Source of the DNA: a virus
Lineage: Duplodnaviria > Caudoviricetes
Virus record (IMG/VR): IMGVR_UViG_3300032335_001026
Location: 1-53,984 of that record
Reading direction: 5' to 3' (one strand)
Length of the DNA stretch: 53,984 nucleotides
Positions within the stretch are counted from its first letter, which is position 1. Every line of letters starts with the position of its first letter. The position numbers were made by a program, and so were the translations under genes. Under the pieces are notes generated by a model. The model saw nothing but the letters and a program-made list of their open reading frames with translations. It was not told where the DNA came from and did no database searches. Below are positions 1-53,984 of the stretch, piece after piece.

Positions 1-1
1 C

Positions 2-88
2 ACGGATGTCCCGGATACCTTTTCTAGAGTTCCTATGTGGCAGTGGCTTCAAGGCATGAACTCTCTATACCCCGAGGAGGACGACTGA
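2..88 (+). CDS. 3' end of a partial upstream ORF (...PMWQWLQGMNSLYPEEDD*)
   Basis: Open frame from nt 2 whose TGA overlaps the ATG at 88 (TGATG coupling); contains the GAGGAGG RBS. Confidence 0.5.
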   Translation, partial: TDVPDTFSRVPMWQWLQGMNSLYPEEDD

Positions 89-116
89 TGGCGCACGCAA
101 AGCTCAGCCCGTCGGG
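85..116 (+). repeat. 32-bp direct repeat shared with the window end (53953-53984)
   Basis: ctgatggc[g/a]cacgcaaagctcagcccgtcggg, one synonymous mismatch. Confidence 0.95.
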
Positions 117-1266
117 AGCGCATCGCTGGATGCGCTGCCCCGGCAGCGTCGCTCTCGAGGCGGCATTCCCCGACCAGAGCAGCTCCTACGCCGCCGAGGG
201 CACGCTGGCGCACACGCTCGCCAGTGAGTACCTCGACGGCACCGGGGACAACCCGTTCATGCGCGTCGGCGAGCAGCACGAGGTGGATGGGTTCATCTTC
301 ACCGTTGACCAAACCATGGCCGCTTACGTGATGGACTACGTCCGCCTCGTCCGCGAGTACGCCGGGGACAGCCTGCTGCTCGTCGAGCAGCGCGTGCCGA
401 TCGGTCAGATCACCGGAGAGCAGGGTGCCACCGGCACCAGCGACGCCATCGCGGTGGACATCGCCAACCGCGTGCTGTTCGTGATCGATCTCAAATATGG
501 TATGGGCGTCCGCGTCGATGCGGCCGACAACCCCCAGCTCATGTTGTACGCTCTGGGCGCGCTGGAGCAGTGCGACCAGCTCGGCGAGTTCGACGATGTC
601 TGCATGGTCATCCATCAGCCGCGTCTCAACCACGTCTCCGAGCACTGGCTGCCGGTCGCCGACTTGCTGGCCTTTGCCAACGACGTGCGCCTCGCAGCAA
701 TGAAGACCCGTGGGTACGATGTGCCTCCCCTCGTTCCCGGCGAGAAGCAGTGCAGGTTCTGCAAGGCCAAGGCGACGTGCCCGGCCCTCGCCGCCGATGT
801 GGCCGAGATCGTCAGCGGATCCGCCACCCTCGACGATTTCATCACGCCGGACGCGACGATGGGCGACAACTACCTGTCCGTGGCCATGTCCAAGGTGGAG
901 CTGGTCGAGCACTGGTGCAAGGCCGTCCGCGCCGAGGTCGAGCGTCGCCTGCTGGCAGGTCAGTCGGTGGACGGGTACAAGCTCGTCGAGGGCAAGCGCG
1001 GCAACCGCAAGTGGAGCAACGACGCCGAGGTCGAGGCCCTGTTCAAGTCCTTCCGCCTGCGGCAGGACGAGATGTACGACTACAGCCTCATCTCGCCGAC
1101 CAAGGCGGAGAAGCTGCTCAAAGACACCCCGAAGCGCTGGGAGCGGGCTCAGGCCCTGATCTCCCGCGCCGAGGGCAAGCCATCTGTGGCACCCGCCACG
1201 GATAAGCGGCCGGCACTGGCCGTTCAATCGGTCGCGGACGACTTCCGCGACCTAACTGCAAACTGA
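88..1266 (+). CDS. DUF2800-type Cas4-like PD-(D/E)XK exonuclease
   Basis: HAKLSPSGAHRW..CPGS, EGTLAH, GTSD...DLKYG, QLMLYALG, CRFCKAKATCP; first gene of a nuclease-SSB-PolA module. Confidence 0.9.
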   Translation: MAHAKLSPSGAHRWMRCPGSVALEAAFPDQSSSYAAEGTLAHTLASEYLDGTGDNPFMRVGEQHEVDGFIFTVDQTMAAYVMDYVRLVREYAGDSLLLVEQRVPIGQITGEQGATGTSDAIAVDIANRVLFVIDLKYGMGVRVDAADNPQLMLYALGALEQCDQLGEFDDVCMVIHQPRLNHVSEHWLPVADLLAFANDVRLAAMKTRGYDVPPLVPGEKQCRFCKAKATCPALAADVAEIVSGSATLDDFITPDATMGDNYLSVAMSKVELVEHWCKAVRAEVERRLLAGQSVDGYKLVEGKRGNRKWSNDAEVEALFKSFRLRQDEMYDYSLISPTKAEKLLKDTPKRWERAQALISRAEGKPSVAPATDKRPALAVQSVADDFRDLTAN

Positions 1267-1277
1267 AAGTGGATCAA

Positions 1278-1862
1278 ATGGCAACACGTATCATGCTCAA
1301 GAACATCGTTCTGGCCTTCCCGGCGCTGGCCGAGCCCCAGTCCTTCGGTGAAGGTGAACCGGCCTACGGCGCGAAATTCCCGATCAAGCCGGGCAGCGAA
1401 CAGCACAAGGCCCTCGAGGCCGCCATCCTTGCCGAGGCCACCGAGGCGTGGAAGGACAAGGCCGTCAGCGTTCTGAAGATGCTGGAAGAGGACGGCAAGG
1501 TCGCCTTCACCAAGAAGGTGTACCGCTCGAAGAAGACCGGCGAGGCCTATCAGGGCTTCGAGGGCATGCACTACCTATCGACCCGCAACGCCAAGACCCA
1601 GCCGACCGTCTTCAACCAGTATGGCGAAGAGATCACGGCCAAGGGTGAGATCGAGCGGCAGGCCTTCAGCGGTGCCGTCGTCAACGCCTCCGTCGAGGTG
1701 TGGGCGCAGGACAACAAGTGGGGCCGGCGCATCAACTGCTCCCTGCGCGGCGTCATGCTGACCGGCGAGGGTGAGAACTTTGGCGGTGGCTCCGCCCCGG
1801 CATCGGCCGACGAGTTTGCCTCGCTGGCCAAGGCCGCTCCCGACGCGGCTGACTTCCTGTGA
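1278..1862 (+). CDS. ssDNA-binding protein (DUF2815 / T7 gp2.5-like)
   Basis: LAFPAL, WAQDNKWGRRINCSLRGV...GENFGG, acidic/aromatic C-terminus; position in module. Confidence 0.85.
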   Translation: MATRIMLKNIVLAFPALAEPQSFGEGEPAYGAKFPIKPGSEQHKALEAAILAEATEAWKDKAVSVLKMLEEDGKVAFTKKVYRSKKTGEAYQGFEGMHYLSTRNAKTQPTVFNQYGEEITAKGEIERQAFSGAVVNASVEVWAQDNKWGRRINCSLRGVMLTGEGENFGGGSAPASADEFASLAKAAPDAADFL

Positions 1863-2113
1863 GCGGCGAGGGACACAACAGCGCAGGCGAGGATCTGCGC
1901 CTCCTGATCAAGCGCATCGAGACGCTTGAGGAGGAGAAGAAGGGTATCGCGGACGACATCAAGGACATCTACGCCGAGGCCAAGGCCCGTGGGTATGATG
2001 CCAAGATCCTCCGCCAGATCGTCCGCATCTGCAAGATGGCCAAGGACGATAGGAACGAGCACTTCGCCCTGCTCGACACATACGCCAAGGCCCTTGGCAT
2101 GGATCTCCTGTAG
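1859..2113 (+). CDS. gapR: GapR-like (DUF2312/UPF0335) DNA-binding protein
   Basis: LRLLIKRIETLEEEKKGIADDIKDIYAEAKARGYDAKILRQIVRI...LLDTYAKALGM matches the family signature. Confidence 0.9.
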   Translation: MSGEGHNSAGEDLRLLIKRIETLEEEKKGIADDIKDIYAEAKARGYDAKILRQIVRICKMAKDDRNEHFALLDTYAKALGMDLL

Positions 2114-2117
2114 GTCT

Positions 2118-2253
2118 ATACAGACGGCGCGCCTGCCCTGTTCCCCATTGCGGGGCAGGCGCGCCTCTGTTCTGGTGAGCCGCGCGTGGGTGCGGGTCTC
2201 CCTCCTGCGTTGCTGATAACCGAAGCGCGCGGCTCTCCCGAACAGAGGATGCC
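2118..2253 (+). ncRNA. Structured intergenic RNA / polA leader with an antisense loop
   Basis: Stems 2126-2138/2153-2165, 2177-2186/2226-2235 and 2164-2172/2240-2248; loop 2191-2218 complementary to early-gene leaders. Confidence 0.6.
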
Positions 2254-4218
2254 ATGAGCACACTGTACCTCGATACGGAAACCTTCTGCGAAACCAAGAT
2301 CACACACGGCGCGTACCGCTATGCGGAGGACGCCGAGGTGATGCTGGTGGCGTGGGCGTGGGACGGCGAGCCCGTTGAGGTCTGGGACACGCAGGACATG
2401 CCGCACTGGCGTGATGCGCTCCAGATGATGATCGACACCGCCGATCGCGTCGTTATCCATAACAGCAACTTCGACCGCACCGTCCTGCGCGAGCAGGGCG
2501 TCCACATCCCCGTGGAGAAGGTCATCGACACGATGGTGCTGGCCCTGCAGCACAGCCTGCCCGGCTCTCTGGGCCAGCTCTGCGACGTGCTGAACGTGCC
2601 GCAGGACAAAGCCAAAGACAAGGCGGGCAAGAAGCTGATACACCTGTTGACGAAGCCGAGGCCCAGCAACGTCCGGCTCAGGAGAGCCACCCGTGACACA
2701 CATCCCGCCGAGTGGGACGCCTTCGTCGAATATGCCCGGCTCGATGTGGACGCAATGCGAAGCGTACATGGGCGACTGCCAGCATGGAACGATAGTCCTG
2801 ATGAGCGGCACCTGTGGCTCTGTGACCAAAGAATTAATGACCGTGGTGTCGCCGTTGATCGAGAGTTCGCGAGATCAGCTCTACGAGCTTTCGATCGAGC
2901 TGGGCGATCTCTGGCCACTCGTGCAGCCGATCTGACCGGCGGCAGCGTCACGTCCACCACGCAGCGCCAGCGCCTGCTCGACCACCTCAAAGACGCCCAC
3001 GGCTTCGAGACCGAGGATTTGACGCGCGCCACGCTCGGCAACCTGCTCGACGGCGACCTCGACCCGCAGGTGCGCGAGCTGCTGGAGATCCGCCAGCAGG
3101 CGGCCGCGACGAGCCCGGCCAAGTACAAGGTGCTGCTCAACGCCACGAACCGCGACGGCCGCCTGCGCGGCCTGATCCAGTTCTGCGGCGCGGCGCGCAC
3201 CGGCCGCGACGCCGGCCGACTGTTCCAGCCGCAGAACCTGCCGCGATCGCCCGACTGGTTCGACGATGACGTGCAGGCGACCACCGTGGCCGCCATGAAG
3301 GCCGACTGCGAGCATCTGATCTGGGACAACGTCAGCGAGCGCTGCGCGTTCGCCGTGCGCGGGGCGCTGGTCGCCGCGCCCGGCACCAAGCTGGTCATCG
3401 CCGACCTGTCGAACATTGAGGGGCGCGTGCTGGCGTGGCTGGCCGGCGAGGACTGGAAGGTCGCCGCGTTCAAGGCCTACGACCGGGGCGAGGGGCACGA
3501 CCTGTACAAGGTCACCGCCGGCCGCATCCTCGGCAAAGATCCGGGCGACATCACCAAGGCCGAGCGGCAGTTGCAGGGCAAGGTGCCCGAGTTGGCTGGG
3601 GGCTATCAGGGCGGTGTCGGCGCATACCGCAAGATGGGCGGCCCGGTCTTCAACGCCATGACCGACGAGGCGATCCAAGAGATCGTCTCGGCGTGGCGCA
3701 AGGCCCACCCGCGCACGCGCAACCTGTGGTACGACATGGAGGCGGCCGCGCGGTCAGCCATCAACAATCTGGGCGAGAGCTTCGCCGTGCGCGACCTGAT
3801 CACGTTCGACGTGAAGCCGGACGGGCAAGGCATCGCGTGGCTGCGAATGAAGCTGCCGAGCGGCCGCTACCTGTGCTACCCGCACCCGGAGGTATCCGAC
3901 AGCGGCAGCCTGTCCTACGAGGGCATGAACCAGTACACCCGCAAGTGGGAGCGCCTCGACACCTACGGCGGCAAGCTGGTCGAGAACGCCGTGCAGGCCA
4001 TCGCCCGCGACGTGTTCATGTCCGGCATGCTGCGCGCCGAGGAGGCTGGCTACAGCGTCTGCATCCGCGTGCACGACGAGCTGGTCTGCGAGACGCCGGA
4101 TGAGCCGGCGTACAGCAGCGAGGGGTTGGCGGCGATCATGTCCACCAACCCGAGCTGGTCGGCCGGCCTGCCGCTGGCGGCGGCGGGGTTTACAAGCTAT
4201 AGGTACCGCAAGGACTGA
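2254..4218 (+). CDS. polA: Family A DNA polymerase with 3'-5' exonuclease
   Basis: LDTET, HNSNFDR, YARLDV exonuclease motifs; ADLSNIEGRV (motif A), R..GKVPELAGGY (motif B), RVHDE (motif C). Confidence 0.95.
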   Translation: MSTLYLDTETFCETKITHGAYRYAEDAEVMLVAWAWDGEPVEVWDTQDMPHWRDALQMMIDTADRVVIHNSNFDRTVLREQGVHIPVEKVIDTMVLALQHSLPGSLGQLCDVLNVPQDKAKDKAGKKLIHLLTKPRPSNVRLRRATRDTHPAEWDAFVEYARLDVDAMRSVHGRLPAWNDSPDERHLWLCDQRINDRGVAVDREFARSALRAFDRAGRSLATRAADLTGGSVTSTTQRQRLLDHLKDAHGFETEDLTRATLGNLLDGDLDPQVRELLEIRQQAAATSPAKYKVLLNATNRDGRLRGLIQFCGAARTGRDAGRLFQPQNLPRSPDWFDDDVQATTVAAMKADCEHLIWDNVSERCAFAVRGALVAAPGTKLVIADLSNIEGRVLAWLAGEDWKVAAFKAYDRGEGHDLYKVTAGRILGKDPGDITKAERQLQGKVPELAGGYQGGVGAYRKMGGPVFNAMTDEAIQEIVSAWRKAHPRTRNLWYDMEAAARSAINNLGESFAVRDLITFDVKPDGQGIAWLRMKLPSGRYLCYPHPEVSDSGSLSYEGMNQYTRKWERLDTYGGKLVENAVQAIARDVFMSGMLRAEEAGYSVCIRVHDELVCETPDEPAYSSEGLAAIMSTNPSWSAGLPLAAAGFTSYRYRKD

Positions 4219-4221
4219 GGC

Positions 4222-4758
4222 ATGAACACCGGCAGCGCATCTCTACCACACCACCAGTACGTTTGGGTCGATCAGTCGTTCATCCGCGAGGGCGGTGAGG
4301 GATTTGAGCCCGCCGTTTGGTTCGGCCTGCACAGTTATCCGGGCCGCGCGTGGGCCTGCCACGTGATGCTGGAGTGCGGTGCCGTGTATCGCGGCCTGCC
4401 GCCCCACGCGCTGGCCTTCAACGCCGACCCTGACGACTGGAAGCTGCCGCAGGCCGAGTTGTGGGACTGCTACGGCCGAGACTTCTCGCTGTTGATCTAC
4501 ACGTATCTCGACGGGCTGCAGGCGGTCACCACGGACGGCATCCTGTGCGACTACCTCTTCACGGCGGTGCCGATCGGGGACGCGTACAGCGCACACCCGT
4601 CGCAGAGCAAGGAGTTCATGTTCATGCGGACGGCCGGCGGCCGCTTGGTGATCCTGCCGACCAACAAGCTGCGCTTCATCGACAAGAGCTTCACCGCCGA
4701 GGGCGAGCGTGCGAGGCTGAAGCTGTCCGACACGGTGTGGAGCTGCGAGGAGCAGTGA
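4222..4758 (+). CDS. Conserved phage hypothetical protein
   Basis: Coupled ORF with RBS; GAVYRGLP, LWDC, YLFT, PTNK motifs. Confidence 0.75.
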   Translation: MNTGSASLPHHQYVWVDQSFIREGGEGFEPAVWFGLHSYPGRAWACHVMLECGAVYRGLPPHALAFNADPDDWKLPQAELWDCYGRDFSLLIYTYLDGLQAVTTDGILCDYLFTAVPIGDAYSAHPSQSKEFMFMRTAGGRLVILPTNKLRFIDKSFTAEGERARLKLSDTVWSCEEQ

Positions 4759-5048
4759 CACCCGCCGGCAAGCTGCAGGAGCACCTGAAGCAGAAGGTGC
4801 AGAAGAGCGGCGGCCAGTACCGCAAGGTGCGCTGGGAGGGACGCAGTGGCTGCCCTGACTGCTACATCTGGTGGACGTGGCCGCGCGCCGCCTTCGTCGA
4901 GATCAAGGTCGACGGCGACCGTCTCAGCGGCCACCAGCAGCGCGAGATCGAGCGCATGCGCGGCGACGGCATGCCAGTGTTCATTGCGCGGTCGATCGAG
5001 GACATCGACGAGATCGTAAAAAAAGTTCGGGAGGGGGTTGAAACCTAG
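4755..5048 (+). CDS. VRR-NUC nuclease
   Basis: GTG start; GRSGCPD...FVEIK...LSGHQQRE. Confidence 0.85.
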   Translation: MTPAGKLQEHLKQKVQKSGGQYRKVRWEGRSGCPDCYIWWTWPRAAFVEIKVDGDRLSGHQQREIERMRGDGMPVFIARSIEDIDEIVKKVREGVET

Positions 5049-5091
5049 CGTTGCACGTGCCACTAAGGTGCATCAGCAACGGAGACCGACC
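5034..5091 (+). promoter_or_regulatory. Early promoter/operator repeat copy
   Basis: TGAAAC-N5-GTTGCA, TGC, CATCAGCAACGGAGAC RBS. Confidence 0.7.
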
Positions 5092-5253
5092 ATGAAAACC
5101 CTCGGACAACTCGCCTACGAAGAAGACGTTCGCCGCAAGCCGAACTATCTCCCGCGCGTGGACGGCACCGTGCTGCCGCGCCTGCCATGGGAGCAGCTTG
5201 GCGCGATGGAGAAGTGGTCGTGGGAGAAAGATCCTACGCCGAGGAAGTGGTGA
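5092..5253 (+). CDS. Small hypothetical protein
   Basis: ATG after GGAGA RBS, directly behind a promoter repeat. Confidence 0.7.
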   Translation: MKTLGQLAYEEDVRRKPNYLPRVDGTVLPRLPWEQLGAMEKWSWEKDPTPRKW

Positions 5254-5284
5254 GGAAGGGGCTGGTAACTCAGGAGCAAACGAC

Positions 5285-5464
5285 ATGACCATCCGCAAAA
5301 ACTACAAAGACCGGACGACCATTTTCGAGTGCGATATCTGCGGGGACGAGTACGAGGCCGAGGGCCTCGATTTCTACGACGCGTACGAAGAGTATAAGAA
5401 CAACGGCGGGATTGCTCGTCTCGAAGGCGGAGACTGGGAACACCATTGCGAAAGCTGCCGGTGA
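5285..5464 (+). CDS. Small zinc-finger protein
   Basis: CDIC...HCESC; AGGAG RBS. Confidence 0.7.
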   Translation: MTIRKNYKDRTTIFECDICGDEYEAEGLDFYDAYEEYKNNGGIARLEGGDWEHHCESCR

Positions 5465-6819
5465 CCTTCAAGCCGCACGCCTATCAGGCCGACATCATCG
5501 ACTTCATTTGCGAAAATCGGCGGTGCGGGGTCTGGGCCAGCATGGGGTCGGGAAAAACTGTTTCCACCCTGACGGCGCTGGAGGCGCTCTCCGTGGTCGA
5601 GGACGTGTACCCGGTGCTGGTGCTGGCACCGCTGCGCGTCGCGCGATCGACGTGGACGGACGAGGTCAAGAAGTGGCCGCATCTCGCGCACCTGCGCGTC
5701 AGCGTCATCACCGGCACGCCTAAGCAGCGTCAAGCGGCGCTGGACACGCCGGCCGACATCTACACGACCAACTTCGACAACCTCGTCTGGCTGCGCGAGA
5801 CGCTCGGCGACGCGTGGCCGTTCCGCACCGTGGTCGCCGACGAGTTCACCCGGCTGAAGAGCTTCAGGCTGCGTCAGGGCGGCTCACGGGCGCGTGCGCT
5901 GGGTCAGGTGGCCCACACGCACGTCACGCGCTTCATCGGCCTGACAGGCACCCCTGCGCCCAATGGCGTGAAGGATCTCTGGGGGCAGGTCTGGTTCCTC
6001 GACAAGGGCGAGCGGTTGGGGCGCACGTTCAGCGCCTTCACCGAACGCTGGTTCCACAAGGGGTACGACGGCTACAGCCTCGTGCCCTTCGACCACACGC
6101 AGGCGGAAGTGCAGGAGCGGCTCAAGGACATCTGCCTGACCGTGCGCGGCCTGCCGGTCGATGAGCCCATCACCACGCCGCTCTACGTTGATCTGCCGCC
6201 TGCGGCGCGCCGCGCGTACAACGAGATGGAGACGGAGATGTATGCCGTCATCGGCGCAGAGGGCGTGGAGGCGGCCAACGCGGCGGTGCGGACGCAGAAG
6301 TGCCTGCAGCTCGCCAACGGCGCGCTGTATACCGACGAGAACGGCAATTGGGAGGCGGTGCATGATGCCAAGCTGGAGGCGCTGGACAGCGTCATCGAGG
6401 AGGCCAACGGCGCGCCCGTCTTGGTGGCCTACAATTTCAAACACGACTTGGCCCGGCTACGCAAGCGCTACCCTAGAGGCCGGGTGCTGGACGCTGACCC
6501 TGATACGATCAAACAGTGGAACAGGGGGGAAATCGAACTACTTTTCGCTCACCCTGCATCGGCGGGCCATGGCATCTCGCTCCAGTACGGGGGCAACATA
6601 ATCACGTTTTTTGGCGTAAATTGGAATCTCGAGGAGCACATGCAGATCATCGAGCGCATCGGCCCGATGCGCCAGAAGCAGGCCGGGTATGATCGGCCGG
6701 TGTTCGTCTACCCGATCCTCGCCCGCGACACGGTCGATGACCTCGTCATGGATCGTCTCACGTCGAAGAAGAGCGTGCAGGAAATTTTATTGGAATCGAT
6801 GAAGCGGAGGAAGAAATGA
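5461..6819 (+). CDS. SNF2-family (SF2) helicase
   Basis: MGSGKT, DEFT, LTGTP, HPASAGHG, ERIGPMRQ. Confidence 0.9.
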   Translation: MTFKPHAYQADIIDFICENRRCGVWASMGSGKTVSTLTALEALSVVEDVYPVLVLAPLRVARSTWTDEVKKWPHLAHLRVSVITGTPKQRQAALDTPADIYTTNFDNLVWLRETLGDAWPFRTVVADEFTRLKSFRLRQGGSRARALGQVAHTHVTRFIGLTGTPAPNGVKDLWGQVWFLDKGERLGRTFSAFTERWFHKGYDGYSLVPFDHTQAEVQERLKDICLTVRGLPVDEPITTPLYVDLPPAARRAYNEMETEMYAVIGAEGVEAANAAVRTQKCLQLANGALYTDENGNWEAVHDAKLEALDSVIEEANGAPVLVAYNFKHDLARLRKRYPRGRVLDADPDTIKQWNRGEIELLFAHPASAGHGISLQYGGNIITFFGVNWNLEEHMQIIERIGPMRQKQAGYDRPVFVYPILARDTVDDLVMDRLTSKKSVQEILLESMKRRKK

Positions 6820-7199
6820 TACCGGATTACGTTGAACCTTGCGACAACTGCGGCGCTCAGTTCACCATCAAGGGGGGCTATAGCGCCAGCTTTTACGCTC
6901 CGCCCGGGGGGCATCCCGTTGAGATTAACCCGGAGCCGGCCAAGCTGACCGGCGGCAGCAGCGGCTACTACAAGGTGCGCGTCGATCGGCCCACGTCCGG
7001 CGGCGAGCCGTACATGGCCGAGTGCAACGACATCATCGAGGCGCTGTGCATGGAGTATGACGTGGCCAACGCCTTCAAGGCGGCGTGGCGCGTGGCGGCG
7101 CTGCGGCAGGGCCGGGGCAAGCCGGGTCAGGACAGCGCGGTCTACGACGGCGAGAAGATCGTCTTCTTCGGCCAGCGGATCATTGAGAGGGCGAAGTGA
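6816..7199 (+). CDS. DUF3310-like protein with N-terminal CxxC
   Basis: YY...ECNDIIEAL...ANAFKAAWR...KIVFF pattern. Confidence 0.6.
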   Translation: MIPDYVEPCDNCGAQFTIKGGYSASFYAPPGGHPVEINPEPAKLTGGSSGYYKVRVDRPTSGGEPYMAECNDIIEALCMEYDVANAFKAAWRVAALRQGRGKPGQDSAVYDGEKIVFFGQRIIERAK

Positions 7200-7259
7200 C
7201 GCGAAAAATCAACACAGGGAGCTTCGGGGACGCGCATCAGATGCCCATCCCCGAGATGG

Positions 7260-8918
7260 TCACACGCCGTATTTCGCAGCCAGTTCTTCCGTGTCAACCG
7301 AACCGCCCTGCGCCATCAAAGGCATCTCGCCCTTGAGCATTTTTTCCATGACGATGTCGGGGGATACGCCAAGGCGGTCGGCGGTGTATTTTATGCGCGC
7401 CTCAAACGTCTTCAGGAACGGCTCAGCAACAGAGCCGAGGCCCGTGTCTTCGCCGCCGCCGACCCACATCGAGGCTTGATACTGCGCGGGTGACATACCC
7501 ATCTTTTTGGCTTGGTCTTGCTGCCACGCCTCGTAGTAGCCGTACTCGTTGTCTTGGGGGGCCGACGCCCAAAAAGAGGGACGATCCACCGCCTCGTCCA
7601 TCGAGATAGAGCCGGACTCCAGCCAATCTTGCGGGCGATACGTCACCTTTGGCTTTTCGCCACCGAGTTTGCTGGCGAAGGCATCGAGGTCGGCACCCTG
7701 CATGTTCGGGTACTGCGCCATCAAATCGCTGATGATCGTAGCCCTGTCGTTCAATCCGGGTTTGACAAGCTCGTCGATAGAGGTTGCGAGGAAGCGTGGA
7801 TCTCGGCTGATGATACCCGGCAAACGGAAATTGTGCGTATCAATGGTGGAGACCTGCTGGTTGCCTTGCAGGTTGCTGGAAAAACTTGCGGGCTTCGGGT
7901 TCTCAAAGACGTTCCACCCGCCTTGCTGACCGATGTTACGGGCGTGCCTGACGTGGCTTTTCTGCGCGATAGAACCGTACCCCGGCGCTGGTTTGTCGGG
8001 TACTGGAAGGCCATTCTTCAGCAGATAGTTGTAGTACGACGCCATGCGGATGTTGTCTTGCACCTTGGCGCGAGGGCTGGTGGCCGCGACGATGTCCATG
8101 AGGCGCGCGTATTCGCCGGGCGCGTTGGTCGCGCCAACGGAACTGACCAAGCGCCGAAACAACGGATCAGTGTTGTACCACTCCTTGCCACCAAGTTCTG
8201 AGCCGCGATCAACGGTTTCGTTGATGCCCTTCACCACCAGTGGGTCGTTAAGCGCGTCAATGATGCGGGGCGACGGGCCGAGTCGAGGTTGATACCGAGG
8301 GATTTGAAACTGGGGTACATTCGGCACCTGACCGAGCGAACCGTAATCAAACATAGTACCCAGATCAGCCTCGTTGGCGGCCCGCCAATCCGAGAAAGAT
8401 GGCGCGCCTTTTTCCTTTCCCGAGGTAGCGGCAAACACGTCGGCGGCGAGGTCGCGGTTTGTACCAGAGCCCGTTTTCAAATAAGCGGGAGCGCTCGTTG
8501 CCTTCACGGCGAGAGGTGCCTTCGCCGGTGTTTTCGCGGGCGCGGCGGACTTCGCCACCTTCTTCGCGGCCTTGCCTGCGCCCGGAAGCGGCAGCGCGGC
8601 GAGCGCCACGTTGGCCGCCGCCTCGCCGCGCTTGCCCTCGCGGACGGCAAGAGCCGCCTCGTTGCCGACGAACGCGGCACCGGCGGGCGTGAAGTCAAGC
8701 ACCTGCATCAGCTTGTCGGCGTTCCTGCGCCCAACGCGCACCGCCAGTTTGTCCTTGAGTTGATCGCGCAGCGACACATCCCGGGCGCTAATCTCGCCAA
8801 ACTGCTGACCATCGTTGGCTCTGAGAGCCGCAAGTACCGCGCTGGGCGCGGTGTAGTCCACACTGAACTCGCCGCCGCGCTGCGGCGTCACGGCGAAGGG
8901 GGAGTCAGTGCTGCGCAT
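7260..8918 (-). CDS. Putative virion-delivered effector B: shared leader plus HhH-GPD glycosylase-like (DUF7178-like) domain
   Basis: WY..AATSP....N, K..F..NL, TIDTH..R, Y..E...A...G.SPAQYQA.MW; N-terminus paralogous to 8918-10192; C-terminal MAQGG. Confidence 0.65.
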   Translation of the reverse strand: MRSTDSPFAVTPQRGGEFSVDYTAPSAVLAALRANDGQQFGEISARDVSLRDQLKDKLAVRVGRRNADKLMQVLDFTPAGAAFVGNEAALAVREGKRGEAAANVALAALPLPGAGKAAKKVAKSAAPAKTPAKAPLAVKATSAPAYLKTGSGTNRDLAADVFAATSGKEKGAPSFSDWRAANEADLGTMFDYGSLGQVPNVPQFQIPRYQPRLGPSPRIIDALNDPLVVKGINETVDRGSELGGKEWYNTDPLFRRLVSSVGATNAPGEYARLMDIVAATSPRAKVQDNIRMASYYNYLLKNGLPVPDKPAPGYGSIAQKSHVRHARNIGQQGGWNVFENPKPASFSSNLQGNQQVSTIDTHNFRLPGIISRDPRFLATSIDELVKPGLNDRATIISDLMAQYPNMQGADLDAFASKLGGEKPKVTYRPQDWLESGSISMDEAVDRPSFWASAPQDNEYGYYEAWQQDQAKKMGMSPAQYQASMWVGGGEDTGLGSVAEPFLKTFEARIKYTADRLGVSPDIVMEKMLKGEMPLMAQGGSVDTEELAAKYGV

Positions 8919-10192
8919 CAGTTGAGCATCCCATATTCGCGCAGCAGGCGCGCTTTCTCGTCGTAGTTGCCGGGCGTCACGGCGAGACCGCCACGGGCGA
9001 AACTCTGTTCGGCTTCATACTCTGCCATGGCGGCGGCGGGAATAGCCATGCCCGGAGCCCAGCCGTAACGCTTGAGGATGGAGATCAGCTTGTCGTCGAA
9101 CACGACATAATTGCGCGTGCCGTCGCCAGCGCCACGGCTGCCTTGGTCAAGGTATTTGATGCCCGCTACACCCTGATCGGCCATGCGCTTAGCGATTGCC
9201 GACGCGCTTTTAGCTGTAGGCGACAAATCAGAGCCGCGTTTCCATCCCGTCATGGCAGCATAAGCGCCAGAACCAGACATTTTGTCGGCAATATCCGGCA
9301 GGATGCGCGATTGTGCTGCTATTGCCCGTTCAACTTCAGGCTGTGCCAGAATAACCGCCCGCAACTTCTCGCTCTGCCCGCTCAACGGCGCATCGTAGTC
9401 CAGAAAATCAGCCGGGTCTGCGTCGATGCGGACTTGATACATGGAGCCTTTAGGTACGTCCATTGTTTTACGAAATGCCTCAATCAAATCAGGAGTAAGT
9501 TCTTTTCCTGAATAATTAGCAAAGTCTCTAGCCGCAACTTCTGGGAACAAATTATTTGTTGTTCGTGCAAAAGTCATCGCATGTCCTCTGTCGTTCGGAG
9601 ACAGACCTATTTTTTTAAACTCTATCGAGTTCATAGCGCCTTTAGTCAGCGCATCGCGATACCCCTGCGCCACATCTTCGTTCTCCGCAAAATACAGCCC
9701 GTGGCCATACGCCTGCGCGCCTTCGCCTGTGCCAATCTTGCTCATGTCGAAGCGGTCAAACGTGTGCGGGCTGCCGTGATAGGCGATGATGCCTCGCGGC
9801 TTGACTGCCAGCGGTGCCACCTTCTTCAGTGCCTTACCCGCGCCGGGCAACGGCAGTGCGGCAAGGGCCACATTGGCCGCAGCCGCTCCACGACGTCCCT
9901 CGCGGGCAGCCAGCGCCGCCTCGTTACCCACGAACGCGGCACCAACGTGCGTGAAGTCGGCCAAGTCAATCAGCTTGTCGGCGTTCCTGCGCCCAACGCG
10001 CACCGCCAGTTTGTCGCGGAGCTGATCACGCCACGATGGCTCGCGCGCCTCAAGGCGGCCACGCCCGACGATGTCCGTCGGATCGAGCAGATCGGCGACA
10101 TCGGCGCTGGGCGCGCTGTAGTCCACACTGAACTCGCCGCCGCGCTGCAGGCGCTGGGGTGTCACGGCGAAGGGAAAGTCGGTGGAGCGCAT
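8575..10192 (-). repeat. Duplicated leader-coding sequence of the two effector genes
   Basis: 47-nt identity 8707-8753 = 9969-10015; 45 nt with one mismatch 8839-8883 vs 10104-10148. Confidence 0.9.
8918..10192 (-). CDS. Putative virion-delivered effector A: shared leader plus ADP-ribosyltransferase-like (ART-PolyVal-like) domain
   Basis: AYHGS..F..F...IGTGEG.QAYG.GLYFA, GIKYLD...NYVVFD; C-terminal FARGGLAV. Confidence 0.7.
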   Translation of the reverse strand: MRSTDFPFAVTPQRLQRGGEFSVDYSAPSADVADLLDPTDIVGRGRLEAREPSWRDQLRDKLAVRVGRRNADKLIDLADFTHVGAAFVGNEAALAAREGRRGAAAANVALAALPLPGAGKALKKVAPLAVKPRGIIAYHGSPHTFDRFDMSKIGTGEGAQAYGHGLYFAENEDVAQGYRDALTKGAMNSIEFKKIGLSPNDRGHAMTFARTTNNLFPEVAARDFANYSGKELTPDLIEAFRKTMDVPKGSMYQVRIDADPADFLDYDAPLSGQSEKLRAVILAQPEVERAIAAQSRILPDIADKMSGSGAYAAMTGWKRGSDLSPTAKSASAIAKRMADQGVAGIKYLDQGSRGAGDGTRNYVVFDDKLISILKRYGWAPGMAIPAAAMAEYEAEQSFARGGLAVTPGNYDEKARLLREYGMLN

Positions 10193-13100
10193 TATCGCGG
10201 GCCTCCGGGCATGGTGGACAGACCACTCATGTCTTCTTCTGGCTGGTCAGCAGCAACCGTGCCCGCCGTCGCCCCCCGCGAAATCGAGCTCAACGTACTC
10301 GCCAACTTGGAAAGCCTGTCAGGCGATGTGCGCTGCAGCAAACTGGCCGCCAGCGTCGGGTCGAGCATAGCCTCGCGTGCGAGAGCCGATATCGCGCCAG
10401 TGTCAGCCACGGCACCTATCACGAAGTCCAGCATGCGCGTCGCACGTCCGGCACCCGGCACAACACCCTCCACCACCAAACGCGCGACTTTGTCCGCAAG
10501 GAAGTTTTTGTTGAGCGCAGTGTCGCTGCCGCTTGTGCGCGCGGCCGTGTTGGCGAAACGCAACGCCTTCAACTGCCGCCGCACCTCGGTCAGAACCCGT
10601 GTCTGCTCGGCCGTGAACAGGTTGGTGTTGCTGACCTTCTGCAACACCGTGTTCAGGTTTTCCAAGGTACGCATCGGCGGGGCCACCACGTCGCCGCTCG
10701 CGGTCATGCCGCCCTTCAGATCACCCGGCAGTATAAAGTCCACCAGCGTCCGGCGCAGGCCAGCCTGAGCGTTTTGATCGTTGCGTACAGCCCCCGCCAT
10801 GTTCCGCAGAGCGCGGCCGTCATCCTTGGCCCTGACGGCGGCAGCAACCGACTCGGACGGGCTCACGGTCGCGGTTCTGAGACGCCCCAGAGGCGATGCG
10901 GCAAAAGCCTCCGCCAACGCGGCGGCGTCCCTCGCCGCAGTCACGTCAGCCATCAGGCCCGGATACTCTGCCAGAACCGGCCCGTAGCGGTTCGGTGACA
11001 TCAGGGTGCTGATGGCATCGGCATCATTTCCGGCGGCGGTCAGCGCCCGGCGCAGCTCCTCCCGCGCCGCCTGCTCTGCGGCTTCAGGCCCTGCGGCGGT
11101 GACCAACCGGCGCGTTGCCGTGCCGCCAGTGATGTTGCCGGGGACGACCGTACCCGGCACCCGCGAGGTATCCAACGTCGGGCGGGCGAAGGGATCTGTC
11201 GCCAGAACCCGTCCCGGTTCGTTTTCCGCGAATGTCGTCTTGAAGTTGCGATAGGCGGCACCCGCCTCCCGCAACGCCTCTGCCCGAGCGGGGCCGGCTT
11301 GGGACAACAGCAAACCTTCGGTCGCATTTGCTGCCGCCGAGGCAAGGGCACCAGAACGCGCATCGCTCATCTTGAGCAAGCGAGACTGCCTACGCAAATC
11401 TTCAGCGATACGTTCGACTTGGCGCGCTGACATCACGTCGGCGTTTTCGAGTTGCCGTATCAGGGACGAAACGCTGCTATCGGCTGGCAATCCCGCGCCG
11501 GGAAAAAACCTTCTGCGAAGGGTCATCAAAGATGTTTGGAAAGGCGACAACAACGACCGGCCTTCCGCCACATCAGCACCACCGCTGAGAAACTCAACGT
11601 CGGCCGCTGTTACCGGCTGCTCAGGCAGATCATTGATATCGCGATACAGCGCATCCCAATCGTCCGCGCGCATTTGCTCGGGGTCGAGATTACGCTCATC
11701 CAAAATCTGTGAAATGTAGTTTTGGTTTTGCTGCCGTGCCTGCACTTCCGCTCGCGTTAGCTGGCCTTCCGCGTTCATAACGCGTTTACCAGCGGCACCC
11801 CGCCCAGTGGAGGCCAGATCATCTACCAAGGTGGTGAGAAAATCATTTGCGCCGTAATCGTCAGGCGCGCCGTCAGGTTCCTTCGAGATGAAGCCTCGTT
11901 CACGCGCAGACTGAACTATCTTGTCCAACTCCATGCGCGGATTGGCTTTGTTGTTGTAGAGATCCGGACGCTGTTTAGGCCCGTACCCCAACCTCGACAG
12001 CTCGCGCCCCAATGGGCTTTCTGGATGCACTTGGCCTTTGAGCATGCCGGCGAGTGTGCCGCCCTGCGCTCGCATACCCGCCGCCTCGGCATCAGGAATG
12101 CGCTCTTTGAGCGTTTCTTGAACGTAACGGGTGAACCGGCCGACAGCGTCATCACCACCGGGGGGCGCACCAACACCGACATCAATCGCACCGACCTGTA
12201 TAGGCTCGGCGTCCTCGGGGATCGCGCGATACTGCTCGCGAACATCCGCCTTGGCTTGCTTCGCCCGCTCAACGAGTTGCGCCCGCAATACCTCACCTGA
12301 CACGTCAGGCGGGTTGAGCGAGCCAACACGCTCCCCGGCTCGCCGTGTCGCGGCCTCGAGTGCGTTTTGCTGTGCGGTCGCCGCCGCAACCAGCGCCTCG
12401 GGATCACCCTGACCCGCCGCTTCGCTGACCGCCCTAGCGCGTGCGGCCATGTTGGCCTGCATGCGGTTGCTCATCTCAGCGGCGGCGGTCACGTCCGTGT
12501 TGCCCAAGACGCGCTGCAAGGATGCCAGACCGGCGTCACCAGCCACCTCGGCAGTCGTGGGAGCAACGCCGGGCAGCGTGTTCATGTCCAACTGCTGCTG
12601 GATGGAGCGAACAGCATTCGCGGGATCGATAGCGTAGCGCTGCAAGAGGGAAGCGGCACCGTTTTTGGCGAAGTCAGTCGATAGCGGGGAGAGCAAAGTC
12701 GTCAACGCCGTCTTGATGCTGGGGAAAGCCGCCACGGGTACGATGCCCCCAGCCAGTCCGGCGACAAACTGACCGAAGTCGCCGTAACCCGCCTCCTCGG
12801 CTACCGCGCTCGAAAGTCCGCTGGTGCCGCCGGCAACGCTCTGCAAGACGGGTTGGGAGGCCAGCGTCTCGCCGATCGCGGCGACAACAGGCGCGCCATA
12901 CTTGGCCATCAGTTGGCCGATACCGACGCCAGACAGCGCGCCGCCGAGACCCTCGCCAGTGCGCTCAACTAGCTCTTGGTTAGGGGCAGTCGGCTGGAAG
13001 TAGTCCAAGGCACCGCCGATCGTCTGCGGGTTCTTCAGGCCCTCAACGATATCGGTCGGGGCACCAAACAACTCAGCCACAGAACCCATGCCGTAGCCCA

Positions 13101-13461
13101 GCCCACGGGCCAGCATGTCGGGGAGGCCAGCAACGCCTTTGACGATGCCTTTGGAGAACGTCGCGGGCAGGGCGTAGGCATCCGCGTCTTGCACCGGGGC
13201 GGGGCTCACATCGCCACCAAACTCCGCCGCAAGTGCGGCGTAGTCAGAAGGCGGTATATCGACAGTAGCAACTGGCTCTACATCTGCACCCGGAACGCCA
13301 CGCGGCACGCCAGACTTCTCGGCAGGCGGTGCCGTCCTCTCAGGCGAGACATTCACCCGCAGAACGGGCCGACCCGTCTTGTCCGTCGTCATGCCGCCAG
13401 CAGCGTCAGTTTCGATGTTGCCGCCAAGTTGACGAGCCAATGCCTCGTAATCTGTGGCCAT
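10192..13461 (-). CDS. Large internal virion / DNA ejection protein
   Basis: 1089 aa, Ala-rich and helical with Gly-rich hydrophobic segments; distal position in the virion operon. Confidence 0.65.
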   Translation of the reverse strand: MATDYEALARQLGGNIETDAAGGMTTDKTGRPVLRVNVSPERTAPPAEKSGVPRGVPGADVEPVATVDIPPSDYAALAAEFGGDVSPAPVQDADAYALPATFSKGIVKGVAGLPDMLARGLGYGMGSVAELFGAPTDIVEGLKNPQTIGGALDYFQPTAPNQELVERTGEGLGGALSGVGIGQLMAKYGAPVVAAIGETLASQPVLQSVAGGTSGLSSAVAEEAGYGDFGQFVAGLAGGIVPVAAFPSIKTALTTLLSPLSTDFAKNGAASLLQRYAIDPANAVRSIQQQLDMNTLPGVAPTTAEVAGDAGLASLQRVLGNTDVTAAAEMSNRMQANMAARARAVSEAAGQGDPEALVAAATAQQNALEAATRRAGERVGSLNPPDVSGEVLRAQLVERAKQAKADVREQYRAIPEDAEPIQVGAIDVGVGAPPGGDDAVGRFTRYVQETLKERIPDAEAAGMRAQGGTLAGMLKGQVHPESPLGRELSRLGYGPKQRPDLYNNKANPRMELDKIVQSARERGFISKEPDGAPDDYGANDFLTTLVDDLASTGRGAAGKRVMNAEGQLTRAEVQARQQNQNYISQILDERNLDPEQMRADDWDALYRDINDLPEQPVTAADVEFLSGGADVAEGRSLLSPFQTSLMTLRRRFFPGAGLPADSSVSSLIRQLENADVMSARQVERIAEDLRRQSRLLKMSDARSGALASAAANATEGLLLSQAGPARAEALREAGAAYRNFKTTFAENEPGRVLATDPFARPTLDTSRVPGTVVPGNITGGTATRRLVTAAGPEAAEQAAREELRRALTAAGNDADAISTLMSPNRYGPVLAEYPGLMADVTAARDAAALAEAFAASPLGRLRTATVSPSESVAAAVRAKDDGRALRNMAGAVRNDQNAQAGLRRTLVDFILPGDLKGGMTASGDVVAPPMRTLENLNTVLQKVSNTNLFTAEQTRVLTEVRRQLKALRFANTAARTSGSDTALNKNFLADKVARLVVEGVVPGAGRATRMLDFVIGAVADTGAISALAREAMLDPTLAASLLQRTSPDRLSKLASTLSSISRGATAGTVAADQPEEDMSGLSTMPGGPR

Positions 13462-14240
13462 TACCGGATCCCAGCCTTGCGCTTGAACACGTCCGCAGCT
13501 TGCTGATTTGGAAAGGTGGCAACCCTCCCGTCAGGCAACGGCACCCGTACCTTCTGTGCGGGCGCAGAATACTTATCGGTTAGTTGGCCCATTTCACGAT
13601 CGAGATAATCCCGAACACGCTGTGTCTGCGACAGGAACTGTTCGCTGCTTTGATTGGGATCTAGGTTGGCGATCGAGGCTGCCATGCGCTGCGCCTCAAT
13701 CGGCGAGTTCACCATTCCAGTGACACCGCCTTGATTGATTTGCGCCATTTTAGCTATCATGTCCTGCATCAACCTAGCCTTGATGGACTCATTTACGGCT
13801 TCAAAGTCAACGCGGGGCTGATCCAGAAGGCCCCCAATAATCGGTAGATTTGTGATTATTTCAGCCGGTCTTCCGGCAGTGAGAAAGTTGTCCCTCGCCA
13901 TCTTTTCAGCTTTTTCCAGCTCAGTAAGCGTAGACTGCAAACCCGCCAGACGTGATGGGTCAGCAGCCTTCGCCTTTGGCGGCGGTTGCCCGGGGTTGAG
14001 GAAAAACCTGCCCAAACCATCGATCTGGTAGCTGACATTCGGATCGAGCCCTTGGGCCTTCACCTCTTCGGGAGTGGCTCGCCTGCGCTTCGACGCTAAC
14101 GCGTTGCGACGCTCCGCAGCCAGAGCGATAGCGGCAGACGTCTGCGACGCCGCCGCCGACGCACCGCTCTGGGTGATCCCGGCCTCAATGTCGCGCTCCT
14201 TGAGCGTTGGCTTGTCAAACTGATCGTAAGGGTTCGCCAT
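13461..14240 (-). CDS. Putative ejection/internal virion protein
   Basis: Coupled ORF (MANPYDQFD) in the ejection cluster. Confidence 0.6.
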   Translation of the reverse strand: MANPYDQFDKPTLKERDIEAGITQSGASAAASQTSAAIALAAERRNALASKRRRATPEEVKAQGLDPNVSYQIDGLGRFFLNPGQPPPKAKAADPSRLAGLQSTLTELEKAEKMARDNFLTAGRPAEIITNLPIIGGLLDQPRVDFEAVNESIKARLMQDMIAKMAQINQGGVTGMVNSPIEAQRMAASIANLDPNQSSEQFLSQTQRVRDYLDREMGQLTDKYSAPAQKVRVPLPDGRVATFPNQQAADVFKRKAGIR

Positions 14241-14929
14241 CACTTCCCTCCGAGGTAACGAGCGGCAGCATCCGGGCCGTATTTAGCGTCAAACGCAGCG
14301 GCGGTGGCCGGGTTGGCCTTGAGAAACGCCACTGCGGCAGGAGGCGGTGCTGCCGTTGCGCCCCCGGCAGATCCGGGATTAACAGGCTCGGCTGTGTCCA
14401 TGTACTCCAGCCGGCCGGTTACCGGGTTGAAGCCAGTGCGACGCTTGCCCGCCGCCGCCTGCGCAGCCAGCGCCCGGCCCAACAGCGTGCCGCTGCCAGA
14501 CATGCGCGACTGCAGAAGCTGCAACTGCTTCTGGCCGATGTCCATGCCATACTTTTCGGCAAGTGCGTCACGATCCATCATGGCCGCACGTTTGGCTTTC
14601 TCCTGCTCGCCCAGCACCATGCTCAGGTTGCCCATCGATTCGGAGAACTTGCCGGTGCGCGTCGGGCGGCTGAGCGCGGCCGAGATAGCCAGCAGACGCT
14701 CTGCGGCACTCGGCCCGACGCGCTGGTCGCGCAGGCGATCACGGGCCTGCGTCAGCATCATCATGTTTTTGCTGATCTGGTTTTCGACGGAGGCCTGATC
14801 CGTCCGATACGCCCTGAAGGCGTCGATTGCGCTGGGCAGACCGCCCATCGGAGACATCCCAGAAACGTCATCGGCCGCATCTGGGTCAAGCATTTCGCTG
14901 TCGAATGGCGAGATATAATTTTCCAGCAT
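14240..14929 (-). CDS. Putative ejection/internal virion protein
   Basis: Coiled coil; C-terminal AFDAKYGPDAAARYL motif. Confidence 0.6.
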   Translation of the reverse strand: MLENYISPFDSEMLDPDAADDVSGMSPMGGLPSAIDAFRAYRTDQASVENQISKNMMMLTQARDRLRDQRVGPSAAERLLAISAALSRPTRTGKFSESMGNLSMVLGEQEKAKRAAMMDRDALAEKYGMDIGQKQLQLLQSRMSGSGTLLGRALAAQAAAGKRRTGFNPVTGRLEYMDTAEPVNPGSAGGATAAPPPAAVAFLKANPATAAAFDAKYGPDAAARYLGGK

Positions 14930-14939
14930 ACCGAGGCCC

Positions 14940-16061
14940 TTAGAAAATGCCGGCGTCTTTGAGCGCCTTGAACGCGCCCGCGAGGCCCGTCACCGTGCTG
15001 ACGCCCGCCTGCAACGCGCCCGGCGCGTAGGTTTGATCTTGCCCCGGCGCGCCGTAGCCCTGTTGCAGTTTGGCCTGCGGAACGGCGGGGGCCACGGCCG
15101 CCAGCGTCTGCGACATCGCGCCCAACTGCTGTTGCGGGTAGGCAAACTGCTCGCGGCGGTCGGCCTCGGCGAGGTCGAGGTTGCGCTGCGTCTGGCCCTG
15201 CTGCAACGCACCCACCTGCTGTAGCGCGCCCGCTCCGGTGAGTTCTTGCGCCTGCCGCTGCTGGCCGAGCGCGCCCATCTGTTGCGCCGCTGAAAGCTGC
15301 GTCGAGGTATCTGCGCCGTACAGTTGGCCGGTACGCGCGCCGAGATCGGCGAGGATTTGCTGCTGAGCCTGCGTCAGGCCCCCGGCGGTGCTGGCGAGGG
15401 CGGCTTGACGCGACAGGTCAGTCTGCGCCGCCTGCTGCGCCTGCCCGTAGCCCTGCTGAAGCGCCTGCGCCTGCTGGGCACTGATGCCCTCCATCGTGTC
15501 GCGGATGCCGCGCCCCGTCAGCTCTGCCTGCCGCGTGCCGCCAAACTGGCCGGCGCGGATCATCGCGCCTTCAATGCCGGGCAGAATTTGCTCGCGAAGG
15601 GTACGCGCGCCCACCTCGCCGATGCGGTTGACGACGGCGTCCTGATACGGGTTCATGTACTGGCCGACGACCTGCGGCGCGGTCTGGGCCGCTTGCCCTA
15701 AAAAGGGCTGGGCGGCGTCAACACCGGACATGCCCGCCGCCTGCCCCATCAGCGGCTGCGCCGCGCCCAGCGCCGATCGGCCAAATGCGCCCTGCGTCTG
15801 CTGCGAGGCCATATCAAGGGCCGGTCGAAACGACATGGCACCCTGCCGCGTGGCTTGGAAGCCGGCCTGCTGGTCGGGCGTGAAATCGGCGATGCGCGGC
15901 CCTTGGGACATCGAGAAGGGCCGGTTGGCCACGGCCCGCTGCTGCGACAGGATATCCATCGCGTAGTTGGTGTACCAGTCCGGCAACACGTTCTGCGTCG
16001 TGGACGCGTAGGGCTGCGCTTGGATCGGCTGCCCCTCTGTCATGAAGTCAAAAATACCCAT
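14940..16061 (-). CDS. Gln/Ala/Gly-rich DNA ejection (pilot-like) protein
   Basis: YMNPY....V, AGQFGGTRQ, Q-rich helical repeats. Confidence 0.7.
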   Translation of the reverse strand: MGIFDFMTEGQPIQAQPYASTTQNVLPDWYTNYAMDILSQQRAVANRPFSMSQGPRIADFTPDQQAGFQATRQGAMSFRPALDMASQQTQGAFGRSALGAAQPLMGQAAGMSGVDAAQPFLGQAAQTAPQVVGQYMNPYQDAVVNRIGEVGARTLREQILPGIEGAMIRAGQFGGTRQAELTGRGIRDTMEGISAQQAQALQQGYGQAQQAAQTDLSRQAALASTAGGLTQAQQQILADLGARTGQLYGADTSTQLSAAQQMGALGQQRQAQELTGAGALQQVGALQQGQTQRNLDLAEADRREQFAYPQQQLGAMSQTLAAVAPAVPQAKLQQGYGAPGQDQTYAPGALQAGVSTVTGLAGAFKALKDAGIF

Positions 16062-18109
16062 TACACGCGGCCCCCAGAGAGGTAATTCTCAGGCCGTTTA
16101 GCGTTAGCACTAAACTTGCCCTTGGCCAAGTTGCGGCCCTTGTGTTTGCGGATGTTGACGCGCAGGTCGTCGAGGCGCTCGGCACCCGCCTTCCCCGATC
16201 CGTCGCCCAGCATGGCGACCGTCTCGGCGTCGATGACATACTCCCCGTCGCTCAGCAGCGCGGGGATCTCGTCACTGCGGCCGGTGCCGGCCCCGTTGAC
16301 GGCGCGGCTCTTGCGCGGCGCGCTCCCGCCCTTCGCGGCGAACATGCCACCCTCGGCGAAGTTTTTGGGCGCGAATTGCGACATCTGCTGGCCGACCGGA
16401 CTTCGCATGTAGTCCGCGATCTGCGCGTCAGTCGCGCCGGGTGCCATCCGGCGCACGTAGTTCGCCACCTCATTACCCGGCGGTATGTAGCCCATGGGCT
16501 CGACGGGGGTGTTGGCCGCCAGAGCCGCCCTGTATTCGGCCGGGGTGCGCGGCACGTTCTCGAAGAAGGACTGCGCCGGGCTGTAGCCGTAGCGCGCGAA
16601 GTCAACGCCGCTCATGTCGCGAGGTGCGAAGGATTGCGGCGCGAAGTTGCCCCGCGCGGCCGGAAGCTGCGCGCCGAAGACTGGATTGAGCGAGGATGCC
16701 GTGCCGATCGCGCCAGCGCCTGTTCCAAGGCTGCCAGCGCCACCGCCCTTGCCGCCGCCCGTGTTGATACCGAGCAAGCCGGTGATGGTGTCGAGGGCCG
16801 ACAAACCGGTGAGGACTTTGCCGATAGTTGACTTCGTGCCGTCCTTCTGCGCCTGCTCTTTCGGCTGCTCGACGGCGCGCTCTGAGAGCGTCTGCGCGTT
16901 CTCTGGGCCGAGGGCATTTGCGGCAGCGGCACCAGCAGCAGCCGCGAGAGCGCTGTCGATACCGACAGGGTTCTTCGTTATGTCAACAACGATTTCCGGG
17001 TCTTCCGTTGCAGCCGGTTCGGTCTGACGGCCGAGCATGTCCGAGACCTGCGGCAGCGTTGGCGACAGGTTGCTGATCCCCGTGCTGAGCGCAGCGCCGC
17101 CGAGGCCGGAAAGCGCGGGAGAGACGGCGTTCCGCGCGGCTTGCACAAGGATTTCGCCCGGCACGCTGCCCGCGATCGCGCCGCCGAGGCCGGACAGCGA
17201 CGGGGCGACAAACGCCGGCAGAGACATGACACCACCGCCAAGACCGGCAACGGGCGCGTTAAGCGCGATGTCCAATCCCGGAGCCGTGCCGCCCGGAACC
17301 GGCGCAGCGCCGGACAACCCGCTCAACGCGCCAGCACTGAGTCCGGCGATAGCTGCCTTAGTAAGCGCAGTCTCCAAGGACGCGCCTGTACCAAGGCTGC
17401 CCGCAAACATCCCTCCAGCCGCGCCAAGACCGGCACCGAGGGCACCCGGCACAAGGGCCGTTGCGCCTTTGGCGAAAGCTCCGGGCAGGCCGATAACGCC
17501 CGCGCCCATAGCCGCAAGAGCGGCCGGCAAGGCTACATCAAGGAAGCCGTTGTTGTTCGGCTGGTTGGCGTACACATCTGCAAACGCGGTGCTCGGCTGG
17601 CCTTCCGGCGTTGCCGTCTGCACTTCCTTCTGGAGACGCACGTCAACTTTGGCACCGCCGCTTTTCGAAGCCGAGTTCGCGTACTCGACCAGCCGGGCAA
17701 CCTCCTCCGGCGTGGAGGCGGAACCGACCACTTGGCCGCCGATAGTCAGCCGGTAATTCGTATCGGGAAGTGCCTGAAAGTTGAGATTCTCGTACTCCTT
17801 GTTGCCGGTCAGCGACAAGATCGGCGCGGTCTTCGCGTAGTTGTACAGCGGATCGAGGGGGCTGAGCGTGCCGGGCTGGAGCGTGGAGAGGCCCCCAGCG
17901 GCGTTGAACAGCGGGCTGCGCCCCGCGAGGGCAGCGCCTTGTTGTATCTGCTGGAGTAGTTCAGGCGTCATCGCAGGCGCAGCAGGCTGCGCGGCGGCAG
18001 CCGGCAGACCGCCGTAGGCAGCAGGCTGCGACATCGGCTGCGCGTAAGACGTAGCAGCCGGCAGACCGCCGTATCCCGAGAAGTCGTCGAGGAACCCGTT
18101 GCCGTACAT
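16061..18109 (-). CDS. Virion protein with hydrophobic core and tape-measure-type C-terminal motif
   Basis: FAEGG...GAGTGRSDEIPALLSDGEYVIDAETV; ATG at 18109 via TGATG. Confidence 0.7.
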   Translation of the reverse strand: MYGNGFLDDFSGYGGLPAATSYAQPMSQPAAYGGLPAAAAQPAAPAMTPELLQQIQQGAALAGRSPLFNAAGGLSTLQPGTLSPLDPLYNYAKTAPILSLTGNKEYENLNFQALPDTNYRLTIGGQVVGSASTPEEVARLVEYANSASKSGGAKVDVRLQKEVQTATPEGQPSTAFADVYANQPNNNGFLDVALPAALAAMGAGVIGLPGAFAKGATALVPGALGAGLGAAGGMFAGSLGTGASLETALTKAAIAGLSAGALSGLSGAAPVPGGTAPGLDIALNAPVAGLGGGVMSLPAFVAPSLSGLGGAIAGSVPGEILVQAARNAVSPALSGLGGAALSTGISNLSPTLPQVSDMLGRQTEPAATEDPEIVVDITKNPVGIDSALAAAAGAAAANALGPENAQTLSERAVEQPKEQAQKDGTKSTIGKVLTGLSALDTITGLLGINTGGGKGGGAGSLGTGAGAIGTASSLNPVFGAQLPAARGNFAPQSFAPRDMSGVDFARYGYSPAQSFFENVPRTPAEYRAALAANTPVEPMGYIPPGNEVANYVRRMAPGATDAQIADYMRSPVGQQMSQFAPKNFAEGGMFAAKGGSAPRKSRAVNGAGTGRSDEIPALLSDGEYVIDAETVAMLGDGSGKAGAERLDDLRVNIRKHKGRNLAKGKFSANAKRPENYLSGGRV

Positions 18110-18342
18110 CAGCCAGCCTTTTCGAGCAGTGGGTAGACCCGCATGGCCCACTCGCGCCAATCATCGAACTGGAAGGGGTCTGGCACGGCGCGTGTTGAAA
18201 AGGGCGACGCGTTCAAAAAGCCCAGAGCCCACTTCTGCCAGTCGTTCTCGTCGGTGATCCGACCAAACGCCCACGCGTCATTGACCACCAATATAACAGA
18301 GTCCGCCCAGTCGCGTAAAGTCAAACCGCGCGGGTCGATCAC
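18109..18342 (-). CDS. Small Trp-rich virion-module protein
   Basis: Coupled ORF; DWQKWA, PDPFQFDDWREWA. Confidence 0.75.
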   Translation of the reverse strand: MIDPRGLTLRDWADSVILVVNDAWAFGRITDENDWQKWALGFLNASPFSTRAVPDPFQFDDWREWAMRVYPLLEKAG

Positions 18343-19958
18343 CCGATGGTCGTCCCGTCGCCCGGCTGGAGGTGCGCCAGCACCAAGCCCATCTGGTAGT
18401 CGCCGCCGATCGTGTTGCTCTCGAAGCGGAAGCGCAACTGGCGGCGTTGCGTCTTGAAATACACGACCTGCTCCTGCGGCGTGGCCGGCGTCTCGGGGAA
18501 CATCATTGGTTCCGTCTCGACCTCGGGCGACCGCGCGTTGGCGCGGCCGTGGACGGCGACCGTCATGTCGCCGCTCTGCACGAAGTCCGGCTCGAGCATC
18601 AGCACCTGAAGCGCCTTGTTCTCCTGCCCCGTCACCGGCAGCGACATCTCGGCCGTCTCGAAGAAGCTCAGCACGGGCTGGATGTTGATGCCGTCGATGG
18701 CGTCCACGCCCACCTCATGCACCCACAGGCGGTACTGATCGACGCCGCTTTCCTCAGTGACGCGCACGTCGCTGCTCTCCGTGATGCGCGTGTCGTTGGC
18801 CTCGGTGACGCGGATGTCTTCCCCCGCCGCCGTCGGCGCGACGCCGGTCATCAGCGGCTTCGGGAACACGGAAGGCGACACCGCCGCGCTGCGCCCGCCG
18901 TTGGGCAGCTCGCAGTCGTACCACGTATTCTCGCGCACGTTGTAGATGACGGCGTGCGATGGCTCGACGGCCTCGCCGCGCGGGTAGCACCACCAGATCT
19001 CGCCGTAGCGCGTCACCTTCATCGCGAACACCTTCTGGCGCTGCGACTGGTTGAGACCCTCAAAGAAGTAGTTCAGGTTGAGGTCGTTCGGCACCTCGCG
19101 CACGACGCCGTTGAACATCAGGAAGCGATCGGTGCCGATCCAGTAGAAGATGCCGTCATACTCGATGACCGTGTTCGCGCCGAGGATCGACGACTGCGTG
19201 CTGATCGTGTCGAACTGGAAGATGGCGTCGCCGCCGACGAACGAGGCGCGCACCAGCGAGTCTGCCGACCAGAACAGGCCGGACGGCGAGTTGCCCGGCC
19301 CGCCGCGCAGGGCGATGCCGCGCACGATCTTCTGCGAGGCGATGTTGGCCGCAAGGGAGCCGGGGCTGGTGTAGTCCGTAGGGTCGCCCGCCACCGAAAC
19401 CGCCACGTAGCCGTCGTTGCCGAAGATGAACGTGTACGGGTGCAGCACGGCCACGCCGCCAGTGACGCTGTAGCCGGTCGGCAGGTTGGTGATCGGCTGC
19501 AATGGTGCGGTGCCGAACAGGTCACCGAAGAAAAGCTGGCCGCCGTCCGCATTGCAGATGCACCCGAGGTTCGGCGCGACCTGCGCGACAATCTGCAGGC
19601 CGCCGAGGCCCGGCGCGGCGATGGCGTCGAACTGCCACATGTTGTTCGGGTCAGCCGCCAGCGTTACCGGCGTGCGGTTGGTGATGACGGACGTGTTGAA
19701 GCCGTTGTCAATGTAGAAGCGCTCGAGCAGGTTGGCCGAGCCGCTGTGGACGTAGGTCAGGTTGTTCTGCGTGAACTCGTGCAGCGCGCGGCTGACCTCG
19801 CGCAGATACTTGCTGATTGCGCGGTAGCCGCCCATCTTGCGCGGCAGGCCGCGCTGGAAACGCACCCACTGCCCATCGACGTAATAGTCGCCCTCCAGCC
19901 GCGTGCCGTCGCGCTTGATGCCCGGCTGCGACCGTATCTGGACGATCTTCTCCGCCAC
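18339..19958 (-). CDS. Tail nozzle / stabilisation protein (beta-propeller)
   Basis: PGIKRDGT, YGEIWWCYP, VIYNVRENTWY; position. Confidence 0.75.
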   Translation of the reverse strand: MAEKIVQIRSQPGIKRDGTRLEGDYYVDGQWVRFQRGLPRKMGGYRAISKYLREVSRALHEFTQNNLTYVHSGSANLLERFYIDNGFNTSVITNRTPVTLAADPNNMWQFDAIAAPGLGGLQIVAQVAPNLGCICNADGGQLFFGDLFGTAPLQPITNLPTGYSVTGGVAVLHPYTFIFGNDGYVAVSVAGDPTDYTSPGSLAANIASQKIVRGIALRGGPGNSPSGLFWSADSLVRASFVGGDAIFQFDTISTQSSILGANTVIEYDGIFYWIGTDRFLMFNGVVREVPNDLNLNYFFEGLNQSQRQKVFAMKVTRYGEIWWCYPRGEAVEPSHAVIYNVRENTWYDCELPNGGRSAAVSPSVFPKPLMTGVAPTAAGEDIRVTEANDTRITESSDVRVTEESGVDQYRLWVHEVGVDAIDGINIQPVLSFFETAEMSLPVTGQENKALQVLMLEPDFVQSGDMTVAVHGRANARSPEVETEPMMFPETPATPQEQVVYFKTQRRQLRFRFESNTIGGDYQMGLVLAHLQPGDGTTIG

Positions 19959-21167
19959 TTAGAAACTGCCGCCATTGACGGTGCCCGTCGGAGCCACACC
20001 AAGCGTTGTCCACGCGTCGTTGGTCGTGAGCGCCGTAAACAGGCCGATACCCACCGCGCTGCCGCCCAGATTGACCAGCGCGCCGCCCGCAGTCGTCGCG
20101 CCCGTGCCGCCGTCCGAGACGCTGATCGGCACGGCGATGCCGCCCGTGTTGGCGTTCACCACGACGGTCCCGTCGCAGTACAGGATGGCACGGCTGCCGC
20201 GAGCGACAAGGACACCCGGCGACTGCGTACTCGTCCTGACGCGCAGGGTGAATGAACCGCCCGTCGTGCTGTTCGTCACCCAGTATTGCTGGGTCGTCTT
20301 CGGCACGATGACCTCGATGTTGCCGATAATCGCGCCCGTGAACTCGTAGGCGATGCGGTTCAGCTCCGCGCCCGACAGGGTGTAGTTGCCGCTCAGACCG
20401 GCGAGATTGATGGACGTGTAGTCGAAGGCGAACACCGCACTCTGGCCGAGGCCCAGCGTGTACCAACTGGTGCCGTCCGTCACCGCCGTGGCGCTGTCGC
20501 CGGGCGTGAGCGTCAGGGACGCCGCATCGTTGATCGTCTCAGCGCCTTGCGGGTCTACGACAAGGTTGCCCGCGCCGCCGTTGCGGACGGCGATGAACCA
20601 GTCGGTGCCGGCCGAAGACGCGGTGGGCAGCGTCAGCGTGCCGAGGCCGCCCGTCCAGATGAGCATCTTGGCGCGGTCGGGCACGCCGGCAGTGTAGTTG
20701 CTGTTGAAGAGCGTGACGGGCGTGGACTGCGACAGCGTCGAGCCTGTGGCCACCAGACCGAAGCCGGCCAGCGCCGAGGCCTGCGCCTGCGCCGTGGCCG
20801 CGCCGTAGCGGAACGTGCGCCACGTACCAGCGGCGGTGGTGTTGTCGGTCAGGTATATCTGCCACTGCTCGCCCTGCCCGATGGACAGGAGCGTGCCGCC
20901 CACGCTGTTCTTGACGGTGATGGTGGACGGGCCGAGGTTGTTGAACAGGATGGTCTGGCCGCTGCCCGTCTCGTTGGCCGGCGGCAGGCTGATCGCGTAT
21001 GCGCCGGTCGGCGTCACGTCGATGATGCGCGCCGCCGGCCGCAGGAGCGTGTTGCTCTCCAGCGGCCAGTCCAGCGCCGTGTCGGCCGTCAGCGCAAGCG
21101 CCAGATACGACACATCCGAGGGGTAGATGGTCGTGCCACCAAAAATTTGTGTATAGGTGCTCGTCAT
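19959..21167 (-). CDS. Tail/fibre-associated structural protein
   Basis: Thr/Gly beta-rich; VSDGGTGATT fibre motif. Confidence 0.7.
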   Translation of the reverse strand: MTSTYTQIFGGTTIYPSDVSYLALALTADTALDWPLESNTLLRPAARIIDVTPTGAYAISLPPANETGSGQTILFNNLGPSTITVKNSVGGTLLSIGQGEQWQIYLTDNTTAAGTWRTFRYGAATAQAQASALAGFGLVATGSTLSQSTPVTLFNSNYTAGVPDRAKMLIWTGGLGTLTLPTASSAGTDWFIAVRNGGAGNLVVDPQGAETINDAASLTLTPGDSATAVTDGTSWYTLGLGQSAVFAFDYTSINLAGLSGNYTLSGAELNRIAYEFTGAIIGNIEVIVPKTTQQYWVTNSTTGGSFTLRVRTSTQSPGVLVARGSRAILYCDGTVVVNANTGGIAVPISVSDGGTGATTAGGALVNLGGSAVGIGLFTALTTNDAWTTLGVAPTGTVNGGSF

Positions 21168-21820
21168 TATGCCTCTTTCCGAACAGCCGAGCGGTCGAGG
21201 ATCTTGGCGAGATCCTCGCCGTTCAGCATCGCAGCCGCGCGATCATACATGTTCTGCCAGACGGGGATGCGCTCGTCGTTCTTCAGGAACGGCGTGGCCT
21301 CGAGGAGCGCGCCGTAGAGCAGGAGCTGCGGCGCGTATTCGGTCAGCCAGTTGGTCTGCACGGCCTCGTCCAGCAGCGGCGGCAGCTCGTAGTACAGCAC
21401 CTCGAACGGGTATTCGGCGTCCGGCGTCGGCGCGATCAGCCAGTGGCTGTAGTCGTAGTCGCTGTAGAAGAGTGGCTGGGAGGTCGCGGTGCGATCCGGC
21501 CAATAGCTCAGGAGATACTCGTAGACGCGCGCGAAGAGCACCTTGCGCGTGTTGTTGCTTGCGCCGGTACCGATGTTGATGCTCACCGTGTCGCGCCAGC
21601 GATCCGGCTTGTCGTAGACGGCCACGCCGGCCTGCAGCGTGCCGCTCACCACGTTGATGAAGCCTTGGATCTTGAGCTCGCGCGCGATGCGCCGCTCGGC
21701 CAGATTGATCAGGCGCGGGATTTGGTCGAAGACGACGGGGTCAGACGCGTAGGTCGCGCCGCGCTCGAGATAGCGCTGAACGTCCTGCCGGAGCGTCGTG
21801 AAGGTCATCGTCGTGGCCAT
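21167..21820 (-). CDS. Head-tail adaptor protein
   Basis: INLAERRIAREL, APTPD, TNWLTEYAPQLLLYGALLEA. Confidence 0.75.
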   Translation of the reverse strand: MATTMTFTTLRQDVQRYLERGATYASDPVVFDQIPRLINLAERRIARELKIQGFINVVSGTLQAGVAVYDKPDRWRDTVSINIGTGASNNTRKVLFARVYEYLLSYWPDRTATSQPLFYSDYDYSHWLIAPTPDAEYPFEVLYYELPPLLDEAVQTNWLTEYAPQLLLYGALLEATPFLKNDERIPVWQNMYDRAAAMLNGEDLAKILDRSAVRKEA

Positions 21821-21831
21821 TGTGGGAACCC

Positions 21832-21860
21832 CTATAGCACTTTTACGACGGCTTGCCAGC
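21832..21860 (-). promoter_or_regulatory. Putative sigma70-type promoter
   Basis: CTGGCA-17-TATAGG with TGn extension, upstream of 21820. Confidence 0.4.
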
Positions 21861-22082
21861 AGGGCAGTCGGCTTCGCACAGGCAGACCCACGCAGAGTTG
21901 TGGGCCTCGATCTGCGTGACCGTCTTCGGGCTGTCGATCTTGCTGTTATAGCGGATCGGCTTGGCCACCGCGCAGTAGCTGTTAGCCGGCGGCGGCGTCG
22001 AAACGTGCGCGCAGGCGCTGATCACGGACAGGGTCGGGAGCAGCAGCAGCCGCGCCCAGTTCGATCTGGCGGTCGATCTCAT
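21843..22082 (-). CDS. o-spanin (Rz1-like lipoprotein)
   Basis: Signal peptide with ISAC lipobox; overlaps the i-spanin 3' end. Confidence 0.75.
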   Translation of the reverse strand: MRSTARSNWARLLLLPTLSVISACAHVSTPPPANSYCAVAKPIRYNSKIDSPKTVTQIEAHNSAWVCLCEADCPAGKPS

Positions 22083-22194
22083 CGTTCATTTCCTTGACCG
22101 CTTCCTGCCGCCCCTGCTGGCGTAGCTTGGCGTTCCCCCGTTCGGTGAACAGGCGGTCAAGCAGCGACAGCAGGAGCGTCAGGAATTTGATCAC
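21982..22194 (-). CDS. i-spanin (Rz-like)
   Basis: GTG overlapping the holin stop; N-terminal hydrophobic helix followed by coiled coil. Confidence 0.65.
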   Translation of the reverse strand: MIKFLTLLLSLLDRLFTERGNAKLRQQGRQEAVKEMNDEIDRQIELGAAAAAPDPVRDQRLRARFDAAAG

Positions 22195-22361
22195 GCCGTC
22201 GGCTTCTTGGCAGTCACCGACCACACAGCCACGGCGAGGGTGGCAATAGCGCCGGACAAGCCCTCGACCATCGAGGCGTCCAGATAGCCCTTGCCGGCCA
22301 GAAAGCCGAAGCCGGCAGCGGCCACGGTGCGGATGATCCCGAAGATTTGTTCCTTGTTCAT
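22191..22361 (-). CDS. Holin
   Basis: 56 aa, two hydrophobic helices, basic tail; follows the endolysin. Confidence 0.75.
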   Translation of the reverse strand: MNKEQIFGIIRTVAAAGFGFLAGKGYLDASMVEGLSGAIATLAVAVWSVTAKKPTA

Positions 22362-22374
22362 GTCACTCTCTCCT

Positions 22375-22806
22375 TCATGGGTAGCTGGCCCGTGGTAATT
22401 CAAAGTGCGGGCCGTCAGGAAATGACCGGCTAAGAATTTTTGCCGTCACCGGCCCTTGTATGGCCGATAGTAATTTCCACGTGCCGCCCCATCGTATCGG
22501 CACATTTTCGTGGAGGGATGCCTCCCGCATTACGTCGGCCAGCCGATGGTAAAGCGGCCAGTCCCACGACACGCTGCCGCCGATCATAGGTGCCAGATCG
22601 ACAGCGTGGCCGGTCAGGTGACGGGAGTTGAGCGTGCGCGTTGCGCCTTGAGCCAGCAACTGCTTTTGCCTGTCCATCATGCGCCGACCCTCCAGCACCA
22701 TGAAGTCCAGACTGGACATGTCGGCGGCGCGGTGGACGACGCGCACCAGATCGGGATGCACGTCCTCCAGACGTAAGATAGATCGTTGGCTGAGGGTGAT
22801 GCTCAT
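22375..22806 (-). CDS. Endolysin, M15 L-Ala-D-Glu peptidase type
   Basis: VHPDL, EGRR...Q, SRHLTGHAVD, WGGTW, DGPHFEL. Confidence 0.9.
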   Translation of the reverse strand: MSITLSQRSILRLEDVHPDLVRVVHRAADMSSLDFMVLEGRRMMDRQKQLLAQGATRTLNSRHLTGHAVDLAPMIGGSVSWDWPLYHRLADVMREASLHENVPIRWGGTWKLLSAIQGPVTAKILSRSFPDGPHFELPRASYP

Positions 22807-22861
22807 TGCGTGACGCCCATGGGTTTTCCGTACCTGAAGACATAATACCACAGAAGGTCGA

Positions 22862-23908
22862 TCATAGCCCAGCCTTTCGACGCTTGTACGTCAAAAAGTC
22901 CGCGCCTTCCTGCACGTCCTCGAACACGCTGATCGCCGGGGCTGCGCCGTCGTGCGGCGTGATGACCGTGACCACTGACTGCCCGCTGCGCTGTTCTGGA
23001 AACTGGCCCTTGAGCGCGTAGTCGTCGCTTTCCTTGTAGCCCTTGGCGCGCACCAGCGTGTAGCGCCGACCGCCGGCAAACTCGCCTTGGCCGGTGCCGA
23101 ACGTGTGCCGGTGGAACGCGGCGTAGATGTCGGCGTGTTCTTCGATCATCGCTGCCCGCTTCAGGCCGTGCAGTTCATTGTACATCGAGTGGCCCCTGAA
23201 GTCGTGCCGCGCCCAGACGCGGGCGATACCGCCGCACGGCGAGGCCAGTTGCAGCTTGGCGTCCCAATCGCGCATCAAGATGCGTTCGGTGTTCATACCT
23301 TCGAAGATGCGTTTGCCGTGGTTCCATGTGTCGTGGTTGCCCAAGATCCACAGCAGCCAATTGACGCCCAAATCCTTGAGCGCCCACTCGACCAGTTCCC
23401 AGCCTTCTGACACCGTGGCGGATTGTTCGCCGTACAGGCGCTCGAGTTTGCCCACCCAGTTGTTGATCGAGTCGCCGCCGTTGGCACCGTACATCCCTTC
23501 GGTTTCGGCGCAGATCGTGGCGTCACGCTCGAAGCCGACCAGATCGCAGAACGGATCGTCCAAGTGCGGGTCACCGAACCAGCAGATGGCGTATGGGCCT
23601 TTGATCGGTATCCGCACGGTCTGCCAAGATTGCGCGCGCGCGTGGGCGATACGCAGCGCGTTGCGCCGCTTCATCGTGAGAAGGCGTTCCTTGAACGGCA
23701 GATCAAACGGGGGCAGGTCTTCGGCTTTGGGCGCGTCGGCGCGCTCGGCTTCCGCCTCACGCTTCTTATGCCGCCGCAGGGTGTCTTGAACCGTGCTGCG
23801 CGCTAGGCCCGATGCCAACGCCGCTTGGTTGATGCTGCCAAGGTCGGCAACCAACTTGGCAATCTTTGCGTCGTGCACCGGGTCGATGTCGTACTGGTTG
23901 ACTGCCAT
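22862..23908 (-). CDS. Calcineurin-like metallophosphoesterase with N-terminal HTH
   Basis: GDPH, GGD, GNHD, H, FHRH motifs; AALASGLARSTVQD HTH. Confidence 0.85.
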   Translation of the reverse strand: MAVNQYDIDPVHDAKIAKLVADLGSINQAALASGLARSTVQDTLRRHKKREAEAERADAPKAEDLPPFDLPFKERLLTMKRRNALRIAHARAQSWQTVRIPIKGPYAICWFGDPHLDDPFCDLVGFERDATICAETEGMYGANGGDSINNWVGKLERLYGEQSATVSEGWELVEWALKDLGVNWLLWILGNHDTWNHGKRIFEGMNTERILMRDWDAKLQLASPCGGIARVWARHDFRGHSMYNELHGLKRAAMIEEHADIYAAFHRHTFGTGQGEFAGGRRYTLVRAKGYKESDDYALKGQFPEQRSGQSVVTVITPHDGAAPAISVFEDVQEGADFLTYKRRKAGL

Positions 23909-23945
23909 AAGACACCCTATAAAGCAGTCTTTCAGACTGCGGTGG

Positions 23946-24113
23946 TTAACTGATCTTCGTCACGATGGTGACCAGCAGCATGATGATCGTGCCGGCCACG
24001 CCTATGCCAATATTCTCCAAGCGCTTCAGCCGCGCGCTGATCCCTTCGTAGCGCAGCGCGCACACTTCCTCGTGGGTGTTCAGCCGTGCTTCGGTTTGGT
24101 CGATGGTCGTCAC
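23946..24113 (-). CDS. Small membrane protein (XhlA/holin-like), not in the ORF track
   Basis: MTTIDQTEARLNTHEEVCALRYEGISARLKRLE followed by a C-terminal TM helix; 55 aa. Confidence 0.75.
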   Translation of the reverse strand: MTTIDQTEARLNTHEEVCALRYEGISARLKRLENIGIGVAGTIIMLLVTIVTKIS

Positions 24114-24122
24114 GTCAGCGCC

Positions 24123-24485
24123 TCACTTCAGGTTTTCGAGTTTGTAGATGGTGGAGAGGTAGACGCCCGTGACGGTGTCGATCAGGTTGGCAATCGCGCG
24201 ATTGCCGCCGCAGATTTCTTCGTGGTGCTCCTCAATCCACGCGGCGTCAGCCTTCAGGATCTTGAGGCTGTCGCCTGCGGTGTCGGCCGGCGCGGGGATG
24301 TTGCCGATCAGGCCATACTGGCCCTGATGCGCCTCGACCAGCGCGTCGATCGCCTCGATAATCTCGTCGTAGAAAGTGCCCAGCGCCATGTGCTTCGCAA
24401 AGCTGCCGACGCCGGTTGCGCGCCAGTGGTCGAAGTGGGCGAGGTTGCGAGCGTAGAACACCCGGCTGATGAGTTGCTCAATCAT
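24123..24485 (-). CDS. DUF5856 ferritin/Dps-like protein
   Basis: AHFDHW...SFAKHMALG.FY....D.LVE.HQG; STIYKL. Confidence 0.75.
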   Translation of the reverse strand: MIEQLISRVFYARNLAHFDHWRATGVGSFAKHMALGTFYDEIIEAIDALVEAHQGQYGLIGNIPAPADTAGDSLKILKADAAWIEEHHEEICGGNRAIANLIDTVTGVYLSTIYKLENLK

Positions 24486-24496
24486 CGCGTGGTTCC

Positions 24497-25114
24497 TTAT
24501 GTGTAAGCGAACGAAACTTGGCCGCGTGCGCCCGTGCCGGATGTAACACCCCCAGCATCAAAGCCGCTACCACCACCGCCACCGCCGGGAGCCGTGCCGT
24601 CAATTGTGCCGAGGTAGCTACCACCTGCGGCCCCGCTTGCGCCTGCACCCCCCGGCCCATCAAACGATCCATCGCCGCCTGCGGTGCCTGAAGTGTTAGT
24701 ATCGCCACCAGTAGCGCTACCGCCACCGCCGCCAGTGAATGAATCGCCACCGCCTCCACCGTTGGCAGTCATACTTACCGAACCGCCAGAAACAGTGCCC
24801 GATACGCTTGAGGCGTTGCCCCCCGTCCCGCTACCGCCGGTATTGCGCCCGTTGACAGCGTCGCCGACCGTGTAAGTCATGGAGTTACCGCCGATCACCG
24901 CGATAGTCTTGATCGAACGGCCACCGCCACCACCGCCCCCACCTATGGTGCTGCCGCTATAGCCCCCGGCACCGCCGCCGCCGTCCAGCGTGATAACAAC
25001 CTGCGTAGCGCCCGTAGGCACTGTTTCAGTAGCGGCAGTGCCAGACGTGTATGTGTTGGTGACGGGGGTGAAGCCCCCGACCGATCCCAGCAGCGCCATT
25101 TGGATGCCGCTCAT
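24497..25114 (-). CDS. Glycine-rich tail fibre tip / adhesin
   Basis: GGGGxGG repeats; TGATG-coupled to the fibre gene. Confidence 0.75.
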   Translation of the reverse strand: MSGIQMALLGSVGGFTPVTNTYTSGTAATETVPTGATQVVITLDGGGGAGGYSGSTIGGGGGGGGRSIKTIAVIGGNSMTYTVGDAVNGRNTGGSGTGGNASSVSGTVSGGSVSMTANGGGGGDSFTGGGGGSATGGDTNTSGTAGGDGSFDGPGGAGASGAAGGSYLGTIDGTAPGGGGGGSGFDAGGVTSGTGARGQVSFAYT

Positions 25115-26808
25115 CAGGTCACTCCCGCGCCGGAGATGATCGCCTCGGTTGCACTGTTGAACCAGACGGTAGCCAAGCCGCGCGCGGCCAGCGTGCGGTT
25201 GCCCGTGGTGGCTGTCCCCGCGAGGCGCAGGGTAAGGCTGGCACCCTGCGTGATCGTGATAGCAGACGCGCTGTTGTTGTAGATGGAGACGGCGTCGCCG
25301 GCAGCGAAGGTGCTGTTCGGGATCGTGATGCCCGCAGTGACCGCGATGCACTTGCCGACATCCGCCACCACTGCGGTGCCGCTCGTGGTTGAGCGGGGGA
25401 TGCTGCGGTACCCGATGGTGACGCCGTCAATGGTCGCCGTCGTGGCCACCGAGGTGACGCTGCCGCTCAGGGTGATGTTGCCGGTGGTGGTAACCGTACC
25501 GGAAAGAGACAGGCCGTTGGTTGAGCCGGTGCCGCTGACCGAGGTGACAGTGCCTGTGGTCGAGCTGGTGCCCGCGCCGATGGCGGTGCGGAAAGTCGCC
25601 GCGTCGAGGGTGCTGATCGTGTCGTCCGCGTTGATGCGGACGAAGGTCACCGAGCTGGGGTTGGTCAGCGTGAAGAAGTTAGCCCCCACCGTCGTGGCAC
25701 CCAGACCCGTCCGCGCCGCGCTCGCCGTCGTCGCGCCCGTGCCGCCGTTGGCAACGGCCAATGTGCCGGTGAGGGTCAGCGTACCGCTTGTGGTGATCGG
25801 CGAGCCGGTGAAGCTCAAGCCCGTCGTGCCGCCCGATGCCGCCACGCTGGTGACGGTGCCGCCGGACGCCGTGGACGACAGCGTGCCGGCCGACAGCGAG
25901 AGGCCGGAGCCGATCGTGATCTCCTCGATGGCCCCGGCGCTCGCCGTGGTGCGGCCCAACATGCGGGCCGTGTTCATCGTCAGGCCGCTCGAGCCTACAG
26001 CCCCCGACGCGGCCGCGCCTATGCCGGAGCGCGCCGCGCTCGCCGTCGTGCCGCCCGTGCCGCCGTTGGTAACGGCGAGCGTGCCGGCGAGGGTCAGCGT
26101 CCCGCTCGTCGTGACCGGGCCGCCGCTGAACGTCAGGCCGGTCGTGCCGCCCGAGGCGTTCACCGAAGTGACGGTGCCGCCGCCGCCCGCCGTTGCGGCG
26201 ATGGTGATGGCACCCGAGCCGTTCGTGATGGTGATGCCGGAGCCGGCGGTGAGCGTGGCCTTGGTCAGCGTGTTGCCGGTGGTGTTGCCGATCAGCAGTT
26301 GGCCGTCGGTGTAGGTCGTCTGTCCGGTGCCGCCGCTGGCCACCGGCAGCGTGCCGCTGACATGCGTCGTCAGGCCGATCTTGCCGTATGCCGGGGCAAC
26401 GCCCACGCCGCCCGAGATCAGCGCATTGCCCGTGGCCACGTCGGCCAGCTTGGACAGGGCGGTGCTCGTTGAGGCAAACAGGATGTCGCCGATGGTGTAC
26501 GAAGACTGACCCGTCCCGCCGTTGGTGGCGGCCAGCGTGCCGCTCAGGGTCAGCGTGCCGCTGCTGGTGATCGGCGAGCCGGTGAACGTCAGGCCGGTCG
26601 TGCCGCCCGAGGCCGCCACGCTGGTGACGGTGCCGGTCGCGGTAGAGTCCGTCAGCACCTTGACGACGCCAGCGGCGTTCTTGAAGTACAACTTCTCGTC
26701 GGTGAGGTTGATCGCCAGCTCACCGGCCGCGAGGTTGCCCGCCAAGGGCACCGCAGCGGCCGTGGTCGATCTGTACAACTGGATGGGCGTGAAGCCACTT
26801 TGCGACAT
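25114..26808 (-). CDS. Tail fibre protein
   Basis: GELAINLTDEKLYFK; 3-4 copies of GTVTSV..SGGTTGL.F.G.P.T.SGTLTL.GTLA..NGGTG. Confidence 0.85.
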   Translation of the reverse strand: MSQSGFTPIQLYRSTTAAAVPLAGNLAAGELAINLTDEKLYFKNAAGVVKVLTDSTATGTVTSVAASGGTTGLTFTGSPITSSGTLTLSGTLAATNGGTGQSSYTIGDILFASTSTALSKLADVATGNALISGGVGVAPAYGKIGLTTHVSGTLPVASGGTGQTTYTDGQLLIGNTTGNTLTKATLTAGSGITITNGSGAITIAATAGGGGTVTSVNASGGTTGLTFSGGPVTTSGTLTLAGTLAVTNGGTGGTTASAARSGIGAAASGAVGSSGLTMNTARMLGRTTASAGAIEEITIGSGLSLSAGTLSSTASGGTVTSVAASGGTTGLSFTGSPITTSGTLTLTGTLAVANGGTGATTASAARTGLGATTVGANFFTLTNPSSVTFVRINADDTISTLDAATFRTAIGAGTSSTTGTVTSVSGTGSTNGLSLSGTVTTTGNITLSGSVTSVATTATIDGVTIGYRSIPRSTTSGTAVVADVGKCIAVTAGITIPNSTFAAGDAVSIYNNSASAITITQGASLTLRLAGTATTGNRTLAARGLATVWFNSATEAIISGAGVT

Positions 26809-26827
26809 CAGGGTGTTCCTTCATGTG

Positions 26828-26906
26828 CTCGAGATATGGCACCGATGGCGGTGCGAACGCCATCGGTGCCTCCACGAGACGTGGGGAGCACGCCAGAGGT
26901 CTCGAG
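26828..26906 (-). other. Intergenic stem-loop structure upstream of the fibre gene
   Basis: 13-bp stem 26838-26850/26858-26870 enclosed by ctcgaga/tctcgag. Confidence 0.55.
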
Positions 26907-26911
26907 GATCT

Positions 26912-27151
26912 TCATACCGCGCCCTGTGGGTCGAGGGGTGTGTCGGGGCGCGCGAAGCGCAGGGCGATCTTCTCAGGCTGGCGCGCCGGCAGGCGATACG
27001 GATCGTAGTTGTCGCGGTCTGCGTCGCAGCACAACAAACCGGGGTAATTCGGATCTGGCAGAAGTTCGGTCATGCTGAATTTGCGCGAACAACGCCCGCA
27101 AATTCCAATCGAAAGGGTGCTCTTGCCACGGGTGTCGAGGAAGATTGGCAT
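26912..27151 (-). CDS. Small Cys-motif virion-module protein
   Basis: CGRC...CC..D.D.YDP...RPD. Confidence 0.75.
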   Translation of the reverse strand: MPIFLDTRGKSTLSIGICGRCSRKFSMTELLPDPNYPGLLCCDADRDNYDPYRLPARQPEKIALRFARPDTPLDPQGAV

Positions 27152-27155
27152 GCGC

Positions 27156-28142
27156 CTACCTCGTGTACATGGCGATGTTGGGCGCGAGCATCATCGGGCT
27201 GTTGTCGCGCTCCTCGGCCTGCGCCGTGTAGAGTGCGACATTGGCCTTCTGGTCGAGCAGCGGGATCAGCGACACGTCCACTTCGGCAATCTCGAGCGCC
27301 AGCTTCGACGCCAGCATGGCCACGATCGCCTCATACCAGCGCTGCGGCACCTCGAGTTCTTGCGTCATCGTCCCCACGTCCATGATGTAGCGCTGCACCC
27401 ACAGGACGATTTGCGACGTAGTCGCGCCACTGTTTGGCACTGGCCAGAGCCGCATCACGGGATTTGGGATCAAGCGGTCGTACCAGAACTGAAGCGGCCG
27501 GTTTGATTGGAAGCTCTTGTTCGGCAGGTTCGTGTAGTCGTCCCGGTTCAGCCGCGCCAGCGGGATCTCGGTCGGCGTGTTGCCGGTGTAGATGTCGAGG
27601 AAGTCTAGGGTGCCGCTGGTGGCCCGCACGCGGAAGTACAGAGTGGCCACGCTGCTTTCGAGATCGTACCAAGTCCACTCCCCTGCGGTGGCTACGGGTG
27701 TTTCGGTCTGGATCGTCGTCCACGTTACGCCGTCGTCGGAGCGCTCAAAGGCGACCGGCACAGACGCCGCCGACCAGCGGATGCCGACCGTCGTGACGAA
27801 GGTGGTGCCGGTGAAGGTGATCGTGCGGGTGGTGGACGTGGTGGCATTGGTGCCGGTCACCGTCTGCAACTGGCGCAGGTTGCTGTTGAGGATGTCCACG
27901 ACCTTGGTGTCGAGGGTGATGTAGCCCTCGCCGTCATAGAGCGGCAGGATTTGCTTCTCGATGCACCACAGCGGCGCGCCCATGTTGGCGAGATCCGACA
28001 GTAGCAGATATAGCAGATTGTTGGCCGTGGCGACATACTCAGCCGTGATCGTCTCCGTGCGCACACGGCAGCGCCGGAAGGCACTCTCCATGAGCTTCCG
28101 AGTGTCAAACACGGTCTGTGATATGGTGTTGCTGTACGCCAT
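27156..28142 (-). CDS. Head-tail connector / tail tubular A-like protein with inserted beta domain
   Basis: RDDYTNLPNK...RP.QFW.DR...LWPVP, VPQRWYEA. Confidence 0.75.
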   Translation of the reverse strand: MAYSNTISQTVFDTRKLMESAFRRCRVRTETITAEYVATANNLLYLLLSDLANMGAPLWCIEKQILPLYDGEGYITLDTKVVDILNSNLRQLQTVTGTNATTSTTRTITFTGTTFVTTVGIRWSAASVPVAFERSDDGVTWTTIQTETPVATAGEWTWYDLESSVATLYFRVRATSGTLDFLDIYTGNTPTEIPLARLNRDDYTNLPNKSFQSNRPLQFWYDRLIPNPVMRLWPVPNSGATTSQIVLWVQRYIMDVGTMTQELEVPQRWYEAIVAMLASKLALEIAEVDVSLIPLLDQKANVALYTAQAEERDNSPMMLAPNIAMYTR

Positions 28143-28204
28143 CAAGCCTGCTCGCTGGTCGGGATCAGCAGCCTGCTATCAAGAGCAGACATCTCTGGCG
28201 GGGT

Positions 28205-28243
28205 GACTATACAAGAAGTGGCGTCCGGCAACAAGCCGGACGC
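28205..28243 (-). promoter_or_regulatory. Hairpin overlapping a putative promoter
   Basis: ggcgtccggc/gccggacgcc stem; TTGTTG-17-TATAGT. Confidence 0.5.
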
Positions 28244-28250
28244 CCCTGTT

Positions 28251-29111
28251 TCAGCACTTGCCCTTCGGCATGACGGCGAGGCCGCCTCTCTTCATAGGTT
28301 CGTACATACGGGTGTCAAAATTGGCCAGATCAGCGGAACTCATACCGGGCGGAGGCGACCGATAACCGATAACTTTTCGCGACGGCATAGGCTCCCTCGT
28401 CGGCGTGATTCCCGTCGGTATAGGCTTCTTCGTCGGCGGGGTAATGGGCTCCCTCGTCGGCGGGGTTCGCGTCGGTATAGGCCCCTTCGTCGGCTGCGCG
28501 CGGGCCTTCGCCGCATCCGCTTGCGCGCGGGCCTGTTGCGCGCGAGCCTGAAGCTGCTGCGAGCGCGCCCGCTGATCCGACATCACGCGGTTTGCCTGCG
28601 TGAGAAGATTGCTGGGATTTTTGACAACGTCGAGCGGGCCGCCGCGCGGATTCGAAGATGCGGTGGTACCGGGGCGCGGAGTCGTGGCGGTGCTTGCTGC
28701 TGCGGTGGTACCGGGGCGCGAGGCCTGAGTGGTCGCCGCGCCCTGCTGGACGGGGCCGCCAGCCGCCTTCTTCTGCACATCGCCACCCTTCTTCATCGCC
28801 GGCCTTGGTTCTACGGATACCCTAGGTTCCATCGTCGGCGTGATTCCCGTCGGGATAGGTTTTTTCGTCGGCGGGGTAATGGGCCCCTTCGTTGGCGGGG
28901 TAATAGGCTTCATCGGCCCCTTCGTTGGCGGGGTAATAGGCTTCATCGGCCCCTTCGTTGGCGGGGTAATAGGCTTCATCGGCCCCTTCGTCGGCGGGGT
29001 TCGCGTCGGAGGAGTTTTCCCCGGCATCTTGGCATCGCCGCCCTTGGCGTAGCCGCCGACCATGCCGCCGCCCATGTACTTCATCTTGGTGCTGTCTTTG
29101 AAGCCGTCCAT
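28251..29111 (-). CDS. Pro/Thr/Lys-rich low-complexity protein with multiple xxxGG motifs
   Basis: KGPMKPITPPT repeats; YAKGG, MKKGG, MKRGGLAV. Confidence 0.75.
   Translation of the reverse strand: MDGFKDSTKMKYMGGGMVGGYAKGGDAKMPGKTPPTRTPPTKGPMKPITPPTKGPMKPITPPTKGPMKPITPPTKGPITPPTKKPIPTGITPTMEPRVSVEPRPAMKKGGDVQKKAAGGPVQQGAATTQASRPGTTAAASTATTPRPGTTASSNPRGGPLDVVKNPSNLLTQANRVMSDQRARSQQLQARAQQARAQADAAKARAQPTKGPIPTRTPPTREPITPPTKKPIPTGITPTREPMPSRKVIGYRSPPPGMSSADLANFDTRMYEPMKRGGLAVMPKGKC
28882..29000. repeat. 33-bp tandem repeat, about 3.6 copies
   Basis: Unit ggccccttcgttggcggggtaataggcttcatc. Confidence 0.95.
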
Positions 29112-29115
29112 TGCC

Positions 29116-29373
29116 TTATCCCTTCACACGAAAACTGGCGGTCTTTTCCGCAACCTTCTTTGGCTGCTTGGCGAACTGTTTGCCAGCGGCAGTCGCCTTC
29201 CGTTTTGCGCGGGTGGTCGCGGCGTACTCCCTGACCGACAGCGACTTAATCGCCTTCGCCGGCAGATACCGCTCGCCAGTCGCCTCGGAGCCCTGCGTTG
29301 ACGGCTTGCCGGACTTGGTGCGCCAGTCCTGCTTCGTCCACGCCTTGAGGCTCTGCTGCGACTTTTTAATCAC
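29116..29373 (-). CDS. Basic DUF5872-like protein
   Basis: GTG start; QQSLKAWTKQDWRTKSGK...TGERYLP. Confidence 0.7.
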   Translation of the reverse strand: MIKKSQQSLKAWTKQDWRTKSGKPSTQGSEATGERYLPAKAIKSLSVREYAATTRAKRKATAAGKQFAKQPKKVAEKTASFRVKG

Positions 29374-30136
29374 GGTAGCCGCCGCCTTTGGCTTTGTACT
29401 GTTGCGCCAGCATTTGTGCCTTGCGGGCCGACCACTGCCCCGGCGCGCCGCCCTTGCCGCCCGCCTTGATCGAGTTGAACAGGCCCTTGCGCATCGTCGG
29501 CTTCGTGTAATTGCCTGCCTCGTTGACGCGCGACTCGCCGCCCTCGGCATAACCCTCGACCATGCCGCCCTGCGCCTTGCAGTCCCACTTGCGGAGCGCC
29601 AGCGCCTTGCGCGTCGGCTTGCCGCTCTCGTCCTTCATCGGCCCTTCCATGCCGCCCATCCGGGCGCAGAAGCTCTTGCGCCGCGCGGCCGACTTGGGCG
29701 ACTTAGCGGCCTGTTTGGCGCTCACGGGCGGCTTGATGTCCTGCCCCTGCGCTTTCAGCGAGGCGCGACCCTTGGCGTTGAGGCCTCCCTCGGGGTTCTT
29801 GCCCTCTTTTCGCGTCCACGCGCCGCCCCCGGAGGCGCGTTTGACGGCGAAATCCTTGGAAACGACGCGCCCACCCTTCTTGAAAGGCTGCTGAGCCGCC
29901 ATCGGGGGCCGCATGGAGCCCATCTGGCCCATCGGCGCGCCCATTTGCGGCATTTGGGGCTGCATCGGCTGCATCTGACCCATCTGAGGCTGCATCTGAC
30001 CCATCTGAGGCTGCATTTGCGGCATTTGGGGCCGCATCGGAGCCGCCATCGCGCCCTGCTGCATGACGCTCAGCGCGTCGTTGATCTCATCCCGCGCCCG
30101 CATGGCGTTCTGGTCGAAGGCAAAACCACCGGGCAT
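29366..30136 (-). CDS. Basic multi-module protein (PQM repeats, DUF6321-like, NYTKP module)
   Basis: GKNPEGGLNAKGR..RRKSFCARM...ALRKWDC; NYTKP...GQWSARKAQ; modules separated by xxxGG. Confidence 0.75.
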   Translation of the reverse strand: MPGGFAFDQNAMRARDEINDALSVMQQGAMAAPMRPQMPQMQPQMGQMQPQMGQMQPMQPQMPQMGAPMGQMGSMRPPMAAQQPFKKGGRVVSKDFAVKRASGGGAWTRKEGKNPEGGLNAKGRASLKAQGQDIKPPVSAKQAAKSPKSAARRKSFCARMGGMEGPMKDESGKPTRKALALRKWDCKAQGGMVEGYAEGGESRVNEAGNYTKPTMRKGLFNSIKAGGKGGAPGQWSARKAQMLAQQYKAKGGGYRD

Positions 30137-30753
30137 CAGGCAATCCGTTCCGCAGCGAGGATAACAGACGGGATGGCCGGCGCGATCGCGCCAGCCGCAG
30201 TGAATTCAACCGTCACACCCGCGTTCTCGGGCAGCCACATGATCTCAATGTACTGGCCAGCGGTCACCTGCTCATAGATGACGATCTGAGCAAACATCGC
30301 GCCGCCATCGGCAGCCTTCGGGATGTTTACAATGCTGGCAGAGTTGGCGATGTTGGTGCCGTTCAGGCGGAACCAGAACGTCGCGTCGTGATCTGCGGCG
30401 GTTGAGTTGGCGAACTGTATGCTCGGCGCGAGCATGTACGTGCCGGCCACCGCGAACGTGATGCGCGTCGGGTTGCCGCCGCCGTCATTGGCGATGGTGA
30501 TGCCCGCGTTGAAGTCCGTGTTCTCCAGCCTGATCGCCGTGGCGGCCGAGACGCTGCCGGTCTGGTCGGTCGTGCTGAACGCTTGGATGTATGCGCGGCC
30601 GGCGAGCGAGGCATACGGCACCGCCGTGGCGCTGTTGCCGATCGCGCTCGCTGCCACCTTCTTGTTCGATCCGCCCTGCACCGTCTCGAACAGCTCCGTG
30701 CCAGCCAGCGGCGTGGTGGCGGCGGTGAGGTCGGTGATCTTGACGTTGGCCAT
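30136..30753 (-). CDS. Structural protein with C1q/BclA-like C-terminal domain
   Basis: KITDLTAA start; AGTYM...QF, GQYIEIMW. Confidence 0.65.
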   Translation of the reverse strand: MANVKITDLTAATTPLAGTELFETVQGGSNKKVAASAIGNSATAVPYASLAGRAYIQAFSTTDQTGSVSAATAIRLENTDFNAGITIANDGGGNPTRITFAVAGTYMLAPSIQFANSTAADHDATFWFRLNGTNIANSASIVNIPKAADGGAMFAQIVIYEQVTAGQYIEIMWLPENAGVTVEFTAAGAIAPAIPSVILAAERIA

Positions 30754-30765
30754 GTGTGCCTGCCC

Positions 30766-31065
30766 TTATGCCCAGACCCGATACGGCGCGGTCGGGGTGT
30801 CTATGATGTAAGCGAGAAGCGCCGAGGTGTCGATGTCTTCCGTCAGGCGCAGGTTGGTATGCCAGCCGGGGTAATCCACGACGATGGGGATGGGATCGTC
30901 GGCCTTGCGCTTGGCCTTCTTGAAGCCCGTCACGCGGCTGAATGGCCCGATGTGGTCGAGAGTGACGCCGGCCACCGGGTGGCCCTCGTCGTTGATGACG
31001 CCGGCAGCGGTCAGCGCGGCGAGCATCTCCGCCTCGGTGGCGGCCATGAGGTACAGATCGATCAT
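30766..31065 (-). CDS. Hypothetical protein (spike-associated)
   Basis: DLYL...GWHTNLR...PYRVWA; coupled to the upstream gene. Confidence 0.7.
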   Translation of the reverse strand: MIDLYLMAATEAEMLAALTAAGVINDEGHPVAGVTLDHIGPFSRVTGFKKAKRKADDPIPIVVDYPGWHTNLRLTEDIDTSALLAYIIDTPTAPYRVWA

Positions 31066-32117
31066 GCGGTGAGCGCCTGTAGCTGTGCGTTGGTAAGACG
31101 GTAGGCGTAATAGGTGAAGGTGCGGAGGTGGCCGTTGAGATAAGTTGTAGAAGTCTCCCCACTGCCAAGTAGCAGTTGGTTTACGTTAGGAACGGTTCCA
31201 CTCGTATCCGTCGCAACAGCGCCTGTCGTAACAGTGGCAAAATCGTTTAACTTATAGGCTGATGCAAACTTAAACACCGTGCCATCGAAGGGGATAAGCG
31301 GTGTGCCAGCAATACTTGCTTGCGTAACACCAGCATCAACGACTTGAAGAGTTGATTGTCCCCCATTGCGGATGTTATTGGAACTTGTTCCATCGTTGAA
31401 CACAAAAGTACGAGCCGCCCCACCTGTTCCACGAAAGCTATCGGCGCTGATGACAATCGTCCCCTCGCTGGCGTTGTACCAAGACGAAAAGTTCGTACCC
31501 GTCATCACCGCGTTGTCAGCGGCGCGTGTGACCGTGGAGCCGGCAGTGGGAATAAAGCTGGTGGCAAATGCGCCGGCTTCAAGTTGAGCAAACTGCACCG
31601 TGCCAGTGACAGTGCAAACCAAAACGCCGGCAGTTGGCGTAAATGTGAGAGTGCGCCGTGAAGGATATGCCCCCGTGCCGGTCACAACTTGAACTGCGGC
31701 TCCCGCAAGCGTTATCGTGCCGGTTCCATAAAATGAAATAGTATAAGATTGGGCAGTTACCGTAACGCTTTGCGTACTAAGGTTTGTGCCCAAAATATCA
31801 CTATTTAGCAGCAAGTTTACCCGCTGCTCCTCGATCAGCAGGCCGCGTGCGGCCAGCGTGGCGGGGTTGTAGTCAAAGCGCGGGGTGTTGATTGCTGACG
31901 ATTGGATCAGGCCATCGCTACCCACAAACGTGGCTGTGGTAGACCGCGTGAACGTGATGCGGCTGTCCAGCGGTTCGCCGGTCAAAAAGTTCAGCGCCAG
32001 CGTTGCGCCGAACTGGTTGATCAGGCCGCTCGCGCCGCCCCACAGGCCCAGAGTGCCCTTGTACAGGCCGGTGCCGAGCGCAAGGCCTGAGACGCCGCTG
32101 TAGAGGCCGGTGCTCAC
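31062..32117 (-). CDS. Head spike/fibre protein with LamG-like domain
   Basis: ITFTRSTTAT, PRFDY...GLLIEEQRVN, QLEAG.FATSFIPT....TRAAD. Confidence 0.8.
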   Translation of the reverse strand: MSTGLYSGVSGLALGTGLYKGTLGLWGGASGLINQFGATLALNFLTGEPLDSRITFTRSTTATFVGSDGLIQSSAINTPRFDYNPATLAARGLLIEEQRVNLLLNSDILGTNLSTQSVTVTAQSYTISFYGTGTITLAGAAVQVVTGTGAYPSRRTLTFTPTAGVLVCTVTGTVQFAQLEAGAFATSFIPTAGSTVTRAADNAVMTGTNFSSWYNASEGTIVISADSFRGTGGAARTFVFNDGTSSNNIRNGGQSTLQVVDAGVTQASIAGTPLIPFDGTVFKFASAYKLNDFATVTTGAVATDTSGTVPNVNQLLLGSGETSTTYLNGHLRTFTYYAYRLTNAQLQALTA

Positions 32118-32119
32118 CC

Positions 32120-32755
32120 TTACGCCCTGTTGTCGCCGGACTGGACAATGGTCAGCGTGGCGCGGCCGGTGCCGGACGTGATGCGCAGGCGGACGGCCGC
32201 CGGCACGTAGGCGTAGTTGCCCTGCCGGTTGACGGTCTGCGCCACCATGTTCGGATCTGGGTGATCAAAAAACGTCGGCATGTTGTTGGTGAACGGGTTG
32301 TCGAGGGTCTGCTGCACCGCCCACGTAACCGTGCCCGACACGACAACCTGCAGCGAGATGTCTGGCCGGCCGTGGATGTCGAGAGGCAGGGGCGCGGTCA
32401 CGCCGCTAGATCCGAAGCCGGCGCGCACCGTGCCGACCGTGCCGCCACCCACGACGGACACGCCCGTGACCGTCAGAAAGCTGCCGGTGGTCGATACCGT
32501 CGTGGCGTTCGGCCCGGTGATCGTCTCGGTGAGCGCATTGCCCGCCGCGTTGGTGCCGGTGACGGTGTATGTGCGCGTGCTGTCATTGCCCGTCGAAGTG
32601 ATGGTGACGGTGTAGGCCGCGTTGAAGACGGCGACGCCGGCAACCACGCTGCCCCCGTCAAGGGTCAGCGCGCCGGCAGTGGCGCGCGTCTGCGCCAAGC
32701 AGACCGCGTTATCGACTGCGGCGCTGAGCTGAAGGCTGCTTACGATCTGCCGCAT
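32120..32755 (-). CDS. Head spike base / decoration protein
   Basis: Thr/Gly/Val beta-rich; position after the capsid module. Confidence 0.65.
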   Translation of the reverse strand: MRQIVSSLQLSAAVDNAVCLAQTRATAGALTLDGGSVVAGVAVFNAAYTVTITSTGNDSTRTYTVTGTNAAGNALTETITGPNATTVSTTGSFLTVTGVSVVGGGTVGTVRAGFGSSGVTAPLPLDIHGRPDISLQVVVSGTVTWAVQQTLDNPFTNNMPTFFDHPDPNMVAQTVNRQGNYAYVPAAVRLRITSGTGRATLTIVQSGDNRA

Positions 32756-32775
32756 GGGCGTGTCCTTCTATGCTA

Positions 32776-32813
32776 GAGAGCAGGCCGGGCACACTTCCAC
32801 CCGGCCTGCTCTC
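32776..32813 (-). other. 14-bp perfect stem-loop (processing site or terminator)
   Basis: gagagcaggccggg / cccggcctgctctc. Confidence 0.7.
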
Positions 32814-32820
32814 GTGCCAA

Positions 32821-33216
32821 TTACGCGGAGGTCGCACCGTTCAGGGCGACGATGTCCCAGCCACTAGCGGTGTAGATCAGCATCGCGGTGTCGCCCACGG
32901 CGGTGAACGTGATGGTGGCGAAGCCGAGGGGGGTGGTGGGGGTCAACACGGCCGAGCCGCCGTCAACCACATGGCTGATGATCTTGATCTGGCCCACGAC
33001 ACCGTTGGCCAAGGTCAGGGCCTGCGAAGCACCAGTGGTGGTCAGCGAGGTCAGCATGTCGGTCAGATTGACCGCGCCCGCGCCAGACAGCGCCTGATTG
33101 GTGGCGGTCACGTCGCCAGTGATGTTGCCGGTGACGTTGCCGGTGATGTTGCCGGTGACGGTGCCGATGAAGCCGTTGGTCGAGGTGACCGGCCCGGAGA
33201 ATGTGGTCGAAGCCAT
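32821..33216 (-). CDS. Capsid decoration/fibre protein
   Basis: MASTTFSGPV start; G[NTD][VI]T repeats. Confidence 0.75.
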   Translation of the reverse strand: MASTTFSGPVTSTNGFIGTVTGNITGNVTGNITGDVTATNQALSGAGAVNLTDMLTSLTTTGASQALTLANGVVGQIKIISHVVDGGSAVLTPTTPLGFATITFTAVGDTAMLIYTASGWDIVALNGATSA

Positions 33217-33221
33217 GATCA

Positions 33222-33305
33222 GTCCTTATGCACAAGTCGCTCGTCAGTCTGTGCAACGTCCGCTGGGTCGGTCTGACGAGCTGGGATCTGCCCAGTTCGC
33301 GGGGA
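33222..33305 (-). ncRNA. Structured pseudoknotted RNA, Mu-gpT-DE-like
   Basis: ctcgtcag/ctgacgag stem, ctggg/cccag pairings, tgcaca/tgtgca pseudoknot abutting the RBS; TGC-TATAGT just upstream. Confidence 0.55.
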
Positions 33306-33318
33306 CTATAGCACGGCG

Positions 33319-34869
33319 TTAGGAGCGCCGCCAGACCCATCGTTTCTTTCCACAATCGTACAGACGACGCGCGCCTAGCAGGTACGTCATATCGCGCTCG
33401 CTGCGCGGATCTGACGCCGGATCAAATCGCTGCGCAGAACCGACATCGCGTATCCGGGCGGCTATTTTCTTGCGCTGCCACGCCGTCTTGGGGAGAAGCC
33501 CGGTCTTCGGGTGGTAGACCTGATAATCCGGCTCGGTTTCCTCCTCGAGTGTGAAGCCGAGTTTCTTGTACATCTCGCCAGTGAAATAGCGATTGTCGGA
33601 AAAGGACTTGACGCTCTCGGGATCGTGATCAGCGACGAAGGCCGAAAACAGCCGCGAAGCGCCGCCTGCCACTGGCAGACGCGTGGTGTATCGCGTCAGC
33701 GTCCACACCCGATCGGCGTGTGCGCCCCTGTCGTTGGCCCCAAAGGTGAACCGCATGCAGGCGACCAGCTTGCCCCGGTAACGGAGGCCGTAATTCACCC
33801 CCCAGCCAGCCCCACCTTGGGGGTGGTAGGCGTCGAGAAAAGCGGCCGCCTCGTGCGCCGCCACGACTTCAACGCCGCACTTGCGGGCCATGAGCCGGCC
33901 GGGGATTTTGCCCAGCGCGTTGCGGATAAGGCGCTTGATGGCGCGCTGCCGCGTGAGCCACTCGCTCTCGTAGACCGTCAGCAGGCGCAGTCCAGCCTGT
34001 TGGCACATCTGCTGCTTCTCTGCGTGGCGCTTTCGGTAGACCACCTCGTCCTCGGCTGATGGAGAGGCGTGCCAGTACTCGCCGCAATACTCAACGGCCA
34101 GCGACGCGGAAGGCACGTAAATGTCGAGTTCCTTGGGCGGGATGATGCGCCGATTGCGCTGCTCGATGTCGGCAAAAATCGACATGAACTTGGCGAGCGC
34201 CGCCTCGCCCTTCGAGCGGTGGTGCGAGCACTCAGGGCAGCCCTGCGCACGCTTTACGTGGTGCTCGGCGGTTTGTTCGAAGGGGCCGTGCTCCGGGCAG
34301 ACGATGGTCACCTTAGCCTGCTGTCCTGCGTACTCCACTTTGCCGTAGTCGTAGGCGTCACCATGCACGGCCCGAGCGTCCTCGATGAACTTGGCGGCAA
34401 ACTGCGCGATCTTGGTGTCAGCCGTCTTGCGTGCGGCGCTGCCCACGTCCTTGCGGTGCCCGCGCTTCAGAGCGCCGCACTCGGGGCAGCCCCTGCCGCC
34501 GGACACATGGTTATTGGGCGAGATGCTGAAATCGCCGTGAAATGGGCAGGTCACCGTGAACTTGGTGCTGTTGTTGACGTAGGTGGCGCGGTCGTAGCTG
34601 TAGACGCCGGCATGCCGAGCGATCGCGGCAGCGATCACCTCGTCGCGGGGCGACCGGCGATTGGCGCGGCGCACGAGGTCGCCGCAGGCCGGACAGCCCG
34701 CGCCATTCTTGCGCAGTTGCGCGGGGTATTGGGAGAACTCGCCGTGCTCGCGGCAAACAACGCCGGTCATGCGCGCCAAAGCGCCGTGGTATGCCGATTG
34801 GCTAAAGTCGTACCGCTCCAAGACTTCGGAGGGGAACTTGGCCAACACGTCCGACAAGGTAGATTTCAC
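33319..34869 (-). CDS. Hef-like homing endonuclease (3 DUF723-like Zn repeats, PD-(D/E)XK nuclease, GNAT/Mom-like C-terminus)
   Basis: C..HG.F....H...GCP.C x3; ELDIY...AVEYCGEYWH; GGASRL...SD.RY..G.MY..LGF; GTG start with GAGAGG RBS. Confidence 0.8.
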   Translation of the reverse strand: MKSTLSDVLAKFPSEVLERYDFSQSAYHGALARMTGVVCREHGEFSQYPAQLRKNGAGCPACGDLVRRANRRSPRDEVIAAAIARHAGVYSYDRATYVNNSTKFTVTCPFHGDFSISPNNHVSGGRGCPECGALKRGHRKDVGSAARKTADTKIAQFAAKFIEDARAVHGDAYDYGKVEYAGQQAKVTIVCPEHGPFEQTAEHHVKRAQGCPECSHHRSKGEAALAKFMSIFADIEQRNRRIIPPKELDIYVPSASLAVEYCGEYWHASPSAEDEVVYRKRHAEKQQMCQQAGLRLLTVYESEWLTRQRAIKRLIRNALGKIPGRLMARKCGVEVVAAHEAAAFLDAYHPQGGAGWGVNYGLRYRGKLVACMRFTFGANDRGAHADRVWTLTRYTTRLPVAGGASRLFSAFVADHDPESVKSFSDNRYFTGEMYKKLGFTLEEETEPDYQVYHPKTGLLPKTAWQRKKIAARIRDVGSAQRFDPASDPRSERDMTYLLGARRLYDCGKKRWVWRRS

Positions 34870-34897
34870 GTTTTGCCTCTCTCGTAACTGATTTTGC

Positions 34898-34926
34898 AGC
34901 ATACCAAATCAAATACGGGGAAGCAA
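34898..34926 (-). promoter_or_regulatory. Promoter of the endonuclease gene
   Basis: TTGCTT-17-TATGCT with TG extension. Confidence 0.6.
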
Positions 34927-34934
34927 ACGCAAAG

Positions 34935-34963
34935 AAAAACCCCCGACGCTTTCGCGCCGGGGG
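34935..34963 (-). terminator. Rho-independent terminator after the capsid gene
   Basis: CCCCCGGCGC-GAAA-GCGTCGGGGG-TTTTT. Confidence 0.85.
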
Positions 34964-34993
34964 TCGAAAAACATTGCTTTTCAGAGCGTTAGC

Positions 34994-35908
34994 TCAGATG
35001 CCGGCTGTTCCGAAGACACCGCGAGGGTCGGTCCATCCGAAGATGTAACGCTCGGTTGCCTTGTAACGCATCGAGTCGGTCTCGAAGTCGCCCTCCATGG
35101 ACTTCTCGAGGCCGCGACGCATCGCCAGCTTCAGGCCTTCAGGCGCATCGGTCTGCACCCAGAATGCCGTGTTGGAGGTGATACGCGACAGGTTGGCCTG
35201 ACCCTCAGACAGCAAACCCATTGATTTCACGGGGTTGATATCATTATCGGCCGTGCCGGTACGCAGGACGCTCTTCAGCAGCACTTCGGCTTGGAAGACG
35301 TTCGACGGGCCGGTCACGATCTTCTTCGGCGTCAGACGGATGCGCTTGCCGTTGTTGTCAACAGCGTTGCGGATCTGGATCAGCAACTGCTCCAGCGAGG
35401 TCTGCGACAGCGCCGCAGCGACTGCCAACTGATTGCTGAAGGTGCCGCTGGCGGTCGGGTGGTTGGTAGCCACGAGCGACACTCCGTCACCGCCCGGATA
35501 CGAGCCGTTGAACGCGCGGTTCAGGACGTTTGCGCCGAGGGTCTCCTTCGTCTCGATCAGCGACTGCGCGAGGTGACGCGCATAGGTCTGACCGATACGG
35601 ATGTGGTCGCCGTCTTCCACCAGCACCTTGGTCAGCGCGAAGGCGAGACCAAAGACCTTGTAGACGTAGCGCTGGATGAACAGCACACCGCCCGACTGGT
35701 AGGTGACCGGCATGCCGTCCGGCAGTTCCGGGGCGGCACCGAAGCCGTAGAGCACAGGCTCTTCGTGGTAGTTCCGGGGGATGCCCTTGAACTCCTTGAA
35801 GACCTGCGACCACTCGTCGGCGCGCTGGTCATAGATGCCATTGAACTCTTCGTTCAGGATCGGTTCGACGATCGAACGAAAGTCGGTTGAACGCATTGGC
35901 GTAGCCAT
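34994..35908 (-). CDS. Major capsid protein (Mu gpT-like, HK97 fold)
   Basis: LNRAFN....GGDG.SL, RYKATERY.FGWTDPRG; followed by a terminator. Confidence 0.9.
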   Translation of the reverse strand: MATPMRSTDFRSIVEPILNEEFNGIYDQRADEWSQVFKEFKGIPRNYHEEPVLYGFGAAPELPDGMPVTYQSGGVLFIQRYVYKVFGLAFALTKVLVEDGDHIRIGQTYARHLAQSLIETKETLGANVLNRAFNGSYPGGDGVSLVATNHPTASGTFSNQLAVAAALSQTSLEQLLIQIRNAVDNNGKRIRLTPKKIVTGPSNVFQAEVLLKSVLRTGTADNDINPVKSMGLLSEGQANLSRITSNTAFWVQTDAPEGLKLAMRRGLEKSMEGDFETDSMRYKATERYIFGWTDPRGVFGTAGI

Positions 35909-35922
35909 TTTTCACGCCCTCC

Positions 35923-36498
35923 TTAGATCGCAGCGACATTGGCAACGAACTGGTGTTCGCTGATCTGTACCTGCGCGATGACATACGTGTCGCCGAATGC
36001 GTTGTCCGGGCCGGGCGTGATGCCGACGAGACGGACAGAAGCGTTGGCGGCGGCGGAGGCAACGTCCAGAGCCTGAGTGCTCAGGCCGGTGGTGGTGTTG
36101 CCCGCGATGGCAGTCAGGTCGTACTGCTTGCCGATATCTGCCACGGCCAGAGCGGCATTGCTCTGGATCTCGTAGAAGATGGTCGGGTCAAGCGTGCTGT
36201 ACGCCGTGATCTCGGTGCCGGTCGTCGAGGCCAACCAGCGGTTGGACACGCGGCGGCGACCTTCGCCATCGGTGAACTCGACGCCCTGAAAAGTGCCGAT
36301 GAATGCGGCACCGACAGCGGCGGCGACAAGCGTCCCCTCGGTTTCGCCGCCGGTCGTGGTCGGGGCGATACGGACGGGCTGGTTCTGGAAGAGGTTCTGG
36401 GCATAGCCCGACGCAATCGTGAAGGCGGTGGGGCGAACCACACCGCTGGGCGAGTACGACGGGCGCAGACCGAACGGTGCGTTGACCGTGGCAGACAT
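35923..36498 (-). CDS. Capsid cement / minor head protein
   Basis: APFGLRP, G.F.GVEFTD, DP...YEIQ; immediately upstream of the MCP. Confidence 0.75.
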   Translation of the reverse strand: MSATVNAPFGLRPSYSPSGVVRPTAFTIASGYAQNLFQNQPVRIAPTTTGGETEGTLVAAAVGAAFIGTFQGVEFTDGEGRRRVSNRWLASTTGTEITAYSTLDPTIFYEIQSNAALAVADIGKQYDLTAIAGNTTTGLSTQALDVASAAANASVRLVGITPGPDNAFGDTYVIAQVQISEHQFVANVAAI

Positions 36499-36533
36499 GA
36501 GCCGTTTTCCTTAGAAAGGAGTTTCAGGAGGCA

Positions 36534-37076
36534 TCAGGCAAAAACGCCCTTTGCCGGGTTTGAACCATACCCGCCCCGCATGTCGTCCTCTTCGATGAGA
36601 CGGCCGCCAGACCGCTCGGCTTGCTCGCGCATCAACTGCGCGGTTTCCTCGAGCTTGTTTTCCTCGCGCATCGGTGCGTCGTGGTGAGCTTCCTGCATGT
36701 ACCTGTAGTACAGGGACAAGGGCAGCTTAGCCGCGATCATCTCGTTGACGGCGACGCAGCCGGCGTATTCGCCGGTCTTCATGGTGACCAGTTCCATCCC
36801 CGGCACGTCCTCGGCACGAATGAGATCGTACCCCAGACGGAGGCGGTGTTGGATCGTGTCACCCTTGTTGGTCGTCGTCAGCCAGCACACATGATACCCG
36901 GGGATATCTGGAATGTTGGGTAGGGCATCGTTGTACAACTGCATTCGGAACATCTCGAGCCGTTCATCTTCCGAGATCTCGCGGTTCTGCGTCACGCGCC
37001 GATCCTGCGTCTCCCGGGGTTGACGGCTAACACTCAGTTCCTTCTTCAGGCGATCATCCATACGTTCTTCAGACAT
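36534..37076 (-). CDS. Conserved head-module protein
   Basis: LP.IP..PGYH.CWL....D....R.RLGY; AAGGAGAG RBS. Confidence 0.75.
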   Translation of the reverse strand: MSEERMDDRLKKELSVSRQPRETQDRRVTQNREISEDERLEMFRMQLYNDALPNIPDIPGYHVCWLTTTNKGDTIQHRLRLGYDLIRAEDVPGMELVTMKTGEYAGCVAVNEMIAAKLPLSLYYRYMQEAHHDAPMREENKLEETAQLMREQAERSGGRLIEEDDMRGGYGSNPAKGVFA

Positions 37077-37090
37077 TAGCTCTCTCCTTT

Positions 37091-38005
37091 TCAGCGAGCT
37101 GAGTTGCGGTCGTAGTCCTGATACGCCTTCAGGTAGCGCTTGCGAGCGACAGGGTCGTCCCAAACACCAGCGTCCACCATAGCCTGTTTGCGTGCCGGTG
37201 TCACTACTACTTCGTTCTTGGTGCTCGGCGGCGCATATTCGCGGCTGCTGCCGGTCGGCGGGGCCTTGCGCTTGCGCGCAGGTGCCTCGTCCCCGTCACC
37301 GATGCGGTTGGCGACGCGGCGCGTCAGCTCGTGCCAATACTCCTCGCTCGCCGGGTTCCAGCCCTCGCGGGCCAGAGCGTTGTCGATCGCCTTGGTGATG
37401 GCGCTGTCCTCGTCGCGGCCCTGCGGGTCGTACCACGAGTTGGCCGACAGCCACTGCTGCGCGTAGTTCGTGACGCGCGGGTCGGCGCGCGGCGCGGTCG
37501 CCTCCTTGGCGGCGGCCTCGAAGCGATCCTTGTACGCAGAAAGCTGCGCGGCGCGCTCCTTGGCCTCGTCGCGGATGCGCAGGGCAGTCGCCACGTCGTC
37601 GCCGTTGCCGGCCTCAATCGCGCGGGCCATGATCTGCTCGGCCTGCCGAGCCTCGCCCAGCGCCTGCTGCAGTTGCTGCTGCACGCCGGCCGCGTTCTGC
37701 GTCAGCGTGTTGCCCTCGACCGCAGCCATGCGGCGCATGAGTTCCGCGTTCTGCTCGCGCAAATACGCCAGCTCCTGCTGCGAGCGCTCCTTGGCCACCT
37801 TCTGCAACTGGCGGCGCTTGGTGCGGCTGTCGCGGTTCTTCTTCGTCTTATCGACGATCTCGTCCTCGGAGTCGTCCTCGGACTCGCCCATGCGACTGTC
37901 GTCATCGTCATCGTCGTCATGCACCTCGGTCTGATCGACCTGCTCGGTGTCGTCGGTCTCGATGGCGACGATATCGTCGTCCTTTTCGTCTACTGTATCA
38001 GCCAT
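37091..38005 (-). CDS. Scaffolding protein
   Basis: Acidic N-terminus, coiled coil, W...N.WY; position. Confidence 0.75.
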   Translation of the reverse strand: MADTVDEKDDDIVAIETDDTEQVDQTEVHDDDDDDDSRMGESEDDSEDEIVDKTKKNRDSRTKRRQLQKVAKERSQQELAYLREQNAELMRRMAAVEGNTLTQNAAGVQQQLQQALGEARQAEQIMARAIEAGNGDDVATALRIRDEAKERAAQLSAYKDRFEAAAKEATAPRADPRVTNYAQQWLSANSWYDPQGRDEDSAITKAIDNALAREGWNPASEEYWHELTRRVANRIGDGDEAPARKRKAPPTGSSREYAPPSTKNEVVVTPARKQAMVDAGVWDDPVARKRYLKAYQDYDRNSAR

Positions 38006-38030
38006 GATCGGCTCCTTTCAGCCTTATGGA

Positions 38031-38477
38031 TCAGACGAACGACTTCATCGCGAGCGGGTCGCCCGTGACTACGCCGATCAGATCCAGATCGTTGAGAATG
38101 ACGAAGATCACTTCCTGATCGTCGTCGATTTTGACCGTCCACTTGTCACCGCCGTACTTGGGGACGCGGACGAAGTCCCCCGGCGTTGCCCACGAACCCT
38201 CGGGCCACGGCTCTTGGGTGTTGCGGTTCTTGAAGGCGAGGTCGCCGATCGCCACGACTTTGGCGACCTGCGTGTTCCACGTCTCGGTGTCCTTGGTGTC
38301 GCCCGTCAGGATGATGCCGCCGGCCGTCTTCTTCTTGGCCAGACGGACTTGGCACAGCACGCGGCTGCCGAAGGGCTTCACGCCCGGGTCAACGGCCGGA
38401 AAGGCCTCGTCGATGCTGCTGTACGCAAACTGCACTTTGTTCATGGTGTAGTCTTGCACGGGTGCTCCTCCGCTCAA
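38031..38477 (-). CDS. groES: GroES-like co-chaperonin (start uncertain: 38477, 38459 or 38444)
   Basis: KPFGSRVL...KTAGGIIL...AKVVAIG...GDFV..PKYGG...ILND.D. Confidence 0.85.
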   Translation of the reverse strand: MSGGAPVQDYTMNKVQFAYSSIDEAFPAVDPGVKPFGSRVLCQVRLAKKKTAGGIILTGDTKDTETWNTQVAKVVAIGDLAFKNRNTQEPWPEGSWATPGDFVRVPKYGGDKWTVKIDDDQEVIFVILNDLDLIGVVTGDPLAMKSFV

Positions 38478-38481
38478 GTGG

Positions 38482-38676
38482 TTAGAGATTATAGTCTTTT
38501 CGCTCTTTCTCCGCGACCGTGTCGATCAACACGTTCTTGGCCAGCTCAAGACCGGCGTACATGCCGACGACCTTCCCATACTCGAAGAGGTCGCGGCCTT
38601 GAGGCTGCTCCAGCGCATCGCGTGCCAGATCGGCCTGCGATTGCTCCAGTCGCTGCAGCAGAACCTCAATCCTCAT
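38482..38676 (-). CDS. Small hypothetical protein
   Basis: EYGKVVGMYAGL; sits between portal and GroES. Confidence 0.75.
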   Translation of the reverse strand: MRIEVLLQRLEQSQADLARDALEQPQGRDLFEYGKVVGMYAGLELAKNVLIDTVAEKERKDYNL

Positions 38677-38810
38677 GCAGGCGTCTTCGGCGGGTTCTTG
38701 CCGCCCATCGCGCCCTTGCCAGCGCCGGTCTCGGCGGCTTCGCCCATCGCCAGACGCTTGTGCATCTTGATGCCGTCGTTGCCGACGGTCTTGCCCTTGG
38801 TGTCGTTCAT
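38673..38810 (-). CDS. Small basic protein (45 aa, not in the ORF track)
   Basis: MNDTKGK...MHKRLAMG; GAGGAG RBS; ATGA coupling. Confidence 0.65.
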   Translation of the reverse strand: MNDTKGKTVGNDGIKMHKRLAMGEAAETGAGKGAMGGKNPPKTPA

Positions 38811-38823
38811 CTCGGTCTCCTCG

Positions 38824-41415
38824 TTACGGGTTGATGCCGGTGCCGGTGCTGACGCCGAAGCGCTCGCCCGTCTCGACCTCCAGTTTGGCCAGCTCCATGG
38901 CCGTCAGGTTGTCCTGCGTGTTCATCGCCTGACGCACCTGCATCTCGGCCTGCTTGCGCTGGTTCTCCTGCTGCTCGACCGCCATGTCCCCGGCGAGACG
39001 CGCCTGCTCCTGCTGCGCGTCGAGCTGGATCTTGGCCTGATCGATCTGGAGCTTGGCCTGATCGATCTGGGCCTGCTGCTGCGTCTTGGCCACATCGAGC
39101 TGGAGCTTGGCCTGATTGGTCTGGGCCTGTTGCTGCGTTTTCGCCGCGTCGAGCTGCATGCGCTGCGCGTCCGACTGGGCGCGCTGCTGGATCTGCTGCG
39201 CCTGCAGCTTGAGCTGCTCCATGGCTGCCTGCGTGTTCGGATCCATGGGCGGCTGCGGTGCGAGCGACTGCATGACCTGCTGCGCCTGCTGGATGACGGG
39301 CGGCAGCGAGGCGAACACGTTGCCGGCCTGCTGCACCACCGTCTGCGAGGCCTCGGCCAGCATGGCGTCGAAGGCGCGCTTGTCGTCCGGATCCTTGATC
39401 GCCTTCAGCACGTCGCCGATGTCCTCGCCCGTGGCCTCGGTGCCCAGCTCGAAAACGCTGTAGGCGTACCACGACGCGAGGTGATCCTTGATGTGGTTCA
39501 GGATCGCCGGCAGGTACGTCGGCGCGATCAGCGGGTTCATGCCCAGTGCCGGCGAGAGCATGTAGGCGAGGTGCGTCTTGAGGTGGGCGATGTGATCCTG
39601 CTCGGGGAAGACCACGATCGGCTGGCCCATGGTCGCAGCGACGTTCTCGTTGACCGCGTTGCGCTCCTTGGGCTCCACCGCCGGGTTCAGCAGCTCCTTA
39701 GCGTTGGGGATTTTGAGCGTGTCGAGGATGCGCTCCTCGACCTTGCGCAGGTTGTAGAGCTGCGGCAACTGCGCGGCGCGCTGCGCCACGGCCTGCACCT
39801 GCGCGAAGCGCTGCGCCTCGCTGAAGATGTTCGGGTCGCTGACCGGCACCACGTCGAGCGGGCCTTCGAAGTCGGCGCGCGTGGCCAGCTCCTCGCCCAG
39901 CTCGGCGTCCGTGTCCTCGTCGTCGAGGTACATGGCGTTGAGGCGGTGCAGGATGGCCAGCAGCTTGGCCATGGCGTTGTGCAGGCGCGCGTGGATGGCG
40001 CTGAACACGACCATGCCCTGCTCGATCTTGGCGAGCGTGGTGCCGACCGGCGCGTTGGCGTTGCCGTCGGCAATGTCCTCCATGCTGGTGCGGATGACGC
40101 CCTTGCCCGCGTCAACCAAGAAGCCCAGCAGCGAGAACAGCACGGGCGACGGCTGGTTGTACGGCAGCGGCATGATCAGCTTGCGGATGTCATCCGCCGC
40201 CATGCCGCCCTCGATCTCCATCACCTGCGTCGGCTGGATCTCGAGGCTCTGCCCGCCCTTGCTGCCGCCCTTGAGCTTGAGCATGGTCTGGCTGTTGCTG
40301 ATGTGCGCGCTGTCGAGCAGAGCGCGCAGCGCGCCGGTCGCGGCGGCCGCCAGCCCGCCGACCATGTGCGGCAGGCCGATCGGGTACGCGCCGCGCCACG
40401 GCACGAAGGGGAACTCGACGAACCACTGCAGCTCTTCTTGCGCCTCGTCCAGCTCGTCCCAGTTGCGGTAGATCGCCAGCACCTTGCCGCTCGGCTTGTC
40501 GATGCTGATGATGTACGGCAGCGCCTCGTCGTCCTCGATCGCGGCGATGGTATGCACCTCGTAGACGGTGCGCAGCCCGTCTTCGTTGTAGGACGTTTCC
40601 TCGCGGCCCTCGATCTTGTTGTTCGCCTTCTCGGCGACGCTGTACTCGGGCTCCATGCTGACCGGGCCGAGATCCACGTCGCGGTACATGCCGCTCTTGA
40701 CGCGGCGCTGGTAGTCCACGGCGGTGAGGTACTGGACGTGCGTCTTGCGCTGCGCGGTGTAGAAATTGGTCGCGGCGAACGGCAGGTACAGGTCGTCGAT
40801 CGCGACGAACAGGAACTCCGGCCGGTTGCGGTCTTCCTTCCACGTCACCTTCATGTACTGCGCGCCGCCGAGCGGCACCTGCGTCAGGAGCTGCTCCAGC
40901 TCGGCGCGGAACTCGCTGCTCTGCACGGTGAGCTGCCAGTTCATGAAGGCGGTCTTGCGCTTGGCCTTCTTGACCTTGTCGCCGTCCGGCTCGCCGGGGA
41001 TGAAGTCCTTGACTGGCCCCTGCGGCGGGAACAGCTCCTTGATGGCGCGGGCAGCGAAGTCCACGCACGCCTCGGTCAGCATCGGGTGGACGACCTTGGT
41101 CGCGCCGTTGAACTGCGCGCCGCCGGGCGCGTCGTCGCCCAGCCCGGTGCGGCGCAGGCCCTCCTCGTACTGCTCGTCGCGCTTCTTGCGCGCCTCTTTG
41201 TCTTTGCCGATCAGGTCAAGGTACGACTGCGCCAGCGTCTGCAGCTCGCTCTCGGGCATGGTCTCGGCCAAGTTGGCGAGGAAGTCCTCGGAGCGCGGCT
41301 CCTCCTCGTCGTCGTCCATACGGACGATGGCACCGCCGTCCGGCGTGTCGATCACGTCCTCGTCGTCGGCCTCGCCCAGATCCACGGTCTCGGGCATCTC
41401 GTCATCGTCTTCCAT
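38824..41415 (-). CDS. Portal protein
   Basis: VVHPMLTEACVDFAARAIKELFP, APVGTTLA.IEQG, VSDPNIFS, Q-rich C-terminal barrel; follows TerL. Confidence 0.9.
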   Translation of the reverse strand: MEDDDEMPETVDLGEADDEDVIDTPDGGAIVRMDDDEEEPRSEDFLANLAETMPESELQTLAQSYLDLIGKDKEARKKRDEQYEEGLRRTGLGDDAPGGAQFNGATKVVHPMLTEACVDFAARAIKELFPPQGPVKDFIPGEPDGDKVKKAKRKTAFMNWQLTVQSSEFRAELEQLLTQVPLGGAQYMKVTWKEDRNRPEFLFVAIDDLYLPFAATNFYTAQRKTHVQYLTAVDYQRRVKSGMYRDVDLGPVSMEPEYSVAEKANNKIEGREETSYNEDGLRTVYEVHTIAAIEDDEALPYIISIDKPSGKVLAIYRNWDELDEAQEELQWFVEFPFVPWRGAYPIGLPHMVGGLAAAATGALRALLDSAHISNSQTMLKLKGGSKGGQSLEIQPTQVMEIEGGMAADDIRKLIMPLPYNQPSPVLFSLLGFLVDAGKGVIRTSMEDIADGNANAPVGTTLAKIEQGMVVFSAIHARLHNAMAKLLAILHRLNAMYLDDEDTDAELGEELATRADFEGPLDVVPVSDPNIFSEAQRFAQVQAVAQRAAQLPQLYNLRKVEERILDTLKIPNAKELLNPAVEPKERNAVNENVAATMGQPIVVFPEQDHIAHLKTHLAYMLSPALGMNPLIAPTYLPAILNHIKDHLASWYAYSVFELGTEATGEDIGDVLKAIKDPDDKRAFDAMLAEASQTVVQQAGNVFASLPPVIQQAQQVMQSLAPQPPMDPNTQAAMEQLKLQAQQIQQRAQSDAQRMQLDAAKTQQQAQTNQAKLQLDVAKTQQQAQIDQAKLQIDQAKIQLDAQQEQARLAGDMAVEQQENQRKQAEMQVRQAMNTQDNLTAMELAKLEVETGERFGVSTGTGINP

Positions 41416-41423
41416 GCCCGCTC

Positions 41424-41679
41424 CTATGCAGCGTACGGTTCATCTTTTTCGGCTTGTACACCATGATTATCGTGAAAGCCATACTGGGCTTCCGCCGCCT
41501 TGCGGGCCGCTATAGCGGTAGCCCCCGAAAGCGGCGGTGAACGCTTCAGTGTCAGCGTACCGCGTGTTCCAGTGTGTTGGCATGCTTGGGTGTTCACGCC
41601 AGTACAGCTTGCCGGTTTCAGGCTCGTAACGCAGCCGTTGACGCAAGTGCTCGACGGGCGGTAGTGGTTTGGCAGCCAT
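41424..41679 (-). pseudogene. Internally deleted HNH-AP2 homing endonuclease remnant
   Basis: N-terminus LRQRLRYEPETGKLYW..WNTRYA joined out of frame to AIAARKAAEAQYGFHDNHG; HNH core absent. Confidence 0.75.
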
Positions 41680-41752
41680 GGTCAGCAGTCCTTTTGCTGG
41701 TGTGGTCAGAGCCGGTGCCGCTGCTCGAACAGCGCCCGGCTCGCCCAGTTTA

Positions 41753-43213
41753 CTACACGCTGTACGGATTGACCACTGGCTTCGGTGGCGGCCCGGACGG
41801 CTCATCTTTGCGCGCCATGATCGGTTCGAGCAGCCGTTTGTCCATCATCAGCCTGAGCGCCTGCGAACAGGCATCGACATGATCATCATGCTTGATGCTG
41901 CCGGGGCCGGTGTAGCTGCACAGTTGGTGCAGCAGCGGATCGACCCAGTTGCGCGGCCGGCCGGGGTTCTTGGCGCTCTCGGGCAGCCAGACCATCTTGC
42001 GTGCGAAGATCGGCGAGACGATGTGCAGCCGGGTCAGCTTGTCGGCGCGGCCGGGGTTGTAGGCGTAGGCCTCAATGCCCTCGCGTTCGAGCATCTGGCG
42101 CAGGCTGATGCCTGAGCCCTTGTCCTCGATCAGCAGGATGTCGGGCTTGCGGCCGGACGTGAGCGGCTTGGATGAGCCGAACAGCGGCTTGATCACGGCC
42201 GCGTCGTCGTCGTCGCCGTAGCTGACGTTCATCTCCCTGCGCACCCGGCGGATCAGGTCGGGCATGCCGAGGTGGTCGTCCCAGCAGTCGAGCAACATCA
42301 CGTTGTTGCGCTTCTCGTGGTGGAAGACACCCCACACGCTGCACGCCGTCGGGTCTGGGTCGCCGCTCCGTTTGTCCATGGTCTTCTCGGTGAAGGCCGT
42401 GTCGAGCGACATGACCACCAGATCGAAGCGCGGCAGCGGCTTGTCGTGCGGCCAGAGGCGGAACTGCGATCGTTTGACGATGCCGCTCTCCTCCGGGTCG
42501 ATCAGCTCCCCGAACAGCTCCTGCCGGCCCAGCGTCGTGCCCTCGTACTGGGCGAGCTGGTCGAAGAAGCTGTCGGGCAGGTTGGCCCGGTTGTCGTATG
42601 TCGAGCCGGCGACGATCACGCGCCCGGCCTTCGGCGCGACCAGCCGGCGCACCAGTTCCTTCGGCTTGGGCGTCGTCGTCCACAGCGCCTGCGGGCGCGG
42701 GCCGAGGCGCAGGCCCATCATCGCCATGTCCCACACGTCGTCGTACATCCACGCCGCCAGCTCGTCGCACCAGATGCGCGTGTGCTGCGGCCCGCGCAGC
42801 CGCTCGGGCTTCTCGGCGGTGAAGCCCCTGATCGAGGTGACGCCGCCCGTGACGTTGTACATCTCGATCACGAGGTCGGTCTTGTTGTAGTTTTTTACTA
42901 GTGCCGGCGGGATGACGGACAGCAGGCCGCTCTCACCTTCGAAGCAGGTGAATTTCACGTCCTGATAGGTGGGCGCGATCACGGCCGCGTCGAAGCCGGC
43001 GGCGTCGAGGTAGGTCGCGCGGCCCAGCCACTCTGCGCCGACGCGGGTCTTGCCGAAGCCGCGCCCTGCCAGATAGCCCATCTCCACGAACCCGCCCGGA
43101 GACACCAGCTCGGGGATCTGGTTGGCGCGGGCCGTCTGCGCCCAGCGGTGCTGCCACAGGGCGAACGCCTGCTGCTGGGGCGACAGCGTCTGCAGGATGG
43201 CTGCGGCCGTCAC
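41753..43213 (-). CDS. terL: Terminase large subunit
   Basis: AGRGFGKT, LRGPQ, WCDE, TTTPK, SLDTAF, IEDKGSG, HDDHVDA. Confidence 0.95.
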   Translation of the reverse strand: MTAAAILQTLSPQQQAFALWQHRWAQTARANQIPELVSPGGFVEMGYLAGRGFGKTRVGAEWLGRATYLDAAGFDAAVIAPTYQDVKFTCFEGESGLLSVIPPALVKNYNKTDLVIEMYNVTGGVTSIRGFTAEKPERLRGPQHTRIWCDELAAWMYDDVWDMAMMGLRLGPRPQALWTTTPKPKELVRRLVAPKAGRVIVAGSTYDNRANLPDSFFDQLAQYEGTTLGRQELFGELIDPEESGIVKRSQFRLWPHDKPLPRFDLVVMSLDTAFTEKTMDKRSGDPDPTACSVWGVFHHEKRNNVMLLDCWDDHLGMPDLIRRVRREMNVSYGDDDDAAVIKPLFGSSKPLTSGRKPDILLIEDKGSGISLRQMLEREGIEAYAYNPGRADKLTRLHIVSPIFARKMVWLPESAKNPGRPRNWVDPLLHQLCSYTGPGSIKHDDHVDACSQALRLMMDKRLLEPIMARKDEPSGPPPKPVVNPYSV

Positions 43214-43674
43214 TTGCCCCGATCGGCGGCCTGCTTCAGCAGCACCTCGGTCAGCTCGCGCATGGCGTCAGGCGCTGCGCCCACCGCCTCGGTCTTGATC
43301 GCGCCGCCGTCCGGGCCTGTCAGCTCGGTCTGCTGCTTGCTGCCGTATTTCTTCGGGTTCCAGCACGCCAGCAGCTTCAGGCGCGTCTCGACCTGCGCCC
43401 GCTTCCACTGGACGTGACCCGGATCGACACGACCCTCGACGCGCGCCGGCTCCTCGTCGATCAGGGCGAGGGCCTGCTCGGCGAGGGCGTCAGTACCCAC
43501 GTCGCGCGCCTGCGCGTACGCGACCGCCAACGCTTCGTCTGCGGCGACCCATTTGCCCCAGTTGACCGGATGGAAATCCAGCTCACGGCCGAGTGCCGCC
43601 AGCGTCTCGCCGTGCGCGAGGCGCGTCAGCACCTGCTCGATCAGCTCGGGCTTCTTCTTCGACGGGTACGGCAT
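43210..43674 (-). CDS. terS: Terminase small subunit
   Basis: LAHGETL...YAQAR, R.KLLA.WNPKKYG, TGPDGG; directly upstream of TerL. Confidence 0.85.
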   Translation of the reverse strand: MPYPSKKKPELIEQVLTRLAHGETLAALGRELDFHPVNWGKWVAADEALAVAYAQARDVGTDALAEQALALIDEEPARVEGRVDPGHVQWKRAQVETRLKLLACWNPKKYGSKQQTELTGPDGGAIKTEAVGAAPDAMRELTEVLLKQAADRGK

Positions 43675-43725
43675 CAGGGTCGCTCCTTCCTGCACGGAAA
43701 TAACACCCAGCCGCCCGAACGACAA

Positions 43726-43747
43726 GGGGCGGCACTGCGGCCGCCCC
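43726..43747 (-). terminator. Conserved GC hairpin after an early gene
   Basis: ggggcggc-N6-gccgcccc; further copies at 44118-44139 and 45546-45567. Confidence 0.6.
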
Positions 43748-43754
43748 GTGCTGA

Positions 43755-44051
43755 TCAGCGGCCGATGTTGGTGATGCCGCCGCGAGGGCCGACCTGAACG
43801 TGAGCGGTGTCGCGGGCGAAGATGGAGGCCAGCGTGCCTTCGTCGTTGGGGAGACCGGCTTCGACGTACAGCGTGACGTAGTTGTTGTTGCTGTACCGGC
43901 TGATTTCGAGCTTCTTGATCTCTTTGCGGTCGCCAACGGTCTTTGTGATGACACGCTCTGCTGCCTTGCGCTGAGCAGGAGCAAGATCGTCGAGCGAAAC
44001 AACCTTGGTAGCAGCGGCCATTTCAGCGAGGAGGGTGTCGAGGTCGGTCAT
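43755..44051 (-). CDS. Early hypothetical protein
   Basis: Behind a promoter repeat; C-terminal VGPRGG. Confidence 0.75.
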   Translation of the reverse strand: MTDLDTLLAEMAAATKVVSLDDLAPAQRKAAERVITKTVGDRKEIKKLEISRYSNNNYVTLYVEAGLPNDEGTLASIFARDTAHVQVGPRGGITNIGR

Positions 44052-44116
44052 TGGGTGTCTCCGTTTGTTGATAATTGCTTCTCTCACATGCAACGCACCG
44101 TTGCAAGCACTATTTT
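44052..44116 (-). promoter_or_regulatory. Early promoter/operator repeat copy
   Basis: Perfect TGCAAC-N5-GTTGCA; 39 bp identical to 44367-44405. Confidence 0.8.
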
Positions 44117-44146
44117 CGGGGCGGCACTGTGGCCGCCCCGATCGGC

Positions 44147-44341
44147 TCAGGCTTTGCGGGCCGCACGCTCGCGCAGGTAGCGGCGGATGTTCTTGAGGCG
44201 GCGCTCGAGGCGGTAGGCAGCGCCGTCAGCTTCGAGGTGGGCGTCGCGGCGGGCGACGTAGGCCGGATTGCTTTCGAGAGCTGCCTTCTCGGCGTAGAAG
44301 GTGGCGATGGTGGCGGCGGTGCGGGTGGAGTAGATGGTCAT
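44147..44341 (-). CDS. Early hypothetical protein
   Basis: Behind a promoter repeat with AAGGAG RBS. Confidence 0.7.
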   Translation of the reverse strand: MTIYSTRTAATIATFYAEKAALESNPAYVARRDAHLEADGAAYRLERRLKNIRRYLRERAARKA

Positions 44342-44405
44342 GTGCGTTGCTCCTTGTTGATGACCTCTTCTCTCACATGCAACGCACCGTTGCAAGCACT
44401 ATTTT
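44342..44405 (-). promoter_or_regulatory. Early promoter/operator repeat copy
   Basis: AAAATAG..TTGCAAC-N5-GTTGCA. Confidence 0.8.
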
Positions 44406-44479
44406 ACGAGGTGCAGCACGAGGCGCTGCAGCATCTGCAGCACGACGCATCATGCTGCATCATCGGCTTCCGGGGCTGA

Positions 44480-45058
44480 TCAACACAGCCACACACGCTC
44501 GCCCTCGATCCGCACCCGCCCGATCTCGGCCAGCCCCCTGATCGCCCTGACGACCGACTGGCGGCGCGTGTCGCGCTTGCCGCCCTTGCCGGCAGGCAAC
44601 TTGCCCACGGCCCTCGCCACCACGTCTGAGAGGGCCGCAACGTCGGCCACGAGGGCCATCTCCCCCACGGCGTCCAGCACCGCCCCCTCGTTCGCCCCGA
44701 CGTGGGGCTGCTTCACCTTCTCGACCTTGACCGGCAGCGCCGCGATCTGCTCCTGCGTCTTCCACGCATTGGCCATGCTCGTGGTGAAGCCGTAGCGATG
44801 CGCCGGGCAGCAGCGCGTCAGGTGTGGCGAGGCCATCCACTGATGCACCTCCTTGGTCGTGATGAAATACTCCTCACAGACCGCGCAGACCGCCTCCAGA
44901 TCCACGAACAGATGGAACTTGCCCCTCCGCTGAAACGGACGAACGGCGACCACCTCATACGCCTGCTCGATGTCCGGCAGGACGCACCTATCCCCGACGG
45001 CCCATCGCCCACCTTTGTGATCCTCGATGAACGCCTTCACCTCATCCGCGTTTGTCAT
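44480..45058 (-). CDS. Zn-finger plus winged-helix protein, candidate origin-binding factor
   Basis: CAVC...CCPAH; C-terminal GKRDTRRQSVVRAI matches primase-helicase GKRDIRRQSVVRAI. Confidence 0.75.
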   Translation of the reverse strand: MTNADEVKAFIEDHKGGRWAVGDRCVLPDIEQAYEVVAVRPFQRRGKFHLFVDLEAVCAVCEEYFITTKEVHQWMASPHLTRCCPAHRYGFTTSMANAWKTQEQIAALPVKVEKVKQPHVGANEGAVLDAVGEMALVADVAALSDVVARAVGKLPAGKGGKRDTRRQSVVRAIRGLAEIGRVRIEGERVWLC

Positions 45059-45129
45059 ATCAATCTCCTCTCAGCGCACCATACCCCAGCGCAACGGGGC
45101 GTGCAACACAACTCTACGCACCACTTTAC

Positions 45130-45277
45130 TTGCACCACGCAGCATGCATCATCAACTTGGAAAAGAAGGTTAAGTGATGATGCATGCTGCACGTTGCAGA
45201 CTGCACCATACATCATGACGCATCATGCTGCTAATGCTGCATGCTGCAGGGGGACGTAAAAAAATGCAGATGCTGCA
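45130..45277. repeat. GCATCATGCTGC-type iteron/palindrome cluster, candidate origin
   Basis: 16-bp inverted repeat 45139-45154/45175-45190; 15-bp direct repeat 44444-44458/45217-45231. Confidence 0.7.
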
Positions 45278-45349
45278 AAATAGGGGTTGCAACGCCACGT
45301 TGGGTATGCGAGAAGAGGTCATCAGCAACGACCAACCGGAGACACCGAC
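45277..45349 (+). promoter_or_regulatory. Early promoter/operator repeat copy
   Basis: AAAATAGGGGTTGCAAC-N5-GTTG, CATCAGCAAC, GGAGAC. Confidence 0.75.
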
Positions 45350-45535
45350 ATGGCCAAGCCAGCCGCCACTTTTGCCGAAATAGAAGCATGGTTGATCGAA
45401 GACGCGGGGGACATTGCCGACCGCCTTGAGCGCGCTGGTGTAACGCGCCAGTTTGGAGTTTTGGACAGCATCGTCAAGGTTCAGCTTGATGAGTACCGCG
45501 CTGAGTATCTTCGTAACTTCAACGTCACCTACTGA
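45350..45535 (+). CDS. Early hypothetical protein
   Basis: ATG after GGAGA RBS. Confidence 0.7.
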   Translation: MAKPAATFAEIEAWLIEDAGDIADRLERAGVTRQFGVLDSIVKVQLDEYRAEYLRNFNVTY

Positions 45536-45583
45536 CCAGCAACCGGGGGCGGCCACCGCGCCGCCCCACCAACAGGAGATCAA

Positions 45584-45760
45584 ATGATGGACGACTACAC
45601 CGCAACGGGCCTCGCCGAAGGCTTCATCGAGGCTGACGACGAGCAGCAGATCATCGACGCGTGGCAGCACCTGCACGACACCGGGCTGGCCTACCGCCTG
45701 AACGACTGGTTCGGCCGCACGGCGCAGGACATGATCGCGCAGGGGGTCATCAGCGAATGA
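45584..45760 (+). CDS. Small acidic early protein (DUF7417-like), not in the ORF track
   Basis: IIDAWQHLHDTGLAYRL..WFGRTA..MI..G; AGGAG RBS. Confidence 0.7.
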   Translation: MMDDYTATGLAEGFIEADDEQQIIDAWQHLHDTGLAYRLNDWFGRTAQDMIAQGVISE

Positions 45761-45978
45761 GCACGCCCTTCACTTTGCGCCGCGTCAAGGACGCATTCAC
45801 CCACCGCTTCGGCCACGGCGGCAGCATCGAGGCCCCGGCCGGCGCTCGCGTCGTGCGCGGCCCTGACGGCCGCCTGTGGGTCGCCCACAGCGTCTTCGCC
45901 AACGCCCTCGATCGGCATGATGCCGAGTATTACGGCGTGCCGGTGGCCGCCGACAACATCACCACGGAGGACTATTGA
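45757..45978 (+). CDS. Early hypothetical protein
   Basis: ATGA coupling; HDAEYYG. Confidence 0.65.
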   Translation: MSTPFTLRRVKDAFTHRFGHGGSIEAPAGARVVRGPDGRLWVAHSVFANALDRHDAEYYGVPVAADNITTEDY

Positions 45979-46184
45979 TGGCCACCCAGCATACGCCAGA
46001 ACGTCTGTGCATGATCACCCCCGACGGTGGCAACGAAACACTTTTCGTCAGCCGCAAGAAGGCCGCCGAGGCCTTGCGAGCTTACCGCCGCAACGGCTTC
46101 GTGCGCCGCGATCAGGACATGCGCTTTTCCTACTGGCTTACCAGCGTTTTTGGCGAGCGCCACCACTTGGACACTTGGGGCTGA
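45978..46184 (+). CDS. Early hypothetical protein
   Basis: GGAGG RBS, TGATG coupling. Confidence 0.65.
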   Translation: MATQHTPERLCMITPDGGNETLFVSRKKAAEALRAYRRNGFVRRDQDMRFSYWLTSVFGERHHLDTWG

Positions 46185-46191
46185 CGCCTGC

Positions 46192-46259
46192 AAAATAGTT
46201 GTTGCAACCTGACGTTCAAAATGCGATGGAAAGTCATCAAGCAACGAGGAGACACCGTC
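46192..46259 (+). promoter_or_regulatory. Early promoter/operator repeat copy
   Basis: AAAATAGTTGTTGCAAC-N5-GTTCAA. Confidence 0.75.

Positions 46260-53984: not shown

What the first reader, a model, noticed from the sequence alone, without database searches (positions are those of the whole stretch)
2177..2235. Candidate multi-target antisense RNA against the shared early-gene leader and RBS
A 10-bp GC stem (2177-2186/2226-2235) presents the loop UGCGGGUCUCCCUCCUGCGUUGCUGAUA (2191-2218). Its reverse complement, TATCAGCAACGCAGGAGGGAGACCCGCA, matches the conserved leader following the early promoters. The best match is 52763-52788 (TATCAGCAACcaAGGAG--AGACCCaCA), with related matches near 5072, 45321, 47560, 47784, 48610, 50060, 46236 and the two minus-strand copies. 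On the minus strand there is neither a TTGCAA promoter nor a start codon here, so it is not an ordinary leader. Inference: an RNA made from the replication operon pairs over the SD of about 10 early mRNAs, including the head of its own operon, and shuts off early translation. This resembles the P1/P7 C4 and P4 CI antisense RNAs but would act on a whole regulon.
Basis: partly seen in the sequence, partly recalled or inferred. Interest (0 to 1): 0.85.

Follow-up and report, generated by a model that had tools for sequence, protein, structure and literature searches.

The report
Conserved anti-leader RNA hairpin in phage
Just upstream of the DNA polymerase gene of an uncultured freshwater phage lies a conserved RNA hairpin whose loop is the mirror image of the start region shared by the phage's early genes, and loop and start regions change together in related phages, which points to an RNA that controls early-gene translation by base pairing.

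Summary
The 10-bp stem is the core of a 22-bp hairpin (2164-2248) that follows a terminator-like hairpin (2126-2165) and buries the polymerase ribosome-binding site. Its loop carries an anti-Shine-Dalgarno run and the 11-mer CGTTGCTGATA, the reverse complement of the 5' leader of about 10 small early genes. A covariance model finds the hairpin in 30 of 39 and 22 of 67 related viral loci. The stems covary (13 of 22 pairs; G:U 29 cells, A:C 2, so the + strand folds). Loop and leaders covary: a clade with loop CGTTGTTGGTA has six promoter-linked leaders reading ACCAACAAC. More distant clades match through Shine-Dalgarno-plus-spacer blocks instead. In 26 of 44 distinct relatives the loop also complements (8 nt or more) the start region of the gene directly downstream. 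The window itself lacks that cis site.

Best reading: an antisense "anti-leader" element inside the replication-operon mRNA that represses translation at shared start regions. Whether it acts in trans on the whole early set is untested. Energy-based target ranking did not separate leaders from GC-rich background. There is no Rfam match, no match in cultured relatives and no usable RNA data.

The parts
2126..2165 (+). Hairpin 1: 16-bp GC-rich stem, 8-nt loop, followed by the T-rich tail TCTGTTCTGG; terminator-like
   Evidence: a hairpin of different sequence plus a T-rich tail stands at the same place in relatives
2164..2172 (+). Outer stem of hairpin 2, 5' arm (the T-rich tail of hairpin 1)
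2177..2187 (+). Inner stem, 5' arm
2188..2224 (+). Apical loop region (37 nt) holding the anti-leader
   Evidence: the 10 nt GTTGCTGATA are unpaired in both the MFE and the centroid fold
2198..2206 (+). Anti-Shine-Dalgarno run CTCCCTCCT within the loop
   Evidence: read; an anti-SD run is kept 5' of the anticore in all loops listed
2208..2218 (+). Anticore CGTTGCTGATA, reverse complement of the early leader
2225..2235 (+). Inner stem, 3' arm
2240..2248 (+). Outer stem, 3' arm; overlaps the polymerase Shine-Dalgarno (AGAGGA, 2244-2249)
2254..4218 (+). DNA polymerase A gene, directly downstream
   Evidence: DNA_pol_A, DNA_pol_A_exo1
52763..52790 (+). Leader and start region of the first gene of the replication operon (gene 52788-53102); best partner of the loop
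5072..5094 (+). Early leader (gene 5092-5253)
45321..45352 (+). Early leader (gene 45350-45535)
46236..46262 (+). Early leader with a 1-nt insertion in the core (gene 46260-46514)
47560..47583 (+). Early leader (gene 47581-47784)
47784..47812 (+). Leader-like start region without its own promoter (gene 47810-48055)
48608..48634 (+). Early leader (gene 48632-48820)
50060..50081 (+). Early leader (gene 50079-50279)
44339..44361 (-). Leftward early leader, variant core (gene 44147-44341); weak partner
44049..44072 (-). Leftward early leader, variant core (gene 43755-44051); weak partner

Best explanation
Positions 2164-2248 encode a structured RNA element inside the replication-operon mRNA. It lies between a GapR-like gene and the DNA polymerase gene. 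A long hairpin presents, in its apical loop, an anti-Shine-Dalgarno run plus an 11-nt anticore. Together these are the antisense image of the 5' leader and ribosome-binding region shared by the phage's small early genes, and most fully of the first gene of its own operon. I propose that the loop base-pairs with these start regions, RNA to RNA. The pairing could be within the same long mRNA, between molecules, or after the hairpin is cut out. It would block ribosome binding and possibly create an RNase III substrate. That would turn down early-gene translation once the replication operon is transcribed. The outer stem separately masks the polymerase ribosome-binding site. Shown: the structure, its conservation, the complementarity, and the covariation of loop with leaders and with the downstream start region. 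Inferred: that the RNA is made from the operon promoter, that pairing occurs in vivo, that its effect is repression, and whether it acts in cis or in trans.
For: Structure:
- Fold z = -6.25.
- The covariance model finds the element on the + strand in 30 of 39 sources and 22 of 67 further sources.
- In 25 distinct sequences, 98% of stem cells pair, 13 of 22 pairs change on both sides, and 0 of 500 shuffles reach this.
- In 44 distinct rows, 96.6% of cells pair, with G:U in 29 cells and A:C in 2, so the + strand is the folding strand.

Complementarity:
- Own loop against operon-head leader gives -23 to -38 kcal/mol, against -10 to -17 for shuffled loops; 0 of 500 shuffles reach the observed value in 14 of 14 loop-leader pairs.
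- The 10 window leaders are each matched by only 0 to 3 of 300 shuffled loops.

Covariation in trans:
- In record G001 the loop has CGTTGTTGGTA. ACCAACAAC occurs 8 times against 0.19 expected: 6 leaders each preceded by a TTGCAA/TTGAC-type -35 box, 1 other copy, and 1 inverted in the loop.
- G000, G003, G004 and G005 each have ATCAGCAAC 8 times, with the loop copy inverted.
- Both loop changes (C to T, A to G) still allow wobble pairing with the old leader.
- In G002 the loop complement GGAGGGACACC matches three promoter-linked leaders over 8 to 11 nt.
- Clade-specific SD-plus-spacer blocks are mirrored in the loop. L124 has 11 + 11 nt in one leader. L147 has 9 + 10 nt in one leader and 10 nt in another. 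L153 has 12 nt. L085 has 9 nt at three start regions.

Covariation in cis:
- 26 of 44 distinct rows have a block of 8 nt or more between the loop and the start region of the next gene, against 1% for shuffled loops.
- Own mean block is 7.93 nt against 6.36 for foreign loops, and 0 of 20000 permutations reach the own mean.
- About 10 different block sequences occur.

Leader motif:
- It also occurs without a promoter, behind terminator hairpins, so it is not only a promoter element.
Against: - No RNA evidence. The one RNA run holds only contigs at 1285-1723, 2463-2497 (35 nt of one contig) and 2589-2783 of a relative, and nothing on the hairpin.
- Raw duplex energy does not single out the leaders. 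In the window, unrelated GC-rich coding windows reach -46.8, against -36.6 for the best leader.
- Own loops rank 1 to 16 of 17 against foreign loops on best-start-region energy, mean about 7.
- The clear core switch is a single evolutionary event in one clade.
- Loop and cis site lie 30-40 nt apart and can be inherited together.
- Some leaders mismatch their own loop with A opposite C: the window leaders at 44361 and 44072, and two ATCAACAAC leaders in G003.
- L083 and L084 show no leader match of 8 nt or more in the DNA held.
- A loop-to-downstream pseudoknot cannot coexist with the full outer stem, because the linker is about 1 nt (my reading).
- No promoter or terminator defines a separate small RNA.
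Confidence: 0.55

Rival explanations
1. Cis-only translational operator. The hairpin exists to control the gene directly downstream (the polymerase, or a small inserted gene plus the polymerase). It does so by masking the Shine-Dalgarno in the outer stem and by alternative pairing of the loop with the SD-to-AUG spacer. Complementarity to the other early leaders is then a by-product of all start regions in these phages sharing one design.
For: A cis block of 8 nt or more occurs in 26 of 44 distinct rows, with many different compensating sequences, and 0 of 20000 permutations reach the own mean. The outer stem always contains the downstream SD. Caulobacter phage RW keeps a terminator plus an SD-sequestering hairpin upstream of its polymerase without any large loop, so cis masking may be the older function. 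Metagenome contigs diverge exactly at 2249/2250, so the hairpin travels as a module with varying downstream genes.
Against: The window (longest block 4 nt), its closest relatives with the polymerase directly downstream (L003, L035, L010: 4-5 nt) and the CGTTGTTGGTA clade (5-7 nt, SD only) lack the cis site, yet they keep the loop, which in the latter clade has co-changed with distant leaders. The loop's CGTTG and anti-SD parts are not used by the commonest cis block but are conserved. Loop 5' halves mirror the spacer of the operon-head leader 3.4 kb away.
Confidence: 0.2
2. DNA-level site. The 9-11-bp core is the binding site of a phage or host DNA-binding protein at +1 of the early promoters, for example a repressor or initiation factor. 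The copy upstream of the polymerase would be one more site that happens to be inverted.
For: The core sits about 5-7 nt downstream of the -10-like hexamer in every early promoter. Covariation of all copies, including the inverted one, is equally expected if a protein's specificity changed.
Against: The inverted copy always lies in the loop of a covarying hairpin that folds on the + strand (G:U 29 cells, A:C 2). The match extends over SD and spacer, which differ between clades. In G002 and L085 the match is through SD and spacer rather than the core. The leader motif also occurs at promoterless start regions. No candidate binding protein was identified (the early genes have no Pfam family).
Confidence: 0.1
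3. Processing or termination signal only. Hairpins 1 and 2 are a terminator plus an RNase III-type processing site separating the upstream genes from the polymerase message. The loop's likeness to the leader would be a relic of an inverted duplication, kept similar by gene conversion, with no pairing function.
For: Hairpin 1 meets the terminator pattern. Hairpin 2 is a 22-bp stem with small bulges, the size of known RNase III sites (recalled). The loop reads like an inverted copy of the operon-head leader over about 30 nt.
Against: A relic would decay. Instead the loop is kept complementary to its own genome's leaders from 93% down to 57% polymerase identity, with different sequences in different clades. 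The anticore is single-stranded in the predicted fold.
Confidence: 0.1

Closest known systems
P1/P7 C4 antisense RNA (immI operon)
   Same: An antisense element encoded inside an operon, transcribed with its target. It acts on the ribosome-binding region of a gene downstream in the same transcript, as the cis block does in 26 of 44 relatives. It is presented by a hairpin. [quoted passage not shown]
   Different: No Rfam match at gathering or permissive threshold. There is one loop with adjacent anti-SD and anticore, rather than two separate recognition segments (that detail is recalled). The targets include about 10 dispersed early leaders and the operon's own first gene. The window copy has no downstream target. 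No sign of a lysogenic immunity role: no integrase or repressor among the 38 window ORFs scanned (the scan was not exhaustive).
P4 CI RNA (seqB pairing with seqA and seqC)
   Same: It works like it in layout: an RNA segment within a transcript that is complementary to sites both upstream and downstream in the same transcript (recalled). Here the sites would be the operon-head leader upstream and, in relatives, the start region downstream.
   Different: P4 CI causes premature transcription termination and confers immunity (recalled). Here the partners are ribosome-binding regions and nothing indicates termination control. Membership was not testable beyond the negative Rfam scan.
T4 RegA (translational repressor) and RegB (nuclease cutting GGAG in early Shine-Dalgarno sites)
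   Same: A functional analogue: post-transcriptional shut-off of many early phage mRNAs through their ribosome-binding regions (recalled).
   Different: Those are proteins. Here the proposed effector is an RNA loop, and specificity would come from a shared leader.
Anti-Shine-Dalgarno hairpin loops of multi-target sRNAs (e.g. Staphylococcus RNAIII and Rsa RNAs)
   Same: A C-rich single-stranded loop pairs with the SD of several mRNAs (recalled). Here CTCCCTCCT sits in the loop.
   Different: Those are independent transcripts with their own promoter and terminator. Here none was found, and specificity rests on an extra 11-nt anticore.
SD-sequestering leaders of phage replication genes (T4 gene 43 operator, lambda N leader RNase III site)
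   Same: A hairpin overlapping the ribosome-binding site of a replication or early gene (recalled). Here the outer stem covers AGAGGA of the polymerase gene.
   Different: Those have no loop complementary to other genes' leaders. Caulobacter phage RW shows such a plain version.

Membership tests
Rfam-described RNA families (including the C4 antisense RNA family) | Match to a curated covariance model | tested here: not met
   0 matches at gathering score over the window. At E up to 10 on 2050-2320 there are only generic hairpin matches, 12-19 bits against thresholds of 40-100.
P1/P7 C4-type operon-internal antisense RNA | Antisense segment co-transcribed upstream of the ribosome-binding region it pairs with | tested here: inconclusive
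   Met in 26 of 44 distinct relatives (block of 8 nt or more). Not met in the window (4 nt). The window's best partner lies upstream, at the operon head.
P1/P7 C4-type operon-internal antisense RNA | Processed out of the precursor to a stable small RNA | not testable with these tools
   Only assembled contigs of one RNA run were available, and none lies on the hairpin.
Trans-acting base-pairing sRNA | Own promoter and intrinsic terminator | tested here: not met
   No GTTGCAAC-type box within 1 mismatch on the + strand between position 1 and 5037. The sigma-70 scan found 0 sites in 1500-5500. Hairpin 2 is not followed by a T run.
Trans-acting base-pairing sRNA | Single-stranded seed complementary to several mRNAs, conserved and covarying with them | tested here: met
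   The anticore is unpaired in the MFE and centroid folds. 10 leaders pair better than shuffled loops. Core switch in the G001 clade. SD-spacer blocks in G002, L124, L147, L153 and L085.
Intrinsic terminator (hairpin 1) | GC-rich stem followed by a T-rich tail | tested here: met
   16 pairs, 13 of them G-C, tail TCTGTTCTGG. The tail is only 5 T in 8, so strength is unknown.
SD-sequestering translational operator (hairpin 2, outer stem) | The Shine-Dalgarno of the downstream gene lies in a conserved, covarying stem | tested here: met
   Pairs 2164-2172/2240-2248 cover GAACAGAGG. Compensatory changes occur in 13 of 22 pairs.

The most novel reading that the evidence does not exclude
The hairpin is cut out of the replication-operon mRNA and acts as a trans-acting 'anti-leader' RNA. 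It would silence the whole early regulon at once by pairing with the common 5' leader and Shine-Dalgarno, an RNA counterpart of T4 RegA/RegB. The same element would gate polymerase translation, so that one 85-nt RNA times the early-to-replication switch in a widespread family of freshwater phages.
Probability: 0.3. Interest if true: 0.85.

Novelty: new variant of a known kind. Interest (0 to 1): 0.7.

Why it matters
Phage antisense RNAs described so far mostly act on one gene or one transcript. Examples are lambda OOP and aQ, named in the passages I saw of the 2025 review PMC12197685; P22 sar and P4 CI, which I recall; and P1 C4, seen in a passage of PMC8546580. A loop that is antisense to a leader shared by a whole class of early genes would be regulon-level control encoded in under 100 nt. 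The fact that it co-evolves with that leader makes the case stronger. It would also explain why these phages keep an otherwise puzzling identical 5' leader on unrelated orphan genes.

The element is easy to test with reporters and compensatory mutations. It offers a compact, programmable design: change the loop and the leaders together. It also defines a new structured RNA family, with 44 distinct members found here, for annotation of viral metagenomes.

Tried and rejected
**Genome-wide duplex scan.** I ran a genome-wide RNAduplex scan of each loop against six whole records (one search timed out). Apart from the loop's own complement, the top hits are mostly unrelated GC-rich coding windows. 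Only in G003 (rank 1) and G004 (rank 3) does a leader reach the top. Raw energy is therefore not a usable discriminator here.

**Start-region ranking with a home-made gene caller.** The caller missed most small early genes, so I discarded the result.

**Own against foreign loops on best start-region energy, 17 x 17.** Own-loop ranks were 6, 7, 5, 4, 1, 3, 15, 13, 7, 1, 4, 10, 16, 8, 3, 12, 8. Cis ranks were similar. The test does not discriminate: long GC-rich loops win everywhere.

**Cross-clade matrix on operon-head leaders.** Only the G001 leader clearly prefers its own loop (-23.2 against -9 to -14). The other clades share the core.

**Public reads.** One RNA run holds a small share, as contigs only, and none lies on the hairpin. 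This says nothing about expression or binding.

**Rfam.** Nothing.

**Covariance model on cultured relatives.** The nine loci with polymerase identity 39-48% (L050-L055, L057-L059) also lack the element.

**Ideas considered and dropped.**
- A minus-strand leader or small ORF: there is no promoter and, in the window clade, no start codon. The G001 clade does have an ATG at a usable distance on the minus strand (read); I did not pursue it.
- Pairing of the leader with 16S rRNA, with the loop as an rRNA mimic: the polarity does not fit (reasoned from recall, not tested).
- A replication origin or invertible segment: the orientation is constant in all relatives.

**Literature.**
- (bacteriophage, antisense RNA, early genes, Shine-Dalgarno, conserved leader): 3 papers listed, none relevant by title or abstract.
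- (C4 RNA and related terms).
- (phage-encoded small RNA and related terms): 15 papers listed.
- The review PMC12197685 has 0 occurrences of 'early gene' and 'leader' in its main text (I saw passages only, and its supplementary table was closed).
- I found no description of a shared-leader antisense in these searches. Subscription journals are not covered.

Full report
**Context**

The window is a whole IMG/VR virus record: 53,984 bp, estimated 91% complete, 64% G+C. Its replication genes resemble those of Caulobacter phage RW and Bordetella phage BPP-1 at about 68% DNA identity.

The finding lies in the 140-nt gap between a GapR-like gene (1859-2113) and the DNA polymerase A gene (2254-4218). 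Upstream of the GapR-like gene come three small genes of unknown family, a DUF2800/PD-(D/E)XK nuclease and an Enc34-type ssDNA-binding protein. This gene string starts at a promoter and leader at about 52,740-52,790, if the record's two ends are contiguous in the phage genome. A primase-helicase gene (50685-52724) lies just before that promoter.

**What is in the sequence**

The + strand of 2101-2270 folds far better than shuffles (-93.4 kcal/mol, z = -6.25). It forms two hairpins.

- Hairpin 1 (2126-2165) has 16 pairs and a T-rich tail, and meets the terminator pattern.
  - outer stem 2164-2172 with 2240-2248;
  - two pairs 2174-2175 with 2237-2238;
  - inner stem 2177-2187 with 2225-2235;
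  - a 37-nt loop region.
- The 5' arm of the outer stem is the T-rich tail of hairpin 1.
- The 3' arm of the outer stem contains the polymerase Shine-Dalgarno.
- In the loop, CTCCCTCCT (2198-2206) and CGTTGCTGATA (2208-2218) stand side by side. The latter is unpaired in the predicted fold.

**The leaders**

A repeated promoter-leader cassette heads the early genes. It consists of an AAATAG..TTGCAAC box, about 17 nt, a weak -10, then (C/T)ATCAGCAAC, 0-9 nt, GGAG, and a start codon.

The 9-mer ATCAGCAAC occurs 8 times against 0.37 expected. Four copies are at promoter-linked leaders, one is inverted in the hairpin loop, and three are in coding sequence.

The genes behind eight of the ten leaders are 61-98-aa proteins with no Pfam family (8 of 8 scanned). 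The other two leader genes (5092-5253 and 52788-53102) also gave no Pfam family.

All ten leaders pair with the loop better than with shuffled loops; 0-3 of 300 shuffles reach the observed energy. The operon-head leader is best (25 bp, -36.6 kcal/mol). The two leftward leaders are worst.

The minus strand at the loop has no promoter box and no start codon.

**Relatives: the hairpin**

The polymerase protein retrieved 67 viral loci, and a polymerase alignment retrieved 80 more. A covariance model built from 19 aligned hairpins finds the element as follows:

- on the + strand, upstream of the polymerase or of a gene inserted before it, in 30 of 39 sources (the nine misses have 39-48% polymerase identity);
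- in 22 of 67 further sources;
- not in Caulobacter phage RW or BPP-1.

On 25 distinct sequences, 98% of stem cells pair, 13 of 22 pairs show changes on both sides, and no shuffle of 500 reaches this. That alignment was fitted to the model, which favours the structure.

On 44 distinct rows, 96.6% of cells pair. G:U cells outnumber A:C cells 29 to 2, so the structure is read on the + strand, as RNA. These cell counts include related sequences and are not independent events.

**Relatives: loop against distant leaders**

In record G001 (polymerase 63% identical) the loop reads CGTTGTTGGTA. ACCAACAAC occurs there 8 times against 0.19 expected. Six copies sit at leaders behind promoter boxes, one elsewhere, and one inverted in the loop.

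ATCAGCAAC, the window's type, heads only one promoterless start region in G001. In G000, G003, G004 and G005 the picture is reversed.

The two loop changes are C to T and A to G. These still allow wobble pairs with the old leader, which is the classical route of compensatory change in RNA helices. Transitions are also simply the commonest mutations, so this point is weak.

Other clades match through different blocks:

| Record or locus | Match between loop complement and start regions |
|---|---|
| G002 (57% polymerase identity) | loop has lost the core; its complement GGAGGGACACC matches three promoter-linked leaders over 8-11 nt |
| L124 | two 11-nt blocks in one leader |
| L147 | 9 + 10 nt in the operon-head leader, and 10 nt in another leader |
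| L153 | 12 nt, including a loop-specific position |
| L085 | 9-nt SD-spacer block at three start regions |

Own loop against operon-head leader gives -23 to -38 kcal/mol, against -10 to -17 for shuffled loops, in 14 of 14 combinations.

**Evidence against the trans reading**

- L083 and L084 show no match of 8 nt or more in the little flanking DNA held.
- Several leaders mismatch their own loop with A opposite C.
- The core switch is one evolutionary event.
- Energy-based own-against-foreign tests do not discriminate.

**Relatives: loop against the next gene**

In 26 of 44 distinct rows the loop has an exact complement of 8 nt or more in the SD-to-AUG region of the gene directly downstream, against 1% for shuffled loops. 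The own mean block is 7.93 nt against 6.36 for foreign loops, and 0 of 20,000 permutations reach the own mean.

About ten different block sequences occur. Examples are GTATCAGCA with loop ..GATAC.., GTTATCAGCA with ..GATAAC.., GGATCAGCA, GAAGGATCAGC, TCAGCAACGA, GAGGACACC and TGGGACAACC.

The loop and this site are only 30-40 nt apart, so they can be inherited together. Even so, each haplotype is internally complementary.

The linker between the outer stem and this site is about 1 nt. The loop-site pairing and the full outer stem can therefore hardly coexist. They are alternatives, or the pairing is between molecules.

The window, its closest relatives with the polymerase directly downstream, and the CGTTGTTGGTA clade lack this cis site (blocks of 4-7 nt), yet they keep the loop.

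Metagenome contigs diverge from the window exactly at 2249/2250. One variant continues with a new gene preceded by the cis motif. The hairpin is thus a mobile module boundary.

**Mechanism**

The simplest account of these facts is that the loop works by RNA-RNA pairing with ribosome-binding regions that share a clade-specific sequence. The facts are:

- display in a loop of a + strand RNA hairpin;
- anti-SD next to the anticore, in the right polarity;
- conservation of the complementarity while the sequence changes;
- partners both far away and next door.

Pairing over the SD should block initiation. A 20-25-bp duplex could also be cut by RNase III. Both of these steps are inferred.

The hairpin has no promoter of its own. 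It is presumably made by read-through of hairpin 1 from the operon-head promoter. Its best partner, the leader of the operon's first gene, is then on the same molecule.

I cannot tell whether it also acts between molecules or after processing, as P1 C4 does. I put 0.55 on functional antisense pairing with the shared start regions, and about 0.3 on the full regulon-wide trans model.

Rivals:

- a cis-only operator of the downstream gene (0.2), supported by the cis covariation and by the plain SD-masking hairpin in phage RW;
- a DNA site for a protein (0.1);
- a processing or terminator signal with a relic loop (0.1).

**Comparison and novelty**

The element works like the operon-internal antisense RNAs of P1/P7 (C4) and P4 (CI). 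It is not a member of any Rfam family. It differs in having one loop with adjacent anti-SD and anticore, in its many dispersed partners, and in sitting in a replication operon.

Functionally it would parallel T4 RegA/RegB (recalled). My searches and the passages seen in a 2025 review show no description of an antisense directed at a leader shared by a class of phage early genes. The library lacks most subscription journals, and supplements were closed.

I rate it a new variant of a known kind, with interest 0.7. The comparative evidence is strong for a selected loop-leader relationship. The mechanism is untested, and no cultured carrier was found.

Noticed in passing
window 48866-49435 (+): An early-region ORF of 189 aa matches the C-terminal domain of the bacterial RNA polymerase alpha subunit (PF03118, E = 1.7e-07, above cutoff). 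It could be a phage-encoded alpha-CTD mimic that redirects host transcription.
   Followed up: no
window 49785-50032 (+): A dense array of 9/12-nt GCC-rich direct repeats (20 overlapping copies) lies inside ORF 49477-50019. It encodes an Ala/Asp/Tyr-rich low-complexity protein with no Pfam family.
   Followed up: no
window 8554-8774 and 9816-10036: A 221-nt direct repeat at 81% identity is shared by two adjacent large minus-strand ORFs (7260-8918 and 8918-10192). The second has a weak ADP-ribosyltransferase (ART-PolyVal) match just below cutoff.
   Followed up: partly
window 44346-44405 and 45277-45336: A 60-nt inverted repeat at 80% corresponds to divergent early promoter-leader cassettes flanking about 870 nt. 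The interval holds runs of GCAGCA/TGCAGC-like short repeats (seen), and a similar stretch is seen in G004. These are possible operator sites of the early control region.
   Followed up: no
window 2249/2250; runs X3 and X5: Metagenome contigs match the hairpin exactly up to 2249 and then diverge. One continues with a different gene preceded by the GTATCAGCATG-type start region. This is a mosaic junction at the 3' end of the hairpin.
   Followed up: partly
L162 6441-6536 (Caulobacter phage RW, between gp056 and the DNA polymerase): The same gene order is present, with a terminator-like hairpin followed by a short hairpin that buries the polymerase Shine-Dalgarno. There is only a 3-nt loop and no anti-leader, and the covariance model gives no match.
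   Followed up: partly
L021 3711-4004 and homologues in many relatives: A 97-aa gene is inserted between the hairpin and the polymerase in many relatives, and its stop codon overlaps the polymerase start. It has only a sub-threshold helix-turn-helix (Sigma70_r4) match. It is absent from the window.
   Followed up: partly
window 2111-2123 and the same place in relatives: Directly after the stop codon of the GapR-like gene, a short motif (GTCTATAC in the window; GTCTATAG or GCTATAG in relatives) is conserved ahead of hairpin 1. Its function is unknown.
   Followed up: no
G004 36814, G005 (pol-sense) 11533, G001 (pol-sense) 2506: Leader-core-plus-SD copies occur without a promoter, directly behind a GC-rich terminator-like hairpin. 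The G001 copy keeps the ATCAGCAAC type although that phage's promoter-linked leaders have switched to ACCAACAAC.
   Followed up: partly

Follow-up and report, generated by a model that had tools for sequence, protein, structure and literature searches.

A Gly-Gly junction peptide in late proteins of a short-tailed phage as a candidate cut or docking signal

In phage T5, the tape measure protein pb2 is processed to pb2* and pb2C (Linares et al. 2023, PMC10038345). The cut follows R1127 and is the only one in a tape measure to have been mapped exactly. The sequence at this site reads ..FVPR and then AEGGMMY.., and A.GG occurs only twice in the 1219 residues of pb2. In phage lambda, gpH is processed to gpH* and gpHC through a cut within a glycine-rich region; where and how this cut is made has been an open question for decades, and both site and catalyst are still given as unknown in a 2025 paper (PMC12617516). 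The podophage ejection protein gp7 of P22 loses 20 N-terminal residues to the host peptidase OpdA (note in GenBank BK000583), the cut following ..SYPE and directly preceding KGGKGG. In addition, an N-terminal capsid localisation signal is described for the P1 protein DarB (PMC9024508), and proteolytic release of domains is proposed for the polyvalent proteins that phages and conjugative elements encode (Iyer et al. 2017, PMC5512222).

The window analyzed here, a stretch of 53,984 bp, is the complete genome of a short-tailed phage. A preliminary description of it had listed recurrent copies of a tag, [FYM][AK]xGG, in late proteins thought to be unrelated. All of the listed copies are present in the translated ORFs, on the minus strand, but FAAKGG and KAQGG, two of the strings listed, depart from the tag's own pattern. 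In total, the strict pattern matched eight times in five late proteins, among the 31 (11,018 aa) that were searched, and was found neither in the other 26 nor in the 23 early proteins (4,282 aa). Shuffling each protein with its composition preserved gave a mean of 1.59 matches (sd 1.25), and none of 5000 shuffles reached eight, which bears out the description. In single-protein tests, the 286-aa (0 of 5000) and 256-aa (P = 0.008) proteins were significant, while the two effectors (P = 0.08 each) and the 682-aa protein (P = 0.19) were not. The accompanying satellite, [LF]AV[KT], which had likewise been pointed out, was seen seven times, six of them in motif-bearing proteins, versus 1.12 expected (one of 3000 shuffles reached seven). 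Among the five motif-bearing proteins, pairwise similarity was significant only for effectors A and B, which share an N-terminal domain of ∼135 aa (67% identity), and the term unrelated thus holds for every other pair.

Codons vary between the eight copies, and the motif is therefore conserved at the protein level and is not a DNA recombination site. It can be described as the core of a junction peptide of about ten residues, in which F/Y/M/L/R/K, A/K, any residue, Gly and Gly are often followed by L/F, A, V/A and K/R. The strict form was not found in four other likely internal proteins (373, 229, 260 and 1089 aa), so not every late or internal protein is tagged in this way. Because the pattern was set after the data had been viewed, conservation in relatives is a stronger test than enrichment, and it holds. 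Our literature searches found no description of a Gly-Gly junction motif, and the peptide is probably a shared, hitherto undescribed signal for cutting or docking.

One copy lies in a 682-aa, tape-measure-like ejection protein (16061..18109, minus strand), which has a Gly/Ala-rich hydrophobic middle and a conserved C-terminal module. FAEGG, followed by MFAAKGG, occupies residues 584-588 (16346..16360, minus strand), 98 residues from the C-terminus, and tandem copies, FAEGGMFAAKGG, begin at residue 584. PHROG tape-measure families matched residues 599-654 (phrog_6090, E 7.8e-6; phrog_23013, E 1.4e-4) as numbered on the longer ORF translation of 699 aa, whose start lies 17 residues upstream. Similarity was also detected to the Douge tape measure gp16 (8zdo; E 1.2e-6) and, by tblastn, to annotated tape measures of Vibrio, Arthrobacter and Nitrincola. 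The gene order is nevertheless podophage-like, with an SU10-type adaptor (PF24175, E 4.9e-29) and a nozzle-like structural protein preceding the 682-aa gene, and Pfam and PHROG profiles found no tail tube or sheath family in the window proteins. A tape measure proper, which sets tail length, lies between chaperone and hub genes in a phage with a long tail tube. The 682-aa protein is therefore not a tape measure but would work like the C-terminal end of one.

The C-terminal module (..AV.G.GTGRSD.IPA.LSDGEYVIDAETV.. to the end; 16064..16345, minus strand), the predicted plug fragment, contains invariant columns and was represented in 7,276 representative proteins at E≤0.001. [AK]xGG occurred 12-60 aa before SDGEY in 140 of 150 representatives of the module, 94 of them in the strict form, and the predicted C-fragment across representatives had a median length of 97 aa (range 85-119). 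In gp66c, the ortholog from the cultured Caulobacter phage RW, the motif reads MARGGYAVKG. The invariant stretch itself had a pLDDT below 50 in the monomer model, i.e., no predicted monomer fold.

In the processing region of lambda gpH and T5 pb2, A-x-G-G precedes a G-E-aromatic-V strand element by about 15-45 residues, close to the C-terminus. This layout was found in the 682-aa protein, where SDGEYVIDAETV lies ∼35 residues after the FAEGG at 584. In T5, A-E-G-G-M-M is followed ∼15 residues on by GE..EVV, the same order as FAEGGMF...GEYVI in the 682-aa protein, and pb2C (92 aa) is similar in size to the predicted C-fragment of 98 aa. The suggestion in the preliminary description that the tag marks a cleavage site gained partial support from outside, in that the cut after R1127 falls directly before A1128-E-G-G. 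On the other hand, the tail of T5 is long, and pb2, which has a muralytic motif, is a genuine tape measure. It counts against a cut site that exact mapping is limited to this one case and that Arg, not F/Y/M, precedes its Ala. The preliminary description also placed copies of the tag at the C-termini of lambda-type tape measures, and gpH indeed has FATGG at 733 and YATGG at 778, 45 residues on; the former is followed by GTGG.. and then GEFVFTKEAT, a layout like that of the 682-aa protein. The sizes of the gpH fragments are compatible with a cut at residue 733/734, for which the computed masses are 79.8 kDa (residues 1-733) and 12.5 kDa (734-853), and other A.GG copies at 707, 711 and 718 fit them about equally well. 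Profile comparisons of the module with T5 pb2C (E 0.28) and, by hhalign, with the lambda gpH C-terminus (E 0.23) were not significant, with the top alignment falling on the motif in both cases.

Effector B (552 aa; 7260..8918, minus strand) and effector A (424 aa; 8918..10192, minus strand) each consist of a leader, the shared N-domain, a cargo and a C-tail that carries the motif. The cargo of effector B was assigned to DUF7178 (PF23802, E 3.7e-6; 27.4 bits versus a cut-off of 27), and its MAQGG is located at residues 535-539 (7302..7316, minus strand), 17 residues from the C-terminus; all three of its DUF7178-class relatives end in L[ML]A[QK]GG...KYG[VG]. The cargo of effector A is ART-PolyVal-like (PF18760, E 6.5e-7; 30.6 bits, just below the cut-off of 31.2). 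Its FARGG, at residues 398-402 (8987..9001, minus strand), is followed by LAV (FARGGLAV, 398-405) and lies 26 residues from the C-terminus, and [FL]ARGG[LF]A[VA] was present within the last 50 residues in 16 of 16 ART-class relatives. Among the cargo classes that carry the effector N-domain, the motif tail was found in 16/16, 8/8, 3/3 and 2/2 members, and in 3 of 21 in the largest class. The cargos of relatives also include PcfJ-like and ParB-like domains.

The N-terminal leader of effector B, MRSTDSPFAVTPQRGG (16 residues; 8871..8918, minus strand), belongs to the same family as that of effector A, MRSTDFPFAVTPQRLQRGG (19 residues; 10136..10192, minus strand), in which the satellite FAVTP precedes a Gly-Gly end of the looser form LQRGG. 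At least eight protein types, from 24 related viral loci, begin with this leader. In 13 of these loci, the match was confined to the leader (residues 1-19/21, 79-100% identity) in proteins that otherwise differed. In three loci the leader ends in RRYAEGG. The effector leader contains a stretch, GGEFSV, that is similar to an element of the tape-measure module, GEYV/GEFV. With regard to the packaging or ejection address that had been suggested for the tag, this mobile 19-residue leader, with its similar Gly-Gly end, is the stronger candidate.

The remaining strict copies belong to two basic proteins. The 286-aa protein (28251..29111, minus strand; ORF translation) contains Pro/Thr/Lys repeats, which stand in place of PF20106, and three motifs: YAKGG at residues 21-25 (29037..29051, minus strand) and MKKGG at 106-110 (28782..28796, minus strand), and MKRGG followed by LAV at 273-277 (28281..28295, minus strand), 13 residues from the C-terminus. 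The motif was kept in 57 of 57 database rows, which share with this protein an N-terminal MDGFKDSTKMKYMGGG..YAKGG and a C-terminal [FM]K[KR]GGLA[VA]MPKGKC. The 256-aa protein (29366..30136, minus strand) is modular, comprising an N-terminal helix, a PQM-rich linker, a DUF6321 module (PF19846, E 1.6e-23, residues 112-184) and a phrog_17747 module (E 4.5e-32, residues 201-255). FKKGG (residues 85-89; 29870..29884, minus strand) lies in the disordered linker before DUF6321, and YAEGG (196-200; 29537..29551, minus strand) in the one before the last module. KAQGG (187-191; 29564..29578, minus strand, as computed from the gene end) is a loose copy that fits only the wider pattern [RKFYML][AK]xGG. 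An AF2 model placed the motifs in linkers with pLDDT below 50 between helical modules, and at least one strict motif was present in 118 of the 120 best relatives, always directly before a module. In Methylophilales phage MEP402, free-standing module genes begin right after the would-be motif position and lack the motif.

A profile search detected no peptidase family among the 58 window proteins at E≤0.01, and none was found among 41 proteins from seven related loci. PHROG entries annotated as protease that hit the capsid protein were discounted, as only the capsid part of these fused families matches. The internal proteins of T4 carry a short conserved N-terminal leader that ends at a protease site, and the T4 prohead protease, which acts at L/I-x-E sites, is encoded by the phage itself. 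As in these proteins and in P1 capsid targeting, a short conserved N-terminal leader was found here on different, putatively packaged proteins. It differs from that of T4 in ending in Gly-Gly, and no prohead protease was found in either protein set. The leader also resembles that of P22 gp7, which a host peptidase removes from a podophage ejection protein, in its length (20 residues in gp7 versus 19-21 here) and in the Gly-Gly that follows the gp7 cut, but the latter does not take the form [AK]xGG, and no homology is detectable.

Two other processing systems were considered and set aside. Double-glycine leaders, which are cut by C39 peptidase transporters, comprise 15-30 residues up to the Gly-Gly and have hydrophobic residues at -4, -7, -12 and -15; the effector A leader, of 19 residues and with an RGG end, is reminiscent of them, but its hydrophobic residues are at -5, -10, -12 and -14, and no Pfam family of C39 peptidases or ABC exporters was found among the window proteins. 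At the (M/L/I)-x-G-G sites of adenovirus, a viral cysteine protease of clan CE cuts after Gly-Gly, with a hydrophobic residue three places before the cut. In the present motif, Gly-Gly and the hydrophobic residue are separated by one more position, the T5 cut falls before Ala, and no such protease family was found among the window proteins. Like the cargos, polyvalent proteins are late-operon products with ART-PolyVal-like, PcfJ-like and other conflict domains, thought to be delivered with the DNA (PMC5512222). In contrast to these, the cargos here occur in separate genes, each with a shared leader, N-domain and tail, and have no embedded peptidase. Polyvalent proteins carry two to fifteen effector-type domains per polypeptide; each effector has one N-domain and one recognisable cargo domain. 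The words "glycine" and "linker" do not occur in the main text of PMC5512222.

The motif occupies four kinds of border: the one before the last 98 residues of the 682-aa protein, the leader end of the effectors, the effector tails of 17-26 residues, and the joints in the 256- and 286-aa proteins. The proteins that bear it are probably carried in the particle and expelled at infection. We tentatively favour the view, to which we give nearly even chances, that ejected proteins are cut at the peptide as they mature, or have their seams there, and that it is read by a peptidase which may be the host's. Cleavage would fall immediately before the Ala or Lys, as mapped in the T5 tape measure, and cargo modules and the C-terminal plug fragment would be freed from the assembly parts; as no phage peptidase was detectable, a host peptidase is the leading guess, for which the trimming of P22 gp7 by OpdA offers a precedent. 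Several points fit this view poorly. Cutting at the tail copies would release only peptides of 11-26 residues without an obvious use, the T4 gp5 assembly cut presumably involves no such motif, and tandem copies (FAEGGMFAAKGG, and YARGGYAEGG in a relative) suggest a multivalent handle rather than one site of cutting. In such a docking or assembly handle, a short strand made up of the peptide and its FAV/LAV satellite would, without being cut, bind a partner common to these proteins or pair with other copies, and would thus hold the cargo on the bundle of ejection proteins, to be packed and expelled together. It is possible, though on balance unlikely. In its favour, copies stand at extreme protein ends (the leader end and the C-terminal ..GGFAVKKGR, ..GGLAVMPKGKC and ..LAAKYGV), tail endings are kept across different cargo classes, the best-conserved part of the 682-aa C-module is predicted to be disordered as a monomer, as is common where folding occurs upon binding to a partner, and GGEFSV in the leader resembles the element of the tape-measure module. 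Conversely, the tape measures of lambda and T5 mature in the tail without the head while podophage cargo is in the head, which would make a single common receptor hard to name; the MEP402 modules do without the motif, as does most of the largest cargo class.

It is improbable that the peptide is a passive hinge and shuffling seam, a flexible linker indifferent to proteases that marks where modules are exchanged. The motifs do lie in disordered linkers, and modules have been gained, lost and replaced at them (PF20106 by repeats in the 286-aa protein, varied cargos and extra modules). Nevertheless, in siphophage tape measures, podophage ejection proteins and small cargo proteins alike, a hydrophobic or basic residue, Ala and Gly-Gly are kept, which a hinge would not require, and it leaves copies at the very ends of proteins and the exact match to the T5 cut unexplained. 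Even less can be said for chance, by which low-complexity proteins rich in Gly, Lys and Ala would yield the pattern by accident, and which we regard as very improbable: the two basic proteins are rich in Gly and Lys, the single matches of the two effectors and of the 682-aa protein do not reach significance individually and the pattern was chosen post hoc, but no shuffle reached the observed count and each site is kept at the same place in relatives, in numbers that contradict chance.

The motif connects the mapped T5 cut and the glycine-rich region of lambda with the ejection proteins of podophages and with seams in cargo or polyvalent proteins, and it specifies which residues to mutate and which fragment masses to expect. 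If it is a general processing or docking signal, packed and injected phage proteins would become predictable, and foreign proteins could perhaps be loaded into phage particles by means of it. A broader proposal, to which we assign little probability, is that tailed phages of all tail types use the peptide, together with its FAV/LAV satellite, as a general code for cutting. A conserved peptidase of the host, not of the phage, would then detach leaders, tails and the tape-measure plug from injected proteins. In this phage group, the leader that precedes the peptide, MRSTDF.., would imitate the start of the coat protein's N-arm, and cargo would thereby ride the scaffold into the procapsid. If this were true, lambda gpH would be cut at F733/A734.

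Every instance of the [FYM][AK]xGG motif listed in the preliminary description was recovered at its position in the window translation, and the expected late bias was borne out: eight strict motifs occur in five of the 31 late proteins, with none in the 23 early proteins. Composition-preserving shuffles of the late proteins gave an expectation of 1.59, and none of 5000 reached eight. The satellite [LF]AV[KT] was observed seven times against 1.12 expected, and six of the seven lie in motif proteins. Codons vary among the eight motif copies, so there is no DNA-level repeat. The carriers had been called unrelated; the five proteins are indeed without mutual relatedness, except that effectors A and B have a common N-domain. 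Since the pattern was defined post hoc, more weight is placed on relatives than on the window count.

The last 129 residues of the 682-aa protein, a tape-measure-like ejection protein, match 7,276 representative proteins. Among the best 150 of these, the core GTGRSD.IPA.LSDGEYV was found in all 150, the strict motif in 94, and the looser [AK]xGG, 12-60 residues upstream, in 140, preceded by M, F, Y, A, R, K or L. The ortholog in the cultured Caulobacter phage RW carries MARGGYAVKG, and nearer uncultured relatives carry RRARGG or RRAKGG. For the 256-aa protein, which matches 5,904 database proteins, at least one strict motif was present in 118 of the best 120, always at the same places: directly ahead of the DUF6321 module ([FY]A.GG, then GAWTRKEG), directly ahead of the last module ([YF]AEGG, then.SRVN), and after the low-complexity N-terminal part (RFA[KR]GG[FL]AVKK). 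The 286-aa protein (28251-29111, minus strand) had no tblastn match in cultured phages; all 57 of its database rows, one of them the window's own shorter ORF, begin with MDGFKDSTKMKYMGGG..YAKGG and finish with [FM]K[KR]GGLA[VA]MPKGKC. In most of these relatives the first motif precedes a PF20106 module. The 286-aa protein of the window has tandem Pro/Thr/Lys-rich repeats (KGPMKPITPPT-like) in place of this module, and the motif-bearing ends are retained despite the replacement.

The N-domain of the effectors is common to 54 proteins with seven classes of cargo, of which 22 carry the strict motif and 34 the wider form. A motif tail was found in all 16 ART-like proteins, all eight of a class without a name, all three DUF7178 and both PcfJ-like proteins, in 3 of 21 members of the largest class and in neither member of another; a further class of two has Lys at the first place and was hence scored 0 of 2. 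Residues 1-19 of the effectors (MRSTDFPFAVTPQRLQRGG) constitute a mobile leader (first 16-19 residues; 10136-10192 in A and 8871-8918 in B, both on the minus strand). Across 24 related viral contigs, this leader stands at the start of at least eight types of protein that otherwise differ, with leader-only matches of 79-100% identity at 13 of the 24 loci. In three loci the leader closes with the strict motif RRYAEGG, and many leader-bearing proteins end in ..ARGGLAVKKRKR or ..LLAVKKGRR. Together, these data indicate that the satellite/Gly-Gly element has two forms, an N-terminal unit (FAV..GG) and a C-terminal unit (GG..LAV).

The leader is a candidate capsid-targeting sequence. Its first six residues, MRSTDF, are identical to residues 5-10 of the capsid protein (35879-35896, within the capsid gene at 34994-35908, minus strand), some of the six codons differing synonymously between the two, and the hexapeptide is kept in 79 of 80 related capsid proteins. 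The phage RW capsid has MNSTSF instead, and such effectors are absent from the stretch of RW that was read. The leader may mimic the N-arm of the coat protein.

The position of the motif within its carriers was further analyzed in predicted structures. An AlphaFold2 model of the 256-aa protein (54-row alignment) begins with a helix, shows the DUF6321 core and the last module as helical too, and places both motifs in stretches with pLDDT below 50, although at a mean pLDDT of 52.9 it tells little beyond order versus disorder. In Methylophilales phage MEP402, both modules occur as separate small genes, which begin just past the would-be motif point. These free-standing modules lack the motif, which therefore belongs to the joint and not to the modules. 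In a low-confidence AlphaFold2 monomer model of the C-terminal 150 residues of the 682-aa protein (mean pLDDT 61.5), the invariant segment that runs from motif to GEYV likewise falls below 50; in the sole solved relative, Douge gp16 (8zdo), only residues 1658-1699 were built and the matching stretches are unresolved.

The junction peptide was also observed in the cultured marine Puniceispirillum phage HMO-2011, in two genes (3651-3986 and 6258-6617 of its sequence). Its gp63 has LKKGG ahead of a SRVNEAGNYTKP module, and its gp67 has MAYGG and YAAGG. The motif therefore reaches well outside the present phage group.

The likeness to lambda-type tape measures noted in the preliminary description holds in the sequence of gpH, where FATGG lies at 733, ahead of GTGG...GEFVFTKEAT, and YATGG lies at 778. 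According to a 2025 paper (PMC12617516), cleavage of a tape measure is known only from T5 and lambda, and both site and catalyst of the gpH cut are unknown. A cut at 733/734, computed to yield products of 79.8 and 12.5 kDa, is compatible with that account, as are other A.GG copies at 707-718. In T5 pb2, mapping placed the cut "after R1127" (PMC10038345), where FVPR is followed by AEGGMMYPG...GEHGTEVV. The sole exactly mapped site thus coincides with the motif; as A.GG occurs only twice in the 1219 residues, the chance of such a coincidence is roughly 2 in 1218. Similarity of the 682-aa protein to other tape measures was significant. Profile comparisons with T5 and lambda were not, although the best local alignments do fall on the motif and the GE element, and homology to these two tape measures is not proven. 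The assembly cut of T4 gp5, at S351/A352, was rejected as a site of the same kind, the Gly-Gly motif being absent there. Double-glycine bacteriocin leaders, adenain sites, ubiquitin-like LRGG ends and GlyGly-CTERM sorting signals were likewise set aside, since spacing or required partner genes do not fit.

The motif is a genuine and conserved junction peptide. Chance scarcely merits belief beside its recurrence at fixed places in the relatives. A passive hinge would accord with the low-confidence stretches in which the motifs lie; set beside the coincidence with the mapped T5 cut, this explanation seems improbable. The motif might alternatively serve as a docking handle that is never cut, a rather doubtful proposal, which would call for a partner in the virion. 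In lambda and T5 the tape measure matures in the tail, but podophage cargo resides in the head. It is therefore difficult to name a virion partner common to both, and it is more economical to assume a host enzyme or a self-reaction.

We tentatively favor a maturation cut site, a function to which we assign somewhat less than an even chance; part of the probability falls to none of these four readings. Family scans detected no peptidase family among the 58 window proteins or among 41 proteins around the effectors of seven relatives, and no peptidase was found among the language-model atlas look-alikes of the effector B cargo, which comprise DUF7178 clusters and, as a weak lead, an Ogg-like fold. 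Host involvement in the cutting of a T5 tail protein was reportedly described in 1973. The P22 ejection protein gp7 loses 20 residues through the host enzyme OpdA (P22 GenBank record), with KGGKGG directly after the cut, and provides a precedent for a host peptidase as the putative reader of the motif.

Literature searches covering main texts yielded no description of this peptide, and the main text of the polyvalent-protein paper (PMC5512222) makes no mention of such a linker. The window adds a short-tailed phage whose motif code is dispersed among separate genes, a podophage ejection protein bearing a tape-measure-type end module, and the leader and tail arrangement of the effectors.

The window represents a complete phage genome on one contig (53,984 bp, about 64% G+C), and its minus-strand late genes run from about 43,700 to 7,260. 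The late order comprises the small and large terminases, an 863-aa portal, GroES-like and acidic scaffold-like proteins and a 304-aa HK97-type capsid protein, followed by fibre-like proteins and the basic proteins of 256 and 286 aa. Next come adaptor-like proteins (E 4.9e-29 to the SU10 adaptor family) and a structural protein of nozzle-like type, and the order ends with large family-less proteins (682, 373, 229, 260 and 1089 aa) and the two effectors. This layout is that of a short-tailed phage, with the ejection proteins in the block after the nozzle gene, and the motif-bearing proteins are probably packed and injected. The 1089-aa protein (10192-13461, minus strand) has no family match; in the atlas it lies near unnamed viral clusters and a P22 gp16 (ejection protein) family cluster (score 0.95), a likeness to be taken as a lead only. 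An NCBIfam scan of nine proteins gave no useful match. Among cultured phages, RW, RLK, KcrB and GB2A, the "Riverwalk" phages of Caulobacter, are the nearest relatives, and a GapR-like DNA-binding protein encoded among the early genes (1859-2113, plus strand; PF10073, E 1.4e-30) fits a Caulobacter-type alphaproteobacterial host.

Four likely internal proteins have apparently similar N-termini of a Gly-Phe-x-(Phe)-Asp type: MPGGFAFD (30113-30136), MDGFKD (29091-29111), MYGNGFLDDF (18080-18109) and MGIFDF (16044-16061), all on the minus strand. The GroES-like co-chaperonin gene (38031-38444, minus strand; Cpn10, E 2e-9), located between the portal and scaffold genes, is found in phage RW as well. 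A gene for a 527-aa HNH/homing endonuclease (33319-34902, minus strand; phrog_559, E 6e-95) immediately follows the capsid gene within the structural operon.
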